DNA of 64,000 nt from Abditibacterium sp. GTDB lineage: Bacteria; Armatimonadota; Abditibacteriia; Abditibacteriales; Abditibacteriaceae. This document shows positions 1-64,000 of the stretch, piece by piece. The stretch's first letter is position 1, and each line of letters starts with the position of its first letter. Made by a program: the position numbers and the translations under genes. Under the pieces are notes generated by a model. That model searched no databases. It saw only the letters and a list, made by a program, of their open reading frames with translations, and was not told the DNA's origin. The DNA is taken from positions 2,176,001-2,240,000 of the forward strand of contig CBDASK010000003.1 of assembly GCA_965199495.1 (NCBI GenBank), read 5' to 3'.

Positions 1-374
1 CCAGCCACGCCGCGCGCGTGTTCGCGCGCTTTGGCCGTCAGGTGCTTATGAAAAACGTAAGACCAACCGAATTTCTCGGCTTCCGATTGGTAGTTCGTCG
101 CCGCGACAAACTGCGCCCACTGCGCAATCGTGACGGGCGCGATGCCGATTTCAAATGGTTCGACAAACGCGCGGCGCACTGGCCCTTCGGCGTCTTCGGG
201 GCGCGCGACGCCCTTGCGGTCTTCGCCCATCCAAAATTCGCCGCCGGATAAGGGTTTCAAGCCCAGATCGAATTCGGCGGGCGCGCGTTTCTCGGTCGAA
301 GCGGAGCCAGAGCAAGACGGCGTGGCTGCATCCGCGGGGCGGGCGGGCGCGCAACACGATTGGCGGGAATTCAT
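1..374 (-). CDS. Formylglycine-generating enzyme (SUMF1/FGE-sulfatase family), 5' part; runs off the window
   Basis: Not in the ORF track. Manual translation from ATG at 374: MNSRQSCCAP...GGEFWMGEDRKG...EDAEGPVRRAFVEPFEIGIAPVTIAQWAQFVAATNYQSEAEKFGWSYVFH, matching the FGE N-terminal pattern (F-x-M-G...E-x-P...V-T...F). Confidence 0.85.
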   Translation of the reverse strand, partial: MNSRQSCCAPARPADAATPSCSGSASTEKRAPAEFDLGLKPLSGGEFWMGEDRKGVARPEDAEGPVRRAFVEPFEIGIAPVTIAQWAQFVAATNYQSEAEKFGWSYVFHKHLTAKAREHARGVA

Positions 375-424
375 GCGTGGAAGTATCCGATATTTTGTTT
401 CGACAAAATGGCTCGGCTCAAGAT

Positions 425-932
425 TTAATCGAGCCACCATTCATAAAGATTGCCGGGATCGAAGAGAAAAATTAAAACCGAAATTATCGTCAGCCCGATG
501 AAAATGCGGCGCCAACTCAGGGGAAATTTGGGTTTGGCCGCGAAAAATAGCGCGATAAAAATAATCATCCACGCGCCGGAAAACGCGTCGAGATAATCAA
601 CGATGCGATAGAGCGCATCGTATAATGGCGTGGCCGAACCAATTTTTCGGATCGTCCGCCATCACTTGCGGCCAATGGCCGCTAAGATGTTGAAGTTCGC
701 GCGCCAAAAAGAGTAATCCCAAATTGGGTAAAATCGGCCACAAACTTAAAAGCGACATCAGCGCGATTAAACCCGGCGTCGCTTTCTTTTGTGGCGAGTG
801 GAACAGCAAACACGCGCCGCCAATTCCCACGATTAAGCTCACCAATGGCAGGAAATCTTGCCAGTCGGTGAAGTCGAAACTCAAGAATATCAGCAGCGGA
901 CGAAACAGCAGCAAAACAAGCGAGAACAACAT
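425..932 (-). pseudogene. Membrane protein, apparently frameshifted near 621-632
   Basis: ORF 597..932 is hydrophobic. A second frame continues LYDALYRIVDYLDAFSGAWMIIFIALFF...LYEWWLD* to a stop at 425-427. Confidence 0.5.
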
Positions 933-1089
933 CGGACGCTCAGCTTACGGGAAAATTTTCGGGGCGTCAAACGCGAAACGTCGGTTTCTTGGCGAATTTT
1001 ATATGGCGCGTCAGCGAGTCGGACGAGTTCAACCTGAGAAAACGGACAGCCCCAGAGAACTGGCGCGCCAATTGACGGTCTCAGCTTTT

Positions 1090-2046
1090 GTGAAGCGAAA
1101 TCTGTTGTTTGTGCCGCTAACGCTCTGCCTTGTCGGGTGCAACGCGGACGTGAAAGGCGCGGCGCCAAATGCTAACGCGAATGTAAACATGAAGACGCAA
1201 GTTTTAACGTCGGGCGAAGAAATCGAGCATGGCGTGTGGCGCAGCGAAGTTGTCTTGCCCGTCGGCGGCGATGCGCCGCGCGCGTGGGTTTATCGGCCTG
1301 CGGCGGCGCTAAAAGTCGGGACGAAAAAACATTTCCCCTGCGTTTTCATCGCGCCCGCCGGAACCGACGTGACGGGCGGCGCAGCGTTGCGCGACGACGA
1401 GCGCGCTACCCATATTCCCTACGTGCGCGCTGGAATGATTGTCGTGGCCTACGAAATTAACGGTTTATCGAACGATAAAGCCGTCGCCGCGCGCGATTTT
1501 TGGAAGGCCAATTTCGGTTTAGATAACGCCAACGCCGCGATTTCATGGGCACTAAAAAACGTGCCGCACGTTGACCCGTCGCGTTTGTTTGCCGTCGGCC
1601 ATTCGTCGGCGGGCGCCTTGGCGCTGGAGGTCGCGCAACACGACGCGCGCATTCGGGCGTGCGCGGCCTATGCGCCCGCGTGCAATTTCGTGTGGCCCGA
1701 TCCGGGCGGCAGCGTTTTGGACATCGCCGCGCGCGAAGACGACGAAGTGCCCGGATTTTCGAGCGCATTGCGCGCGATTATGCCGCAAAGCAATTTGAAT
1801 TCGCTGAAATGTCCGCTCTTTCTGTTTTGCTGCGACGACGATAATGTCGTCAACCCGCTCGAAGTGCGCGGCTTTGCGGCTTCCGAACAAACGGTGGGCA
1901 AAAAAGTGACGTTGCTACGCCGGCCCAACGGCGGCCACGTCCGGGGCATGAAACAAAACGGCATTCCCGCCGCGATTAAATGGCTTCAGGAATTTCACCA
2001 TCAGAAAAAGATCGTTGCCGAAGTGGAGCCATCCGAAAATAAATAA
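1090..2046 (+). CDS. Lipoprotein alpha/beta hydrolase (S9 peptidase/esterase-like)
   Basis: GTG start at 1090 gives a lipobox (LCLVGC), nucleophile elbow GHSSAG, and Asp (DDNVV) and His (GGH) triad candidates. Confidence 0.8.
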   Translation: MKRNLLFVPLTLCLVGCNADVKGAAPNANANVNMKTQVLTSGEEIEHGVWRSEVVLPVGGDAPRAWVYRPAAALKVGTKKHFPCVFIAPAGTDVTGGAALRDDERATHIPYVRAGMIVVAYEINGLSNDKAVAARDFWKANFGLDNANAAISWALKNVPHVDPSRLFAVGHSSAGALALEVAQHDARIRACAAYAPACNFVWPDPGGSVLDIAAREDDEVPGFSSALRAIMPQSNLNSLKCPLFLFCCDDDNVVNPLEVRGFAASEQTVGKKVTLLRRPNGGHVRGMKQNGIPAAIKWLQEFHHQKKIVAEVEPSENK

Positions 2047-2055
2047 AATGAAATT

Positions 2056-3027
2056 TTATGCGCCCGCGCTTTCGCTGGCCGTCGCGCGCGCGAAATCTTC
2101 GCCCGCGTGATAACTGCTGCGCACGAACGGGCCGCTCGCCACCATCTCAAAACCCATCGCTTCGCCGATGACGCGCAGTTCATCAAATTCGGCGGGCGGA
2201 ACATAGCGCGCGACCGGCAAATGGCGCGGCGTCGGGCGCAGATATTGGCCAATCGTGATGAAATCCACGCCGTTGGCTTTCAAATCTTTCAACACTTCGA
2301 CGACCTGTTCCTTGGTTTCGCCCAAGCCCAACATTAAGCCGCTTTTGGTTTTGATTGTCGCATCGAACTCTTTGACACGGCGCAAAAGTTCCAGACTGCG
2401 CTCGTATTTGGAGCCGGGGCGCACCCATTTATAAAGCGACGGCACGGTTTCGATGTTGTGATTATAAACATCGGGCCGCGTGGCAGCCACGGTGAGCAAG
2501 TCGTCCCATTTGCCGCGCCAATCGGGCGTGAGAATTTCGACTTTGGCGTCGGGCAATTCGGCGCGCACGCGCTCGATGGTTTCGACCCAGTGCGCCGCGC
2601 CGCCATCGGGCAAATCGTCGCGGTCAACCGACGTAATCACGACATACTTCAAGCCCAACTTCGCCGCCGAACGCGCGACGCGCGCGGGTTCAGATTCTTC
2701 CAAGGCTTCGGGTTTGGCGGTCGAGACGTTGCAAAATCCGCAGTTGCGCGTGCAGTGTTCGCCGCCGATCATGAAGGTCGCGGTTTTGTGGCTCCAACAT
2801 TCGCCGATGTTGGGACAGCGCGCCTCCTGACAAACCGTCACGATGTCGTCCTCGCGTAGCATCGCGTCGGTCGCGGCCATCTGGCGAAATTTGCCCGCTT
2901 TGGTTTTGAGCCAATCGGGGAGTTTTTCGGCGTTGGGCAAATCGCGGTGCGCGTTGTTGGCTCCGGCGCGCCACGCGGCGCGGGCTTGACTTCCGTCTTC
3001 CAGACTTTCCAGCGAAATAAGTTGCAT
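2056..3027 (-). CDS. lipA: Lipoyl synthase
   Basis: CQEARCPNIGEC, CTRNCGFC (radical SAM) and RSSY motifs. Confidence 0.97.
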   Translation of the reverse strand: MQLISLESLEDGSQARAAWRAGANNAHRDLPNAEKLPDWLKTKAGKFRQMAATDAMLREDDIVTVCQEARCPNIGECWSHKTATFMIGGEHCTRNCGFCNVSTAKPEALEESEPARVARSAAKLGLKYVVITSVDRDDLPDGGAAHWVETIERVRAELPDAKVEILTPDWRGKWDDLLTVAATRPDVYNHNIETVPSLYKWVRPGSKYERSLELLRRVKEFDATIKTKSGLMLGLGETKEQVVEVLKDLKANGVDFITIGQYLRPTPRHLPVARYVPPAEFDELRVIGEAMGFEMVASGPFVRSSYHAGEDFARATASESAGA

Positions 3028-3121
3028 TTGGTGCAAAGTCTAACGATTGGGCGGGCGCCGTGGCTGCATCGGCGCGCGGGCGAATTGGATAATGCTGTTT
3101 CGGTTGGAGAAGATCGCTGAG

Positions 3122-3306
3122 GTTTATCCCTCACCCGACCTCGCACGGCTCGGTCACCCTCTCCCGGCTCGGTCACCCTCTCCCGGAGGGAGAAGGTTAT
3201 TCGCTCGCAAACGGCAGAGAGCTTTCTTTTACGCTAAAGCGCCAAAATAACCTTCTCCCTCTGGGAGAGGGTGACCGAGCCGTGCGAGGTCGGGTGAGGG
3301 ATAAAC
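3122..3306. repeat. Paired inverted element, CCCTCTCCC family, with an internal 19-bp tandem duplication (3147-3184)
   Basis: GTTTATCCCTCACCCGACCTCGCACGGCTCGGTCACCCTCTCCC...GGGAGAGGGTGACCGAGCCGTGCGAGGTCGGGTGAGGGATAAAC. Confidence 0.9.
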
Positions 3307-3315
3307 GTCGCGTTT

Positions 3316-4083
3316 TCAACTCACTAACGTTTCCGCGCCATCAATCCAGATCGGCGAACCGGTGATATGCTCGGAATTAGAACTCGCCAAAAACAGTGCC
3401 AATTGCGCGACCTGATTGGAGACGCCTTCATTAAGCGGCGTGCGGCCTTTGGGATATTTCACCGGCAAACCGACTTCTTTCACGTCTTTGGCAATCGTCG
3501 AATCGTCAATTTGCGTGTCAATGGCGCCCGGACAAATCGCGTTGATGCGCACATTGTGCAGCGCGAACTCGACCGCCAACGATTTGACCAAAACGACTTG
3601 GCTGGCTTTGGTGCAGGAGTAAGCGATGCGCTCGCCTTTGAAAACGCGCGTGCCATTGACGCTGGATGTGACCAAAATGCTGCCGCCATTCTTCTTTAAG
3701 TGCGGAAAGGTATATTTCAGCGTCATGAAAGTGCCCTTTAAATTGATGTCAATCGTTTTAGAGAAATCTTCGTCCGATATTTCTTCGATGGGCGCCCACA
3801 CGCCGTTAATTCCGGCGTTGGCGAACACGATGTCAATGCCGCCAAACGCTTTGATCGTCGCAGCCACGGCGCGTTGAATGTCTTCGGATTTGGCAATATC
3901 GGCGTCAATGGCGATGGCCTGACCGCCGGTTTCGGTGATCTCGTCGGCGGTGCGCTGCACTTCTTCGAGCGTGCGGCTGATGCAGACGACTTTGGCGCCT
4001 TCCTGCGCGAATAGCAAGGCCGAGGCTTTGCCGATGCCCGAACCGGCGCCGGTGATGAACGCGACTTTATCGTGGAGTTGCAT
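3316..4083 (-). CDS. SDR family oxidoreductase
   Basis: TGAGSGIG, NAG and YSCTK motifs. Confidence 0.95.
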   Translation of the reverse strand: MQLHDKVAFITGAGSGIGKASALLFAQEGAKVVCISRTLEEVQRTADEITETGGQAIAIDADIAKSEDIQRAVAATIKAFGGIDIVFANAGINGVWAPIEEISDEDFSKTIDINLKGTFMTLKYTFPHLKKNGGSILVTSSVNGTRVFKGERIAYSCTKASQVVLVKSLAVEFALHNVRINAICPGAIDTQIDDSTIAKDVKEVGLPVKYPKGRTPLNEGVSNQVAQLALFLASSNSEHITGSPIWIDGAETLVS

Positions 4084-4119
4084 AGTTGGGCTGCTTTTGT
4101 TTCGACTTGCGTGCCAGTG

Positions 4120-4869
4120 TTACGGCGTGCTGCGGTCGCGCACGATGTTGAGTTGCAAATCGTTCACATCCAAATTAGTATAGGGCGCGAATTCGGGCGA
4201 ACTTTGCGTGGTAAACGACGGGTCAACATCGAAACGTTGGTCGTTGGTTTCGTCCATGTTATCGGTGCGGCGCGTGGCAGCGATCTGAAAATCAATGATC
4301 GGCGTCGAGGCTGTGGCTGGGCCAAACGAATCAATCGGTTTAATGCGATTGTCTTGCGCCGAACGCAAAATCGTGGATGTGGTGACGAAGTTCAAATCCA
4401 AACGGTCGGGCGCCAAGTTCGCCGCGCTACGTGGCAAGAAGAACGTGCCGTTGCCCAGTCGCGCGTCCAAATCGAGCGTGAATTGGATGCCGTTTGTCGT
4501 GGCGCGTGGCTGCACAAAAAACGGCGAATCCAAAACCTGCCGTTCGGTCGCTGGGTCTTTCGGATCGGTGCGATAGAACACCTGAAACTGGTTGAGATGA
4601 TAAATCACCGCCAGCCGAAAATTGCCGCCGACGACGCCGTTGAGAACCGATGTGTTGCCCAGAATGGCGACCGGCCCGACGCCATCGCCGGTTTGGTCAT
4701 CGAAAGCCACGGCGTAGTAAAAATTGGGGTTAATCGGGCCGACCGTTGTCAGATTAACTTCGAGACGATTGGCCGAATTGGTCGTCGGGCCAGTTCCGCG
4801 CGGGTCGTTGGCACAGCCGGAAACGAGTAAAATCGCGGCGAGAGCGGCGAGAGAGAAGGTGAATTTCAT
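4120..4869 (-). CDS. Hypothetical lipoprotein
   Basis: Signal peptide with lipobox LVSGC; typical codon usage. Confidence 0.75.
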   Translation of the reverse strand: MKFTFSLAALAAILLVSGCANDPRGTGPTTNSANRLEVNLTTVGPINPNFYYAVAFDDQTGDGVGPVAILGNTSVLNGVVGGNFRLAVIYHLNQFQVFYRTDPKDPATERQVLDSPFFVQPRATTNGIQFTLDLDARLGNGTFFLPRSAANLAPDRLDLNFVTTSTILRSAQDNRIKPIDSFGPATASTPIIDFQIAATRRTDNMDETNDQRFDVDPSFTTQSSPEFAPYTNLDVNDLQLNIVRDRSTP

Positions 4870-4928
4870 GTGTGGTCAATGGTTGACAGTGGGGGATTGT
4901 AAAAGTTTGAGTTTCTGCGAACAGGGAA

Positions 4929-5058
4929 ATTTGTCGTCCGTAGAGACACCGACCGGGTGCCCCCTGGGCGGATGTCTAAAACGTTAGATTTGCCGTGACG
5001 TTATGGGAATGCCAGCCTTTTTAGACACGACAAGTCGGTGTCTCTACGGACGACAAAT
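4929..5058. repeat. GTAG-type REPIN-like inverted pair (variant)
   Basis: ATTTGTCGTCCGTAGAGACACCGAC...GTCGGTGTCTCTACGGACGACAAAT. Confidence 0.85.
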
Positions 5059-5076
5059 GTCCCTGTTCGCATCAAC

Positions 5077-5871
5077 TCAAACCTTGACCAACACCGCGAA
5101 ACTGCAATGCACGAGCGCGTGCGTGAAAAACGCGGGCACAAACGATTTCTCGCGCCAGCATAATATTCCCAAAACCAAGCCGCCGCCAAACGCGCTAATC
5201 ATTTCGGCTTGCGGTTTTCCCGTGTGCGCGAGGCCAAAACAGACCGCGCCGATGCCAATCGAGGCCCACGGCCCAAATCCCTGCGCCATGCCGAACAAGC
5301 CGAACCCGCGAAAAAACCATTCCCAGCAGAACATATAAATCGTCAGCGAAATTAGCAGCCACGCCCACTCGATGGCGTTGGTTGTCGGCGGCAAATAAGT
5401 CGCATAGGAATCGCGCACGTCGGGCATTCGCGAGAAATAAAAGATGAATGGCAGCATCACAACCCACAAAATTAACGCGATTTTGAGATGTTTGCGCCAA
5501 TCCGACCATCGCCAACCGTAATCCCACGCGTTATGTTTTTGGTCGCGGAGCCAATCTTGATGCACCAAGCCTTGGCCGAAAAGCATCCACACCATGCCGA
5601 GGGGCAACGCGAAATTAAATAAAACGCTGGTATAAACCCAGCGATTCCACTGCGGCCCAATGTCGCCGATGGGGCTGCGCCACTGCGCCCATGCGAGCAA
5701 ACCGCCGATAACCAAAACGCAGGCCGAGCGCAACCATCCGGTCGCGAACGTTTCGTCGTCTTCCCATGTCGCCGTTTCATCAACAAGCACATCGGGCGCG
5801 AGGATGTCGGCGGTTTTGTGCGCGGGGATTTCGGACAAATTTTCGGGCGAAGACGGATTATCGAAGGCCAT
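5077..5871 (-). CDS. CPBP/Abi family intramembrane metalloprotease
   Basis: WEWFFRG (variant of EExxFRG), FGLAH and THALVH motifs; multiple TM segments. Confidence 0.9.
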   Translation of the reverse strand: MAFDNPSSPENLSEIPAHKTADILAPDVLVDETATWEDDETFATGWLRSACVLVIGGLLAWAQWRSPIGDIGPQWNRWVYTSVLFNFALPLGMVWMLFGQGLVHQDWLRDQKHNAWDYGWRWSDWRKHLKIALILWVVMLPFIFYFSRMPDVRDSYATYLPPTTNAIEWAWLLISLTIYMFCWEWFFRGFGLFGMAQGFGPWASIGIGAVCFGLAHTGKPQAEMISAFGGGLVLGILCWREKSFVPAFFTHALVHCSFAVLVKV

Positions 5872-5957
5872 ATATAAGGGAAAACGAATTGCTGAGAATA
5901 GCGCTGGAGAGGTAACCTTGTAAGAGGGCGCACCTTTTGTGGCGCGCCCGAAAAATC

Positions 5958-7148
5958 ATGTTATCGGAACGAATTAACCGCATTCAACCTTCGCCGACTT
6001 TAGCGGTTTCGGCCCGCGCCAAAGCGATGCGCGCGGCAGGAAAAGACGTTTTGTCGTTCGATGTCGGAGAACCCGATTTCGACACGCCCCAACACATCAA
6101 AGACGCGTGTATCGCGGCGCTGCAAAACGGCGATACCAAGTATACCGCCGCTCCCGGCACGCCCAAATTACGTCAGGCCATCGCTGACAAACTGGGGCGC
6201 GAAAACGGCTTGGAATACAGCTTCGATCAAATCGTGGTTTCGTGCGGCGGCAAGCATTCGCTGTTCAACATTTTTCAATCGGTGATTAATCCCGGCGACG
6301 AAGTTTTGATTCCGACGCCGTATTGGGTTTCGTATCCCGACCAAGTTTTGCTGGCGGGTGGCGTCCCGGTTTTTCTGCCAACGACGCAGGAAAGCGGCTT
6401 CAAAATCTCGCCCGCCCAATTGGAAGAATGTCTCCAAGAACATCCGGGCGCGCGCGCGTTCGTGATGAATTCGCCGTCGAATCCGAGCGGCGCGGTTTAT
6501 CCGCCCGACGAATTGAAAGCGCTGTGCGAAGTGTTGGACAAATATCCCGACGTTTTGGTGATAACCGACGAGATTTACGAACACATGGTTCACGCGCCCA
6601 ACACGCAATGGAGCATGGCGAAGTTTTCGCCCGAATTCCAAAAGCGTTGCGTCATTGTGCAGGGCGTTTCAAAAACGTATTCGATGACTGGCTGGCGCAT
6701 CGGCTGGACGGCTTCGACTGGGGAACTCGCCAAAGCGATGGGCAAACTGCAATCGCAAAGCACCTCGAACCCGACGAGTTTCGCGCAGGCGGGCGCCGTG
6801 GCTGCTCTTGAGGGGCCGCTACCGACCGAAATGCTGGAAACGTTTCATCGTCGTAGCGGCATTATGCGCGAACTGTTGAAAGATGTGCCCGGCTTTGAAG
6901 TACCCAAACCCGAAGGCGCGTTTTATCTGTTCCCCAAAGTTTCGGGCGTCTTCGGGAAAATGGTCGCCGGTGGGAAACAGATCAATTCGGCGCAGAATTT
7001 GACCGATTACCTGCTGGAAACGGCGGGCGTCGCGTGCGTGCCGGGCGAAGGTTTTGGCGCCCCCGAACACGTTCGATTTTCGTATGCGGCTTCGCTCGAA
7101 GACATCAAAGCGGGCGTCAATCGTATTTTGCAAGTGTTGCCGGAATAA
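5958..7148 (+). CDS. Aspartate aminotransferase (class I/II PLP aminotransferase)
   Basis: GEPDF, NSPSNPSG, DEIY and SKTYSMTGWRIG motifs. Confidence 0.95.
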   Translation: MLSERINRIQPSPTLAVSARAKAMRAAGKDVLSFDVGEPDFDTPQHIKDACIAALQNGDTKYTAAPGTPKLRQAIADKLGRENGLEYSFDQIVVSCGGKHSLFNIFQSVINPGDEVLIPTPYWVSYPDQVLLAGGVPVFLPTTQESGFKISPAQLEECLQEHPGARAFVMNSPSNPSGAVYPPDELKALCEVLDKYPDVLVITDEIYEHMVHAPNTQWSMAKFSPEFQKRCVIVQGVSKTYSMTGWRIGWTASTGELAKAMGKLQSQSTSNPTSFAQAGAVAALEGPLPTEMLETFHRRSGIMRELLKDVPGFEVPKPEGAFYLFPKVSGVFGKMVAGGKQINSAQNLTDYLLETAGVACVPGEGFGAPEHVRFSYAASLEDIKAGVNRILQVLPE

Positions 7149-7152
7149 CGAC

Positions 7153-7255
7153 AGGGACAAGTGGCAGGGAGCAAGGAACAAGGCAGAGATTTTACTTGGC
7201 CGGTTAATTTTAAATTCTCCTTTCCTTGTTGCTTGCCCCTTGTGCCTTGTTCCCT
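7153..7255. repeat. Inverted pair built from heptamer tandem units (NNNCAAG/CTTGNNN)
   Basis: GGACAAG TGGCAGG GAGCAAG GAACAAG ... CCTTGTT GCTTGCC CCTTGTG CCTTGTT. Confidence 0.75.
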
Positions 7256-7276
7256 TAAAAAAAGGAAAAATTAAAA

Positions 7277-8410
7277 ATGAGCGATAAAAAACCGTCTGGA
7301 TTGGAAGATGTCGTCGTAGCGCAATCGTCAATTTGCTATATTGATGGCCAACGCGGGCAACTGGTGTATCGGGGCTACGATATTGACGATCTCGTCGAAA
7401 ACGCCTCGTTCGAGGAAGTCGCGTGGCTTTTGTGGCACGGCGATTTGCCCACACAAACCGAGTTGGACGGCCTCAAAACCGACCTCGCTCATTCGATGAT
7501 CTTGCCGCAGCATTTGCTCGATTTGCTGCACACCTTGCCGTTCGATGCCAACCCGATGCGCGTTTTGGCGATTGGCGCCGCCGCGATGGGCACGCTCGAT
7601 CCCGCCGCCGATGACATGAGCGGCCCAGCCAACAACGCCAAAGCCGTGCGATTGACCGCGCAGTTGCCGCTGATTATGAACGCGTGGCATCGCATCAGTT
7701 CGGACATGGAGCCAATTGCGCCCGACGTGACCAAATCGCTCGCCTACAACATGCTTTATTGCATGAACGGCGAAGTGCCCGATCCGTATGCTGTTGAGAC
7801 GATGGACGCCGCGCTGATTTTGCACGCCGACCACGAACTCAACGCCTCGACATTTTCGGCGCGCGTGACGGCAGCCACGTTGTCCGACTTGCATTCGGCA
7901 GTTGTCAGTGCGATTAACACGCTCAAAGGCCCGCTTCATGGCGGCGCCAACGAAGCTGTAATGAAAATGCTCGAAGAGATCGGCGAGGTCAGCCACGCCG
8001 CCGACTATGTCGAAAACGCGGTGGCGAACAAAAAGAAAATCATGGGATTTGGCCATCGCGTTTACAAGGCCAAAGACCCGCGCGCCGTGATTTTGGAGCG
8101 CATGAGCGAAGAGTTGGGCAAACGCGCGAACAACACCAAATGGTTCGAGATGACGCACGCCGTCGAAGAGGCGTTTCAGCCCAAAGTCGCCGCGAAACAG
8201 TTGTTTCCCAACGTGGACTTTTACAGCGCCTCGGCGTATCAGGTCATGGGCATTCCGCACAGTTTGTTCACGCCGATTTTCGCCTGCTCGCGCGTCGTCG
8301 GCTGGACGGCGCACTTGCTCGAACAATACGCCAACAATCGCTTGTTCCGTCCGTCGAGCGATTACATCGGCGCAACTGGACGCAAATACGCGCCGATTGG
8401 CGAGCGGTAG
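7277..8410 (+). CDS. Citrate synthase (short type) or 2-methylcitrate synthase
   Basis: HADHELNAST, GPLHGGAN, GFGHRVY and FPNVDFYS motifs. Confidence 0.95.
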   Translation: MSDKKPSGLEDVVVAQSSICYIDGQRGQLVYRGYDIDDLVENASFEEVAWLLWHGDLPTQTELDGLKTDLAHSMILPQHLLDLLHTLPFDANPMRVLAIGAAAMGTLDPAADDMSGPANNAKAVRLTAQLPLIMNAWHRISSDMEPIAPDVTKSLAYNMLYCMNGEVPDPYAVETMDAALILHADHELNASTFSARVTAATLSDLHSAVVSAINTLKGPLHGGANEAVMKMLEEIGEVSHAADYVENAVANKKKIMGFGHRVYKAKDPRAVILERMSEELGKRANNTKWFEMTHAVEEAFQPKVAAKQLFPNVDFYSASAYQVMGIPHSLFTPIFACSRVVGWTAHLLEQYANNRLFRPSSDYIGATGRKYAPIGER

Positions 8411-8413
8411 TCA

Positions 8414-8455
8414 AAGAGGCGAGAGAGACGACTTGTCTTTCTCGCCTCTTCTTTT
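8414..8455 (+). terminator. Probable intrinsic terminator
   Basis: AAGAGGCGAGAGAGAC...GTCTTTCTCGCCTCTT hairpin followed by T-rich tract after the citrate synthase stop. Confidence 0.65.
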
Positions 8456-8468
8456 ATCTTCAAATAAA

Positions 8469-8687
8469 ATGTCGTTATTCAAGAAAAAAGCGCCCGTCGA
8501 ACAGCGCCCCGATTTGGTGGCGCTCCGTCTGCGCGAAGCCGAACTCGTCGCGCAACAACGCGCGTTGGAATCCGAGTTTTTGGACACAGAAGATATTGAG
8601 CGCAGCAACGAAATCACGGCGGAAATCAACGATTTGAATGCGCGCATCGGCGTGTTGCGCGACAAAATCGGCGAGTTCCCGGTTTGA
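8469..8687 (+). CDS. Small coiled-coil hypothetical protein
   Basis: 72-aa ORF from ATG 8469 with a heptad-like charged pattern. Confidence 0.65.
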   Translation: MSLFKKKAPVEQRPDLVALRLREAELVAQQRALESEFLDTEDIERSNEITAEINDLNARIGVLRDKIGEFPV

Positions 8688-8728
8688 ATTTGCGCGGGTT
8701 AAACTAAAGAATAGGAGGAATCATAATC

Positions 8729-9208
8729 ATGGCAACTTTAACCGCAGTTGATCCGCTTGTTGAAGAGTTGATGCGAACCGAAGGCAAAGCCGAAATTGTT
8801 GGCGGACGCGTCGTCCTATTGACGGATGAATATATTCCTCTGGGCGCGGTAACGAAATAGCAGGCAACGATAATAATTGGGAATTCGCTTTCTGCTCATC
8901 GAACAAGCAACACAGACGGAGACGAAACCCCGTCGCCAGTTTTGGCCGTCGAAGTGCGCTCCGAGAACGATTATGGGCGCCGCGCCGAAGCCGCGATTAC
9001 TCAGAAAATCGCGGATTATTTCGCGGCGGGCACCCTCGTCGTGTGGGACGTTGATTTGCGCAACGACGAAACCATCGCCAAGTTCACCGCGCCCGATGCG
9101 GATAATCCGCAAATCTTTCGGCGCGGCGACGTGGCTAATGCGGGCGACGCCGTGCCCGGCTGGACGTTTGAAGTGAACGCGCTGTTTCCCGCGACGCGCG
9201 CCAATTAA
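8729..9208 (+). pseudogene. Uma2 (DUF820) family endonuclease pseudogene
   Basis: SD AGGAGG and ATG 8729 (GKAEIVGGRVV), in-frame TAG at 8858-8860, then LAVEVRSEND...KIADYFAAGTLVVWDVD...VPGWTF in the same frame. The central PD-motif segment is missing. Confidence 0.8.
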
Positions 9209-9309
9209 AATTGGGTTTTCCAAAAATCGCTCGTGCTTTGCGTGGGCGATTTTTTCACGTTTGTCGTGCGGTATTCAAGGCACGCGAGTTGCGAAACCGA
9301 ACCGCAAAT

Positions 9310-10590
9310 ATGGCCATTCTCGAAAAAGACAACACCGCGCGCCCTCATGTCGTCATTATTGGCGGCGGATTCGGCGGACTTTACGCGGCGCGCACGCTCG
9401 CCAAACATCCGGTTGACATCACGATTATTGATCGCGACAATTATCATCTGTTTCAGCCGCTTTTGTATCAAGTTGCGACTGCCGCGCTTTCGACGGGCGA
9501 CATCGCGTCGCCGATTCGCTCGATTCTGCGCAAGTTCAAAAACGTGCGCTGCATCATGGCCGAAGTCACCGACATTGACCTCGACGGCAACCGCATCATG
9601 ACGCGCGATGGCGATTATCATTACGATTATCTCATCAACGCGGCGGGCGCGACCAAAACTTATTTTGGCCACGACGAATGGGAAAAATATGCGCCCAGCC
9701 TCAAAACGATGTCGGACGCGCTGGAAATTCGGCGGCGGATTTTCTGCGCCTACGAAACCGCCGAGCGTTTGCCCGAAGAATCGGACGAGCGCGATGCGTA
9801 TCTCACCTTCATTTGTATCGGCGGCGGCCCGACCGGCGTGGAGATGGCCGGTTCGATTGTCGAGGTTGCCACGCAAACTTTGAAGGCGGATTTTCGTTCG
9901 ATTGACCCGCGCAAAACGCGGGTGATTTTGCTGCAATCGGGCGACCGCATTTTGCCGGAATATCCCAAAGATTTGTGCGATAGCGCGCGGCGACAGTTGT
10001 TGGAATTGGGTGTCGAAGTGCGCACTCATTCGCGCGTGACTGACATCACCAAAGACGGCGTTTACTGCGGCGAAACCTTTATTCCGTGCAAAACCGTGGT
10101 GTGGACGGCGGGCGTGGCGGCCTCACCCATCGGCGCCAAAATGGGCGCCCCAACCGACAAAGGCGGACGCGTCGTCGTCAACGCCGATATGAGCGTGCCC
10201 GGCCATCCCAATGCCTTTGTTATCGGCGATTTGGCCAGTTTCAACCACGGGCCAAAAGGACAATTACCCGGCATCGCGCCCGTCGCGATTCAGATGGGCG
10301 TCGCCGTGGCTCGTAACATCGTCGCCGAAGTTGACGGCCAGCCAATGAAAGATTTCGACTATTTCGACAAAGGCCAAATCGCGACCATCGGGCGCAACTC
10401 GGCGGTCGGCCTGCTGTTTGGCGTTCACGCCAAAGGCTTCATTGCGTGGCTGATGTGGCTGTTGATTCACATCTACTTTCTCGTTGGCTTCGAGAACCGA
10501 GCCTTCGTGATGTTCAACTGGATTTACTCGTATTTGTCGTATAACCGCTCGGCGCGCTTGATTACCGATGTCGGGCATCCGAGCGATTGA
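9310..10590 (+). CDS. ndh: Type II NADH dehydrogenase
   Basis: GGGFGG, HLFQPLLYQVAT, GGGPTGVE and IGD motifs. Confidence 0.93.
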   Translation: MAILEKDNTARPHVVIIGGGFGGLYAARTLAKHPVDITIIDRDNYHLFQPLLYQVATAALSTGDIASPIRSILRKFKNVRCIMAEVTDIDLDGNRIMTRDGDYHYDYLINAAGATKTYFGHDEWEKYAPSLKTMSDALEIRRRIFCAYETAERLPEESDERDAYLTFICIGGGPTGVEMAGSIVEVATQTLKADFRSIDPRKTRVILLQSGDRILPEYPKDLCDSARRQLLELGVEVRTHSRVTDITKDGVYCGETFIPCKTVVWTAGVAASPIGAKMGAPTDKGGRVVVNADMSVPGHPNAFVIGDLASFNHGPKGQLPGIAPVAIQMGVAVARNIVAEVDGQPMKDFDYFDKGQIATIGRNSAVGLLFGVHAKGFIAWLMWLLIHIYFLVGFENRAFVMFNWIYSYLSYNRSARLITDVGHPSD

Positions 10591-10597
10591 GAATTAT

Positions 10598-10642
10598 AAA
10601 AACAGAAGCGCGGCCAACAATCGCTGGCCGCGCTTCTGTTTT
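10598..10642. terminator. Bidirectional terminator
   Basis: AAAACAGAAGCGCGGCCA...TGGCCGCGCTTCTGTTTT between convergent genes. Confidence 0.8.
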
Positions 10643-10645
10643 GCT

Positions 10646-11095
10646 TTAGCGCAAATCGCTCGGTTTCAATCCCAAAACATTGAGCGGCACGTCGGGATGT
10701 TTGTGTGCCCAGTCTATTTCGATGACATCGCCATGATAAGCCCATTCGACGACGTGCCATTTGCCGTTGACCAAATGCAACAGCGCCGAAAAATCCAGCT
10801 GCATTTCGGTTTCCATCGGGCGACCTTTGGAATCCACTACTTCACAGCTTAAATGCGCCCAACCGCCGCCCACGCGAAAATCGCGAACATCGGTGAAAGT
10901 CGGGCGCCTGCCGTGATACGATTTTTGCACCGGCACGCGCAAAGCGTTCATAATCGCGCTGCGTTCGACGCTCCCCGGCTTAGGCGTATGAACCGCGACA
11001 TTCGCGGGCCGCGCATAGGCAATTTGCGCCGTAAAAAGCGCAGGCGCCGATGCAGCCACGCCCAACAAAACCAGCGAAAGTTTGAGTTGTTTCAT
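10646..11095 (-). CDS. Secreted hypothetical protein
   Basis: Signal peptide; GGAGG SD upstream. Confidence 0.75.
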   Translation of the reverse strand: MKQLKLSLVLLGVAASAPALFTAQIAYARPANVAVHTPKPGSVERSAIMNALRVPVQKSYHGRRPTFTDVRDFRVGGGWAHLSCEVVDSKGRPMETEMQLDFSALLHLVNGKWHVVEWAYHGDVIEIDWAHKHPDVPLNVLGLKPSDLR

Positions 11096-11148
11096 GATGC
11101 TTCCTCCGCAAAAGTAACGCTTATTTCGTCCGAGAGTTCAACGGCAAT

Positions 11149-11543
11149 TCATTTCGGCAAGGCCGAATTTGATTCTACGCGGCGCCGTTTTATCAACATT
11201 CGTCGCGCCCAGCGCACAATTTCGTAAATCAGCGCGAAGAGCGCGTAATAAATCAAGGCATAGAAGCCGCCGAATAAAACGCCGAACACGCGCGCCGCGC
11301 CGTCCGATGTGCAGTTTTCGATAATGTTTTGCGGCGCGTTATCGCCGTAAGCGTTCATCGTTTCGCACGCGTCTTCAAACGAGAAATAGATGGCGATGTT
11401 GACCAAAATATAACCCAGAAAAGCGACAATCCCAAAAGCCAAAATCCCCGTGAACCAGCGCGGCCCGAAAGCGCGCAATAGCAACATCGCAAGGGGCAAA
11501 AACCCAGCGCGGTGAGCGCGGCGGCGAAATAAATTTGTGTCAT
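11149..11543 (-). pseudogene. Small membrane protein with a frameshift in a T5 run (about 11498-11502)
   Basis: MTQIYFAAALTALGF (frame of ORF 11355..11579) joins LPLAMLLLRAFGPRW (frame of ORF 11149..11646) if one T is added. Confidence 0.55.
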
Positions 11544-11642
11544 GTTCGCGCGCAGTGTGCAGCCACGGCGCGCGCTCATCCAACACTTGAGTGCGCGAAT
11601 AACGGCACGCGCTATCGAATTGACATGGTTTACTCGAAAAAA

Positions 11643-12273
11643 TCACAACGCGCGCAATCGAACGATTTCGACCTGAATTTGCGCCACAACTTCGGCGTTA
11701 GCGATAGTTTTCTGCGCGCCTTCTTTGACCGAGACAACGGAAAACCGCGCCCCCAAACTTTTTCTCGAACTTCGCGTGTGACGTGGCTTGCACATCGCGC
11801 CATTTGTAAAACTCGCTGGCGTTATAAAACGACATCGGCTTAATCTGCAAACCGATGAAAAATTCGCCGACTGGAATCGCGAAATCCACGTTATAACGCC
11901 TGTCCCACAAGTCGGGCGCAACTTCGATTGGCGCATCCAACAGCTTTTGCAGTTGGCTATAAATTGTAGTTTTCTCCGTCAGGTATCCGGCGAAAGTGCG
12001 ATCAATTACGAGGTTGCGAATGTAATTGATGCAATCATCTTCGGTGATGGATTCGACTTCGGTTTGCACCACCTCGGTGACTTTCATATAAAGTTTTTTG
12101 CCCAGTTCTTCCAGGTGTTCGGGTGGATAAACCGAGGCGAAGTAATAGTTTTGCCAATCTTCCAAAGTTTGCGGCTCGCACTTGCGAATCTCTTCCGCCA
12201 CGGCGCCTACGCTGCGTTTGAAGTTGAACTGAAACCGCCTGGTCGCGGCGTTGAGAATCCATTCTTTAGACAT
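11643..12273 (-). CDS. MjaI-family type II restriction endonuclease, C-terminal frameshift near 11740
   Basis: WDRRYNVDFAI...GLQIKP PD-(D/E)xK-like core; lies downstream of and overlaps the MTase. The natural-looking tail VVSVKEG...IVRLRAL* is in another frame ending at 11643. Confidence 0.75.
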
Positions 12274-13543
12274 GATTTGACTCCTGTTGATAAGTGCAAA
12301 AGCGCTTCAAATGACGATGCTCGATTGTTTCATCTACTTTACATAATCCCTGTTTAATTAGTTTCGCATTGATAAAAGTTTTGTTCGCCAGATAAACGTA
12401 GGCTCCCGTTGTTGTCTGAGAATCGAATTTGAGAAAAATGGGATTGCCCAAAACCATTTTTTCCAGATAATCGAGCGCCTCGTCTGCTTTGGTTTCGAGC
12501 GGTTCAATACCCAACAATTGAATTTCGCTGCCGTCGATGAGGCGCAGACGATTGGGCGACAAAATTTGGCGCACTCGCACGCCTTTGGGGTTCTTCTCGT
12601 CCTCGGCTTCGACGATGGATCCAAAGCGGTTAATCTTGGAATCGGCGACGCGCTGCAAAGAGTTGGAGTTTTCCGCGATTATAGAATTATCTGTCGAGTT
12701 AGAAAACGCAAATTCGGAGGTCATGAATTCGACTTCCTGTTCGGCGAATAAAACTGGTTCGTCAATGCCCAGACGTTTGCGAATCGCGGGTTCAAATGCC
12801 GGGTTGATCTCGTAACCGATGCCGGTGCGGCTCAAATCCATCGCGGCTCTGATTGTCGTGCCGCTTCCGGCGAACGGGTCTAAGACGGTTTCTCCGGCGA
12901 ACGAGAACATTTTTATCAAACGGCGCGGAAGTTCGTGGGGGAACATGGCGATATGGCCGTCGCCTTGTTTTTCTCCAACGAAATTCCAGTGTCCGCTAAA
13001 ATATTGATTCCATTCTTCGGTTGTCATGGCGCTTTGAACTTTTTGTTCGGGCGTGACTTTCGGTTGTTTGCCCAACTTTTTGAAGAGCAAAATGAACTCG
13101 TAATCAATCTTCAATATGCCGTTGCGCGGATGAGGAAACGAACCCATGACCGCGCCGCCGCCCGACGTGTTCATCGTCGTGGCTTTTTGCCAAATGACGG
13201 CGCCCATATAATCGAAACCGATTTGCTCGCAACCATTGACGATGCGCTCGCGAATCGGAATGACTTTATATCGCCCATAATGCGCCGCGCGCGCGAACTG
13301 ATCGCCGATGTTCACGCACAAACGACAGCCTGGACTCAAAACGCGATAACACTCGGCCCAAACCTGATTCAAGTTAGTGATGTATTCTTCATAGGAATCG
13401 TGAAAACCGATCTGCTCGGCGGTGCCGTAATCTTTGAGTTGCCAGTAAGGCGGCGAAGTCACGACCAATTGCACGCCGCCGGGCGCGAGTTCGCCCATTT
13501 GTCGCGCGTCGCCAAAAATAATGCGATGTTTGGATGCGTTCAT
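12266..13543 (-). CDS. Beta-class N4/N6 DNA methyltransferase with C-terminal SNase/thermonuclease-like domain
   Basis: TSPPY (motif IV) precedes DPFAGSGT (motif I). C-terminus ...IQLLGIEP...AYVYLANKTFINAKLIKQGL resembles the SNase fold. Confidence 0.88.
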   Translation of the reverse strand: MNASKHRIIFGDARQMGELAPGGVQLVVTSPPYWQLKDYGTAEQIGFHDSYEEYITNLNQVWAECYRVLSPGCRLCVNIGDQFARAAHYGRYKVIPIRERIVNGCEQIGFDYMGAVIWQKATTMNTSGGGAVMGSFPHPRNGILKIDYEFILLFKKLGKQPKVTPEQKVQSAMTTEEWNQYFSGHWNFVGEKQGDGHIAMFPHELPRRLIKMFSFAGETVLDPFAGSGTTIRAAMDLSRTGIGYEINPAFEPAIRKRLGIDEPVLFAEQEVEFMTSEFAFSNSTDNSIIAENSNSLQRVADSKINRFGSIVEAEDEKNPKGVRVRQILSPNRLRLIDGSEIQLLGIEPLETKADEALDYLEKMVLGNPIFLKFDSQTTTGAYVYLANKTFINAKLIKQGLCKVDETIEHRHLKRFCTYQQESNHV

Positions 13544-13548
13544 GAAAA

Positions 13549-16266
13549 TTACCCGCGCGCCAGCTTCTGCAACTGCTCCAACTTAATCATCGCTTGAACT
13601 GGCGTCATTTCCGAGATTTCGAGCGACTTTAATTCGGCCACAACCGGGTTTTCGGGCGCGGGTTCGCTAAACAAATCGCCGTTAACCGGCGCGCGCGGGG
13701 CTTCGACGTGGCTGGTGTCGGGCGACTGGCCGCGCAGCTTTTCTTGCGAGAAACTTTCGAGCAATTCGCGCGCGCGACTGACGACCGACGCGGGCAAACC
13801 GGCCAATCGTGCGACTTGAATTCCGAAACTGCGGTCGGTGCCGCCGCGAATGATGCGGCGCAAAAAGATGATGTGATCGCCGTCTTCTTTGACGGCGATG
13901 CGATAGTTTTTGACGCGCGGCAAGCGTTCTTCGAGTTCGTTGAGATGATGATAATGCGTGGCGAACAGAGTTTTTGGCCCCAATTCGTGCAGAAATTCGG
14001 CGACGGCCCACGCGATGGACAAGCCGTCGTAAGTCGAAGTGCCGCGCCCAACTTCGTCCAAAATCACCAGACTGCGCGGCGTGGCGTTGTTGAGAATGTT
14101 GGCGGTTTCGTTCATCTCGACGGTGAAAGTCGATTGGCCGGTCGCCAAGTCGTCTTGCGCGCCGACGCGCGTAAAGATGCGATCAACGAGTCCGATTTTG
14201 GCTTCCCGCGCGGGCACGAAACTGCCGATTTGCGCCATCAACGTAATCAACGCGACCTGGCGCAAAAACGTGGATTTGCCCGACGCGTTGGGGCCGGTGA
14301 TGATGATTTCTTGCTGCGATTCGCAGTCTAAAACCGCGTCGTTGGGCACGAACGGTTCGGTCGTGTGCGCCTCGACAATCGGATGGCGACCAGAGCGAAT
14401 ATCCAAAATCGGCTCTTCTTCGATAATCGGGCGCACGTAATCGCGGCGCGAGGCAACTTCGGAAAGCGAGGCGTAAACGTCCAAATGCGCCAGAGCGCGC
14501 GCGGTATCGAGTAAAGCGCTCGAATGGCCGACGACTTGATTGCGCACGTTCTCGAATAAGCGCCGCTCCAAATCTTTGATTTTGTCTTCGGCGCCTAAAA
14601 TCAGTTCCTCTTTTTCCTTGAGTTCGCTCGTGTAAAATCGCTCGCCGTTGGCGGTCGTTTGCTTGCGCGTATATTCGGGCGGGACTTTCGACAAGTTGAT
14701 TTTGGTGACTTCGATAAAGTAACCGAAAACGTTGTTGAAACTGACTTTCAAACTGGAAATGCCGGTTCTGGCGCGCTCGGTTTCTTCCAAAGCCGCCATC
14801 CAGTTTTTGCCTTCGCGCGACGCGACGCGTAACTCGTCCAAACCTGCGTCGTAGCCCGCTTTGATTAATCCGCCGTCGGTCAAAATCGCAGGCGGATCGT
14901 CGGCCAAAGCGCGTTCGAGCAATTCCAATAAGTCGGGCGCCGGGTCGAGATGTTGGTCTACATTGACGAGGGCGCCCGCTTTGGCTTCGGTTAAGGCGAC
15001 TTTGAGCGCGGGCAAAGTCAGCAAGGCGTCTTTGAGCGAAACCAGATCGCGCGCGTTGCCGGTTCCCGAAACGCAGCGCGCCACCAACCGTTCGATGTCG
15101 CCGACGCTTTTGAGCAAACCCCGGCAATCGCGGCGCAAAAGCAAGTTGTCGCGCAGTTCAGCCACGGCGTCGAGGCGGCGCTCGATGCGTTCTTTGGACA
15201 AGAGTGGTTGCAGAATCCATTTGCGCAGTAATCTGGCTCCGGCGCCCGTCCGCGTTTCATCGAGTAGTTCGAGCAAAGTGCCTTTGGATGAGCCGTCGCG
15301 CATAGATTGCGCGAGTTCCAAATTGCGCCGTGTCGCGTTGTCCAAAATCATCCAGCCATCGGTCGCCAAAAGCGTGATGCGGCGAATGTGGCCCAATGCC
15401 GACAAATGCGATTCTTTGAGATAATCGAGCGCCAACGACGCGGCTTCTTGCGCCAAATGTTGTTCTTCGATGCCGAACCCTCGTAGCGACATCGTTTTGA
15501 AATGGCGCAGTAATTTATCGTGTGGCGCGTCAAATCCGGTAGCGTCGAACGCCGTTGTGCGCAGATGCAAATTCTCCAGCATTTCCATGAAACCGGGACA
15601 TTCGCGCAACTTTTGCGGCACCAGAACTTCCGAGGGCGTGAAGCGCAACAGTTCCTCGCGCAACTTGGAAAAACGCGCCGAGCTTTCGGCGTTTTCGGGC
15701 GTGACATCGGTGCCGCTCACTGCTTCGTCGTCGGTTTCGCACGGTTCATCGGTTCCGGCGACGCCTTCGATTTCGCCGGACAAAAATTCGCCGGTCGAAA
15801 CATCAATCAGAGCCAAACCAAAGCGCGTCATTTTGGCGTTGCAGCCCAGCGCCGCCAGATAGTTGTTGCCCGTGGCTGCTCCGACGCCGGTTAAAAACGC
15901 GTCTTCCATGACGGTGCCCGGCGACAAAACGCGCACGACTTCGCGCTTGACCAGACCGCGCGCATATTTGGCGTCTTCCATCTGCTCGCACACAGCCACG
16001 CGGAAGCCGCGCGAAAGCAAAGTCGCGAGATGACGTTCGACGGCGTGGTATGGCACGCCGCAGAGTGGAATTGGGATTTGTCCCTCTTTTTTGCCGCGTG
16101 CTGTGAGAGTGAGGCCGCATTCTTTGGAGACGATTTCGGCATCGTCGTTGAATAGCTCATAAAAATCGCCCATGCGGAATAATAAAAGCGTGTCGGGATA
16201 TTGAGATTTGGTGCGTTCCCATTGGCGCATAGATGGCGTGAGTTTGTCTTTGGTTTCGACGGGCAT
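13549..16266 (-). CDS. mutS: DNA mismatch repair protein MutS
   Basis: FRMGDFYELF, TGPNASGKST, DEVGRGTS and ATHYH motifs; probable start MPVETK at 16266. Confidence 0.98.
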   Translation of the reverse strand: MPVETKDKLTPSMRQWERTKSQYPDTLLLFRMGDFYELFNDDAEIVSKECGLTLTARGKKEGQIPIPLCGVPYHAVERHLATLLSRGFRVAVCEQMEDAKYARGLVKREVVRVLSPGTVMEDAFLTGVGAATGNNYLAALGCNAKMTRFGLALIDVSTGEFLSGEIEGVAGTDEPCETDDEAVSGTDVTPENAESSARFSKLREELLRFTPSEVLVPQKLRECPGFMEMLENLHLRTTAFDATGFDAPHDKLLRHFKTMSLRGFGIEEQHLAQEAASLALDYLKESHLSALGHIRRITLLATDGWMILDNATRRNLELAQSMRDGSSKGTLLELLDETRTGAGARLLRKWILQPLLSKERIERRLDAVAELRDNLLLRRDCRGLLKSVGDIERLVARCVSGTGNARDLVSLKDALLTLPALKVALTEAKAGALVNVDQHLDPAPDLLELLERALADDPPAILTDGGLIKAGYDAGLDELRVASREGKNWMAALEETERARTGISSLKVSFNNVFGYFIEVTKINLSKVPPEYTRKQTTANGERFYTSELKEKEELILGAEDKIKDLERRLFENVRNQVVGHSSALLDTARALAHLDVYASLSEVASRRDYVRPIIEEEPILDIRSGRHPIVEAHTTEPFVPNDAVLDCESQQEIIITGPNASGKSTFLRQVALITLMAQIGSFVPAREAKIGLVDRIFTRVGAQDDLATGQSTFTVEMNETANILNNATPRSLVILDEVGRGTSTYDGLSIAWAVAEFLHELGPKTLFATHYHHLNELEERLPRVKNYRIAVKEDGDHIIFLRRIIRGGTDRSFGIQVARLAGLPASVVSRARELLESFSQEKLRGQSPDTSHVEAPRAPVNGDLFSEPAPENPVVAELKSLEISEMTPVQAMIKLEQLQKLARG

Positions 16267-16310
16267 AATTGTGGGGTTGAGTTTAGCGCGCGTAGGTTTT
16301 GCCTGTGTTC

Positions 16311-16453
16311 CGTAGGTTTCACCTACGGCAGAGGGCTTTGCGCCGGACGTGCTTCGCACTTAATGCAAAAATTTTCAAACCCTCGACTCATCTTTCTATT
16401 CAGTGCGAAGCACGTCCGGCGCAACGCGACTTCTGCCGTAGGTGAAACCTACG
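16311..16453. repeat. Paired inverted element, CGTAGGTTTCACCTACGG family
   Basis: CGTAGGTTTCACCTACGGCAGA...GCGCCGGACGTGCTTCGCACT / AGTGCGAAGCACGTCCGGCGC...TCTGCCGTAGGTGAAACCTACG. Confidence 0.85.
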
Positions 16454-16537
16454 ATTGACAATCAAAATATTCCCATTAACAACGCGTGCCCTTTCCGAAA
16501 CCAAAACGCCGCAAAAAGTCGCTATAATTAAAGCGAA

Positions 16538-18961
16538 ATGAACATTGCTTTTGGAGCGCCCGGCATCGAGCCGCGCTGGACAAATGGCGCCAAAGAAGGC
16601 GTCGGAACCGCTTACGCCGCCTCGTGCCGCGTGTGGTTTACCCTGTGGCGCGGCGTTTTGACCGAAGTCTATTATCCCACCGTTGACCTGCCGCAAATCC
16701 GCGATTTGCAGTTTTTGATTACCGACGAACGCAACTTTCTCCACGAAGAAAAGCGCGATTTGGAAGTTTCAATCGAGCGCATCGAACCAAGTCTGGGTTA
16801 TCGCATTATCAATTCCGACCCGCAGGGCCGCTATCGGTTGGTCAAAGAGATCATCACCGAGCCGCATCTGCCCGCCGTTTTGATGCGCGTGCGTTTGGAA
16901 TGCGACGACGCCAAATTAATGAGTCGCCTGAAGATTTATGCTCTGTGCGCGCCGCATCTCAACGGCGGCGGCATGGAGAACAATGCAGCCACGGCGACTG
17001 TGGCGGGCAAAAAAGTCTTGGTCGCGCACCGCGATGGCGGCGAATTGACATCGGAAACCGTGTGGATGGCGATGGCGCCCGATTGCGAGTGGGGCAAAAC
17101 TTCGGTCGGCTACGTCGGCCAGAGTGACGGCTGGACGGATTTGGATTCGGATTACTCGATGGACTGGGAGTTTGATTCAGCGCCCAACGGTAATCTGGCT
17201 TTGACGGGCGAAGTTTTGGCGCCGCTCGTAGATGGCGCGCGCGAGTTCACGTTGTCGCTGGCGTTTGGCGACGGACGCCACGCGGCTTTGACGACATTGC
17301 TGCAATCGCTGAGTGTGCCGTTTGCCGAGCAACGCGCAAAATTCGTGGCGCAGTGGGCGCGCCCGCAACGGCGCTTGCAGAATTTGGACGATCAATCGGG
17401 CGACGGCGGCAAATTGTTGCGCACTTCGTTCAACGTGCTTTTGGCGCACGAAGATAAGCGTTATCCGGGCGCTTTGATCGCTTCGATGTCGATTCCGTGG
17501 GGCGAGGCCAAGGGCGACGAAGACACCGGTGGCTATCATTTGGTGTGGCCGCGCGACATGGTCAATTCGGCGACCGGTTTGATGGCAGCGGGGCAATCGG
17601 AAACCGCTTACCGTGCCTTAATTTATCTGGCGGCGTCGCAAAGTCCCAACGGTTCGTTCGCGCAAAACTTCTGGATTAACGGCACGCCCTATTTTCGTTC
17701 TTTGCAGTTGGACGAAGTCGCGTTTCCGATTTTGCTGGCGCGCCAGCTTCAGCGCGCCGATTCGCTGGGCGGCTTCGATCCGACCTATTTGGTGACGCGC
17801 GCGGCGCGTTTTTTGGCGTTGAATGGCCCAGTCACGCAGCAAGAACGCTGGGAAGAGGCGAGCGGACTTTCGCCTTCGACGCTGGCTTCGGTTATCGCTT
17901 CGCTGACGGCGGCGGCGGCGTTTCTGCGCGATACCAACGATCCCGATTCGGCCTTAGTTTTGGAAGATTACGCCGATTGGATGGAAGGCAATTTGGACGC
18001 TTGGTGCGCCACGACAACCGGCGAATTGGTCGAGGGCGAACCGCATCATTACGTGCGTATTAATCCGCTCCAAGTTGGCGCGCCGCTCCCGATGCAGCCA
18101 CCGGGCGACGAAACCTATGAACTGACTTCGCAGGAACCCGGTGCGCCGCGCCTTCGCAAAGCGCGCGAGGTGTTCGACGGTGGATTTTTGGAACTGGTGC
18201 GCTACGGAATTCGGCGCGCCGACGATCCGCTCGTTTTGGCGAGCGTGCGCGTGATGGACCAAGTTCTGCGCGTCGAAACGCCGCGTGGCGTCTGCTTTTT
18301 GCGCTATAACGGCGACGGCTATGGCCAACGCGACGATGGCACCGCCTATCACGATCACTGGGGCGTCGGGCGCGCGTGGCCGCTCTTGGGCGGCGAACGC
18401 GGCCACTATGAAATCGCGTTGGGCGCCGAAAACGGCGGCGATCCGCAACCGTATATTTGGTCGCTCGAAGGCTTCGCGTCCAAAACGCATTTGTTGCCCG
18501 AACAGATTTGGACGGAAGAATCGCTGCCCGAAATGCACCTCGAAACGGGCCGCGCGACCGGTTCGGCGCGCCCACTCGCGTGGGCGCACGCCGAATATAT
18601 CAAGTTGCTGCACTCGCGGCGCGAGGGCGCGATTTTCGATTGCGTGCCCTCGGCCAGCGAGCGTTACGTTTCGGGCGCCATCGCGCCGCGCCGCGATTTG
18701 ACGATGTGGGGCCATAACTTTCCCGCGCAAACCGTCGAAGCGGGCACAACGCTGCGATTGATTGGCGGCGATCCGTTTCGCGTGCGCTGGACGAGCGATG
18801 GTTGGAAGAACAAGCGCGATTTCAAGGCGATTGAATTGAAAATGGGCTTGTTTTACGCCGACATTGTGGTGCCCAAAGGCGCCACCAAGTTGGAGTGGAC
18901 GTTCTTTTATACCGAAGCGCTCAAGTGGGACGGCGAGAATTTCGAGATTGACGTCGTTTAG
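16538..18961 (+). CDS. Glucoamylase / glucan 1,4-alpha-glucosidase (GH15)
   Basis: GYHLVWPRD, QLDE, QERWEE, LLPEQIW and PLAWAHAEY motifs. Confidence 0.93.
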   Translation: MNIAFGAPGIEPRWTNGAKEGVGTAYAASCRVWFTLWRGVLTEVYYPTVDLPQIRDLQFLITDERNFLHEEKRDLEVSIERIEPSLGYRIINSDPQGRYRLVKEIITEPHLPAVLMRVRLECDDAKLMSRLKIYALCAPHLNGGGMENNAATATVAGKKVLVAHRDGGELTSETVWMAMAPDCEWGKTSVGYVGQSDGWTDLDSDYSMDWEFDSAPNGNLALTGEVLAPLVDGAREFTLSLAFGDGRHAALTTLLQSLSVPFAEQRAKFVAQWARPQRRLQNLDDQSGDGGKLLRTSFNVLLAHEDKRYPGALIASMSIPWGEAKGDEDTGGYHLVWPRDMVNSATGLMAAGQSETAYRALIYLAASQSPNGSFAQNFWINGTPYFRSLQLDEVAFPILLARQLQRADSLGGFDPTYLVTRAARFLALNGPVTQQERWEEASGLSPSTLASVIASLTAAAAFLRDTNDPDSALVLEDYADWMEGNLDAWCATTTGELVEGEPHHYVRINPLQVGAPLPMQPPGDETYELTSQEPGAPRLRKAREVFDGGFLELVRYGIRRADDPLVLASVRVMDQVLRVETPRGVCFLRYNGDGYGQRDDGTAYHDHWGVGRAWPLLGGERGHYEIALGAENGGDPQPYIWSLEGFASKTHLLPEQIWTEESLPEMHLETGRATGSARPLAWAHAEYIKLLHSRREGAIFDCVPSASERYVSGAIAPRRDLTMWGHNFPAQTVEAGTTLRLIGGDPFRVRWTSDGWKNKRDFKAIELKMGLFYADIVVPKGATKLEWTFFYTEALKWDGENFEIDVV

Positions 18962-19009
18962 GTATGAACTGTTGGGGGCAGCACCTTTTTCCGATGTTAG
19001 GAATTGCCG

Positions 19010-19504
19010 TTAGTCAAAACTCCGAGAAACATAATAGGTGTTGCCCTTCAACTTCTTTTCAAGAATAATTTCAGTTTGTCTCTGCGCTGGCGGGACGCGA
19101 AATTGCGGCGGAGTTGAAGGGACACTCCAAGCGCCGGGAGCGAAGAGGTTGACAGCATTATATTTCTGCTCGTACTCATCCTTGTGCATATCGGCTGGAG
19201 TTAAAGGACGATTGGACAGCAAGTAACCCTTCAAATTGGAACCTTTGCCTCGCCATATAGAAAAAAGCACCAGCAATAATTTTCCTCTTCGAGTGACATA
19301 AATCTTGCCATCAGAAGTCGCAGACGCCAAATTGGTCGGAAGAGTAACAACTCCTGCGGAATCTGGCTTTAATTTTCGATTCGCTACTGAGGAATAGATG
19401 CGCTCAAATTGCGCCTGTGTGGGTTTAGCCTGACCGTAATTAAAACAGCACGCCAACACAATTCCCATCAGTGAAGCGGCTGCGATGTTTTGAAACTTAT
19501 TCAT
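19010..19504 (-). CDS. Secreted hypothetical protein, AT-rich
   Basis: Signal peptide MNKFQNIAAASLMGIVLACCF; atypical codon usage. Confidence 0.65.
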   Translation of the reverse strand: MNKFQNIAAASLMGIVLACCFNYGQAKPTQAQFERIYSSVANRKLKPDSAGVVTLPTNLASATSDGKIYVTRRGKLLLVLFSIWRGKGSNLKGYLLSNRPLTPADMHKDEYEQKYNAVNLFAPGAWSVPSTPPQFRVPPAQRQTEIILEKKLKGNTYYVSRSFD

Positions 19505-19629
19505 GTCATTCTTCTTGGAGTATGGCACATTTAGCTAAGTCACACTTTGCGAAAAACAACAAAATGAGAGCAGTAATATCAACGCTTTTCGCTTTGCGAT
19601 TTCCCCTCCATCTTGTCCCATACTTCGTC

Positions 19630-21336
19630 TTACTCTAAAGGCACGCCGTCGCTAATATGATAGCGATAACCCTGTTCCGTCAAAAATATCTGCCGATTAG
19701 CCGCGAACTCCTGATCGCGCGTGTCGCGTGTCACGAGCGTATAAAAACTCGCCGGGCCGCCGTCTTTTTTCGGGCGCAAAATCCGGCCCAATCGCTGCGC
19801 TTCTTCTTGGCGCGAACCGAACGTGCCGCTCACTTGAATTGCCACGTTCGCTTCGGGCAAATCGAGCGAAAAATTAGCGACTTTGGAGACGATTAATAGC
19901 TTATTTTCGCCCGTGCGAAAATTCTCGAACAGTTTCTCGCGCTCGGCCAATTTGGTTTTGCCGGTCACAATCGGCGCGCCAAAATGCTGCGCAATCGCTT
20001 CCAATTGCTCGATATATTGGCCGATAATCAAAACGTTATCTTCGCTGTGGCGTTCGACTAATTGCTCGGCGATTGCAATTTTGCCCAAATTTCGCGCGGC
20101 GATGCCATACTTCTCCTTGGCAGGAGCCACGGCGTAAGCGGTGCGTTCTTCGGCGGGCAAGGGCAAGCGAATTTCGTAACACGACGCGGCGGCGATCCAG
20201 CCTTGTTTTTCCAAATCGCGCCACGGCACGTCGTATTTGCGCGGGCCGATTAAGGAAAACACGTCGTCTTCGCGGCCATCTTCGCGCACTAAAGTCGCGG
20301 TCAAACCCAATCTCCGGCGCGCCTGAATCTCCGCCGTCACGCGAAAAATCGGCGCGGGCAACAGATGGACTTCGTCGTAAATGATCAAACCCCAATCGCG
20401 CGCGCCGAAAACTTCGAGGTGCGGAAACTCGGCGACATCGGCTTCGGCCTCTTTGGTTTTGGTGCCGCGCTTGCGATAGGACAGGCATTGATACGTCGTG
20501 ACCGTCACCGGTTTAATCTCTTTCTTTTCGCCCGAATATTCGCCAATCGCTTCGGCGGGCAGCGAAGTTTTATCGGCGATTTCGTTCATCCACTGGCGCG
20601 CCGCCACGATATTAGTGCAGACGATCAAAGTGTTGGTATTGGAAACCGCCATCGCGCCGATGCCGACCATCGTTTTGCCCGCGCCGCACGGCAATACGAT
20701 CACGCCGCTCCCGCCGCGCGCTTGGCCGTTTGACCAATACAATTCGACGGCGCGCTTTTGATAATCGCGCATCTGCCACGGTTCGCCATCGGCGCGCGTC
20801 GCTTCCAGTTCGATTTCGAGCGGCGCGCCTTCGACGTATCCGGCCAAATCTTCGACGGGAAAACCAATTTTAATCAGCGCCTGTTTCAAATGCCCGCGCC
20901 GCGACGGTTCGATCTGCAAAGCGCGCCGCGTCGGTCGGCTGATTAAATACGGTTTTATCGCTTTATGATGCTCGATTTCGGTGATAAGCAAATCGTCGTC
21001 GCAGCACAGCCACAGTTCGCCGTCGTCCTGCTTTTCGAGCTTGACTTTGCCATATCTTTCGACCGAATCGAGCAAATCAATGCGCACGTTAGGCGGCAAA
21101 GGCCATTTGCCATATTCGTCCAAAGTGTCGAGCATATCGGCGGAAGAGATGCCCGCCGCCGCCGCGTTCCACAGCGACAACGGCGTGATCCGATAGGTGT
21201 GAACGTGTTCGGGCGCTTTCACCAGTTCGCAAAAGCGGCCCAGCGCGTCGCGCGCGGCTTCGTAGTGAGGATTATCTACTTCGAGTAAAACGGTTTTGTC
21301 GGACTGAACGATGAGCGGGTTAGAAGGTGCGGCCAC
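19630..21336 (-). CDS. XPB/Rad25-like DNA repair helicase
   Basis: N-terminal NPLIVQSDKTVLLE...TYRITPLSLWNA, plus LPCGAGKT, DEVH, GLTAT and QRLGRILR motifs. Confidence 0.95.
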   Translation of the reverse strand: MAAPSNPLIVQSDKTVLLEVDNPHYEAARDALGRFCELVKAPEHVHTYRITPLSLWNAAAAGISSADMLDTLDEYGKWPLPPNVRIDLLDSVERYGKVKLEKQDDGELWLCCDDDLLITEIEHHKAIKPYLISRPTRRALQIEPSRRGHLKQALIKIGFPVEDLAGYVEGAPLEIELEATRADGEPWQMRDYQKRAVELYWSNGQARGGSGVIVLPCGAGKTMVGIGAMAVSNTNTLIVCTNIVAARQWMNEIADKTSLPAEAIGEYSGEKKEIKPVTVTTYQCLSYRKRGTKTKEAEADVAEFPHLEVFGARDWGLIIYDEVHLLPAPIFRVTAEIQARRRLGLTATLVREDGREDDVFSLIGPRKYDVPWRDLEKQGWIAAASCYEIRLPLPAEERTAYAVAPAKEKYGIAARNLGKIAIAEQLVERHSEDNVLIIGQYIEQLEAIAQHFGAPIVTGKTKLAEREKLFENFRTGENKLLIVSKVANFSLDLPEANVAIQVSGTFGSRQEEAQRLGRILRPKKDGGPASFYTLVTRDTRDQEFAANRQIFLTEQGYRYHISDGVPLE

Positions 21337-21367
21337 GGTTTTCAGGATAGCAAATGCGCGAGCGCCA

Positions 21368-21468
21368 TTCGTAGAGACGCCGATTTATCGCGTCTAATAT
21401 GTTGAAGTCGTCGCAAAATTGGCGCGTTCATTGACATTTTAGACGCGATAAATCGGCGTCTCTACGAA
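21368..21468. repeat. GTAG-type REPIN-like inverted pair
   Basis: GTAGAGACGCCGATTTATCGCGTCT...AGACGCGATAAATCGGCGTCTCTAC. Confidence 0.9.
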
Positions 21469-21471
21469 AAC

Positions 21472-24171
21472 TCATCCAAATTGTGCCGGGTTAAATTTCT
21501 CGTCTAAAATCGCGATGCGTGTAATACGGTCAACGCGAAACACGCGGCCCGCTTTGCGCCAGTGATCGTAAGCGCCGATGTAGATGTGCCCGCCATCATT
21601 AAATATCTCTATCGGGTTGATTTTGCGGAGCGCCAGACGCGCTTTGCTTTGATATTCGATGACGACACAACGCGATTCGTCGAGCGCGATTTGCAGCAGA
21701 TTCTCGGTTTGCGTTTCGTCCAATCCGTTTTGCAAATCCACTTCGGTTTCGTCGGGATGCGCGGGCACGAGCGTCTTTTTCTTACGGCTGGCCTGCCCGA
21801 TTTCAATCGAACGATGCGCGGGCTTCGAGCGGCACGGCGTGGCTGCTATCGTCGTTGGTCTGGGCGCTTTGAGATGCGTTTCGGCTTTGCCATCGAACGC
21901 AATGCCACGTTTTTTGAGTTGCGCTTTCAATGCAGCCACGTCGCCTGATTGCACCAAAACGATGCCATCGCTTGCCAGCCACAACAGCGATTTGAGTTCT
22001 TCGATGCTCGCCATTTGCTCGATGATTTCGGGCGCGGCGACCAAAACCTGCATCGAACCCAGCGCGACGGGTTTGACTTCGCCTCCCCAGCCGCGAATCG
22101 TTAGCGTGACGTTGGCTGGAACCGGCGGCGTGCCGCTCGTTTGCAAAAACTTTAAAATATCTTCGGCTTTGACGCCGATTTTCGTCGCGCGCGCGACCGA
22201 TTCGCGCGTGATTTGAAAGCGCGCGGCGGTTGTGCTGGCGGGCAATTCGTCGGCGCATTGTTCGATTTTGGAGCGCAACCACAAATCTAAATTGCCTTTG
22301 GGCACGACGATTTCCAGATTTTCGTTCGTCGAAAACGCCTGTTCGGTTTCGATGCTATAATCGAAAGCGCGCGCGCCTTTAGTCGCTAAAAACGTGCGTG
22401 CCGCCTCCAAATAACGCGGCTCGACGACCACCCACAATGGCGAAAGTCGCGTCGCGGCGCCATCGGGCAAACTCGCCATGAACGCGTCCATTTCGGCGGG
22501 GGTGTCGGATTCGAGTATTGTCGCCGAGGGCCGAATCGTCTGGCTTTCCCACAAACTTTCCCAATCGTTGAGCGAATACTCGATGTTTTGCGGCACGCCG
22601 CTGCGACTGTGTTGCGCCAAAAAATCGCGCATTTGCGTGGCGGACAAACCGTCTTGAAACCCGCGATAAACCGATTCGCGATCCAACTTGTAATGCGCCA
22701 CGCGCTCGGCGCTCTCGCGCGTGGCGAAGCGTTCGAGTTGATATAAAGTCTGCAAATGATGGGCTTCGGTGTAGGCCAAAATCTCGAAATTGGGCTGAAT
22801 AATCAACGGTTTTTCGCCCGCCGTTTCGTCGTCGCTGGCGGGCAATTCGGTCGTGAGACCCAGCAGATGCGCGCCCGACGGCGAGAGGCGAAACGCCACG
22901 GCTTCGCCCGATTTGTCGCGCGCGATGGCGACAATTCCCAGCCAACTGAGCGGCTCAGTAAGCATTTGGCGCACAAAACGGCCTTCCACGTTGTCCCAAT
23001 CTATCGTGCGCTGAAATTTATTTTCCCAGCGGTTCGCTCCGACGGGCCAAAATCCCCGATAAAATCCGCCGTCGCGTTGACCGCTGTAATAATGGTGCTG
23101 GTTTTCGCGCGGAATCAGAAATTCGGAATTCTCGGTTTTAATTAAACTTCGCAACGAAGCCAGCGCTTGCCACTGCCCCAGCGTTTCGCGCCCGGCGCGC
23201 TTCAAAATGCCGACCAAATAGGCACGCGCGGTGGGCAGGGCTTCGCTCGTGGGAATGTCGTTGCTGCCATAACCCCACTGCTGCGTTTGGCGGCGCGGCA
23301 CGATTTGCGATTCGGTTTCAATTTCGGGAATCCGAAAAAACTCGCTCCAATTTTCTAATTTAATCCACGCCTCAAACAATCTTTCGACCTGCTCGCGCGC
23401 CGGGCGCGCGAAGAATGCCGAAGCGTCTGGTGCGGGCGCAATCTTCTCGCGTTTCTGTTTCAATAATCCGGTTTCAAACGCCAGCGCGAGGGCGAAACCT
23501 TTCATATTGACTTGTTCTTTGAGATGATTGTCGAGCGCTTTCAAATCGGTTTTACGCAATGTGCCCGCCGTTTTGGTGAGCGTGATTTCGCGTTCGCCCG
23601 CCCAGCGCACGACGCTCCACACGACGTGCAAGAGCGGCGTGGCTGCCTGTTCCTCGATGGAATACGGTTCTTCATTATAGGCTTCGAGCGCGTGCGTTGG
23701 TTTGGGCAATTCGATGGAATCGTTCGCCAATTCGAGCGCGGTTTTGGTACCCTCAATGCCATATTGCGCGTCCAAATCCCAGTTGGAGTAGCGCCCGTCG
23801 GCGACGCGCCAGATTTCGTGGCGCACGTTGCCGGGCGTGTTAAACAGCACCAAAGCCTGCCGCATCAGTTCGTGCAGATGATTATCGAAATTGCCGATGC
23901 CGACCGCGTTCGCCTCGACTTTGAGCGCGTGAACGGTACTGCTGCCGCCCTGCTCGCGCAACAATCGCAGCAAAACTTTCTGCTGCGCGCTCAGTTGCTC
24001 GAAAGCCGCGCGCGTGCCGTCTTCATCGCCGATGACTTTGACCATCGCGTCAATTACGTCGCGCTTGGTGGTCTGCTTTTGATACGCGCCGCGCGCCTTG
24101 ACCATCATCGCCAGCGACGGGCCAGCATAAAGATCGAGTTGCTGCTTGAGATTTTGAGTATTTTGCGCCAT
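21472..24171 (-). CDS. XPB-associated protein: two helicase-associated (Helicase_C_3-like) repeats plus a C-terminal WYL-like domain
   Basis: LIIQPNFEIL...YKLDRESVYRG...VPQNIEYSLNDW, a second repeat FQITRESVARA...VPANVTLTIRGW, and C-terminal IEY...RKINP...AYDHWRKAGRVFRVDRI. Confidence 0.85.
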   Translation of the reverse strand: MAQNTQNLKQQLDLYAGPSLAMMVKARGAYQKQTTKRDVIDAMVKVIGDEDGTRAAFEQLSAQQKVLLRLLREQGGSSTVHALKVEANAVGIGNFDNHLHELMRQALVLFNTPGNVRHEIWRVADGRYSNWDLDAQYGIEGTKTALELANDSIELPKPTHALEAYNEEPYSIEEQAATPLLHVVWSVVRWAGEREITLTKTAGTLRKTDLKALDNHLKEQVNMKGFALALAFETGLLKQKREKIAPAPDASAFFARPAREQVERLFEAWIKLENWSEFFRIPEIETESQIVPRRQTQQWGYGSNDIPTSEALPTARAYLVGILKRAGRETLGQWQALASLRSLIKTENSEFLIPRENQHHYYSGQRDGGFYRGFWPVGANRWENKFQRTIDWDNVEGRFVRQMLTEPLSWLGIVAIARDKSGEAVAFRLSPSGAHLLGLTTELPASDDETAGEKPLIIQPNFEILAYTEAHHLQTLYQLERFATRESAERVAHYKLDRESVYRGFQDGLSATQMRDFLAQHSRSGVPQNIEYSLNDWESLWESQTIRPSATILESDTPAEMDAFMASLPDGAATRLSPLWVVVEPRYLEAARTFLATKGARAFDYSIETEQAFSTNENLEIVVPKGNLDLWLRSKIEQCADELPASTTAARFQITRESVARATKIGVKAEDILKFLQTSGTPPVPANVTLTIRGWGGEVKPVALGSMQVLVAAPEIIEQMASIEELKSLLWLASDGIVLVQSGDVAALKAQLKKRGIAFDGKAETHLKAPRPTTIAATPCRSKPAHRSIEIGQASRKKKTLVPAHPDETEVDLQNGLDETQTENLLQIALDESRCVVIEYQSKARLALRKINPIEIFNDGGHIYIGAYDHWRKAGRVFRVDRITRIAILDEKFNPAQFG

Positions 24172-24194
24172 AAAATCAGTTCGTGTCGCGCGCT

Positions 24195-24410
24195 TTACTG
24201 GGCCGTTGGCGCGACGATGCGCGGCAAATGTCCGTTTTTGCGCAGGGCTTTGATGAGCGGCTCGGCGGCGCTGGCATCGAGCAAAACCGCGCGCGGCGAG
24301 ATGACTTTGACCAATTGCGATTGCAAGCGGCTTTGCTGAAGCAATTCTTCCCACGCGGCGTCGCGCGTCACGGTGAGCAGGGCGAGTTTATCGTGGAGCG
24401 TAAATGACAT
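24195..24410 (-). CDS. Small hypothetical protein, first gene of the XPB operon
   Basis: 71-aa ORF MSFTLHDKLALL...LIKALRKNGHLPRIV ending 23 bp before the next ATG. Confidence 0.7.
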   Translation of the reverse strand: MSFTLHDKLALLTVTRDAAWEELLQQSRLQSQLVKVISPRAVLLDASAAEPLIKALRKNGHLPRIVAPTAQ

Positions 24411-24693
24411 TTGAGAAAATGAAGTATTCCACTTTCGACCAGCCACGCCGACCCATCGCGCCCGCACAACTCTTCCCTGTCAACACGCAAAAACTTATCC
24501 ATATCAGGGAAAACCCCTGCCGAAAAATAAATTTTTACCAGTGGCCCGCGTTATCTCACAAAAGAAAATCAAAGGGTCTCGTGCCATTTGCAGCGGCAGC
24601 ACCGACACTCAATTTCATAATCGAGTGCCCGCCGTAGCGTCGTGGCGCTTTAAATTAGAAAGAGTGTGCGCAGGGGAAAAGCGGAACAGATGG

Positions 24694-24702
24694 TGGTATA
24701 AT
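24694..24702 (+). promoter_or_regulatory. Extended -10 promoter for dnaB
   Basis: TGG-TATAAT about 85 bp upstream of the dnaB ATG. Confidence 0.55.
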
Positions 24703-24787
24703 TGCATCTTCACCTGTCCGCCGTTCCGCGATTTACGACGCCCATTCGCCGCCCACACGAAGTCGAAATCGCCAGCGCGAAAATTCC

Positions 24788-26281
24788 ATGAACAACTCGT
24801 CCGTTATTCCGTTTCCCCAGCGCAACGCCAACAACAACCGGCCCGAATCGCGCGAGAAACTGACGCCCCAATCGCTCGAAGCCGAGCAATCCACTCTGGG
24901 CGCCATGCTCATGGAGCGCGACGCCGTCGCGCGCGCCGTCGAAATCCTCACCGTTGACGATTTCTACCGCGAACTGCACAAAAAAATCTTCAAATCGGTT
25001 CTCAAACTCTTCGACAAGGGCGAACCGATTGACATCGTCACCATCGCCGAAGATTTGCGCCGCAACGGAATGTTGGAAGAAGTCGGCGGCAGCGAATATC
25101 TGTCGGCCCTCATCGAAGCCTGTCCGAGTTCGGTCAACGTCGAGGCTTATGCCAAAGTCGTTTCGGAAAAGAGCGTTTTGCGCCAACTCTTGCGCGCCGC
25201 CGACCAAATTTCGGGCATGGTCTACGCCGAAGGCGACGAAGTGGATAGTTTGGTTGACCAATCGGAAAAGTTGATTTTCAACATTAATCAGACGAAATTA
25301 AAAACTGGTTTTTCTCCAATTAAACAGTTGTTAATGACGGCTTACGATCAAATCGAAAAGCAATTTCAACATAAAGGCGAAGCCACCGGTATTTCAACAG
25401 GTTTTAACGAGTTAGATGATATAACTTCGGGATTGCAGCCGACCGATTTTATAATTGTGGCTGCTCGGCCTTCGATGGGGAAAACGGCGTTATGTTTAAA
25501 TATCGCGCATCATATCGCTTTAAAAGAGAATCAACCTGTTGCTATTTTTTCTCTGGAGATGTCGAAAGAACAGTTGGTGCAACGATTAATTTGTAGCGAA
25601 GCCAGTATTAAATCGCAGGATTTGAGGCGTGGACGCGTGCAAGATGGCGACTGGCATCGCATCACCAACGCGGTCAACCGCTTGTATCAGGCGCCAATGT
25701 TCATTGACGATCAGCCGGGGCAAGGCACCTTTGAGATGCGCGCCAAGGCGCGTCGCCTCATGGCAGAACATGGTCAACTCGGACTTATCGTCGTAGATTA
25801 TTTGCAGCTCGCCCACTCGTCGGGCAAGTCGGAAAACCGCGTGCAAGAAATCTCGGAAATCGCGCGCGCCTTTAAATCAATGGCACGCGAGTTGAAGTGT
25901 CCGCTCATCGCTCTCTCGCAGCTTTCGCGTGCCGTCGAGCAACGCGAAGACAAGCGTCCGATGCTCTCGGATTTGAGAGAAAGCGGATCGATTGAGGCCG
26001 AAGCGGATTTGGTCGCGTTCATTTATCGAGCGAGTTATTACAAGCGCAAGGCGCTGCACAAAAGCTCGGACGAGGGCAAGGGCGGCAAAAAGTCGTATTC
26101 GTCGCAAAGTTCCGCGCCCGTCAGCGACGATGATCCAGAATTTGATCCCGACGAGGGCAAAGCCGAAATCATCATCGGTAAGCACCGCAACGGGCCAGTT
26201 GGAACAATTAAGCTGGGCTTTCAACCGGAATTCGCCAGATTTACCAATTTGGCGCAAGATGATTACGGCGGCGGATATTAG
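24788..26281 (+). CDS. dnaB: Replicative DNA helicase (no intein)
   Basis: PQSLEAEQSTLG, ARPSMGKT, VDYLQL, LSQLSR, SDLRESGSIE and KHRNGP motifs. Confidence 0.98.
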   Translation: MNNSSVIPFPQRNANNNRPESREKLTPQSLEAEQSTLGAMLMERDAVARAVEILTVDDFYRELHKKIFKSVLKLFDKGEPIDIVTIAEDLRRNGMLEEVGGSEYLSALIEACPSSVNVEAYAKVVSEKSVLRQLLRAADQISGMVYAEGDEVDSLVDQSEKLIFNINQTKLKTGFSPIKQLLMTAYDQIEKQFQHKGEATGISTGFNELDDITSGLQPTDFIIVAARPSMGKTALCLNIAHHIALKENQPVAIFSLEMSKEQLVQRLICSEASIKSQDLRRGRVQDGDWHRITNAVNRLYQAPMFIDDQPGQGTFEMRAKARRLMAEHGQLGLIVVDYLQLAHSSGKSENRVQEISEIARAFKSMARELKCPLIALSQLSRAVEQREDKRPMLSDLRESGSIEAEADLVAFIYRASYYKRKALHKSSDEGKGGKKSYSSQSSAPVSDDDPEFDPDEGKAEIIIGKHRNGPVGTIKLGFQPEFARFTNLAQDDYGGGY

Positions 26282-26285
26282 TCGC

Positions 26286-26400
26286 GTCTCCCGTAGAGAC
26301 GCCGATTCATCTTCATCGCGTCTAAAACGTTGGAGTCACCGCGAAATTCGCAGATTCATTACCGTTTTAGACGCGATAAATCGGCGTCTCTGCGGGAGAC
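26286..26400. repeat. GTAG-type REPIN-like inverted pair between convergent genes
   Basis: GTCTCCCGTAGAGACGCCGATTCATCTTCATCGCGTCTAAAACG...CGTTTTAGACGCGATAAATCGGCGTCTCTGCGGGAGAC. Confidence 0.9.
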
Positions 26401-26404
26401 ATTT

Positions 26405-27937
26405 TCAATTCGCGCTCTCCAAAATGACTTCGTGCCCAAACGCCGCTTCCATTAAATCCACGCCACTACGCGCGGTCACCCACATTTCGACTTCGGCGTT
26501 ACGCGCGACGAGCGTGAGCGTCAACTGTTTTTTGTCCCAACTCGCCTGCACATCGCGCACGACGCCACTGCGCCCGCGCTCCAAATATTCCGAGATGCGC
26601 AGCAACGCGGCTAACACTTGCAAACGGTTTTCGTCGCCTTTTTCCAACAGCGATTCCCATTCGCCCGCCATCGGCGTGCCCTTGCGATGATAACGCGTCA
26701 AAAGTGCGATAATCGCGGTTTCGCGCGGTGAAAATCCGGGCAAACCGTTGCTGATAATCAGCATTTGCGAATGCTTGTGATGATCGTTGTAGCGAATCGC
26801 CGTGCCGATGTCATGTAATGTCGCGGCGGCCATCAGCCACTCGCGTTCGAGCGCGCCGTAGCCATGAAGCGGTTGCAATTGGTCGAACAATCGGCCCGAC
26901 AAAAATTTGACGTGCGCGGCGTGGCTGGCTTGATAGTCGAAGAATCGCGCCAGATTTAGCACGCTAAATCCGCGCAAGTCGGGCGCGACCGGAGTGGGCA
27001 TATCGCGCCAGAACTCCTCGAAGAATAAACCTTCGCGCAGGCCAGCGCCCGAAATCGTCAGTTCATCTTGGTCTAACCGCTCCAAAATTTCGCGGATGAC
27101 GAGGGCACCCGGCAGAATAATATCGGCGCGGTCGCTCGATAATCCCGAAATGACACGGCGCTTTTCTAAGGGCAACTCGCACAGTTCACCGATAGTTTCG
27201 TCCAATGAATCCGCCGATAAATGAAAGCCGCCGATGTTTTGCAGGGGAAACTTCTGGCGTGCCGCCCCGATTTTGGCGAGGTTGCGAATCGTGCCGCCCA
27301 ATCCAACGATTTGTTCCCTGTCGCCTGCCAACCAAGCCACGCCGTCGAGTTGGCGATTGATTTCGGTGTTTATCGCTTTCAATTCGGCTTTACTAATCGG
27401 ATCGCTTTTGACAAAACGTTCGGTCAAAGCCAGCGCGCCCAGCGTGAGGGCTTGGCCGCGCACGAAACGGCGCCCGCGCACCTGCGAAACCTGCGCGCTG
27501 CCGCCGCCGATGTCAACCACGACGCCGTTTTCCAACTGCACCGCGCCCAGCGCGCCCAAAACGCCGTAACGCGCTTCTTCGTCGCCGTCCAGAATTTGGA
27601 GCGAAAGCCCGATTTCGCTTTCGACTTGTTCCAAAAACTGCGCGCCGTTGGCTGCCTCGCGCACCGCGCTGGTCGCCGTGGCTATGATGTGGTCAACCTT
27701 CAAACTCTCGCAAAACTGCTTGAATAATCGCAGCGTAATTAAGCCGCGCTGAATCGCATCGGGCGCCAATCCGCCCTGCGTCATACCCTCGCGTAGGCGC
27801 ACGATTTCGCGGATTTCGTCTTCCAGATGATAGCTCCAACCCGCGATAGAATTCATCACGATCACGCGCGCGCTGTTGGAACCTAAGTCAATTATCGCCG
27901 TGCGACGCGGCGCATCGGCGGCAGAACGAATAAGCAT
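26405..27937 (-). CDS. ppx: Exopolyphosphatase/pppGpp phosphohydrolase (Ppx/GppA) with HD domain
   Basis: IDLGSNS, ATSAVREA, DIGGGS, GLREG and LHDIG motifs. Confidence 0.93.
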   Translation of the reverse strand: MLIRSAADAPRRTAIIDLGSNSARVIVMNSIAGWSYHLEDEIREIVRLREGMTQGGLAPDAIQRGLITLRLFKQFCESLKVDHIIATATSAVREAANGAQFLEQVESEIGLSLQILDGDEEARYGVLGALGAVQLENGVVVDIGGGSAQVSQVRGRRFVRGQALTLGALALTERFVKSDPISKAELKAINTEINRQLDGVAWLAGDREQIVGLGGTIRNLAKIGAARQKFPLQNIGGFHLSADSLDETIGELCELPLEKRRVISGLSSDRADIILPGALVIREILERLDQDELTISGAGLREGLFFEEFWRDMPTPVAPDLRGFSVLNLARFFDYQASHAAHVKFLSGRLFDQLQPLHGYGALEREWLMAAATLHDIGTAIRYNDHHKHSQMLIISNGLPGFSPRETAIIALLTRYHRKGTPMAGEWESLLEKGDENRLQVLAALLRISEYLERGRSGVVRDVQASWDKKQLTLTLVARNAEVEMWVTARSGVDLMEAAFGHEVILESAN

Positions 27938-28048
27938 CGCGCTAAGTGTGGCGCACTTTTGGGTTTTGGCCCACTCTCAGACACAGAAATTTCGAGGCGT
28001 AATCGCGATTAAAAAGATAAACTGCTCGCAGTTTTTAGAGAAATTGCC

Positions 28049-29047
28049 ATGAAATCAGCCTCGGCTTTCAGCCTGTTTTTCACCGGAGTCACGTTGTGCC
28101 TTTCGTCCCTTGCCAGTGCGCAGAACGGCGGACAAAACGTGACGCCCGAAACGGCACCGCCGGTTTTGGTGCCAATTGCGCCCGCGAAACGGCGGCTAAC
28201 CGCGATCAAAATTCGCAATGTGCCTTCGGCTTACCTCGCTTGGCAACTCGATCCCGCGCATAACCCGCCGCCGGTCGGCGTGCAATTGGCGCAATTGAAG
28301 CGCGACGGAACGCCCGATGCGCAGCGGCTCGATTTAATGGCGCAGTGGATTCAAATTGACGACGAAACTCTGGCGCGCGCACTGCCCGCATGGAACGCGC
28401 TGGGCGCCTCGAATTGGACGCGCATCGCGACCTATAAAGAACGCGTTGCGCTCGAAACCTTGAACGCTCTGGACGTAATCGCGCCGGTCACGCAGCGAAT
28501 TTTCGCGCGGGACAAACAGCCCAGCTTTTTGTCTTATTTGCCGTTGCGTCCGATTGTCGAGTCTGTCGCTCCGATGCAGCCACCGGCACCGGCGCCCGCC
28601 ATCAAATCGCAGCCGAAAATGGATTCGCTGTTCGCCGATCCACCTTATATTCCCAATTACGCCGAGATGATGCCGATGTTGCCTTATATGGCGCCAATGC
28701 CGAATATGGGAAGTGCGCCCCCGCTTTCTTCGATGACGCCCGACGTGTTATCCGAATTAAATGTCAATCCGTATTTGCGCCTGAATCCGGGCGGCATTGA
28801 CGAAATGCAGGGCGCCAAATTTGGGTTGACGCCCGCCATCAACGCCGACAAAACAATCGCGCTGACTTTGCATCGTTTAAGCGCGTTTCCGGGAGCGGAT
28901 GCCACGATTCAAATGGGCGAGAATGAAACGGCGATATTCTCGTTGCCCGATGTGACCTCGCCCGCCCCAACCAAAATACGCCGCACGTTTCTGTTGGTCA
29001 CACCGCGCCTAATGCCGCCCGCCCCGACCGATTTGCCCACGCCATGA
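28049..29047 (+). CDS. Secreted protein with degenerate secretin-like motifs
   Basis: Signal peptide; TPAINADKTIALTL, GENETAIF and FLLVTPRLM echo secretin beta-domain motifs. Confidence 0.55.
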   Translation: MKSASAFSLFFTGVTLCLSSLASAQNGGQNVTPETAPPVLVPIAPAKRRLTAIKIRNVPSAYLAWQLDPAHNPPPVGVQLAQLKRDGTPDAQRLDLMAQWIQIDDETLARALPAWNALGASNWTRIATYKERVALETLNALDVIAPVTQRIFARDKQPSFLSYLPLRPIVESVAPMQPPAPAPAIKSQPKMDSLFADPPYIPNYAEMMPMLPYMAPMPNMGSAPPLSSMTPDVLSELNVNPYLRLNPGGIDEMQGAKFGLTPAINADKTIALTLHRLSAFPGADATIQMGENETAIFSLPDVTSPAPTKIRRTFLLVTPRLMPPAPTDLPTP

Positions 29048-29142
29048 ACGAAACCGCGTCCGCCAGTTCTCCGAGCCAAATTCGAGGAAATCGCGGCGTG
29101 TGTGGCGGCGATAGTGTCAAACTCTGAGGCGATTTAGCTCCG

Positions 29143-30420
29143 ATGAAAATTCTCGTTTTAGGAAGCGGCGGGCGCGAACACGCTCTCGTCTGGAAAATTA
29201 AGCAGTCTCCGCTCGTAACGCGGCTCGTTTGCTCGCCCGGCAACGCGGGCATCGCGCAAATTTGCGAATGTTTGAGCGGCGAACCGGTGGATGTCGCGCA
29301 TAAAATTGACGCCGATTTGGTGATTATCGGCCCCGATGGAATGCTCGCCGATGGCGTCGCCGATAGACTTCGCGCCGCCGATATTCCTGTTGTTGGGCCG
29401 GGACAAAGCGGCGCGCGCTTAGAAAGCTCTAAGATTTTCACCAAGAAACTGCTGCAAAAATATAAGGTTCCGACCGCCAAATTCGCCGCTTTTGAAAGCG
29501 CTGACGAAGCGAAAAATTATCTGCAAAGCCAGCCCGACGGCCCGATTGTCGTGAAGGCCGACGGTTTGGCCGTTGGCAAAGGCGTCGTCGTGGCTGCTAA
29601 TCGCGCGCAGGCGTTGGCGGGCGTGGACGAAGTCACCCTCGTCGCCGGTTCGACGACGCTGGGCGACAAAGGCCGCATCGTCATCGAGGAAATGATGAGT
29701 GGCCCGGAAATCTCGTTTTTCGCGTTGACCGACGGCGAAACGCTGTTGCCTTTAATCGAGGCGCGCGATTACAAACGCGCTTACGATGGCGATAGGGGGC
29801 CAAACACGGGCGGCATGGGCTGCTTTTCGCCGGTTCCCGAATGGACGCCGGAGTTGAAGGAACAGGTTCTCGAAACGATTTTGAAACCGACGTTGGCCGG
29901 ACTTCAATCCGAAAAAATTGAATATCGCGGCGTTTTGTATTGTGGCTTGATGCTAACCGAAGATGGCCCGAAAGTCGTCGAGTATAACGCGCGTTTTGGC
30001 GACCCGGAATGCCAGTTGATTATGGCGCGTTTGAAAGACGACATCGTGCCGATTTTCATGGCGTGCGCGGGCATTGATGTCGGTATGCGCGACCGCAAAA
30101 TGAGCGATTTCAAACTGCACTGGCGCGATGAGGCGGCGGTTTTGGTGGTGATGGCGGCCTCAGGTTATCCCGGCGCGCCGCGCAAGGGCGATCCGATTTT
30201 GGGATTGAATCAAGGCATGACCGACGAGAAGATGATTTTTCACGCGGGCACCAAGTTAGTAGACGCTCAATTCGTGACGAATGGCGGGCGCGTGTTGGGC
30301 GTAACAGCCCTTGGCGCCGATGCAGCCACGGCGCGCGCGCGCGCGTATGAAGCTGTCGAAACGATTACGTTCGATAGCGCGCAATATCGCACGGACATCG
30401 CGGCGCAACCGGTGCAATAG
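29143..30420 (+). CDS. purD: Phosphoribosylamine-glycine ligase
   Basis: GSGGREHAL, KADGLAVGKGV, GPNTGGMG and RFGDPE motifs. Confidence 0.97.
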   Translation: MKILVLGSGGREHALVWKIKQSPLVTRLVCSPGNAGIAQICECLSGEPVDVAHKIDADLVIIGPDGMLADGVADRLRAADIPVVGPGQSGARLESSKIFTKKLLQKYKVPTAKFAAFESADEAKNYLQSQPDGPIVVKADGLAVGKGVVVAANRAQALAGVDEVTLVAGSTTLGDKGRIVIEEMMSGPEISFFALTDGETLLPLIEARDYKRAYDGDRGPNTGGMGCFSPVPEWTPELKEQVLETILKPTLAGLQSEKIEYRGVLYCGLMLTEDGPKVVEYNARFGDPECQLIMARLKDDIVPIFMACAGIDVGMRDRKMSDFKLHWRDEAAVLVVMAASGYPGAPRKGDPILGLNQGMTDEKMIFHAGTKLVDAQFVTNGGRVLGVTALGADAATARARAYEAVETITFDSAQYRTDIAAQPVQ

Positions 30421-30592
30421 GCTCGTTTGGAGCGTCTGCACGATTAGCCATTGGCCTAAACGGTGAAATTTTATAGCCTTACGGCGCGTTTTTCGCTACA
30501 ATTGTTTGCGGTGATTCATTTCGCTGGCTCCAAATTTTACAAACCGCCGTCTTAAACAGGGCGAAATGGTGGCGCCGGTTTTCCTTTTTCTC

Positions 30593-31315
30593 ATGCCTCT
30601 TGCCGAAGTTCATGTCACGCTCAAGCCCGCGCTTTTCGATGCGCAGGGCGAGACGATCAAAAAAGCTCTGCACCAGTTGGGGCATACCGACGTGCAAAGC
30701 GTGCGCATCGGCAAGCTCATCACCGTCGAACTTGCGGGCGACGAGGGCGCGGCGTTGCAGGGACAGCTCGATTTGATGTGTCGCCAACTTTTGGCCAATC
30801 CCGTCATCGAAGATTACGAAGTCACGATGGACGGCGCCGATCCCATCGCCCTCGCCGATGCGACGGCGATTCCGCTTTCGCCCGGCACGCCCAACACCGA
30901 TAACAGCGTCGCGACCGATTTGCCCGGCGAGGCGCATTTGCAGCCCGCGCACGTCGAGGGCGTTGTGACTTCGCGTCAACCTGTCAGCAACAGCGCGGCA
31001 GCCACGGCGGCGGCGGGCTTGGAAGCGGTTTCGACGCCCGGCGGAGTGACCGACCCGTTTCAGGTGGACTTTCGCTCTTACGAAGCGATGCCGACCGAGG
31101 CCAAACAGTCGTTGCGCATTCTGGCGCTGCGCAAATATGGCAACTGGATCGAAAGCCAACTGCGCGCGCGCAATGCCAGTTGGATTTTGTGTCTGGGCCA
31201 AAGCGTCCTCGAATACGGTAACGACATCGAAACCTCGCCCACCGATCAGCATCTGCTCCAAATGGGCATCGAACATGACCGCGTGCCGTGGGTTTTCAAT
31301 CGTCCGCACGCGTAA
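30593..31315 (+). CDS. purS: PurS with a long C-terminal extension
   Basis: VTLKPALFDAQG...VRIGK...LLANPVIEDY, then about 160 extra residues. Confidence 0.88.
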   Translation: MPLAEVHVTLKPALFDAQGETIKKALHQLGHTDVQSVRIGKLITVELAGDEGAALQGQLDLMCRQLLANPVIEDYEVTMDGADPIALADATAIPLSPGTPNTDNSVATDLPGEAHLQPAHVEGVVTSRQPVSNSAAATAAAGLEAVSTPGGVTDPFQVDFRSYEAMPTEAKQSLRILALRKYGNWIESQLRARNASWILCLGQSVLEYGNDIETSPTDQHLLQMGIEHDRVPWVFNRPHA

Positions 31316-31318
31316 CCA

Positions 31319-31424
31319 AAGTGGCAAGTGACAGGTGGCAAGTGACAGGGAAAAAGCGATTTAACTTGCCGTCGTAAGTTCCACCTTCCGAACTTGCCAC
31401 CTGTTACTTGTTACTTGTTACTTG
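31319..31424. repeat. Inverted pair of heptamer tandem units
   Basis: AAGTGGC AAGTGAC AGGTGGC AAGTGAC ... CTTGCCA CCTGTTA CTTGTTA CTTGTTA. Confidence 0.75.
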
Positions 31425-31428
31425 AATT

Positions 31429-32163
31429 ATGCACTTTGGTATTCTCGTTTTTCCCGGCACTAACTGCGAACACGACACGCTCCACGTTATCGAGCGCGCG
31501 TTGGGCCATTCGGGCGCGCTCGTCTGGCACACGGCCACCGATCTCTCGATGTTCGATGCGCTGGTTTTGCCCGGTGGCTTCGCGCACGGCGATTATCTGC
31601 GGACGGGCGCCGTCGCCCGCTTTTCGCCGGTAATGGACAGCGTCGCCGAATTCGCGGCGGCGGGCAAACCGGTTTTGGGCATTTGCAACGGATTCCAAAT
31701 TCTGTGCGAAGCCGGACTTTTGCCGGGCGCCCTACGCCGCAACAATACCTCGCATTTTATCTGCAAAGATGCGTATTTGAGCGTGACCGACATTCGCAAT
31801 CCGTTTTTGCAATTGGCCAACATCGGCGACGTGTTGCGAATGCCGATTCGTCACGGCGAAGGTTCGTATTTCGCTGACGGCGAAACGTTAGCGCAAATGA
31901 ACCGCAATCACCAAATCGTGCTGCGCTATGCCAACCGCGACGGCTCAATTGACGACGGCTCCAACCCCAACGGCAGCTCGAATAATATCGCAGGCATTTG
32001 CAACATCGCGCGCAACGTGATGGGCTTGATGCCGCATCCCGAAGCCGCATCCGAAGCGATTTTGGGTAATGTGGATGGATTATTGATTTTTCAGGGTATG
32101 GTCACAGCGATGGATCCGACGCGCGCCCGCACGGCAGATTTGAATCCGACGATGGCGCTTTAA
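31429..32163 (+). CDS. purQ: FGAM synthase glutaminase subunit
   Basis: FPGTNC, PGGFAHGDYLR, GICNGFQ and MPHPE motifs. Confidence 0.97.
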   Translation: MHFGILVFPGTNCEHDTLHVIERALGHSGALVWHTATDLSMFDALVLPGGFAHGDYLRTGAVARFSPVMDSVAEFAAAGKPVLGICNGFQILCEAGLLPGALRRNNTSHFICKDAYLSVTDIRNPFLQLANIGDVLRMPIRHGEGSYFADGETLAQMNRNHQIVLRYANRDGSIDDGSNPNGSSNNIAGICNIARNVMGLMPHPEAASEAILGNVDGLLIFQGMVTAMDPTRARTADLNPTMAL

Positions 32164-32195
32164 ATTTGTAAATTGGCTCATTTGAATAACGTTTG

Positions 32196-32283
32196 AACAG
32201 AACCCAGAGCGGAAGCGACGCGGCTAACTATGACTCGCTGGAGTGTGCAAGTTAGCCGTGTCGCTTCCGCTCTGGGTTCTGTT
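32196..32283. repeat. Paired inverted element, AGCGGAAGCGAC family
   Basis: AACAGAACCCAGAGCGGAAGCGACGCGGCTAAC...GTTAGCCGTGTCGCTTCCGCTCTGGGTTCTGTT; second copy at 53634-53720. Confidence 0.9.
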
Positions 32284-32305
32284 GTTTCTCGACTTAATTT
32301 ATTTG

Positions 32306-32710
32306 ATGATTTACCTGCTCAAAACCGAACCTTTGGTTTATTCCTACGACGATTTGGAACGCGACGGCCAAACGATGTGGGATGGCGTCACCAACAATCT
32401 GGCGCTGAAATATCTGCGCGAGGTGAAAACTGGCGATACGGCGCTGATTTATCATACGGGCGATGAACGCCGCATCGTCGGCGTGGCTGCTGTTGTGCGC
32501 GGCTTTTACGTCAATCCTGAATTGGACGACGACAAGCTCGCGGTTTGCGATGTGAAAGCGCAAAAGCGTTTGAAAACACCCGTTACATTAGCGCGAATCA
32601 AAACCGAGCCGAAGTTGAAAGATTGGGCGTTGGTGCGCAATTCGCGGTTGTCGGTCGTGCCGGTTTCGGATGAAGAATGGCAAACTGTGCAGCAGTTAAT
32701 GGAAGAATAA
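32306..32710 (+). CDS. EVE domain protein
   Basis: YLLKTEP, WDGVTN, GDTALIYH and RLSVVPV motifs. Confidence 0.92.
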   Translation: MIYLLKTEPLVYSYDDLERDGQTMWDGVTNNLALKYLREVKTGDTALIYHTGDERRIVGVAAVVRGFYVNPELDDDKLAVCDVKAQKRLKTPVTLARIKTEPKLKDWALVRNSRLSVVPVSDEEWQTVQQLMEE

Positions 32711-32800
32711 TATGGCTGCGGTTATCCCCGACATTGTGGGTTTGAAGCCAAAGGTGCCCCGCGTGTGTTAAACCAAGATGCACAACGGTAAACCTAACTC

Positions 32801-35059
32801 ATGCTCGAAAAAGCCCTTGCCCTCGGAATGACTGAGGCCGAATACAAACGCGTCACCGAAATTCTCGACCGCGAACCGACAACGACCGAACTCGCGATGT
32901 ATTCGGTCGAGTGGAGCGAACACTGCGGCTATCCGCGCTCTAAAAACCTGCTTTCGCTCTTGCCCAAAGACGGCCATTACGCGTCCGTGGCTGGTGCCGA
33001 TACGGGCGGCGTCGAAGTCGAGCCGGGACTGTATGTCGTCTTCAAGATGGAATCGCATAATCACCCGTCGCAAATCGAGCCGCGACAGGGAGCAGCCACC
33101 GGCATCGGCGGCATTTTGCGCGATATTTTTACGGTTGGCGCGCGTCCGATTTGCAACCTCAATTCTCTGCGCTTTGGCGATTTGACCGATGCGCAGCATG
33201 GCGCCAAAGCCCGTTATTTGTTGTCGGGCGTTGTCGAAGGCATTTCTTGGTATGGCAACTCGATGGGTGTGCCAACTGTCGGCGGCGAAGTCGGGTTTAA
33301 TTCGAGTTATCGTGGCAACTGTCTGGTCGGCGCGATGTCGGTTGGCGTTGTGAAGTCGGACGCGATTGCGTCGTCGGCGGCGCGTGGCGCGGGCAATACC
33401 GTGATGTATTATGGCAATTCGACCGGGCGCGATGGCATCGGCGGCTGTTCGGTTCTGGCATCGCACGAAATGTCCGATTTGACTCAACGCCCGACGGTAC
33501 AGGTCGGCGATCCGTATGCCGAGAAATGCTTGATGGAAGCGACCATCGAAGTTTTGCGCACGGGCGCCGTCGTTTCGATGAAAGATATGGGCGCGGCGGG
33601 TTTGACCTGCACTTCGTGCGAACAAGCCGCCGATGGCATCGCGCAAACCGGCGGGAACGTCGGCATGGACATTGACTTGGACAAAGTGCCTTTGCGCGAG
33701 GCCGATATGGAAGCGTTCGAGATCATGATGAGCGAGTCGCAGGAACGTATGCTCGGCGTTGTGGTAAAAGGGCGCGAGCAGGAAGTCATTGATATTTTCC
33801 AGAAGTGGAACACGCGCGCGGTGCCGGTCGGCGTTGTGACCGATGACGGCAATATCACGATTCGGCGGCACGGCGAAATCGTCGGCAAAATGTCGGCGCT
33901 TTCGCTCGCCGATGCGCCGCGCTACGATTTGCCTTCGACGCAGCCGGAATATATCGCGCAGAAACACGCGTTCGATTTCGGCACAATTCCGCTTCCGTCC
34001 GATTGGGGCGAGGTTATGATGCGTTTGCTTCAAGCGCCCAATATCGCGTCGAAAGAGTGGATTTACCGGCAATACGATCATCTGGTCGGCACCAATACCG
34101 TCGTGCGGCCCGGCGAAGGCGACGCGGCGGTGTTGCGTTTGAAAGATTCTAAGTCGGGCAAAGGCATCGCGGTTAAAGCCGATTGCAACTCGCGCTACGT
34201 CTATTTGGATCCGTTTATGGGCGCGCAGATCGCCGTGGCTGAGTGCGCGCGCAACCTGATTTGTGCGGGCGCCGAACCGGCGGGCGTGACGGATTGTTTG
34301 TGCTTTGGCAATCCCGAAAAGCCCGACCGTTTCTGGGGTTTTAAAAATGCCATCGAAGGCATCGCGGCGGCGTGCCAGCATTTTCGCGTGCCGGTGGTTT
34401 CAGGCAACGTTTCGCTTTATAATGAGACGCCCGAAAGCGCGATTCATCCGTCGCCGCTCATCGGCATGATTGGCGTGTTGCAGGACGTGACCAAAAGCAT
34501 GGGCATGGGTTTTCGTGATAGCGGCGATGTCGTGGTTTTGTTGGGCGAAAGTCGGGATGAACTGGGCGGCAGCGAGTATCTTTATGTCGAACACGGTTTG
34601 GAAGAAGGCGCGCCGCCGCAACTCGATTTGCAGCGCGAACTCAATGTGCATCGTTTGACGTTGGCTTCGATTCGGCGCGGCTTGGTCAAATCGGCGCACG
34701 ATTGCAGCGATGGCGGACTGGCCGTCGCGCTCGCCGAAAGTTGTATCGTCGGCGAAATCGGCGCCTCGATTGAATTGCCGCCCGAAGTGGAAGCCACGGC
34801 GAACACGCGTTTGGACGCGGTGTTGTGGGGCGAATCGCAAAGTCGCGTCGTGGTGAGTTGCACGCGCGAGAACTTGGCGGAACTGCGGCGCATGGCGAAA
34901 ATCGCGCGTGTGCCGCTTAGTGAGTTAGGCATCGTCGGCGGCGAAAATTTCATCGTCGGCGATAACCGTGCCGGAGTTTTGCATCCGCTCTTTTCGCTTC
35001 CGGTTGCCGACATCATCAGCGCCTATCGCGGCGCAATCGGGCGCATCATGAGCAAATAG
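32801..35059 (+). CDS. purL: FGAM synthase subunit PurL
   Basis: WSEHC, ESHNHPS, DMGAAG, SESQERM and SAHDCSDGG motifs. Confidence 0.98.
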   Translation: MLEKALALGMTEAEYKRVTEILDREPTTTELAMYSVEWSEHCGYPRSKNLLSLLPKDGHYASVAGADTGGVEVEPGLYVVFKMESHNHPSQIEPRQGAATGIGGILRDIFTVGARPICNLNSLRFGDLTDAQHGAKARYLLSGVVEGISWYGNSMGVPTVGGEVGFNSSYRGNCLVGAMSVGVVKSDAIASSAARGAGNTVMYYGNSTGRDGIGGCSVLASHEMSDLTQRPTVQVGDPYAEKCLMEATIEVLRTGAVVSMKDMGAAGLTCTSCEQAADGIAQTGGNVGMDIDLDKVPLREADMEAFEIMMSESQERMLGVVVKGREQEVIDIFQKWNTRAVPVGVVTDDGNITIRRHGEIVGKMSALSLADAPRYDLPSTQPEYIAQKHAFDFGTIPLPSDWGEVMMRLLQAPNIASKEWIYRQYDHLVGTNTVVRPGEGDAAVLRLKDSKSGKGIAVKADCNSRYVYLDPFMGAQIAVAECARNLICAGAEPAGVTDCLCFGNPEKPDRFWGFKNAIEGIAAACQHFRVPVVSGNVSLYNETPESAIHPSPLIGMIGVLQDVTKSMGMGFRDSGDVVVLLGESRDELGGSEYLYVEHGLEEGAPPQLDLQRELNVHRLTLASIRRGLVKSAHDCSDGGLAVALAESCIVGEIGASIELPPEVEATANTRLDAVLWGESQSRVVVSCTRENLAELRRMAKIARVPLSELGIVGGENFIVGDNRAGVLHPLFSLPVADIISAYRGAIGRIMSK

Positions 35060-35160
35060 GTTGCGGATGTCGGAAATCCAATAATCCTTTGAACTTTGTG
35101 TTTTGCCGTCCGTCCAATCCCTATTGAATACGCGATGTGTAACGCGTATTGGGAAAAGAA

Positions 35161-35460
35161 ATGATGTTAACTCGATTTATTATTCTGGCTGGCGTGTTGC
35201 TCGTCATCGGCGTTTACGCTCCGGCGCGCGCGATGGTGGTCGGCGCCGTGGCTGCCTCGGCGCCGACCGTGTTGGACGCGGGCGTGGCTGACAAGAAAGA
35301 TGGCGGCGACGTGCCGCGCCCGCGCCCGACGCCCGGCCCCAAAGATCAGGTCATGACTTTAATCGGTTTCAACTTCGGCGCGAGCGAACAGAAGAAAGCC
35401 GATACGCCGCCGCGTCCGCGCCCCAAACCCGGCCCTAAAGAGGGCGGCGAAGACGAGTAG
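35161..35460 (+). CDS. Small secreted protein with two PRPRPxPGPK repeats
   Basis: Signal peptide ending ARA; own terminator downstream. Confidence 0.75.
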   Translation: MMLTRFIILAGVLLVIGVYAPARAMVVGAVAASAPTVLDAGVADKKDGGDVPRPRPTPGPKDQVMTLIGFNFGASEQKKADTPPRPRPKPGPKEGGEDE

Positions 35461-35478
35461 CCCGATTTTTAGCAACAC

Positions 35479-35512
35479 CAAAGCCGTCGCATATTTTATG
35501 CGACGGCTTTTT
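35479..35512 (+). terminator. Intrinsic terminator
   Basis: AAAGCCGTCGCATA TTT TATGCGACGGCTTTTT. Confidence 0.85.
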
Positions 35513-35667
35513 GTCGTTCATCGGGATGCTCAGTGACCGCTCACGGTGTTTGCAGTTATCCTGCTTTTCGGTGCGCGTTTTCAATTGCGTGAGGGTGCCA
35601 AAAATGAGATAATTAGAAGAACGAATTCTTCGTGTCTGAAAAGCGAAGAATTTTACTTTTTCTTTTC

Positions 35668-37584
35668 ATGTCACGTTTTTCTCTGCGTCCGATGGGACTT
35701 TTTCTGGTTGCGGGCGCGCTGTTGGTGCCCGGTTTTAGTCGTCATGCTCAAGCGCAAAATAAACTGCCACGCATGGCGGCGGTAGCGAATAACCTAATCA
35801 GGGTGGGCGTATCAGAGCGCGTGACGTTGCCGTTTGCGGCGGTCTCGCGCATTATTATCGAGGACGACGAAACCGCGCGCGCCTATTTTGCCGGTGGAAA
35901 CGTCATTGTCGAAGGTTTGCGTCAGGGCAGCACCACGGTCGAGGTTTACCAATCCGACGGCACGCCCAAATTGTTGACGATTCAAGTTGGAGAATCCAAT
36001 TCGGGCGGTCAAAAGCCCATCACGCCCGTCCCGCTTTCTATGGGCGCCTCTTCCTTGCCCGCGCCAACGGTGAACAACACACCGGGCGCCGCTTTGCCTA
36101 CATCGCCCGCGCCGACGGCAGCAGCCACGCCGGTGCCCTACGCGTTGGCGGCGATTACGCCGTCGCAATCGCAATTGGGCGTCACGCTGGCTGCGGGGCC
36201 GGTTGTGGGCACCTCGCAGACGCAGTTCACCGTGCGTTATTCCAATCCCGGCACCGACGCCGCCAACAACGCCATCGTGCGCTATGCGCTCGATGACCGG
36301 GTTTCCTACGTCACCGATTCGGCCTCCAACGGCGGCGTTTACGATGCGTCGCGCCGCGAAGTCTCCTGGAATCTGGGCGCGGTCAAAGCGGGCGAATCGG
36401 GCAAAGTGACGCTTCGCATCGAACCCATTGATAGTGGGCGCAGTTTGAGTTTCGATTCGGTCGCCACCATCGAGGATGGCGGTGGCGGCCCGGTGACTTC
36501 GGCGACGCTGGCTTACTCGACGGCGGTGACGCCGCTTTTGACGATCTTCGCCCTCCCCGACCGTTTTTTAGCGGGCAAAAATGGGACGCCTCTGACCGAT
36601 GTGCGCGGCTCCGAATTTCAGATGGCGGTTGATCGGCTCGCGCATATCGGCATCGTGCAGGGCGATCCGAGCGGATTATACCGCCCCAAAGACCCGACGC
36701 AGCGCGCCGAATATGCAGTCATGACGCTACGCGGGCTGAACCTGAACAATCTGCGCGACCTCACTCAGCTCAAGTTCGTTTTGGGGCGCGCCTCGACCGT
36801 AAATTTGAGTATTGCTGATGAATCCGGGCGCACCGTGGCGACTCTGACGCGCAACACTTCGCTTGAGGCGGGCGAGCATACCGTGATGTGGGACGGGCGC
36901 TCCGATGACGGAAAGTTCGTGGCGCCGGGACGCTATATCTATACCTGCACCGCGCGCGACGAGCGAGGCGAAGCGACCACGCTCAAGAGTAGTGTGACGC
37001 TGGTTTCGCCCGATCCGATTAAGGCCGATGGCAAGCCGAGTTTCGTGGATGTCAAGGCGACCGATTGGTATGCCGGGTATCTGGCGCTGGGCGAAAATCA
37101 GGGGTTGTTGCAGGGCTTTCCCGATAACACATTTCGACCGCGTAAACCGATTTCGCGCGTCGAAGCGGCGGCGATTGTGGTGCGCGCGCTGGGGCTTGCG
37201 GGCGCCGCCAAAGAATGGGCCGACAAAAACGTCGGTTTCGCCGATTACGACAAAATTCCCGATTGGGGCAAAGGCGTCGTCAACGCCACTACGATGCTGA
37301 CCAAAACTTCCAACGGCCAGCCGATTATGCGCGGCACCAAAGAGAATAACTTCGAGCCAAACGTCGCGCTGCGCCGCGATCAGGCGGCGTTGGTAGTGCA
37401 GCGCATCATTGACCGCGAAACCACGCGTAGCGTCTCGGTTTCGGGCGCCATCACGCCCGGCGCCATCGTCAGCATCAACTCCAAACCCGTCGAAGCCGAC
37501 GATCAGGGCCGCTTCGGTTTCTCGTTCGATTTGAATACGTCATTGCCCACGACAGTCGCCGTGGTTGATACGCGTAGTCGGTAA
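35668..37584 (+). CDS. Secreted surface protein: pilus/secretin N-terminal-like Ig domain, DUF11-like domain, SLH repeats and FlgD-Ig-like domain
   Basis: GIVQG...YRP...TQRAE, FVDVKATDWY, GFPDNTFRP...ISRVE (SLH); GEHTVMWDGR...VAPGRYIY (FlgD-Ig); SNGGVYD...VSWNLG (DUF11-like). Confidence 0.8.
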   Translation: MSRFSLRPMGLFLVAGALLVPGFSRHAQAQNKLPRMAAVANNLIRVGVSERVTLPFAAVSRIIIEDDETARAYFAGGNVIVEGLRQGSTTVEVYQSDGTPKLLTIQVGESNSGGQKPITPVPLSMGASSLPAPTVNNTPGAALPTSPAPTAAATPVPYALAAITPSQSQLGVTLAAGPVVGTSQTQFTVRYSNPGTDAANNAIVRYALDDRVSYVTDSASNGGVYDASRREVSWNLGAVKAGESGKVTLRIEPIDSGRSLSFDSVATIEDGGGGPVTSATLAYSTAVTPLLTIFALPDRFLAGKNGTPLTDVRGSEFQMAVDRLAHIGIVQGDPSGLYRPKDPTQRAEYAVMTLRGLNLNNLRDLTQLKFVLGRASTVNLSIADESGRTVATLTRNTSLEAGEHTVMWDGRSDDGKFVAPGRYIYTCTARDERGEATTLKSSVTLVSPDPIKADGKPSFVDVKATDWYAGYLALGENQGLLQGFPDNTFRPRKPISRVEAAAIVVRALGLAGAAKEWADKNVGFADYDKIPDWGKGVVNATTMLTKTSNGQPIMRGTKENNFEPNVALRRDQAALVVQRIIDRETTRSVSVSGAITPGAIVSINSKPVEADDQGRFGFSFDLNTSLPTTVAVVDTRSR

Positions 37585-37630
37585 GAGACTACCGAAAATA
37601 AAATTGAGAAGAGGTTCTAAATGGGCAACG

Positions 37631-37675
37631 AACCCAAAGAGCTGACCGCCTTCTGGCGGTCAGCTCTTTGGGTTT
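37631..37675. terminator. Bidirectional hairpin terminator
   Basis: AACCCAAAGAGCTGACCGCC TTCT GGCGGTCAGCTCTTTGGGTT between convergent genes. Confidence 0.8.
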
Positions 37676-38631
37676 TCGGCTTCAGTACTCGCAATCTTCT
37701 CCTCGCGTTTCCGAATAAACAAAACGCCCGGCAAGCTCGCCAGCCACACCGTCGCTTGCCACAACAACGACCAACCGACGACCGCGCCGACGGAAACCGG
37801 CCAGTCGCGTAGCAGAGCCACGGCGGCGGCCTCACGCACGCCCAAGCCGCCGATGCCCGCTGGAATCAGGCCCGACAGCGATAAAAGCGGCCCCAACCAC
37901 CAGAAGATGCGCGCGGGCAAATCCAATCCGCTCGCCCACGCCAAAGCGATGTTGAGCAATACCTGCGACACCTGAAACAAAAGCGAAAGCGCCATCGCCT
38001 GCGCCATGACCGCGCGATGTTGTGAGCGCGCGTAAAACGCGAGCGCGCTTTGCAAACGCGCGATTTTCGGATGGTTGATGCGGCTTAAAATCCAGCACAA
38101 AGCGCCCAGCACGACGAAAATCGCGAGCGCAATCGCCAGCGTTTGCCAGCCCTGTGCTGAGGCGCCGCGCAGCAAAAGCGCGCCCGCCGCGATAATTAAC
38201 AACGCCGCGAAACCGGTTAATCGTTCGACGGCGATTGAAGCGAGCGCGTCGGCGCGGCCCAAGTTGGGAGCGCTTTTAATGACTAATGTCGCGCGCAAAG
38301 CGTCGCCGCCGACGTTGGTTGGGAGCCACAAATTGCCGAACATGCCCGCCGCGTAAATGCGACAACACTGCGCCAGCGAAACATCGGTGCCGCGCGCGCG
38401 CAGCAAAAGTTGCCATTTGTAGGCGCTCAGAATTTGTCCGGCCCAGTAGAAAGCGACGGCGCCCAAAATGACCCAGAACGGAATGGAGCGCAGCGTGTGC
38501 GCGACCTGCGTCGCGGCGTCGCGGCGACCCAGCAACAGCGCGACAATCGCGGCGCCGATGACGACTCGGAGCGCCCATTTCCACGGCGCGGCGCGTCCGG
38601 CTGGGGCGGACTGAGAGGATTTGTCCGTCAT
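37660..38631 (-). CDS. Lysylphosphatidylglycerol-synthase TM / flippase-like protein
   Basis: GNLWLPTNVGGD, VERL and GGLGVRE motifs; ATGA overlap with the upstream gene. Confidence 0.88.
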   Translation of the reverse strand: MTDKSSQSAPAGRAAPWKWALRVVIGAAIVALLLGRRDAATQVAHTLRSIPFWVILGAVAFYWAGQILSAYKWQLLLRARGTDVSLAQCCRIYAAGMFGNLWLPTNVGGDALRATLVIKSAPNLGRADALASIAVERLTGFAALLIIAAGALLLRGASAQGWQTLAIALAIFVVLGALCWILSRINHPKIARLQSALAFYARSQHRAVMAQAMALSLLFQVSQVLLNIALAWASGLDLPARIFWWLGPLLSLSGLIPAGIGGLGVREAAAVALLRDWPVSVGAVVGWSLLWQATVWLASLPGVLFIRKREEKIASTEAENPKS

Positions 38632-40415
38632 TTTTTCGGTTGGGGCGGTGGTTCCAGTAGCGTTTTTTTGCCACGGTAGGGCGCGACGAATTCGAGCGGA
38701 ACGTTTAGATTGGCCGGGCGTGGCTGGTTGCAAAGCAGCCACTCATCGTTGTTGCGGCCCCACACGTAGAACTGCTTTTCCAGAGCGGTCGCGCCCGTGC
38801 GCAAATGTTCGGTAATCACGAAAGCCCGGCCCGGTTTTTGGAGCCACTGGCGCAACGGCCCATCACTTTTTTCCGTTGAATAATAAGGCGAAGCCGCGAC
38901 ATCGGCATCGTTTAAACCCGACGAGTTATCGAACTCGAAAAAGTGCATCGGGCGTTTGATGTAGGGAATCGTGGCGGGCACAAACGCGCGATACGACGCC
39001 ACGCGGTCGCCCGGTTGAAGTAACGTCGCCAGGTTGCGCGCCATCAAACCAGAGTTTTCGTAGTTCGCAATTGTGCCCGCCAAACTCAAAATCGCCACAA
39101 CTATCGCGCTCGCCCCAGCGCTTTGCACCGCCAACATTGTGCGCTCGTCGCGGCGCGCGGCCCAAATTATCGCGCCGCAAAATAGTGTTAATAAGCCAAC
39201 CAAAGCCCACGTCCACGGCTCGCCGACGGTGCGCGGAATAATATGATCGTCGAGCAAAACACCGGGCTTAAAGCCCCAGCTTTTGCTGACTTTATCGCGC
39301 GCCGGAATCGCGATTAGAGCGAGGATCAACGCGAAGTTCAAGAACAGATTCACGCCGACAATCGCGCGTTTCCAGCCTTGGCCCAATAGATCCCAGCGCG
39401 CGACGGCGACGCCCGCCAACAGCGAAAACGCGGGCAGGGCGGGCAAAGCGTAGGAGATGAGTTTGGTTTTCGAGACCGAAAAGAACGCGATTAAAACCAG
39501 CGCCCACACAGCCAGAAACATCTGCGCGCGCCAATTTCTATCGGCGCTTTTGTCGGCGGAGCGGCGATTCCAAAAAGCCAACCCCGGAATGAGAAACCCC
39601 GTCCACGGCATCAAACCGACGAGGATGACCGGCAAATAATAAAGCGGCGAAGTCGGATGATGATAATCTTGTTTGCCGGAAAAACGACCGAGATTTTCCT
39701 CGAAAATAAAGGTGTGCAAAAAGCCGGGGCGCTGCGCTTCGACCAACAAAAACCACGGCGCGCCCAGCAATAGAGCCACGCCCAAAGCCAACGCGAGGGC
39801 GCTCCACGGCGCGCGTTTCCATCCGCCGACGAACGTGAGGTAAACCGCCGCGAACAAGAGCGGCAACGCCACGCCAACCGGGCCTTTGGAGAGCAACGCC
39901 ATCGCCATGCCGACACCAGCCACGGCGCCCATGAGCAGACGTTTGCGGCCTCCTAACTCGCTCGCCCAGAAAATGCCGAACATCGTCAGCGCGATGGCAC
40001 TGCACAGCAACATATCGGTGTTGGCGGTGCGTCCCATCGCGATGGCGCCGATGCCGCTCGCCCACACCATCGCGCCCGCCCAACCGGTGCGCGCGTTCCA
40101 AACGCGCGTGCCCCAAATCGAAAGCAACGCCATCACCAACAACGACGCCAGCGCCGGAACCAGACGCGCGCTCCACTCGGAAACGCCAAACGCGCGAAAC
40201 GAGAGCGCCGTCGCCCAGTAAATCAATGGCGGTTTGTTCAGGCGCGCCACCGTATTGAGATGCGGCACCAACCAGTCGGACGCGCCCGCGAACGGATGGG
40301 CCATTTCGTAAGACGCCGCGACGTAGCGGCCCTCGTCGGGATTCCAAAAACCGGCGTAACCCAAATTCCAGAAAAGTAGGGCAACTGGCACCAACCACAA
40401 CAATCGTCGAAGCAT
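38628..40415 (-). CDS. ArnT/GT39-GT83 family membrane glycosyltransferase
   Basis: DEGRY, KPPLIYW, LSKGPVG and TKLISYALP motifs. Confidence 0.9.
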   Translation of the reverse strand: MLRRLLWLVPVALLFWNLGYAGFWNPDEGRYVAASYEMAHPFAGASDWLVPHLNTVARLNKPPLIYWATALSFRAFGVSEWSARLVPALASLLVMALLSIWGTRVWNARTGWAGAMVWASGIGAIAMGRTANTDMLLCSAIALTMFGIFWASELGGRKRLLMGAVAGVGMAMALLSKGPVGVALPLLFAAVYLTFVGGWKRAPWSALALALGVALLLGAPWFLLVEAQRPGFLHTFIFEENLGRFSGKQDYHHPTSPLYYLPVILVGLMPWTGFLIPGLAFWNRRSADKSADRNWRAQMFLAVWALVLIAFFSVSKTKLISYALPALPAFSLLAGVAVARWDLLGQGWKRAIVGVNLFLNFALILALIAIPARDKVSKSWGFKPGVLLDDHIIPRTVGEPWTWALVGLLTLFCGAIIWAARRDERTMLAVQSAGASAIVVAILSLAGTIANYENSGLMARNLATLLQPGDRVASYRAFVPATIPYIKRPMHFFEFDNSSGLNDADVAASPYYSTEKSDGPLRQWLQKPGRAFVITEHLRTGATALEKQFYVWGRNNDEWLLCNQPRPANLNVPLEFVAPYRGKKTLLEPPPQPKK

Positions 40416-40502
40416 AAATGAGCTTTACAGCTTAGGGCGCCCGCGCCCGCGCTTCAAGCGCGCCCCGCCAAGTTCGGTCTTGGCGCGTTCTAAAAAATGC
40501 GT

Positions 40503-41267
40503 TCACCGCGCCAAAAATTTAACGGGATTGACCAACGGCTCGAAATCGCCGATGCGCGTCTCGACGCGGTCGCCATCGCGCAGGGCGCTCACGCCCGCCG
40601 GGGTGCCAGTCAAAATCACGTCGCCCGCTTCCAAAGTTATCGCCTGCGAAACGAACGCGATAATGCGCGCCACGCTAAACATCAGGTCACGCGTGTGGCC
40701 GTCCTGCCTCAATTCGCCGTTGACCAGACATTGCACACTCAAATTGTTGGAGTCCACATCGGTATAAATATAAGGGCCGAGCGGCGTATAAGTGTCCAAC
40801 GATTTGGCGCGCGCCCACTGCGATTCGCCGCGCTGAATCACCCGATCCGAAATGTCCTGCGCTGCCGTGAAACCCAACACGTAATCGAGAGCTTCGTCCT
40901 CTGAAATCGCTTTGCCGCGTTGGCCGATGACGACAGCCAGTTCCGATTCGTGGTCGGTGCGATGAGCGGGAAACGCGACTTCGATGGTGCCGCCGTGCGC
41001 CAACAGCGACGAGGGCGCTTTGAGCCACATTAACGGTTGCGGCGGCACTGCGTTGCCGTGTTCGGCGGCGTGATCGGCGTAGTTCAGGCCAATCGCGACG
41101 AGTTTGGAGGGAAACACCGGCGGCAGAATTTCGGCGTCATGAAGCGCGATGCTGTGCCCCGTGCGCCGGGGATTGTGGAACAAATGTTCGATGAAATGAA
41201 CCTTATCGCCTTCGATTTCGGCGTGTGCGGGCGCGTTGTCGTGCCAGAATTGTCCGTAAATGGGCAT
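40503..41267 (-). CDS. Fumarylacetoacetate hydrolase family protein
   Basis: GLNYADH, DHESEL, AKSLDT and GDVILTGTPAGV motifs. Confidence 0.93.
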   Translation of the reverse strand: MPIYGQFWHDNAPAHAEIEGDKVHFIEHLFHNPRRTGHSIALHDAEILPPVFPSKLVAIGLNYADHAAEHGNAVPPQPLMWLKAPSSLLAHGGTIEVAFPAHRTDHESELAVVIGQRGKAISEDEALDYVLGFTAAQDISDRVIQRGESQWARAKSLDTYTPLGPYIYTDVDSNNLSVQCLVNGELRQDGHTRDLMFSVARIIAFVSQAITLEAGDVILTGTPAGVSALRDGDRVETRIGDFEPLVNPVKFLAR

Positions 41268-41414
41268 AGAAATAAATTTTACGTTAAAACTTCGAGCGCG
41301 ATGAAATTTCCCTTTCAAGATTCGGCCAACAGCCAGTGCGGTGTATGGAGGCGCGCGTTTGCGAGAGCCACGGTGTCTCCCCTATTATAATGAATTGTGG
41401 TTTTGGGAGAAAAT

Positions 41415-42326
41415 ATGCAATTTCGGGTGGGCATAGACGGCGGCGGCACCACGACGCGCGCCGTTGTGATTGACGAAGCAAACCGCGTTTTGGGGCGCGG
41501 GCAGGGCGATGCGAGTAATCTCTATAATGTGGGATTGCAGGGGGCGCTGCAAAGCATAGACACCGCCGTCGCGGAGGCGTTGGGCGCGGCCAATATCGCG
41601 CGCGACGCGGTGAGTTCGTGGGGTTTTGGTTTGGCTGGCATTTCCGGCCCCGCCGAAAATGCGCGTTGGCGCGCGGCGCTGGAGCCGATTTACGCGGGCG
41701 ATTTGGCCATTGACGAGGACGTGGCTGCGGCTTGGGCGGGCGCGTTGGGGCCGGAGAATTTGAGCGCGGGCGGCGCGGTTTTGATCGCGGGCACGGGCGC
41801 CAACTGCTTTGGACGTAACGCCAATGGCGAGCGCCGTCGCGTGGATGGTTGGGGGCCACTTTTGGGCGACCGGGGTAGCGGTTATTGGCTGGGCGAAAAC
41901 GCGATTCGCGCGGCGATTGCGGGCTTCGATGGAGCCACGGCGCCGACTGCGTTGCAAAGCGCGTTGTTAAAGCATTTTGAAGTCGAGAACGTGGAAGATT
42001 TAGTTGGCGTGGTTTACGCCGCCGATTTCCGTCGTGACCGCATCGCCGCGTTTGTGCCACACGTCATCGCCCATGCGCGCGCGGGCGATGCCGTCGCCGC
42101 CGATTTGTTGAAGGGATGCGGACATCAACTGGCCCAAACCGCGCGCGCCGTTTTGGAGCCGCTCGACTTGAAAAAATTAGCGCTAACTGGCGGATTATTA
42201 CAAAATTCGCCCGAAATCCGCGCCGCGTTGCAAACCGCGCTGGGCGGCGAAATCGAATTGGTGGAGCCGCGCTTTGAAGCCGTCGTGGGCGCCGCGTTTT
42301 TGCCCGCGTTGGAAACGAAAGCATAA
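41415..42326 (+). CDS. BadF-type N-acetylglucosamine kinase
   Basis: GIDGGGTTT, IAGTG and GWGPLLGDRGSG motifs; adjacent to nagB. Confidence 0.88.
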   Translation: MQFRVGIDGGGTTTRAVVIDEANRVLGRGQGDASNLYNVGLQGALQSIDTAVAEALGAANIARDAVSSWGFGLAGISGPAENARWRAALEPIYAGDLAIDEDVAAAWAGALGPENLSAGGAVLIAGTGANCFGRNANGERRRVDGWGPLLGDRGSGYWLGENAIRAAIAGFDGATAPTALQSALLKHFEVENVEDLVGVVYAADFRRDRIAAFVPHVIAHARAGDAVAADLLKGCGHQLAQTARAVLEPLDLKKLALTGGLLQNSPEIRAALQTALGGEIELVEPRFEAVVGAAFLPALETKA

Positions 42327-42332
42327 TTGTGA

Positions 42333-42369
42333 TTTTGTAGAAACGCCGATTACTCGCGTCTCTACAAAA
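42333..42369. repeat. Single GTAG-type REP
   Basis: TTTTGTAGAAACGCCGATTACTCGCGTCTCTACAAAA. Confidence 0.75.
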
Positions 42370-42395
42370 ACTCGCGAAAATCCATAAACCGAAAT

Positions 42396-44159
42396 ATGAA
42401 TATCCAAATTCGCAGCGACTACGACGCGATTTGTGGCGAAGTCGCCCGACAAATCGCCGATTTAGTGCGCACGAAACCCGACGCCGTTTTGGGATTGGCG
42501 ACGGGCGGCACGCCGCTTGGCGTTTATCAGGAATTAATTCGTCTGCATCGCGAAACCGGGCTTTCGTTCGCGAATGTGCGCACTTTTAATCTCGACGAAT
42601 ACGTGCCGATGGCGCCCGATGCGCCGCAATCTTACCGGCGTTTCATGCAGAATCAGTTGTTCGATCACATTGATATCGCGTTCGAGAACACTCATGTTCC
42701 CAGTGGTCTGGCGCGTCCGGTCGAGCAAATCGAGGCCGATTGCGCGGCCTACGAAGCGAATATCGAAGCGGCGGGCGGTTTGGATTTGCAGATTTTGGGC
42801 ATCGGGCGCACCGGACATATCGGCTTCAACGAGCCGGGCAGTGGCGCCCAAACGCGAACTCGCCTGGTCGTGCTCGATTCGGTGACGCGCGGCGACGCGG
42901 CGGGCGCGTTTTTCGGATTGGAAAACGTGCCCGCGCGCGCTATCACGATGGGCGTCGGCACGATTTTGGGCGCGCGCCGGTTGATTATGATGGCATCGGG
43001 CGCGCGCAAAGCGGCGATTGTCGCGCAGGCTTTGGAAGGCAAAATCACCTCGAAAGTGCCCGCGAGTTTCGTGCGCGAACATCCCGATGCGACGATTTGG
43101 CTCGACGAAGCCGCCGCCGAAAACTTGTCGGGACACGGCGCGCTCGATGAGCCACGGCGCCGCCTGATTCGCACCGCTTTGGATCGTGGCGTGCGTTTGT
43201 CGGCATTGGAAGGTTTCGCCGCCGAAGAAAAACTGGCCGTCGAATCCGATTTGCGCGCGCGCGGGTGCGACGATAATTTGTTGCCACGCGGCCAAACGAT
43301 TTTGTGTTTGTCGCCGCACCCCGACGACGACGTGATTTGTTGTGGCGCCACGTTAATGAAAATGGCGGCGCGTGGCAACCGGATTTTCGTGGCCTACGGC
43401 GTTTCGGGCGCCAACGCCGTGCGCGACAAAGACGTTTTGGTGCTTTTGCGCACGCGCCATCCGCGTTTGATTTCGTATCTCGAAGCGACGCTGGAGCCGG
43501 GCAAATCGCTGGAAAACGCGATGGATGAAGTGCGCTTTAGCATCTTCGAGCGCGAGCCGGGCGCGCCCGATGCGCCGTTGCTGCGCGAGATGAAACGCTT
43601 GGTGCGCGAAGGCGAAGCCGCCGATGCCTGCCGAAAAATGGGCGCCAAACCGATTTTTTTGAAGTTGCCGTTTTACGGCGACGGCGCACACAGTCTGCCG
43701 ATCGGAGCCGCCGACGTTGAAATTATGAGCGAAATGTTGGTTCATGTCGCGCCCGATTTGGTTTTGCTGACCGGCGAATTGTCCGACCCTCACGGCACGC
43801 ACGAACTGTGCGAGCGCATCTTCGAGCGCGCGGCGGCGCCCATCGAAGAGGCCAACGGCGCGAACTTTGAGCGTTGGCTCTATCGCGGTGGCTACCTCGA
43901 ATGGCCCATCGAAGAGGCGAGCTATTTTTCGGTTTTTGGCAAAGCCGCAATGGACGCCAAAATCAGTTTGATTTTAGATCACATCTCGCAGATGGATCCG
44001 CTTTTTCCCGGCGGCGATACCCGCGAATTTTGGGAGCGCGCCCGCGACCGCAACCGCCAATCCGCGCGCGAACTGCAAACGTTGGGATTATTGCCGCCGA
44101 CGCGCTCGTTCGATCCGCTTTTTGTCGAGATTTTCCGGCGCAAGGGCGGCGACGGTTAA
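42396..44159 (+). CDS. nagB: Glucosamine-6-phosphate deaminase fused to a PIG-L-like deacetylase domain
   Basis: LGLATGGTP, FNLDEY, GIGRTGHIGFNEPGS; second domain has SPHPDDD and DPHGTH. Confidence 0.92.
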   Translation: MNIQIRSDYDAICGEVARQIADLVRTKPDAVLGLATGGTPLGVYQELIRLHRETGLSFANVRTFNLDEYVPMAPDAPQSYRRFMQNQLFDHIDIAFENTHVPSGLARPVEQIEADCAAYEANIEAAGGLDLQILGIGRTGHIGFNEPGSGAQTRTRLVVLDSVTRGDAAGAFFGLENVPARAITMGVGTILGARRLIMMASGARKAAIVAQALEGKITSKVPASFVREHPDATIWLDEAAAENLSGHGALDEPRRRLIRTALDRGVRLSALEGFAAEEKLAVESDLRARGCDDNLLPRGQTILCLSPHPDDDVICCGATLMKMAARGNRIFVAYGVSGANAVRDKDVLVLLRTRHPRLISYLEATLEPGKSLENAMDEVRFSIFEREPGAPDAPLLREMKRLVREGEAADACRKMGAKPIFLKLPFYGDGAHSLPIGAADVEIMSEMLVHVAPDLVLLTGELSDPHGTHELCERIFERAAAPIEEANGANFERWLYRGGYLEWPIEEASYFSVFGKAAMDAKISLILDHISQMDPLFPGGDTREFWERARDRNRQSARELQTLGLLPPTRSFDPLFVEIFRRKGGDG

Positions 44160-44256
44160 AAAAGTCGGAATTTGAGCAGAGAACAAAACCCGAAGCGTAT
44201 CAGCCGCGCCGTTTGTTTGGGTAGAGTTTTCTAATGCAGAGGCCACAACTTTGAGT

Positions 44257-44333
44257 GCGGAGCTGACGCACCCTTCCAATCGGTTATGAGTCCGAGAAAA
44301 GACCGCCAGATTGGAAGGGTGCGTCAGCCCCGC
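44257..44333. repeat. Paired inverted element, GGAAGGGTGCGTCAGC family
   Basis: GCGGAGCTGACGCACCCTTCCAATC...GATTGGAAGGGTGCGTCAGCCCCGC. Confidence 0.8.
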
Positions 44334-44443
44334 TCGTGTAATCTCTGCACTATGGAATCGCTCTATCTCTTACGTCGCACTTTTCTCGTCGCCAAGCGCG
44401 CATCTGGTTTGACTTCGACTTCCCGGAAAACTAAACGCGCGAT

Positions 44444-45430
44444 TTAACCTTCAAATCCCATCTGTTCCAATTCCTCGCGCGCCATCGCAATACTCAAGCG
44501 ACTGCCTTGCGGCGTGATGCGATGGGGCGCGCGATTTTGGTCAATGCACTCCAGAAAATAATCGATTTCGGCCTGATACGCCATCGGGCCGTCAACCTCA
44601 ATTTCCTGCGCTTTGCCGTCGCGATACAGTTGCATCGCTTCGCCCTTGGACGAATCCCAATACAAACTCGCTTTACTGCCGACGATTTCAAACGCCATCG
44701 CGAAATTGCTGCTGTTTTTGTCCCAGCCGCCGTGCAAATGAACTTGCGGGCCGCCGTCGTAATTCCACGTCGAATCCACTTTGAGCGGCAAACCGTCGCG
44801 AATCAAACCGGTCGTTTCGATAGATTTGGGCTGCCCAAACCACCACAGCGCGGTGTCCACATCGTGAACGTGCATATCCAAAACGGCGCCGCCGCTTTGC
44901 GCGCCGTCCATCAGCCACCGGCTCCAACTGGGCGCGCCGCCCGCGCGCATGAAACGCGCGTAAATGATGTCGCCCAGTTCGCCGCTCGCGATGCGCTGGT
45001 GCGCTTCGACGTATTGCGGCCAAAAACGCAAGCAATGCCCGACCAGCAGAAATTTGCCGCTTTTTCGTTGCGCTTCGATTACCGCGTCGCACTCTTCCAC
45101 CGTCCATGCCAAAGGCTTTTCGCACAAAACGTGTTTGCCCGCGTTCAGAGCGGCGATGGTAAATTGCGCGTGCTGGCGCGTGGGCAAACAAAAATCAATC
45201 AAGTCAATATCGGGATTCTCAATTAGCGCCTGAATATCGCTTGTGGTTTCGACGCCGCTCAAATCGAGCGCCGAATTCGCTTCGATATTGCCCGCGATTT
45301 TGGCGCCCGAAACCAGACGGTCGGGATTGCTGTCGCCCGCCGCGACGACAAGGGCGAGTGGGTTGTTTTTGTAACAGTTGAAATGGGTTTGGCCCATAAA
45401 TCCCAGACCGACGACGGCAGTTTTAATCAT
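44444..45430 (-). CDS. Gfo/Idh/MocA oxidoreductase
   Basis: GLGFMG, HVLCEKP and DMHVHDVD motifs. Confidence 0.93.
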   Translation of the reverse strand: MIKTAVVGLGFMGQTHFNCYKNNPLALVVAAGDSNPDRLVSGAKIAGNIEANSALDLSGVETTSDIQALIENPDIDLIDFCLPTRQHAQFTIAALNAGKHVLCEKPLAWTVEECDAVIEAQRKSGKFLLVGHCLRFWPQYVEAHQRIASGELGDIIYARFMRAGGAPSWSRWLMDGAQSGGAVLDMHVHDVDTALWWFGQPKSIETTGLIRDGLPLKVDSTWNYDGGPQVHLHGGWDKNSSNFAMAFEIVGSKASLYWDSSKGEAMQLYRDGKAQEIEVDGPMAYQAEIDYFLECIDQNRAPHRITPQGSRLSIAMAREELEQMGFEG

Positions 45431-45490
45431 AATTTTTCACTTCCACTCAACTTACGCCCTCACGCAGTGGGATTGATACGGCTCTTGGAT

Positions 45491-45624
45491 TGTCATTCTG
45501 AGCGGAGAGAGGCACGAACGAAGTCGAAGAATTCAGTGCGTTGGAGTTCATGCTTACGCTTGTCGACGCCGTTACGTCATGAATTCTTCGACTTCGTTCG
45601 TGCCTCTCTCCGCTCAGAATGACA
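45491..45624. repeat. Paired inverted element, GTCATTCTGAGC...GTCGAAGAAT family
   Basis: TGTCATTCTGAGCGGAGAGAGGCACGAACGAAGTCGAAGAATTCA and its reverse complement; second copy at 56187-56321. Confidence 0.9.
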
Positions 45625-45686
45625 GGCATGGGGCCACCACACTTGGTTGAGTAAGGTGAGTTACGCCGTTGGTTCGCTTCGTCACT

Positions 45687-46958
45687 TCACGACGGTTGAC
45701 CGACCGGCATATTCGCCGGTTTGCGATCTTCAACGCCGCTAATCAAATTTCCCTTGTCACCCGGCGTGGCTGCTTCGTCCAGCAACGGCTTGACGTTGGC
45801 GAAGGCTTGCAGCGCGGCTTCCAAGTCGGCGCGCGAATGGGCCGCCGAAATCTGCACGCGAATGCGCGCCTTTCCCTGCGGCACGACCGGATACGAAAAG
45901 CCCGTCACATAAACGCCCTGATTCAGTAACGCTTCGGCCAAGCGTCCGGCCAGCGCCGCGTCGCCCAGCATGATCGGCACAATCGGGTGCGTGCTTTCGA
46001 TGATGTCATAGCCCAATTCGGCGATGCCAGCGCGGAAAAATTGGGTGTTGTCTTCCAATTTGTCGCGCAAATCGGTCGAACTTTCCAATTTTTCCAAAAC
46101 GCGGAGCGACGTAGCTGCGATGACGGGCGCGAGCGAATTGGAAAACAGATAGGGCCGCGAACGTTGGCGCAACAATTCGACGATTTCGCGGCGCGCCGCC
46201 GTGTAGCCGCCGCTTGCGCCGCCCAGCGCTTTGCCCAGCGTGCCCGTGATAATGTCCACGCGGCCCATAACGTCGCAAAATTCGGAAGTGCCGCGTCCCT
46301 TGTCGCCCAAAAAACCGACAGCGTGCGAATCGTCAACCATCACGAGGGCATCGTATTTGTCGGCCAAATCGCAGATGCTTTTGAGGTCGGCGATAATGCC
46401 GTCCATCGAAAACACGCCGTCGGTCGCGATCAATCGAAAGCGCGCGTCTTTGGCTTTGACAAGTTGCGCTTCCAAATCGGCCATGTCGTTGTTGGCGTAG
46501 CGAAAGCGCTGGGCTTTGCAAAGCCGCACGCCGTCAATAATCGAAGCGTGGTTGAGCGCATCCGAAATTATGGCGTCGTCCGGCCCCAGCAAAGTCTCGA
46601 ACAGGCCGCCGTTGGCGTCGAAACACGAGCCATACAAAATCGTGTCATCTGTCCCCAGAAATTCGGATAATTTCGCTTCGAGTTGCTGATGAATGTCCTG
46701 CGTCCCGCAAATAAAGCGCACGCTGGCCAAACCATAACCGCGCTGATCCAACGCGTCGTGCGCGGCTTCGAGCAGTTGAGCATCGTCGGCCAAGCCGAGA
46801 TAATTGTTGGCGCACATATTCAGCACTTGGCGCCCGCCGACTTCGATATGCGCGTTTTGCGCCGAGGTGATGCGGCGCTCGTTTTTATAGGTGCCCGCCG
46901 CGCGCACTTCGTCGAGCTGCGCGCTGAGATGATTTTGGAATCGCGTGTAAGTTGACAT
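45687..46958 (-). CDS. kbl: Glycine C-acetyltransferase (2-amino-3-ketobutyrate CoA ligase)
   Basis: [27 protein letters not shown] and [10 protein letters not shown] motifs; next to tdh. Confidence 0.96.
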
Positions 46959-46981
46959 AATTTGATTTCCCTTGTGCTTTG

Positions 46982-47076
46982 GCAGAGACGCCGATTCATC
47001 GCGTCTAAAACTTAAATGAACTTGCGGACAAGGGCGAGACTTCGACGTTTTAGACGCGATAAATCTGCGTCTCTAC
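46982..47076. repeat. GTAG-type REPIN-like inverted pair between tdh and kbl
   Basis: GCAGAGACGCCGATTCATCGCGTCTAAAAC...GTTTTAGACGCGATAAATCTGCGTCTCTAC. Confidence 0.88.
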
Positions 47077-47088
47077 GAGCGTTGAAAG

Positions 47089-48114
47089 TCAGCTCCAATC
47101 GAGCACGACTTTGCCGCACGCGCCGCTCTTCATCGCGGCAAAGCCCGCCTCGAATTCGGTGTAGGGCAAACGGTGCGTAATGACCGGCGAAATATCCAGC
47201 CCGCTTTGCAGCATCACGCTCATTTTATACCAAGTCTCATACATTTCGCGCCCGTAAATGCCTTTGATCGTCAGCATATTGAAAATCACCGTATTCCAGT
47301 CAATCGGCATCGCATCGCTGGGAATGCCGAGCATCGCGATTTTGCCGCCGTGACACATCGCGCCGATCATTTCGGCGAACGCCTGCGGGTTGCCCGACAT
47401 TTCCAAACCGACATCGAAACCTTCCTGCATCCCCAATTCGCGTTGCACCTCCGCGATGCGCGTTTGGCTGACATCAACAGCCACGTCGGCGCCCAGCTTT
47501 TTCGCCAACTCCAAACGATGCGCATTGACATCGGTCACCACGACGTAACGCGCTCCGGCGTGTTTAACGACGGCGGCGGCCATGCAGCCAATCGGCCCGG
47601 CGCCCGTAATCAGCACGTCTTCGCCTAAAACCGGAAACGATAAAGCCGTATGAACCGCATTGCCAAACGGATCGAAAATCGAGGCGACATCCAGATCAAC
47701 ATCGGCGCGGTGATGCCAAACGTTGGTCATTGGAACCGCGATCAGTTCGGCGAAGGCGCCGGGCCGATTGACGCCGATGCCCTGCGTGTCCTTGCACAAA
47801 TGCCGCCGCCCCGCCAGACAATTGCGACAGCGCCCGCACACGACGTGGCCTTCGGCGGAAACGATTTCGCCCGCGAAAAAGTCGGTGACGTTGGAGCCGA
47901 CTTCGACAACTTCGCCCACAAACTCGTGCCCGACGATCATCGGAACGGGAATCGTCTTTTGCGCCCAGCTATCCCAGTTGTAGATGTGCAAATCCGTCCC
48001 GCAAATCCCGGTTTTCAACACGCGAATCAACACGTCGTTGATGCCAACTTTGGGTTCGGGCCTCTCTTGCAACCACAGACCCTCGCGAGCCTGACTTTTT
48101 ACCAGTGCTTTCAT
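47089..48114 (-). CDS. tdh: L-threonine 3-dehydrogenase
   Basis: [26 protein letters not shown] and [10 protein letters not shown] motifs. Confidence 0.97.
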
Positions 48115-48181
48115 GATGTTTAGATTAGTCTGACAAAAACTCGGTCAGAATATGTTGCAAATTACTTTTGCGATGAATCTA

Positions 48182-49834
48182 TTATCCGCGTTTTTCCAGC
48201 CATTGCTTCAATTGCGCCGCGCTCTGGCAATTGAAAATATCGCCTTTTTCGCACCACGCGCGGCGCGCGACGGAAATGCCGAATTCGATATTGCCCAACA
48301 TTTTGGGCGAATGCGCGTCGGTATCAATGCAGAGTTTGACGCCCGCTTCTCGCGCGGCAAACGCGTGTTCGTCCTTCAAATCCAAACGTTCCGAAGCGTT
48401 GATTTCCAACACCGTCCCACTTTTGTGGGCGGCGGCGATTAAAGCAGCCACGTCCACGTCGTAGGGCGCGCGGGCGCCCAGAACGCGGCCCGTCGGGTGG
48501 CCGATCATGTCAACGTGCGGGTTTTGGATGGCTTTAATCATGCGCGCGGTTTGCTCTTCGATGGGCAGGTTAAACGCCGAGTGAACCGAGCCGACGACCC
48601 AATCGAGTTCGCTCAAGATGTCGTCGTCCAAGTCCATCGAGCCGTCGCGCAGGATGTCGCATTCGACGCCGCGCAAAATCAATAATTCGGGAAACTGCGC
48701 GCGCGCCGCTTCGATTTCCTGCGCCTGTTCGCGCAGACGCGCCGCGTTCAAACCGTTGGCCATCGCCAGCGCTTTGGAATGATCGGTGACGGCGAAATAC
48801 TCGTAGCCATGCTCAGTCATCGCGCCCGCCATCTGCGCGATAGTCGCCACACCGTCGCTCCATGTCGAATGCGTGTGCAAATCGCCGCGAATATCGCGGA
48901 CTTCGACCAAATTCGGCAGTTCACCCGCGCGCGCCGCCGCCCATTCGCCCCGGTTTTCGCGCAGTTCTGGCGCGATATATTGCGCTTTGGCCGCCGCATA
49001 TAACGCGTTTTCATCGGCATATTTTTCTTCAAAGATCTGCCCGCTCAAGTGCGCAGAACTGCCGGTTTGTTGCCACAAAACTGTGCCGAATTCGGCGGGC
49101 ACTGCGACGATTAACTCGACTTCCATGCCGGTCAAAGTGCGCGCTTTGAGCCTGTTTTCGTCGCGCTCACTGACTTCGCCAATAATTGGCAACGCGGCGA
49201 AAGCATCGAGAACCACCGCGAAATCGTCCGAGCGCGCGACGAAATTCAGGTTGCCGATGGTCTCGCAGCCACGCCGCACGCTTCCGGCGATTCGCAGTTC
49301 GACTTTGGGCATCATTTCGGCGAAAGCGTGTTCGATTTTATCGGCCAAAACCGTGGCGCGCGTCAAAGGCATACGCGCCGAAAGTTCGGCCATGCGGCGC
49401 AACGAAATTTTCAAGTTCTCGATAGTTTTTGGCCCAAATCCGCTCACGCCTTTGAGTTCGCCATTATCGAGCGCCGTCGCGAATTTTTCCAGCGAATCGA
49501 TATTTTTCTCTTGGTAAAGCAGCTTGACTTTTTTGGGGCCGAGGCCGGGCACGCGCAAAACTTCTAAAAGTCCGGGTGGGTTTTCGCGGCGCAGGTGTTC
49601 CAATAATCGAATTTGTCCGGTCGCGCCCCACTCGCGCGTTTTGGCGATAGTCGCGGCGCCCAGACCTTCGAGTTTTTCCAAATCTTCGTCGGTCGCGTCT
49701 TCGATGGCGCCGGGATAATCGGCGACGGCTTCGGCGGCGCGGCGGTAAGCGCGAATTTTGAACGGGTTATCGCCGCCGAGTTCGAGGTAATCGGCGATCT
49801 CTTCAAAGGCATTGGCCAGAGCGACGTTTTGCAT
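48182..49834 (-). CDS. polX: DNA polymerase X/PHP with non-canonical polymerase site
   Basis: NPFKIRAY, VPGLGPKK HhH, GSVRRGCETIGNLNF; PHP motifs DLHTHS, TDHS, HPTGR and DTDAH. Confidence 0.93.
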   Translation of the reverse strand: MQNVALANAFEEIADYLELGGDNPFKIRAYRRAAEAVADYPGAIEDATDEDLEKLEGLGAATIAKTREWGATGQIRLLEHLRRENPPGLLEVLRVPGLGPKKVKLLYQEKNIDSLEKFATALDNGELKGVSGFGPKTIENLKISLRRMAELSARMPLTRATVLADKIEHAFAEMMPKVELRIAGSVRRGCETIGNLNFVARSDDFAVVLDAFAALPIIGEVSERDENRLKARTLTGMEVELIVAVPAEFGTVLWQQTGSSAHLSGQIFEEKYADENALYAAAKAQYIAPELRENRGEWAAARAGELPNLVEVRDIRGDLHTHSTWSDGVATIAQMAGAMTEHGYEYFAVTDHSKALAMANGLNAARLREQAQEIEAARAQFPELLILRGVECDILRDGSMDLDDDILSELDWVVGSVHSAFNLPIEEQTARMIKAIQNPHVDMIGHPTGRVLGARAPYDVDVAALIAAAHKSGTVLEINASERLDLKDEHAFAAREAGVKLCIDTDAHSPKMLGNIEFGISVARRAWCEKGDIFNCQSAAQLKQWLEKRG

Positions 49835-49909
49835 ATTCTCAGTTTAAACCGCGACTTTGGGGCCAGCATTTTGCAAGTTGATATTGTCACCTCAAAAGGA
49901 GAAATCACC

Positions 49910-50143
49910 ATGAAAAATCATATTTTGGAGTTGTTTGCCATCGGTCTCATTGGCGACGGCGTTTTGGGCGTATTGTTCCCCAAAGGCCACGCGCGCCTGT
50001 GGAAAATTGGGCCATCGGCTTTGCAGGATGCCACCGAGAAATTCGCCGAAAACCCCGACGCCACGCGCATTCTCAGCCTCGCCGAAATCATTATCGGCGT
50101 CGTGCTGGCGTTCGCGCAACACGAAAGTTGGGAAGAAAGTTAA
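49910..50143 (+). CDS. Small membrane protein
   Basis: AGGAG SD; MKNHILELFAIGLIGDGVLGVLFP...; two hydrophobic segments. Confidence 0.75.
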   Translation: MKNHILELFAIGLIGDGVLGVLFPKGHARLWKIGPSALQDATEKFAENPDATRILSLAEIIIGVVLAFAQHESWEES

Positions 50144-50257
50144 TCTGAGGGAACAGGAGACAGAATACAAGGGAGACAGGAAGATTTGGGGCGACAATTT
50201 GAGTTGTCTTCAATATACCTGTCTCCCTTGTATTCTGTCTCCTGTTCCCTCAGATTA
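50141..50257. repeat. Perfect 40-bp inverted repeat with heptamer-like subunits
   Basis: TAATCTGAGGGAACAGGAGACAGAATACAAGGGAGACAGG (50141-50180) and its exact reverse complement (50218-50257). Confidence 0.9.
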
Positions 50258-50273
50258 TACTTTCCTCCCGATT

Positions 50274-51302
50274 ATGCCCGCTTCCGCCACTTCAACTCCC
50301 TCTGCCACTCCACTTTTTGGGCGCGCCCGACGCTTGTTGGGTTGGCAGGGCTACATCGCGCATTTGCCCGATGATTGGAATCCCGGCAAGTTCGCGGGCA
50401 AGCGCACCAACGGCGATATTCGCGTAGACGATGAAGACGGCATTCGTATGGAATTGCGCTGGGAAGAAACTAACAAGACGCCCGACGTGGATAAGAGCGT
50501 CGGCAACTTCTTGAGTCAGTTGGAAAAGGGTGCCAAAAAACGCGACGAAGCGTTCGCGATTGATGAAAACGCGCATACGGTTTCCAAAGGCCGCAAGCGC
50601 AAAGAACAAGTCACCAGTTTCGGTTGGATCGGCGCGCCGGGCGCGCAATCGTCGTGCGGTTATGGCGCGGCGTGGAGTTGCCCCGTTTGCAAACGCGTGA
50701 CTTTCGCGCATATCATCGGGCACGCGGGCGAAAAACCCGCCAAAATTATGCGTCTGGCGGGCGAAATCCTAACCGATATGGAATGCCACGGCGAAGGCGG
50801 CTGGGACACTTGGGGCGCCTTCGACTTGCAGCTCGAAGTGCCGACCGAATTCGAGTTGAAAAGCGCACAACTGTTGCTCAACAAAATTGACATCGAATGG
50901 ACGCGCGCGCGTCCCAACGGGCTTTACGGTTGGGGTCGCCGCGCCGAACGCGTGCGGATTCAGCGCTTTCCGGTCGCCAACGTTTTGCTCGATGGCAAAG
51001 ATTTAAAAGAGTGGAGCGATTGGAATATTCAAAGCAAGAACAAACAATTGGATTTGCGAGAAGCCACGCCGGACGAGTTCAATGGGCACGAAGGTTTGTT
51101 TTATCGCGGCCCGGTCAAAGATTTGAAGCAGCGATTGGGCGTGTGGTTTTTCGATATTCTGCTGCGCCGCCGCACGCCGCAAGGCGAAGTGCGCGTGTGG
51201 GATTGCCCGGATTCCAACCGAATTTACGTGTTGGAAAGCGAAGTTTCGCCAGTCAATGCTCATGTGCCCGCCGACGTTCTGGACGCGATGGCGTGTCATT
51301 GA
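50274..51302 (+). CDS. Hypothetical protein
   Basis: Long ORF with normal codon usage; Trp-rich with a CPVC motif. Confidence 0.75.
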   Translation: MPASATSTPSATPLFGRARRLLGWQGYIAHLPDDWNPGKFAGKRTNGDIRVDDEDGIRMELRWEETNKTPDVDKSVGNFLSQLEKGAKKRDEAFAIDENAHTVSKGRKRKEQVTSFGWIGAPGAQSSCGYGAAWSCPVCKRVTFAHIIGHAGEKPAKIMRLAGEILTDMECHGEGGWDTWGAFDLQLEVPTEFELKSAQLLLNKIDIEWTRARPNGLYGWGRRAERVRIQRFPVANVLLDGKDLKEWSDWNIQSKNKQLDLREATPDEFNGHEGLFYRGPVKDLKQRLGVWFFDILLRRRTPQGEVRVWDCPDSNRIYVLESEVSPVNAHVPADVLDAMACH

Positions 51303-51509
51303 TTTTTTCTTTGCCGTCGGTCAGCCTGTCAGGATGCGATAGTCACGTATCTGCCGAAATGTATGGAATAAACGGAAGACCTCGCGATAATTGCGGTATT
51401 CAGTGAAGATTTCATTTTCATTCCATGCGTCCGTTGGTAGGTTTGGCGCGTTTATATTGGCGATGTGCCCTCGCGATTTGTCGCGTCAAATTTTCCATTT
51501 TTCCCGATT

Positions 51510-53609
51510 ATGAATTCCCGTTACGTTCGGCCCACCGTTTTTCTCTGTGGAGCGTTGTTGGTCGGCGCGCAATCGGCGCCCTTTGTTCGCGCGCAAGCTC
51601 TTCCTGTTAATGCGCCGACGGGCGCGGATTTGGCCAGCCGCATGAGTGGCGATTTGCGCGCGCGTTTGGAAAAAGGCACCGATTTGCTCAACGAGGGCGA
51701 TGCGAGCAGTGCGGGCGAACTGCGCGACATCGCGCAAAGCGCGTTGAAGACGTTGCAAAGCACCACCAAAACCGATGTTTTGAGCGCCAAACCCGGCAGT
51801 TTGCCGGGCGATGCCGTCACCGCCGGGCTGGCCGAACAGACCGCGCGCGCCCACTATCTGTGGGGCGTGGCTGCCACGCGCTTCGCGAAACGCGACGAAG
51901 CGATTACAGCGCTGGCGCGCGCGCGCCGTTTGGTTGGTGCCTCGGCGGGCGCCGACCAAAACAGCACTTTGCTGCGCGACATCAACCTCGAACTGAACAA
52001 AGTTTTGGGCGACGGCTTGCCCTTGATTGCGCCGACCGATGTTTTGGCCGACATCGCGCAATTGGTTCACGGCGATTCGTGGACGCCGCGCTCGTTCGAG
52101 TTTGCCGAAAGAAATCAGGCAATCGGCGGCCCTTCCGTTCAAAGTGCGGATGGCGAACAATTGTTGGTGACCGACGGCCAGCTTTTCCCGCCGCCTTTGC
52201 CCGGCGCGAACGACATCGCGCCGCGCACACCCGCGCTTTATAGTTCGCTCGATGCCACACAGTTGCCCGCTTCGCTCAAACTCAACAAAATGGTCGCCGG
52301 TTATGCGCGCCAAGCGGATGGCCCCAACCAAGGCCAATGGCGCCAAGTCGTGCGCGTTTTTTACGCCTCGGAGCGCCTGACGCAAGAAAAGCGTGCCGAC
52401 TTGCCGCGCGCGCGCGCTTTGGCCGAACAATTCCTCAAAGTTCACCAATATTACGAGAATGAACTGGGTCTTTCCAACTTGTATGCGCAGGGCGACCGCG
52501 ACGCTGGCGTGACAACTTTGTGGCTGCTGGAAGTTTCGGCGTTGTGGCCGCAAGACGATAAAGACCCGCGCGTTCTGGCGCAATTGGGGCCGCTGATGCC
52601 CTCGGTTAACACCGGCAAAACCACGCTCAACTCCGCGCCCGAAACCACAGCGCTGATGCGTCCGTGGACGCCGATTGCGGGCAACGTGGACAGCGCGCCC
52701 GGCGAAATCCTGTTTTGGAAAGCCGGATTGGAGCGCCCCGAAGCCGAGTGGCTGCGCGAGCTGTTCCACGAATACGGTCACGTCGCGCTGCCGCCCATCG
52801 GCGGTTTTCGCCCGCCGCTCGAAGCCTACGCCAACGGCTTCATGGGCGAAACGCTGGGCATGATGTGGGCCGCCCAATCGCCCGCCGAATTCGCGCTGTG
52901 GGTGCAGGATAACTCGGCCCTGTCGGATTTCGCGCCGCGTGCCATCGCAACAGCAGCTACGGCGAACGCTGCGATTAAAACCGACGCGATGCAAACCGAT
53001 TTGCGCGCGGGTTTCGCCGAGCATCTGCAAACTCACGCCATTCCCGCGCGCGCGTTGTTCGTGGCCAACGGCCCCAACTCGCCCATCGCCGAAGCGGGCG
53101 ATGAGCGCGCCTTGCTTTACGTCAGCGGCCTCGCCGTGATGCTGGAGCGCGTTTATGGTGCGCCCATGCTGGGCCGCGCGTTCCAGCCGTTGGCCCAAAG
53201 CGCCAGCCAAACGGTGGGCGCCGCCGCCCGCCGTGGCTTGTTGCGTCCGGGCAACTTATTTAGTTCCATCGAAACAACATGGCAATCGCCGTGGCAAGCC
53301 GATAAAACGTTGCCGATTTGGTTGCCGGGCGCGATGAACGTCAAATTAGAAGCGCAAACTTTGGTCAATCGCGGCGCGGTTACTTTGCCCAAAGGCGCGC
53401 GCGCTAACGTCTGGCTGTGGGTGCCGCCGGGCACCGCCGAACTGCGCATCGAAGGCAAAGGCGCCGGAAATTTGAGCGCCTTGGGCACGCCCTTCGCCGC
53501 CAAAGGCGACTTGGCGCGCGTTTATTTCGCGGGTAATGGCTGGCAGAAATTTACTCTGGTCGCGCAAGATAACGCGACAATTAGCGCGTCGAAGTTTTTG
53601 CGCAAGTAA
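51510..53609 (+). CDS. Secreted protein with HEXXH zinc-metallopeptidase motif
   Basis: Signal peptide; helical TPR-like N-region; LFHEYGH followed by LEAYANG (gluzincin-like). Confidence 0.75.
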   Translation: MNSRYVRPTVFLCGALLVGAQSAPFVRAQALPVNAPTGADLASRMSGDLRARLEKGTDLLNEGDASSAGELRDIAQSALKTLQSTTKTDVLSAKPGSLPGDAVTAGLAEQTARAHYLWGVAATRFAKRDEAITALARARRLVGASAGADQNSTLLRDINLELNKVLGDGLPLIAPTDVLADIAQLVHGDSWTPRSFEFAERNQAIGGPSVQSADGEQLLVTDGQLFPPPLPGANDIAPRTPALYSSLDATQLPASLKLNKMVAGYARQADGPNQGQWRQVVRVFYASERLTQEKRADLPRARALAEQFLKVHQYYENELGLSNLYAQGDRDAGVTTLWLLEVSALWPQDDKDPRVLAQLGPLMPSVNTGKTTLNSAPETTALMRPWTPIAGNVDSAPGEILFWKAGLERPEAEWLRELFHEYGHVALPPIGGFRPPLEAYANGFMGETLGMMWAAQSPAEFALWVQDNSALSDFAPRAIATAATANAAIKTDAMQTDLRAGFAEHLQTHAIPARALFVANGPNSPIAEAGDERALLYVSGLAVMLERVYGAPMLGRAFQPLAQSASQTVGAAARRGLLRPGNLFSSIETTWQSPWQADKTLPIWLPGAMNVKLEAQTLVNRGAVTLPKGARANVWLWVPPGTAELRIEGKGAGNLSALGTPFAAKGDLARVYFAGNGWQKFTLVAQDNATISASKFLRK

Positions 53610-53633
53610 AAGTTGAATGTCGCATCTGTGAAA

Positions 53634-53720
53634 ACGCAAAAACAGAACCCGGAGCGGAAGCGACGTGGCCAAAGTTACATTTAAGCCACGTCGCTTCCGC
53701 TCTGGGTTCTGTTTTTGCGT
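53634..53720. repeat. Paired inverted element, AGCGGAAGCGAC family (copy 2)
   Basis: ACGCAAAAACAGAACCCGGAGCGGAAGCGACGTGGC...GCCACGTCGCTTCCGCTCTGGGTTCTGTTTTTGCGT. Confidence 0.9.
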
Positions 53721-53745
53721 AAGTCCTTACTAAAACTGGCCTTCA

Positions 53746-54075
53746 TCAATCCGCCGCGATTTCATCGGCGATTTGGCTCATCGCGATTTCGTTCGTCAAA
53801 ATTTTGTCCACGCCCGCCGTTCTCGCCGTGCGCCATAATTCGACTTCGCGATGACCGCAAAACGCCCAAATTTTCGCTCCATCAAACCGTTCGCGTAGCG
53901 TCGCGATTTGCGAGGCTCCGTCGAGCGAGCGCGAACCCAAATTGAAAACGACGAAATCAAATTTGCCGGATTCAGGCGCCAAACGGCCCGATTTAACGGT
54001 GTGCCCGGCGGCGCGCAAATTGTTTTCGATGCGCATGGCGCTCATCAAATTGTCATCTAAAAGCAGGATGTTCAT
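53746..54075 (-). CDS. Single-domain pseudo-receiver (CheY-like)
   Basis: MNILLLDD...FDFVVFNL...AGVDKIL; Asn at the phospho-Asp position. Confidence 0.75.
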   Translation of the reverse strand: MNILLLDDNLMSAMRIENNLRAAGHTVKSGRLAPESGKFDFVVFNLGSRSLDGASQIATLRERFDGAKIWAFCGHREVELWRTARTAGVDKILTNEIAMSQIADEIAAD

Positions 54076-54086
54076 GGGAAATTTGA

Positions 54087-55034
54087 TTAATCCGCGCGCA
54101 AAACGTTGATTGTGGCGACGACGCTTTCGCCCAGCGCATCCAAATTGTAACCGCCTTCCAAAATTGCGACTAACTTGCCGTCGCACAACTCGTCGGCCCA
54201 ATTTTTCGTAGCGGCGACCAAATCGGCGAAATCGGCGGCTTCAAGCTGCATCGAAGCCAGTGGGTCTTGCGCGTGCGCATCGAAGCCCGCCGAAAGCAGA
54301 ATCAGTTGCGGCTGGAAAGCGCGCACCTGTCCGCCGACCTGTTGCCAGATTTGCCGGTAGATTTCGCCGTCGCTACCCGGCGAGAGCGGATAATTGATCG
54401 TCGCGCCTTCGCCCGCTCTGCTGCCGGTTTCGCCGCGCGAACCGGTGCTGGGAAAGAGCGGCGATTGGTGCAGCGACACGAAAAGCACGCTTGGATCGTC
54501 ATAAAAGATTTGCTGCGTGCCGTTGCCGTGATGCACATCGAAATCGAGAATCGCCACGCGTTCGATATTGGCTTCGCTTTGCGCCCAACGAGCAGCCACG
54601 GCGATGTGATCGAACAGGCAAAAGCCCCACGGCGAATCGGAATCGGCGCCGCTTTCGGCGTGATGGCCGGGCGGACGCGCCGCCACAAACGCGTTGTCGA
54701 ACTCGCCATTCAGCACCGCGCGCGTCGCGGCGATGGCGGCGCCGCTCGCCAGTTTCGCGACTTCAAACGAATGCGGCCCCACGTTCGTATCGCCGTCGAG
54801 CCAACCGTCGCCCGCGCGCGCCAGCTCTTTGACGCGCTCGATGTGCATCCGCGTGTGGCAGCGCGCCAAGTCGTTTTCGCTCGCGCTCTCGAACGTCGGA
54901 TGCGCCAATTCGTCCCACAAACCGGCTTCGCGCAGAGCGGAGTTGATGGCTTCCAAACGCTCCGGGCGTTCGGGATGGCCCGCGCCGTTGAAGTGCAGCG
55001 CGAAATCGGGATGCGTGTAAAATGCGGTCTTCAT
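54087..55034 (-). CDS. Histone deacetylase family protein
   Basis: HPERPER, RPPGHHA, DFDVHHGNGTQ, SAGFDAH and LEGGY motifs. Confidence 0.95.
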   Translation of the reverse strand: MKTAFYTHPDFALHFNGAGHPERPERLEAINSALREAGLWDELAHPTFESASENDLARCHTRMHIERVKELARAGDGWLDGDTNVGPHSFEVAKLASGAAIAATRAVLNGEFDNAFVAARPPGHHAESGADSDSPWGFCLFDHIAVAARWAQSEANIERVAILDFDVHHGNGTQQIFYDDPSVLFVSLHQSPLFPSTGSRGETGSRAGEGATINYPLSPGSDGEIYRQIWQQVGGQVRAFQPQLILLSAGFDAHAQDPLASMQLEAADFADLVAATKNWADELCDGKLVAILEGGYNLDALGESVVATINVLRAD

Positions 55035-55051
55035 CGGGGAGTTTGCAATAT

Positions 55052-55270
55052 GTTTAAAGAGGGCGAATTTTTGAGGCACTGGTGGCCCCCTCCCCAGCCC
55101 TCCCCCGTTCCGGGAGAGGGAGCTACTTGCAAGAGAGTAAAAATCACTCTAACTAACTTTGAACAAAGTTGAACGAACATTATAATTTTCTCGAATGTGC
55201 TCCCTCTCCCGGAACGGGGGAGGACTGGGGAGGGGGCCACCAGTGCCTCAAAAATTCGCCCTCTTTAAAC
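55052..55270. repeat. Paired inverted element, CCCTCTCCC family (about 70-bp arms)
   Basis: GTTTAAAGAGGGCGAATTTTTGAGGCACTGGTGGCCCCCTCCCCAG...GGGAGAGGGAGC and a near-exact reverse complement. Confidence 0.9.
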
Positions 55271-55289
55271 CCAAAACTCAATCGCTGCC

Positions 55290-56156
55290 CTAACCAATCG
55301 CGAGGTTATCAATCAAGCGCGTTTTGCCGACGAAGACCGCCGCCAATAAGCGCGCTGGTTCGTCGCCCAACGTTTCCAGCGAATTGAGCGTTTGCGCGTC
55401 CACGACCGCGATATATTGTGGGCGCAAGAGCGGTTGCGTTTCCAAAACGGCGCCGACGGCTTCGCCGATTTTGGACACGTCGCGCTCGCCATTTTTGGCC
55501 CATTGCACGCCGGTTTGCAGCGCCTGATAAATCGTGGCGGCGGCGGCGCGTTCTGGGGGCGAAAGATAGGCGTTGCGGCTCGACATCGCCAGCCCATCGG
55601 CTTCGCGCAACGTCGGAACGGGCACGATTTCCAGATCGAAATTGAGGTCGCGCACCATCGTTTGCACGACGCGTAGTTGCTGGAAATCTTTCTCGCCGAA
55701 ATACGCTCGGTGTGGATTCGTGATATTGAACAATTTGGCGACGACCGTCGCCATGCCGCGAACGTGGCCGGGGCGCGTGACGCCTTCCCACATCTCGTCG
55801 AACGGCGAAACCTCGACATAACAACCGTGCCCATTCTCGCGCCCTTCGCTCGAATCGCCATACATCGCGCTGGCGTCGGGCGCAAAAATCGCGTCGCAAC
55901 CGGCCTCGCGCAGCAAGTCGCAATCGCGCTCGAAAGGGCGCGGGTAGGCGTCCAAATCTTCGTTTGGCCCAAACTGTTTGGGATTGACGAAAATCGAAGC
56001 GATAAAGCGCTCGTTTTCGGCGCGCGCGCGACGGCACAGTTCGAGATGGCCTTCGTGCAACGCGCCCATCGTCGGCACGAAACCGATGCTTTGTCCGGCA
56101 CAGCGCCAATGGCAAATCATCTGCTGCATCGCTTTGGGTTGAGTCAAAATTTCCAT
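55290..56156 (-). CDS. panC: Pantoate-beta-alanine ligase
   Basis: VPTMGALHEGH, SIFVNP, FGEKDFQQ, GLAMSSRN and TRLIDN motifs. Confidence 0.97.
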   Translation of the reverse strand: MEILTQPKAMQQMICHWRCAGQSIGFVPTMGALHEGHLELCRRARAENERFIASIFVNPKQFGPNEDLDAYPRPFERDCDLLREAGCDAIFAPDASAMYGDSSEGRENGHGCYVEVSPFDEMWEGVTRPGHVRGMATVVAKLFNITNPHRAYFGEKDFQQLRVVQTMVRDLNFDLEIVPVPTLREADGLAMSSRNAYLSPPERAAAATIYQALQTGVQWAKNGERDVSKIGEAVGAVLETQPLLRPQYIAVVDAQTLNSLETLGDEPARLLAAVFVGKTRLIDNLAIG

Positions 56157-56186
56157 GATTTTATCCGAGAATCCCCACATTTTTAA

Positions 56187-56321
56187 TTGTCATTCTGAGC
56201 GTAGAGAGGAACGAACGAAGTCGAAGAATCCATAAAGTGAAAGTTGCTTTAAATTTTTGCGGCGCCTCAAACGCATGAATTCTTCGACTTCGTTCGTTCC
56301 TCTCTACGCTCAGAATGACAA
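56187..56321. repeat. Paired inverted element, GTCATTCTGAGC family (copy 2)
   Basis: TTGTCATTCTGAGCGTAGAGAGGAACGAACGAAGTCGAAGAAT...ATTCTTCGACTTCGTTCGTTCCTCTCTACGCTCAGAATGACAA. Confidence 0.9.
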
Positions 56322-56336
56322 CATTGGACATAAAAA

Positions 56337-57200
56337 TTAAAACGGTTGTTCGTCCAACGGCTGCGTTTGGGCGGCTTCGTCCCACAATTGCAACTCTTCG
56401 TCGCTCATTTCCCAGCCGTGTTGCGGTTCGGGAAATGAGCGCGTTTGCACTTGCGTGACATAGGCGCCAATCGCTTCATTCCACAGATGCGCGGTGTCAA
56501 CAAAACTTTTGGCGAAACGAAAATTACGCGGCGTCAAACCCATCGCGTCGTTCCACACCAAAATTTGGCCGTCGCAACTCGCGCCCGCGCCAATTCCAAT
56601 TGTCGCAATCGTCGCGGCGCCGGTAATGCGCGCCGCGACAACCGTCGTCATCGCTTCCAAAACAAGGGCAAACGCGCCGCGATTTTCGATCCACTGCGCT
56701 TGCTCCAACAACTGCGCGCCCTCCATCGCGGTGCGGCCCTGCACGACGTTATCGAATTTTAACACCGATTGCGGCGTGAAGCCGATGTGTCCCATGACCG
56801 GCACGCCGATTTCGCTCAATTTCTCGAAAACTCCGGCGGGCGTGCCCTCGACTTTGACGGCGTGCGCGCCCGCTTGTAGCAACCTTACCGCGCCCGTGGC
56901 TGCTAATTCGGGCGTGGCCGCGCTGCCAAAGGGCATATCGGCGATGATAGCCACGTCGGGTCGTTGCGACGCGCGCACGCCGCGCGCGACGGCGCCCGTA
57001 TGAAGCGCGATGTCGTCGAGCGTGACCGGCAACGTCGAATCGTAACCGAGCAGAGTATTGCCCATCGAGTCGCCGACCAAAATCGCGTCGAGTCCGGCGT
57101 TGCAAGCGATGCGCGCGCTGGGCGCGTCGTAGAGCGCGAGCATGGACAGGGGAACGGAATCGCGTTTCTTGCGCGCGAAAATTTGCAGCGGTGATAACAT
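56337..57200 (-). CDS. panB: 3-methyl-2-oxobutanoate hydroxymethyltransferase
   Basis: LVGDSMG, ADMPF, VKVEG, GHIGFTPQ and IGIGAG..CDGQILV motifs. Confidence 0.96.
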   Translation of the reverse strand: MLSPLQIFARKKRDSVPLSMLALYDAPSARIACNAGLDAILVGDSMGNTLLGYDSTLPVTLDDIALHTGAVARGVRASQRPDVAIIADMPFGSAATPELAATGAVRLLQAGAHAVKVEGTPAGVFEKLSEIGVPVMGHIGFTPQSVLKFDNVVQGRTAMEGAQLLEQAQWIENRGAFALVLEAMTTVVAARITGAATIATIGIGAGASCDGQILVWNDAMGLTPRNFRFAKSFVDTAHLWNEAIGAYVTQVQTRSFPEPQHGWEMSDEELQLWDEAAQTQPLDEQPF

Positions 57201-57337
57201 GAAGCGCCACGCAGTTTAACGCGCGTAGGCCAAGAGGCCCGACAAATTTTGCGGCTCGATAATCAATCGATCTTGGAAAACTACGGCAAAACTGAATTGA
57301 TGAATGAGACTATTGAAGACAAAATTTATCAAATATT

Positions 57338-58297
57338 TCACAAACCAATGCGAAACGCATGGATGACGCGGCCCCAAAAACTGGAGTTTTCGGTTGCGGT
57401 GAGCGGTTGCGATTGCGCTTCGGCGTGATTCAAGGGCGAACGCTCTTGCATCGTGTAAGAGTAGGGATCGTGAGGATGGAGCGCGTTCAATTTGCGGCGC
57501 ACTGCCGCGTTGCCGGGTTGCAGAGCCAGCGCTTGCTCCCACATCGGAAAGGCGCGGTCTTCGCGGCCCAACTGAAGATAAAAATCGCCCAGCAGTTCGC
57601 GGGCGGGCACGTTGCGAAAATCAACGCGCAACACGTCGTGGCAAATCGCGATGGCTTCGCTCGTGCGGCCTTCCCGATGGAACAGGCGCGCGGCCTCGGA
57701 CAATTGGCGGCGGGCCGACGGAGTGGCACTGCGCTTTTTGTCTTCGCGCCGCATCCGGCGCAATTGGGCGCGCTCCTGACGGCTCGTTTTCTTCTCCTGC
57801 GCCGTCAGATGCTTGCGCGTTGGTCGCGTCCAAATCTGTTGGGCGCGCTCGCGACGATCTCGCTCCAACGCTTGCTGCTCCATTCGCTTCAACTGGTGCG
57901 CTCGTTGTTCGGGCGTGAGCGGCGGCGTGGCTCTTTGCTTCGTCGCTTTGGTTTTTGTTCCCTTGCGCTGCGCCTGCGCTCTCAAAACATCGCTCATATG
58001 CGCCTGCTGCCCGCGCGCGGCTTGCGCCTGTATCTGTGCGCGCAGTGCCTCTTGCTGGCGTCGCGCGAATTCGATCTGCTCGATTTGCAGGCGCGCATCG
58101 AGAACGGCGCGCCGCTCGGCATCGCTCACGATATGCCACGCCCAGTTGATTTTTACCATGCGCTCGCTCGCCAATGCGCGCGCGGCCTCATCGGGCGCGC
58201 AGTCGGGATGATGAACGCGCACCAAACGACGATAGGAAGCCCGAATCTTCGCCAACTCGGCGTTCGCTGGCACTTCCAAAACGTGGTAAGGGTTCAT
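57338..58297 (-). CDS. J-domain protein with C-terminal TPRs
   Basis: NPYHVLEV...HHPD J-domain; TPR-like LLGDFYLQLG...ALALQP. Confidence 0.85.
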   Translation of the reverse strand: MNPYHVLEVPANAELAKIRASYRRLVRVHHPDCAPDEAARALASERMVKINWAWHIVSDAERRAVLDARLQIEQIEFARRQQEALRAQIQAQAARGQQAHMSDVLRAQAQRKGTKTKATKQRATPPLTPEQRAHQLKRMEQQALERDRRERAQQIWTRPTRKHLTAQEKKTSRQERAQLRRMRREDKKRSATPSARRQLSEAARLFHREGRTSEAIAICHDVLRVDFRNVPARELLGDFYLQLGREDRAFPMWEQALALQPGNAAVRRKLNALHPHDPYSYTMQERSPLNHAEAQSQPLTATENSSFWGRVIHAFRIGL

Positions 58298-58416
58298 GGG
58301 AAAAGGATGAAATTGGGGCTTTTCTCAAAGGTCTATTTTAGCAGGGCTTGCGTTTTCTTCCAATCGGTTATTTTCTTCGTTTCCCGATTGGACGCGATGT
58401 GGACTGTGCGCAAAGT

Positions 58417-59895
58417 TTATTGTTTCATTAGATCGTCCAACTGGCGTCCGTAATCGCCCACGACACCCATCGCCAGCGAGCCGACGTAGAGGGCGACGCA
58501 CAAAAACGCGATGATTCCCAAAACGGGAACCGCCTGTTTTATCGTGGTTTCGGCGTTAGTTTCCAGGAAATCGGCGGCTTTATCGAGTTGCGTATCCAAG
58601 TCGCCGCTTTCCTCGCCGATGCGCATCATCTGCAAGGCGAGCGGATTGAAAACGCGCGTTTCCTTCATGCACTGCGTCAGGGGGGCGCCCGCGTTGAGTT
58701 GAGGAATCGTGGCGAGTGCGCGCTCAGCCACGGCGCGGTTGCCGCAGGCTTGCGCGCCCAATCGCACGGCTTCGCTTGGCCCGACGCCCGCGCTATAAAG
58801 CGCGCCCAGCGCGCGGCAAAACTTCGCCGAAGCCAACGCGCGCGCGGTTTTGCCGACGATGGGCACCAGCAATTTGATTTCGTCGTAAGTTTTGGCGGGC
58901 GAAAAACCGCCGACTTTGTAATCGTTAATGCGCGAGGTAAACGCCGGTTTGACATAGTGCCAAACTTTGATCGCGATGTAAAGCAGCGCGAGGACGATAA
59001 GGGGCGGCAAGACTTGGCGCAAAAACGCTTGAAAACCGACCAGCACCCAAGGCACGACGCCGGGAATCAAAATCGAGCAAAAAACGATGAGTTTGGGATA
59101 CCATGTTTCGCGTTTGATGGCCTGTTGCAACTGGTAATCTCGCTCGGCGTAGTCGGCCAATCGGGTAAACGAACGCTCCAAAAATCCGCCGCGCTCGCCC
59201 GCTCTGGTGATGCCGATCATGAGCGGGCTGAACAGGCCGGGAAACGCTTCCATGCTTTCCGAAACCGGCCCGCCGGTCAGCGCGCGCCGCGACATTTCCA
59301 CGCTCGCCGTGCGCAGACTGTTGTTGGCCGCGTTTTCCGACATCGTTTGCAACGCGCCGCCGATGCCCGTGCCCGCGTGCATCAGCGCGGCGAGTTGGCG
59401 AAAAAAGTTGGATAAATCTTGAGCGGACGCGTGCAAAAACGGCTGATTGACAAGGGGCGCCGCCGCCGATTGTCCCATCGGTCGCGCAGAGTTCGGATGC
59501 GTCATCGGATGCGCGGGCGGAGCGGGCGCCGCCGTGACCGGATCGAAGCGCGGCGCCGGGTGGAGCGGTTTATGGATGTTCAACGGCGCGCCACTGACCG
59601 GATTGGCCGCCGAATTTATCGGTGGCCCGGTCGGCGTGGCTGCTCTTTCGACGTTGATACTTTCGGCGGGCGAATTTAATGTCGCAACGCCGCCGTTTTG
59701 CGCCGAATTATTAATCGGTGCGCGCGGGCGCAACGGCGCGGCACTTTGGGCGCGCGCCGTGCGCGCTTCGAGCCGGTTGATGAAAAGCCCTTCCGCGCGC
59801 AACGCGTCGAGCGCCGAACTGCGGTCGGCGGCATCGCGGGTGCCGCGCACAATGCGCCCATCAACGGTGCGCGCTTCGTAATTCCAAGTCGCCAT
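58417..59895 (-). CDS. pilC: Type IV pilus / T2SS platform protein (PilC/GspF)
   Basis: FFRQLAALMHAG, AGERGG, FCRALGALYSAG and IGEESGDLD motifs; long Pro/Ala linker. Confidence 0.85.
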   Translation of the reverse strand: MATWNYEARTVDGRIVRGTRDAADRSSALDALRAEGLFINRLEARTARAQSAAPLRPRAPINNSAQNGGVATLNSPAESINVERAATPTGPPINSAANPVSGAPLNIHKPLHPAPRFDPVTAAPAPPAHPMTHPNSARPMGQSAAAPLVNQPFLHASAQDLSNFFRQLAALMHAGTGIGGALQTMSENAANNSLRTASVEMSRRALTGGPVSESMEAFPGLFSPLMIGITRAGERGGFLERSFTRLADYAERDYQLQQAIKRETWYPKLIVFCSILIPGVVPWVLVGFQAFLRQVLPPLIVLALLYIAIKVWHYVKPAFTSRINDYKVGGFSPAKTYDEIKLLVPIVGKTARALASAKFCRALGALYSAGVGPSEAVRLGAQACGNRAVAERALATIPQLNAGAPLTQCMKETRVFNPLALQMMRIGEESGDLDTQLDKAADFLETNAETTIKQAVPVLGIIAFLCVALYVGSLAMGVVGDYGRQLDDLMKQ

Positions 59896-60098
59896 AAGCG
59901 AAGTTTAAATGTTTTACCGCGCGCGAGTTGCAAAAATTATGGCAATTTCATCAAAAATTTCGTTTGACGCGCTCCATCGCCACTCGCGCTGTCTTTCGCG
60001 AAGGCGCTCATCCAAAGCGGCACGAGTTTTCCTCCGCTTCAACGGCGCAACACGCGCGAGAACAGAAAAAATCTGTTTGACACGGCGAAATCATCACT

Positions 60099-61085
<987 letters not shown>

Positions 61086-61099
61086 AATCTTTAAATCCC

Positions 61100-61690
61100 A
61101 TGCAAACTAACGTCATCATTCCCGACCGTCTGCTTACTATCGAAGGTTTTTTCTCGCCCGATGAATGCGCCCAACACATCGCGCGCAGTGAGGGCGAAGG
61201 CTACGAAGCCGCCACGATTTCGACGCGCGGCGGCGCCGTAATGAACACCGCGATTCGCAATAACGACCGCCTTATAGCCGACGATCCCGAACTGGCGCAG
61301 ACGTTGTGGCAACGCGTCCAACCTTTCGTGCCGTCGCCGTTGTTCGAGCGCGAAGCCATTGGCCTCAACGAGCGGTTGCGTTATTATCGCTATGAACCGG
61401 GCCAAACTTTCAAGCCGCATCAAGACGGCAGTTTCAAGCGCGAAAATGGCGAAAAAAGTCAGGTCACTTTCATGGTCTATCTCAACGATGGCTTTGGCGG
61501 CGGCTCGACCAACTTCGATTTGCGCTATCCCCACGGCGAAGTCGAAGTCGTGCCGCGCGCGGGCATGGCGCTGTTGTTCGTTCATTCGTTTCGCCATGAA
61601 GGCGCCGTCGTGACGAGCGGCGCCAAATACGTTTTAAGATCGGACGTGATGTATAGCGCGGCAGAGGATGACTCGGCGGACGAGGATTAA
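61100..61690 (+). CDS. 2OG-Fe(II) oxygenase (prolyl-4-hydroxylase-like)
   Basis: HQD...YLN...GGST...HEG...KYVLR motifs. Confidence 0.9.
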   Translation: MQTNVIIPDRLLTIEGFFSPDECAQHIARSEGEGYEAATISTRGGAVMNTAIRNNDRLIADDPELAQTLWQRVQPFVPSPLFEREAIGLNERLRYYRYEPGQTFKPHQDGSFKRENGEKSQVTFMVYLNDGFGGGSTNFDLRYPHGEVEVVPRAGMALLFVHSFRHEGAVVTSGAKYVLRSDVMYSAAEDDSADED

Positions 61691-61766
61691 ACTTCACGAG
61701 AGGTTCACGGTTGGCTCACGCGTAATTCACGGCACGAAAAGCGGTTTGGAACGTCTTTTTTGTCCT

Positions 61767-62306
61767 ATGTCAAATATACAAACCGCGACTTTGGCCGCTG
61801 GCTGTTTCTGGTGTGTCGAAGCCGTTTTCGACCAATTGCAAGGCGCCACCGATGTCGTTTCGGGCTACTCCGGCGGGCACACGGCCAATCCGACGTATAA
61901 ACAGGTCTGCTCCGAAACCACCGGCCACGCCGAGGCCGTGCAAATCCAGTTCGACGCCGATGTAATTTCGTTCGCTGATATTTTGCGCGTTTATTTCACC
62001 GTTCACGACCCGACGCAACTCAATCGTCAGGGCAACGATGTCGGCGAATCGTATCGTAGCGCGATTTTCTTTCACGACGCCGAGCAGGAAAAAACCGCGC
62101 GCGAAATCATTCAAGAAGTCGAGGACGAAGGTTTGTATGCGGGGAAAATCGTGACCGAAGTCACGGCGTTTACCAACTTTTATCCCGCCGAAGATTATCA
62201 TCAGGAATATTTCGCCAACAATCCGTATCAAGGCTATTGTATGGCCATCGTCGCGCCCAAAGTGCGCAAATTTCGCCAGAAATATACCGACCGCTTAAAA
62301 AAATAA
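61767..62306 (+). CDS. msrA: Peptide-methionine (S)-S-oxide reductase
   Basis: GCFWC, TGHAE, HDPT and AEDYHQ motifs. Confidence 0.97.
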   Translation: MSNIQTATLAAGCFWCVEAVFDQLQGATDVVSGYSGGHTANPTYKQVCSETTGHAEAVQIQFDADVISFADILRVYFTVHDPTQLNRQGNDVGESYRSAIFFHDAEQEKTAREIIQEVEDEGLYAGKIVTEVTAFTNFYPAEDYHQEYFANNPYQGYCMAIVAPKVRKFRQKYTDRLKK

Positions 62307-62387
62307 AAGCGATTTTTACGCGTGATTTAACGGGATTCGCGGCAAAATTATCCCGGCAAACTTTGCGAAATCAAAATAATTTCTCTG

Positions 62388-62403
62388 CGGCAACTTCGTT
62401 GCT
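62388..62403 (+). promoter_or_regulatory. Sigma-54 (-24/-12) promoter candidate for flp copy 1
   Basis: CGGCAACTTCGTTGCT has the GG-N10-GC spacing, 98 bp before the ATG. Confidence 0.55.
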
Positions 62404-62485
62404 ACATAAAGTTTCGTGGCGGCGAGGAAAGCTGAAATAGCTAACCCAGAGTGACTGCCTCAAAATTTAGGAGAACACAAATACC

Positions 62486-62650
62486 ATGATGAAACAATTT
62501 TTGCAGGAAGAAGAGGGCCAGACCCTCGTTGAATACGGCCTTTTGATCTCGCTCATCGCGCTCGTTGTTATCGCTGTGCTGACGCTGTTGGGCGGCAAAA
62601 TCAAAGGTGTCTTCGGCACCGCGTCGAACTCGATTGTCACCACCACCTAA
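62486..62650 (+). CDS. flp: Flp/Fap (Tad) pilin, copy 1 (missing from the ORF track)
   Basis: AGGAG SD; MMKQFLQEEEG^QTLVEYGLLISLIALVVIAVLTLLGGKIKGVFGTASNSIVTTT, with the G/xxxxEY Flp motif. Confidence 0.93.
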   Translation: MMKQFLQEEEGQTLVEYGLLISLIALVVIAVLTLLGGKIKGVFGTASNSIVTTT

Positions 62651-62672
62651 TTCCGCTTCCCAGCCGAATTGC

Positions 62673-62704
62673 AAAAAGCCGCTCAAAATTCGAGCGGCTT
62701 TTTT
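62673..62704 (+). terminator. Intrinsic terminator
   Basis: AAAAAGCCGCTC AAAATTC GAGCGGCTTTTTT. Confidence 0.85.
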
Positions 62705-62849
62705 GTTTTTGTGGCCATCTTTTTCCTCAACTTTAAAATGTAAAGTTATCCATATTCAACGCATGGCGAGGAAAATTGGCTGTGTTATATTTTCCCCCTA
62801 TGACATTGAATTAACGGCGCCGGAAAGAAATTCGAGAGAATTTTAGATT

Positions 62850-62865
62850 TGGCAGTTTCGATGTT
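62850..62865 (+). promoter_or_regulatory. Degenerate sigma-54 promoter candidate for flp copy 2
   Basis: TGGCAGTTTCGATGTT aligns with the copy-1 motif but has GT instead of GC at -12. Confidence 0.35.
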
Positions 62866-62962
62866 AGATATTCTTCAGCGAAGCCGAGTTTGAAAGAATT
62901 TGGTGATAGCGCTGGTTTTGAATCTTAGAATAATTTGTAATTGCGGGAGGTGAAAAATTACC

Positions 62963-63127
62963 ATGATGAAACAATTTTTGCAGGAAGAGGAGGGCCAGAC
63001 CCTCGTTGAATACGGCTTGTTGATCTCTTTGATCGCTTTGGTCGTCATCGCCGTTTTGACGCTGTTGGGCGGCAAAATCAAAGGCGTGTTCGGAACCGCG
63101 TCCAACTCGATTGTCACCACCACCTAA
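62963..63127 (+). CDS. flp: Flp/Fap pilin, copy 2 (identical protein)
   Basis: GGAGG SD; same 54-aa translation as copy 1. Confidence 0.93.
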   Translation: MMKQFLQEEEGQTLVEYGLLISLIALVVIAVLTLLGGKIKGVFGTASNSIVTTT

Positions 63128-63140
63128 TCGGTTTGACACG

Positions 63141-63180
63141 AAAAAGCGTCCGCTCGAAACATTCGAGCGGACGCTTTTTT
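63141..63180. terminator. Bidirectional terminator
   Basis: AAAAAGCGTCCGCTCGAA ACA TTCGAGCGGACGCTTTTT. Confidence 0.88.
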
Positions 63181-63202
63181 GTGCCTGTTGACAACCTGCC
63201 GC

Positions 63203-64000
63203 CTATAACCAGCCACGGCGCTTGAAGAAAACCAATAAGCCCACAGCGATAAGCGTCATCGCGCCAAGCGAGCCGTAAAAGCCGTGATTTTTGGGCATAT
63301 CATCGAAGTTCATGCCGTAAATGCCCGCGATTAAAGTCGGCAATAGTAAAATAATCGAATACGAAGTCAGCCGTTTCATCACGGCGTTCATGCGGTTGCT
63401 TTCGATGGCGAGATAAACGTCCAAGGCGCCCGTCAAAACTTCGCGATAAGTATCAATGGTGCCGACGATGCGCGAGACGTGATCGTGCAAATCCTGAAAC
63501 GCCGCCGATTGGCGCCCACCCGCATCTTGGTCGCGGCGCTGCAAAACCGTGACGACATCGCGCGTCGGGTCGGCGATATGGCGCATTTGCAGCAAACCGC
63601 GTTTGAGCGCGAAAATCTCGCTCGACAACGGTTGATCGGTATCTTTGCCCGACGTGGCTTCATAAAGCGTGTCCTCGAATTCGTCAATGCGTTCGTTGAT
63701 GCGCTCCAAAACCGGGAAATAAGCATCCAAAACCGAGTCCATCAATTCGTAGAGCAGATGCCCAGCGCCGCTTTTCATCCAGTCGGGCCGCTTTTCCCAG
63801 CGCACGATCAAGTCCTCGAACGAAGCCACCGGCTGCGGATGAACCGTCACGATCCAATCCGGCCCGACCAGACAATCGATTTCGAGCGTGTCCACTTCCA
63901 AATGCTGATGCTCGTCGTAATCCAATTCGACGGAATGGAAAATGAGGTAAATATAGCCGTTGTAATCGTGGATTTTGGGGCGCCCTTCCTGCGAGCGCAA
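63203..64000 (-). CDS. corA: CorA Mg2+/Co2+ transporter (3' part)
   Basis: RPKI, MNAVMKRLT and IAGIYGMNF motifs. Confidence 0.95.
   Translation of the reverse strand: MRSQEGRPKIHDYNGYIYLIFHSVELDYDEHQHLEVDTLEIDCLVGPDWIVTVHPQPVASFEDLIVRWEKRPDWMKSGAGHLLYELMDSVLDAYFPVLERINERIDEFEDTLYEATSGKDTDQPLSSEIFALKRGLLQMRHIADPTRDVVTVLQRRDQDAGGRQSAAFQDLHDHVSRIVGTIDTYREVLTGALDVYLAIESNRMNAVMKRLTSYSIILLLPTLIAGIYGMNFDDMPKNHGFYGSLGAMTLIAVGLLVFFKRRGWL

What the first reader, a model, noticed from the sequence alone, without database searches (positions are those of the whole stretch)
321..59643. Strongly over-represented non-palindromic 9-mer GCAGCCACG on both strands: candidate DNA-uptake or recombination signature
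Seen: exact GCAGCCACG starts at 2483, 3860, 5355, 7871, 11052, 11559, 16985, 21932, 30322, 30998, 36121, 48444, 49265 and 54592 (14). Its reverse complement CGTGGCTGC starts at 321, 3059, 4505, 6797, 15871, 21838, 23638, 29589, 32482, 35247, 41720, 45765, 51866, 56895 and 59635 (15). That is 29 by hand (about 1 per 2.2 kb) against about 1 expected from base composition, plus many near matches (xAGCCACG). The motif occurs in different reading frames (AAT/VAA, QPR, WL, RGC) and between genes (3059, 11559), and it forces GCA/GCT codons that look uncommon elsewhere. I found no exact copy in the RM genes or the AT-rich gene at 19.0-19.5 kb. Established: dispersed, strand-unbiased, non-palindromic 9-10-mers are the hallmark of DNA uptake sequences in Neisseriaceae and Pasteurellaceae, whereas Chi and KOPS are usually replichore-skewed and HIP1 is palindromic. 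Inference: this may be an undescribed uptake sequence (pilC and Flp pilins are present), an unskewed Chi-like site, or a protein-binding or methylation site. Unlike classic DUS, I did not see it paired in terminators.
Basis: partly seen in the sequence, partly recalled or inferred. Interest (0 to 1): 0.85.

Follow-up and report, generated by a model that had tools for sequence, protein, structure and literature searches.

The report
Candidate DNA uptake signal in Abditibacterium
A soil-type bacterium of the little-known phylum Armatimonadota writes one 13-letter DNA word about 1,700 times into its own genes but not into its phage or foreign islands, much as Neisseria and Haemophilus tag their DNA for uptake, which would make it the first such "self-DNA" tag outside those two families.

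Summary
All 29 sites are exact (0.73 expected). The full word is WGCAGCCACGBCG. Its 11-letter core occurs 1,691 times on the 4.72 Mb chromosome and is nearly absent from the two small contigs, one of which is a phage. It is a DNA-level signal: about 800 copies per gene orientation against 19-24 after synonymous shuffling and 38-62 after dicodon resampling. It is balanced between strands in every bin, frame-locked, and forces the rare codon GCA. It is missing from recombinase, restriction, CRISPR and low-GC islands.

Only 3 of 27 family genomes carry the core CAGCCACG, and they are the three closest relatives. One of them uses a different, longer dialect (ACASCAGCCACGTCC) that often forms intergenic hairpin pairs. 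Sites are conserved between species that share a dialect (64% against 23% for controls).

These are the published hallmarks of DNA uptake sequences, which are described only for Neisseriaceae and Pasteurellaceae. ComEC, ComEA, DprA and secretins are present. RecC was not found, and neither nuclease-domain hit is AddAB-like.

One new feature is that same-strand copies avoid each other within about 1 kb while opposite-strand copies do not, which suggests a strand-specific reader. Function is untested. This scan earlier noted similar words only in giant viruses and a phage.

The parts
321..329 (-). 9-mer GCAGCCACG, also the 11-mer core (ATGCAGCCACGCCG)
   Evidence: sense in a - strand gene that runs off the window start
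2483..2491 (+). 9-mer
   Evidence: antisense in the radical-SAM/lipoyl synthase-like gene 2056-3036(-)
3059..3067 (-). 9-mer + 11-mer
   Evidence: intergenic
3860..3868 (+). 9-mer + 11-mer
   Evidence: antisense in the short-chain dehydrogenase gene 3316-4083(-)
4505..4513 (-). 9-mer
   Evidence: sense in 4120-4869(-), no Pfam match
5355..5363 (+). 9-mer
   Evidence: antisense in the CAAX-protease-like gene 5077-5871(-)
6797..6805 (-). 9-mer + 11-mer
   Evidence: antisense in the aminotransferase gene 5937-7148(+)
7871..7879 (+). 9-mer
   Evidence: sense in the citrate synthase gene 7277-8410(+)
7990..7997 (+). core 8-mer CAGCCACG, 11-mer form
   Evidence: sense in the citrate synthase gene
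10445..10452 (-). core 8-mer only
   Evidence: antisense in the NDH-2-like gene 9211-10590(+)
11052..11060 (+). 9-mer
   Evidence: antisense in 10646-11095(-)
11559..11567 (+). 9-mer + 11-mer
   Evidence: in the uncertain ORF 11149-11646(-), or intergenic
13707..13714 (-). core 8-mer only
   Evidence: sense in mutS 13549-16359(-)
15159..15166 (+). core 8-mer, 11-mer form
   Evidence: antisense in mutS
15871..15879 (-). 9-mer
   Evidence: sense in mutS
15993..16000 (+). core 8-mer only
   Evidence: antisense in mutS
16985..16993 (+). 9-mer + 11-mer
   Evidence: sense in the GH15 glucodextranase gene 16538-18961(+)
21838..21846 (-). 9-mer + 11-mer
   Evidence: sense in the Helicase_C_3/WYL gene 21472-24354(-)
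21932..21940 (+). 9-mer
   Evidence: antisense in the same gene; opposite-orientation neighbour 94 nt from the previous site
23638..23646 (-). 9-mer + 11-mer
   Evidence: sense in 21472-24354(-)
24440..24447 (+). core 8-mer, 11-mer form
   Evidence: intergenic, upstream of dnaB
26920..26927 (-). core 8-mer, 11-mer form
   Evidence: sense in the ppx/gppA gene 26405-27937(-)
29589..29597 (-). 9-mer
   Evidence: antisense in purD 29143-30420(+)
30322..30330 (+). 9-mer + 11-mer
   Evidence: sense in purD
30998..31006 (+). 9-mer + 11-mer
   Evidence: sense in the purS-containing ORF 30566-31315(+)
32482..32490 (-). 9-mer + 11-mer
   Evidence: antisense in the EVE-domain gene 32243-32710(+)
32986..32993 (-). 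core 8-mer only
   Evidence: antisense in purL 32801-35059(+)
34234..34241 (-). core 8-mer, 11-mer form
   Evidence: antisense in purL
35247..35255 (-). 9-mer + 11-mer
   Evidence: in the small ORF 35149-35460(+), antisense
35283..35290 (-). core 8-mer only
   Evidence: same small ORF
36121..36129 (+). 9-mer + 11-mer
   Evidence: sense in the SLH-domain surface protein gene 35632-37584(+)
38719..38726 (-). core 8-mer only
   Evidence: sense in 38628-40415(-) (PMT_2 glycosyltransferase)
39917..39924 (+). core 8-mer, 11-mer form
   Evidence: antisense in 38628-40415(-)
41720..41728 (-). 9-mer
   Evidence: antisense in the BadF/BcrAD-type ATPase gene 41397-42326(+)
45765..45773 (-). 9-mer + 11-mer
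   Evidence: sense in the aminotransferase gene 45687-46958(-)
47478..47485 (+). core 8-mer only
   Evidence: antisense in the Zn-dehydrogenase gene 47089-48114(-)
48444..48452 (+). 9-mer
   Evidence: antisense in the PolX gene 48182-49834(-)
49265..49273 (+). 9-mer + 11-mer
   Evidence: antisense in the PolX gene
51866..51874 (-). 9-mer
   Evidence: antisense in 51465-53609(+), no Pfam match
54592..54600 (+). 9-mer + 11-mer
   Evidence: antisense in the deacetylase gene 54087-55079(-)
56895..56903 (-). 9-mer
   Evidence: sense in panB 56337-57200(-)
58725..58732 (+). core 8-mer, 11-mer form
   Evidence: antisense in the PilC-like T2SSF gene 58417-59895(-)
59635..59643 (-). 9-mer + 11-mer
   Evidence: sense in the PilC-like gene
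63210..63217 (+). core 8-mer, 11-mer form
   Evidence: antisense in corA 63203-64216(-)
2..9 (+). core 8-mer at the window edge
11698..13543 (-). motif-free restriction-modification pair (MjaI-like endonuclease; N4/N6 methylase with SNase domain), an example of the word's absence from probably acquired genes

Best explanation
The word WGCAGCCACGBCG is a self-DNA tag of the DNA-uptake-sequence type (DUS/USS, collectively DUES). It arose in the common ancestor of three Abditibacterium species (phylum Armatimonadota). INFERRED mechanism: during natural transformation a sequence-specific reader favours DNA that carries the word. Alleles that gain the word by point mutation, mostly at silent codon positions, are therefore taken up and recombined more often. 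The word then accumulates about every 1.5 kb in long-resident DNA and stays absent from phage and recently acquired islands. Copies of the same orientation avoid each other within about 1 kb, whereas copies of opposite orientation do not. From this I further infer that the word is read on one strand, or directionally, for example at or after conversion to single-stranded DNA, so that each strand carries its own series of tags. SHOWN: the abundance, the DNA-level nature of the signal, its distribution, its conservation, the dialect, and the presence of uptake genes. INFERRED: uptake bias, molecular drive, and strand-specific reading.
For: - Abundance: 29 sites in the window against 0.73 expected. 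The chromosome holds 1,780 9-mers, 1,691 11-mers and 3,083 core 8-mers, against 296 for the reversed control word.
- DNA-level signal: 11-mers inside genes number 801 sense and 779 antisense. Protein- and codon-usage-preserving shuffles give 18.6 and 23.8. Dicodon resampling gives 38.4 and 62.4. 283 of 370 AATA peptides use the exact codons, against 1.7 expected.
- Strand balance: + and - counts are balanced in every 200-400 kb bin, and sense equals antisense.
- Sharp specificity: single-mismatch variants at core positions occur 0-8 times against 349 for the consensus 13-mer.
- Absence from mobile DNA: the phage contig C2 has 0.093 per kb and C1 0.081 per kb, against 0.653 on the chromosome. 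The largest motif-free gaps are serine-recombinase, type I restriction, KAP and NACHT-like islands, the CRISPR-Cas1 locus, and a 44% GC glycosyltransferase island.
- Spacing: it is more even than random, with 634 gaps under 500 nt against 860 expected.
- Conservation: 56 of 87 aligned 11-mers are identical in G011 (64%), against 23% of phase-matched control windows at 85% genome identity. Non-identical counterparts are mostly silent one-letter variants.
- Clade restriction and dialect: the core is about 10-fold enriched in 3 of 27 family genomes. G004 carries another dialect with the same core, and there G000's sites are no better conserved than controls (13.2% against 13.4%). Five sampled congeners at 70-72% identity have no comparable word.
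- Proteome imprint: AATA occurs 370 times against 87-145 for its permutations, and AVAA 398 times against 91-177.
- Hairpin pairs: in G004, 145 of 363 sampled sites lie in close inverted pairs, 110 of them intergenic.
- Uptake genes: ComEC is in 27 of 27 genomes and full length in G000. Secretins are in 27 of 27, with 8 hits in G000. DprA and ComEA (SLBB + HHH_3) are present.
- Published DUES properties match each point: even spacing and no orientation bias (PMC1939737, passages); enrichment in the core genome, absence from acquired genes, high conservation, and spacing that matches conversion tracts (PMC2397512, passages); peptide enrichment and frame bias (PMC2817400, passages); dialects (PMC3630211, listing and abstract start).
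Against: - No uptake or transformation data exist for this phylum. My search found no paper that addresses it.
- The uptake genes are equally present in the 24 motif-free family genomes, so they do not discriminate.
- No receptor candidate emerged. Each genome has 43-127 prepilin-like genes, and the two I traced have orthologues in motif-free species.
- 94% of copies lie in coding DNA, against 86% coding fraction. Classic DUES are reported as under-represented in coding sequence.
- The preferred frame uses the rarest Ala codon, whereas DUES frames were reported to correlate with preferred codons.
- Avoidance applies to same-orientation copies only. Between 100 and 400 nt there are 88 same-orientation against 272 opposite-orientation pairs. 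An orientation-blind receptor, as reported for H. influenzae (PMC1939737), does not predict this.
- The G004 hairpins are not clearly terminators. 14 of 54 lie in divergent spacers, and 36 of 54 have a T-run on at least one side.
- The genome shows no detectable replichore structure in GC skew or gene strand. 'No replichore skew' therefore rests on local balance only.
- The same scan saw clade-specific hyper-abundant words in giant viruses and a phage (unchecked notes). Such words therefore need not mean uptake.
Confidence: 0.5

Rival explanations
1. A Chi-like control signal. The word is read on single-stranded DNA by a translocating helicase-nuclease. It switches the enzyme from degradation to recombination, or protects self DNA. 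Each orientation serves one direction of travel.
For: - Same-orientation copies avoid each other within about 1 kb, while opposite-orientation copies are independent. This is what a directional reader that acts at the first properly oriented site would produce.
- The word is absent from phage and islands.
- A 1,421-aa PD-(D/E)XK nuclease + SF1 helicase fusion is found, within the genus, only in the three motif-bearing genomes.
Against: - RecC was found in 0 of 27 family genomes.
- PDDEXK_1 gives only two hits in G000, and neither has the AddAB or AdnAB architecture.
- The clade-restricted nuclease-helicase is frameshifted and lacks its N-terminal part in G011, which keeps a full motif load. 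Homologues at 42-45% identity occur in two motif-free genomes.
- The word carries 11-15 informative positions. Known Chi sites have 5-8 (recalled).
- No orientation skew appears in any bin.
- Clade restriction of a gene among kin is not independent evidence.
Confidence: 0.17
2. A genome-wide mark kept up by a sequence-specific repair or gene-conversion drive, or the binding site of a nucleoid or segregation protein, unrelated to DNA uptake. An example would be a non-palindromic methyltransferase target with mismatch correction towards the word, as is discussed for cyanobacterial HIP1.
For: - One-letter variants sit at background level, which suggests an efficient restoring force.
- Silent-site changes create the word.
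- The word is clade-restricted with a drifted specificity.
- The scan's earlier notes report similar words in viruses, where uptake is irrelevant (unchecked).
Against: - A site-by-site repair drive predicts no spacing rule, yet copies are over-dispersed and same-orientation copies avoid each other within about 1 kb.
- A Vsr-type endonuclease is not shared by the three genomes. It is clear only in G004, on a small contig.
- Nucleoid, segregation or replication-linked sites usually lie between genes or are skewed. This word is 94% coding and unskewed.
- No methylome data are available.
Confidence: 0.15
3. A REP/REPIN- or MITE-like mobile hairpin element spread by a transposase such as a RAYT-type Y1 transposase. 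The word would be its conserved arm.
For: - In G004, 76 inverted pairs were sampled in 480 kb, with a modal spacing of 33 nt (33 of 76). They form long GC-rich hairpins, and 110 of 145 paired sites are intergenic.
- These hairpins occur in all kinds of spacer, including divergent ones.
- Y1 transposase genes are present.
- Both genomes carry other intergenic palindromic repeat families.
Against: - In G000, 94% of copies are single, in frame and inside genes. They differ from their orthologous sites by silent point changes, not insertions.
- G004 also has 194 single coding copies with the dialect.
- Only about 20 nt of each hairpin arm is conserved. The inner and outer stem extensions and the loops are locus-specific.
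- Y1 transposases occur equally in motif-free genomes, and none is flanked by motif clusters.
Confidence: 0.05
4. A by-product of protein composition and codon or dicodon bias (alanine-rich peptides), with no reader of the DNA.
For: The word sits in alanine-rich frames (AATA and AVA) in a CpG-rich, Ala-rich genome.
Against: - Enrichment of 12- to 43-fold remains after shuffles that keep the protein, the codon usage or the dicodon statistics.
- Enrichment is equal on the antisense strand.
- The word uses the rarest Ala codon.
- It is absent in 24 related genomes.
Confidence: 0.01

Closest known systems
DNA uptake sequences (DUS) of Neisseriaceae and their dialects, read by the minor pilin ComP (PMC3630211: listing and abstract start; PMC2397512: passages; bioRxiv 10.1101/2025.10.24.684340: abstract and Introduction)
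   Same: - Thousands of copies of a 10-13 nt non-palindromic word, balanced on both strands.
- Core-genome bias, and absence from acquired DNA.
- Higher conservation than the flanks.
- Spacing on the kilobase scale.
- Dialects that share an inner core among related species.
- Inverted pairs forming intergenic hairpins (in G004).
- Frame bias and peptide enrichment.
   Different: - The sequence is unrelated, with no CTG core, and the phylum is different (Armatimonadota).
- Here 94% of copies are coding, whereas about 35% of DUS lie in ORFs.
- No ComP-type receptor was identified.
- Uptake is untested.
- Avoidance applies to the same orientation only. I could not check whether DUS show this.
Uptake signal sequences (USS) of Pasteurellaceae, Hin and Apl types (PMC2817400, PMC1939737: passages)
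   Same: - A majority of copies lie in coding DNA in preferred frames, and the encoded peptides are about doubled in the proteome.
- Even spacing and no orientation bias.
- Two dialects with a shared core.
- Accumulation explained by molecular drive.
   Different: - USS have AT-rich flanking tracts, and many one-mismatch copies are said to exist (recalled). Here one-mismatch copies are at background level.
- USS uptake is reported to be independent of orientation, whereas the spacing here depends on orientation.
Chi sites read by RecBCD or AddAB (recalled general knowledge)
   Same: An over-represented, non-palindromic word with an orientation-dependent action, species-specific variants, and under-representation in foreign DNA.
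   Different: - Chi sites are 5-8 nt long and co-oriented with replication.
- RecC was not found in the 27 family genomes searched, and neither PDDEXK_1 hit in G000 is AddAB-like.
HIP1 of cyanobacteria (recalled)
   Same: A hyper-abundant short word inside genes, lineage-specific, with an unknown reader.
   Different: HIP1 is a palindrome linked to a methyltransferase target. This word is non-palindromic and shows a spacing rule.
REP/REPIN elements with RAYT transposases (recalled)
   Same: The G004 intergenic hairpin doublets resemble REP doublets.
   Different: - Most copies are single, in frame and created by point substitution.
- No RAYT is flanked by the word.

Membership tests
DNA uptake enhancing sequences (DUS/USS type, functional class) | Hundreds to thousands of copies of one short non-palindromic word, far above expectation | tested here: met
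   1,691 11-mers and 3,083 core 8-mers on 4.72 Mb. Shuffles give 12- to 43-fold fewer.
DNA uptake enhancing sequences (DUS/USS type, functional class) | [quoted passage not shown] | tested here: met
   852 + and 839 - copies of the 11-mer, balanced in each 200-400 kb bin. Caveat: the replichores themselves are not detectable.
DNA uptake enhancing sequences (DUS/USS type, functional class) | Enriched in long-resident (core) DNA and absent from recently acquired DNA | tested here: met
   The phage contig and the second small contig have about 7-fold lower density. The largest gaps are recombinase, restriction, CRISPR and low-GC islands. No formal core/accessory partition was made.
DNA uptake enhancing sequences (DUS/USS type, functional class) | Copies conserved more than surrounding DNA between species of one dialect | tested here: met
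   56 of 87 sites are identical (64%), against 23% of phase-matched controls, G000 against G011.
DNA uptake enhancing sequences (DUS/USS type, functional class) | Dialects: related species carry variants that share an inner core | tested here: met
   G000 and G011 use WGCAGCCACGBCG. G004 uses ACASCAGCCACGTCC.
DNA uptake enhancing sequences (DUS/USS type, functional class) | Reading-frame bias and enrichment of the encoded peptides | tested here: met
   595 of 801 sense copies and 638 of 778 antisense copies lie in one frame. AATA and AVAA are 2-4 times more common than their permutations.
DNA uptake enhancing sequences (DUS/USS type, functional class) | Inverted-repeat pairs in transcription terminators | tested here: inconclusive
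   G004 has abundant intergenic hairpin pairs, but 14 of 54 lie in divergent spacers. G000 has 98 close inverted pairs, mostly inside genes.
DNA uptake enhancing sequences (DUS/USS type, functional class) | Under-represented in coding DNA relative to intergenic DNA | tested here: not met
   Only 6.3% of 11-mers are intergenic, against 13.6% of the sequence.
DNA uptake enhancing sequences (DUS/USS type, functional class) | The organism has the DNA uptake machinery | tested here: met
   ComEC (859 aa, three domains), ComEA (SLBB + HHH_3), DprA and 8 secretin hits. The same genes are present in motif-free relatives.
DNA uptake enhancing sequences (DUS/USS type, functional class) | Preferential uptake or transformation by DNA carrying the word; a cognate receptor | not testable with these tools
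Neisseriaceae DUS / Pasteurellaceae USS (sequence families) | Shared inner core (CTG in DUS dialects; GCGG in USS types) and proteobacterial host | tested here: not met
   The core here is CAGCCACG. The host is Abditibacteriales, judged from named MutS neighbours. The core motifs of DUS and USS are partly recalled.
Chi sites | A RecBCD or AddAB reader is present, the word is co-oriented with replication, and it is 5-8 nt long | tested here: not met
   RecC was found in 0 of 27 genomes. There are two PDDEXK_1 hits, neither AddAB-like. There is no skew, and the word has 11-15 informative positions.
REP/REPIN-RAYT | Intergenic palindromic units, with a RAYT gene flanked by them | tested here: not met
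   94% of copies are coding singles in G000. Y1 transposases are not flanked by the word and are also present in motif-free genomes.

The most novel reading that the evidence does not exclude
This is a third, independently evolved DNA-uptake self-recognition system, the first outside Proteobacteria. It is read strand-specifically: each DNA strand carries its own series of tags about every 3 kb, so recognition would happen on single-stranded or directionally threaded DNA rather than by an orientation-blind surface receptor. The specificity is caught in the act of changing between sister species.
Probability: 0.35. Interest if true: 0.88.

Novelty: new variant of a known kind. Interest (0 to 1): 0.78.

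Why it matters
- Uptake sequences are described for only two proteobacterial families (Introduction of bioRxiv 10.1101/2025.10.24.684340). Whether self-DNA recognition in transformation is a rare oddity or a recurrent solution is an open question.
- A clean, young example with three species and two dialects, in a distant and barely studied phylum, would show that the solution recurs.
- The case gives a natural experiment on how word and reader co-evolve, because the old dialect is still visible at 231 copies in the species with the new one.
- It would point to natural transformation in Armatimonadota.
- The orientation-specific spacing rule gives a testable clue to the step at which the word is read.
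- In practice the word marks native against foreign DNA in these genomes. It could also help to make these organisms genetically tractable.

Tried and rejected
- Codon or dicodon artefact: rejected.
- RNA-level signal: rejected, because sense and antisense copies are equal.
- Replichore skew: none in any bin, but the genome shows no GC-skew or gene-strand replichore pattern at all, so this test is weaker than hoped.
- Vsr-type repair drive: Vsr is not shared by the three genomes.
- RAYT/REP: Y1 transposases are in all five genomes tested, and none is flanked by the word.
- RecBCD/AddAB: not found.
- The only helicase-nuclease fusion is clade-restricted within the genus, but it is broken in G011 and has homologues in two motif-free genomes.
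- Receptor hunt among pilins: my regex found 11 candidates, but a search showed 43-127 prepilin-like genes per genome. The two-gene pilin cluster I traced has orthologues in motif-free species. I abandoned this line.
- Recent exchange between G000 and G011: no 300-nt window reaches 96% identity, and divergence is the same with and without the word (0.853 against 0.850). This gave no information on recombination.
- Orthology of the G004 hairpins with G000 spacers: only 22 of 64 had syntenic flanks (21 flanked, 1 spanned by one alignment), and the spacers are too diverged to align.
- Terminator role of the G004 hairpins: inconclusive.
- Literature: no hit for six phrasings of 'novel/putative uptake sequence'. 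None of the 15 listed of 62 Abditibacterium papers concerns genome words. No paper on competence in Armatimonadota surfaced.
- I could not obtain Neisseria or Haemophilus chromosomes to test whether same-orientation avoidance also holds for known uptake sequences.

Full report
OBSERVATION

The 9-mer GCAGCCACG occurs 29 times in the window, 14 on + and 15 on -, at exactly the listed coordinates. Dinucleotide-preserving shuffles give 0.73 (largest 3 in 100).

The window is G000:C3:2176001-2240000 in a 4.81 Mb genome of three contigs. On the 4.72 Mb contig C3 the 9-mer occurs 917 + 863 times. The 24.7 kb and 64.6 kb contigs hold 1 and 2 copies.

Aligning all 4,533 AGCCACG sites shows that the information is confined to about 13 positions, with no extended conserved flanks. 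Counting every single-letter variant of the consensus 13-mer gives W-G-C-A-G-C-C-A-C-G-B-C-G. Variants at the core positions occur 0-8 times, against 349 for the consensus. The window holds 45 core 8-mers, 29 9-mers and 25 11-mers.

IT IS A DNA-LEVEL SIGNAL

I made crude gene calls: 3,739 genes covering 86% of C3. In the window they are consistent with Pfam matches except at one locus.

Of 1,691 11-mers (CAGCCACGSCG):
- 801 are sense
- 778 are antisense
- 106 are intergenic
- 6 straddle gene boundaries

Each orientation has one dominant frame. Sense copies read GCA GCC ACG GCG (AATA), and antisense copies read xxC GCC GTG GCT Gxx (AVA).

Three null models leave the enrichment standing:
- Shuffling synonymous codons within each gene leaves 18.6 (sd 4.5) sense and 23.8 (sd 4.6) antisense copies, against 801 and 779 observed (20 shuffles).
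- Shuffling codon order leaves 4.7 and 13.4 (10 shuffles).
- A first-order codon model conditioned on the protein leaves 38.4 and 62.4 (10 resamplings). This model was trained on the real genes and is therefore conservative.

GCA is the rarest Ala codon (6.3%). Even so, 283 of 370 AATA peptides are written with the word, against 1.7 expected. Likewise 638 of 1,586 AVA peptides are written GCC GTG GCT, against 19 expected. The proteome itself is shifted. AATA occurs 370 times against 145, 87 and 135 for its permutations, and AVAA occurs 398 times against 177, 170 and 91. About half of all genes (1,929 of 3,739) carry at least one core copy.

DISTRIBUTION

The + and - copies are balanced in every 400 kb and every 200 kb bin. 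This genome shows almost no GC skew or gene-strand bias, so replichores cannot be located. The statement 'no replichore skew' therefore rests on local balance alone.

Core density is 0.653 per kb on C3, against 0.081 on C1 and 0.093 on C2. C2 encodes terminase, head protease, major head protein, tape measure, tail protein and RecT, so it is a phage. C1 carries an anti-restriction gene.

The largest motif-free gaps on C3 are:
- 1.119-1.179 Mb and 1.205-1.225 Mb, with three large serine recombinases, a type I restriction subunit, a KAP NTPase, and giant NACHT-like and unnamed proteins
- the Cas1/CRISPR locus at 2.765-2.778 Mb
- a 44% GC glycosyltransferase cluster at 1.350-1.362 Mb

In the window, the MjaI-type restriction-modification pair carries none.

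SPACING

Copies are over-dispersed at short range. 634 gaps are under 500 nt, against 860 expected for random placement, and very long gaps are in excess because of the islands.

The avoidance depends on orientation. The counts below are same-orientation against opposite-orientation pairs:

| Distance (nt) | Same | Opposite |
|---|---|---|
| 0-30 | 2 | 77 |
| 30-100 | 10 | 61 |
| 100-200 | 29 | 89 |
| 200-400 | 59 | 183 |
| 400-800 | 215 | 418 |
| 800-1,600 | 693 | 883 |
| 1,600-3,200 | 1,699 | 1,671 |

Shuffling the orientation labels over the same positions never came near the observed same-orientation counts below 800 nt. For 200-400 nt, for example, the null is 121 ± 7.7 with a minimum of 101 (200 shuffles).

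Opposite-orientation pairs lie near the random expectation that I computed by hand from the density, about 200 for 200-400 nt. The exception is an excess below 30 nt. Per strand, 68 and 69 gaps are under 500 nt, against 237 and 228 expected. The G011 sample shows the same pattern: 2 same against 16 opposite at 200-400 nt.

No published account of uptake sequences that I read mentions orientation-specific spacing. I could not test it on known systems.

RELATIVES

Named MutS neighbours place the genome in Abditibacteriales/Abditibacterium, phylum Armatimonadota.

Among 27 genomes of the family, the core 8-mer numbers 3,091 in G000, 2,676 in G011 and 3,503 in G004. The other 24 genomes hold 131-529 copies, close to their counts of a reversed control word, 118-458.

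In fetched samples G011 is 85% identical to G000 in alignable DNA and G004 is 80%. G012, G009, G010, G006 and G002 are 70-72% identical. The three carriers are therefore the closest kin, which fits a single origin.

An unbiased k-mer scan of 200-400 kb per genome gave:
- the same word in G011
- a different word in G004
- nothing comparable in the five other congeners; their top words are a CRISPR-like repeat and low-copy repeats

The G004 word is cgACACCAGCCACGTCCtacg, with the core CAGCCACG shared. G004 still holds 231 copies of the G000-type 11-mer, against 0-21 in motif-free congeners. G000 holds only 3 copies of the G004-type 15-mer.

EVOLUTION OF SITES

In 216 kb of G000-G011 alignment, 56 of 87 aligned 11-mers are identical (64%), against 23% of phase-matched control windows. 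Mean mismatches are 0.77 against 1.70. Non-identical counterparts are mostly silent one-letter variants such as CGGCCACGGCG. The word therefore arises and decays by point substitution in place, not by insertion.

Against G004, the other dialect, G000's sites are no better conserved than controls (13.2% against 13.4%). Seven counterparts carry the G004 ending.

THE G004 FORM

In 480 kb of G004, 145 of 363 core sites lie in inverted pairs no more than 100 nt apart. There are 76 pairs, 69 of them convergent, and the spacing is 33 nt in 33 of them. 110 of the paired sites are intergenic. Of the 218 single sites, 194 are coding.

The pairs form long hairpins. Only the roughly 20-nt arm is conserved, while the loop and the inner and outer stem extensions are locus-specific but complementary. 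Single coding copies carry the dialect AcA[G/C]CAGCCACGTCc.

It is reported for known uptake sequences as terminator hairpins. My crude test does not show that the G004 hairpins are terminators. Of 54 pairs, 29 lie in tandem spacers, 11 in convergent spacers and 14 in divergent spacers, against 204, 55 and 56 of all spacers. 36 of 54 have a T-run on at least one side.

MACHINERY AND CANDIDATE READERS

Uptake genes:
- ComEC is present in 27 of 27 family genomes. The G000 protein is 859 aa with DUF4131, Competence and Lactamase_B domains.
- Secretin domains are in 27 of 27 genomes, with 8 hits in G000.
- DprA and a ComEA-type SLBB + HHH_3 protein are in the five genomes tested. The G012 copies look truncated.

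These genes do not separate carriers from non-carriers.

Other candidate readers:
- RecC was found in 0 of 27 genomes, while the E. coli control was detected.
- PDDEXK_1 gives two hits in G000: a 299-aa open frame, and a 1,421-aa N-terminal nuclease + SF1 helicase fusion.
- That fusion is found in the genus only in G000, in G004 (86% identity) and in G011. The G011 copy is frameshifted and lacks the first 680 or so residues in the stretch I hold. Homologues at 42-45% identity occur in two motif-free genomes of other genera.
- Vsr is not shared by the three carriers.
- Y1 transposases are in all five genomes tested and are not flanked by the word.
- Each genome has 43-127 prepilin-like genes, and the two I traced have orthologues in motif-free species.

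INTERPRETATION

The word meets the published genomic hallmarks of uptake sequences:
- copy number, strand balance, no orientation bias, and even spacing (PMC1939737, passages)
- over-representation in the core genome, absence from acquired genes, high conservation, and spacing on the scale of conversion tracts (PMC2397512, passages)
- frame bias, and doubling of the encoded peptides (PMC2817400, passages)
- dialects (PMC3630211, abstract start)

The most recent survey I read states that such sequences are known in two families, Neisseriaceae and Pasteurellaceae (bioRxiv 10.1101/2025.10.24.684340, Introduction).

I therefore think the most likely reading is an independently evolved uptake or self-recognition word maintained by biased uptake plus recombination (about 0.5).

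The departures are:
- enrichment in coding DNA
- use of a rare codon
- very few one-letter variants
- the orientation-specific spacing

The last departure argues for a reader that sees one strand or moves in one direction. That feature also keeps a Chi-like recombination signal alive as the main rival (0.17), although the usual Chi readers were not found.

A site-by-site repair or methylation drive, or a nucleoid protein, gets 0.15. It explains the sharp specificity but not the spacing. A mobile REP-like element gets 0.05. It fits only the G004 hairpins. A coding artefact is excluded.

LIMITS

- Gene calls are crude.
- Other genomes were sampled at 200-520 kb each, not read whole.
- Kin are not independent, so clade-restricted genes are weak evidence.
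- No formal core/accessory partition, methylome, population data or experiment was available.
- The claim that the word is not in print rests only.

Noticed in passing
window 11698-13543 (-): An MjaI-type restriction endonuclease gene sits next to an N4/N6 DNA methylase that carries a C-terminal staphylococcal-nuclease-like domain. The pair is motif-free and lies between mutS and small unnamed ORFs.
   Followed up: partly
window 19630-24354 (-): An XPB/ERCC3-type helicase (568 aa) is followed by a 960-aa Helicase_C_3 / Tfb2-like / WYL-domain protein. This is a bacterial XPB partner pair.
   Followed up: no
G000:C3:4111365-4117038: A 1,421-aa protein fuses an N-terminal PD-(D/E)XK nuclease to an SF1 (AAA_11/AAA_12) helicase and sits next to a bacterial topoisomerase IB. 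Within the genus it is found only in the three motif-bearing genomes. It is frameshifted in G011 and has homologues at 42-45% identity in two other genera.
   Followed up: partly
G000:C2 (64.6 kb) and C1 (24.7 kb): C2 is a tailed-phage genome with terminase, head protease, major head protein, a 2,400-aa tape measure and RecT. C1 carries an anti-restriction gene and otherwise unmatched proteins.
   Followed up: partly
G000:C3:1119000-1225000: This is a region of about 100 kb, poor in the word and partly low in GC. It holds three large serine recombinases, a type I restriction R subunit, a KAP NTPase, a 2,121-aa NACHT-like protein, and three large proteins with no Pfam match (1,118, 409 and 1,556 aa). 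It is probably stacked integrative or defence elements.
   Followed up: partly
G000:C3:2764871-2777636: A large CRISPR array, with one repeat word present 131 times on one strand, lies beside cas1. G004 and G006 samples also hold long arrays.
   Followed up: no
G000 intergenic regions, e.g. opposite L103 and L113: There are other families of long intergenic palindromic repeats. The words GTCTCTAC / TAGAGACACC and TCATTCTGAG are enriched, and hairpins of 60-100 nt are visible. They are unrelated to the finding's word.
   Followed up: no
G012:C1:1341240-1341905 and 2735017-2735154: In the motif-free 7.4 Mb congener, the ComEC match lies in a 558-aa frame (about 860 aa elsewhere) and the ComEA HHH_3 match in a 62-aa frame. 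This suggests possible decay of uptake genes there. The other motif-free genome tested (G009) has intact copies.
   Followed up: partly
whole genome G000: CpG-rich words (CGCGCGCG and relatives) are in strong excess at only 55.7% GC. GC skew and gene-strand bias are almost absent, so origin and terminus cannot be read from composition.
   Followed up: no
G000:C3:868592-871395: A two-gene pilin-like cluster (618 aa and 316 aa) evolves fast. The larger protein is only 57% identical in G011, where MutS is about 91% identical to its closest named neighbour L001 (assumed to be G011 or a near relative). Each genome carries 43-127 prepilin-like genes.
   Followed up: partly
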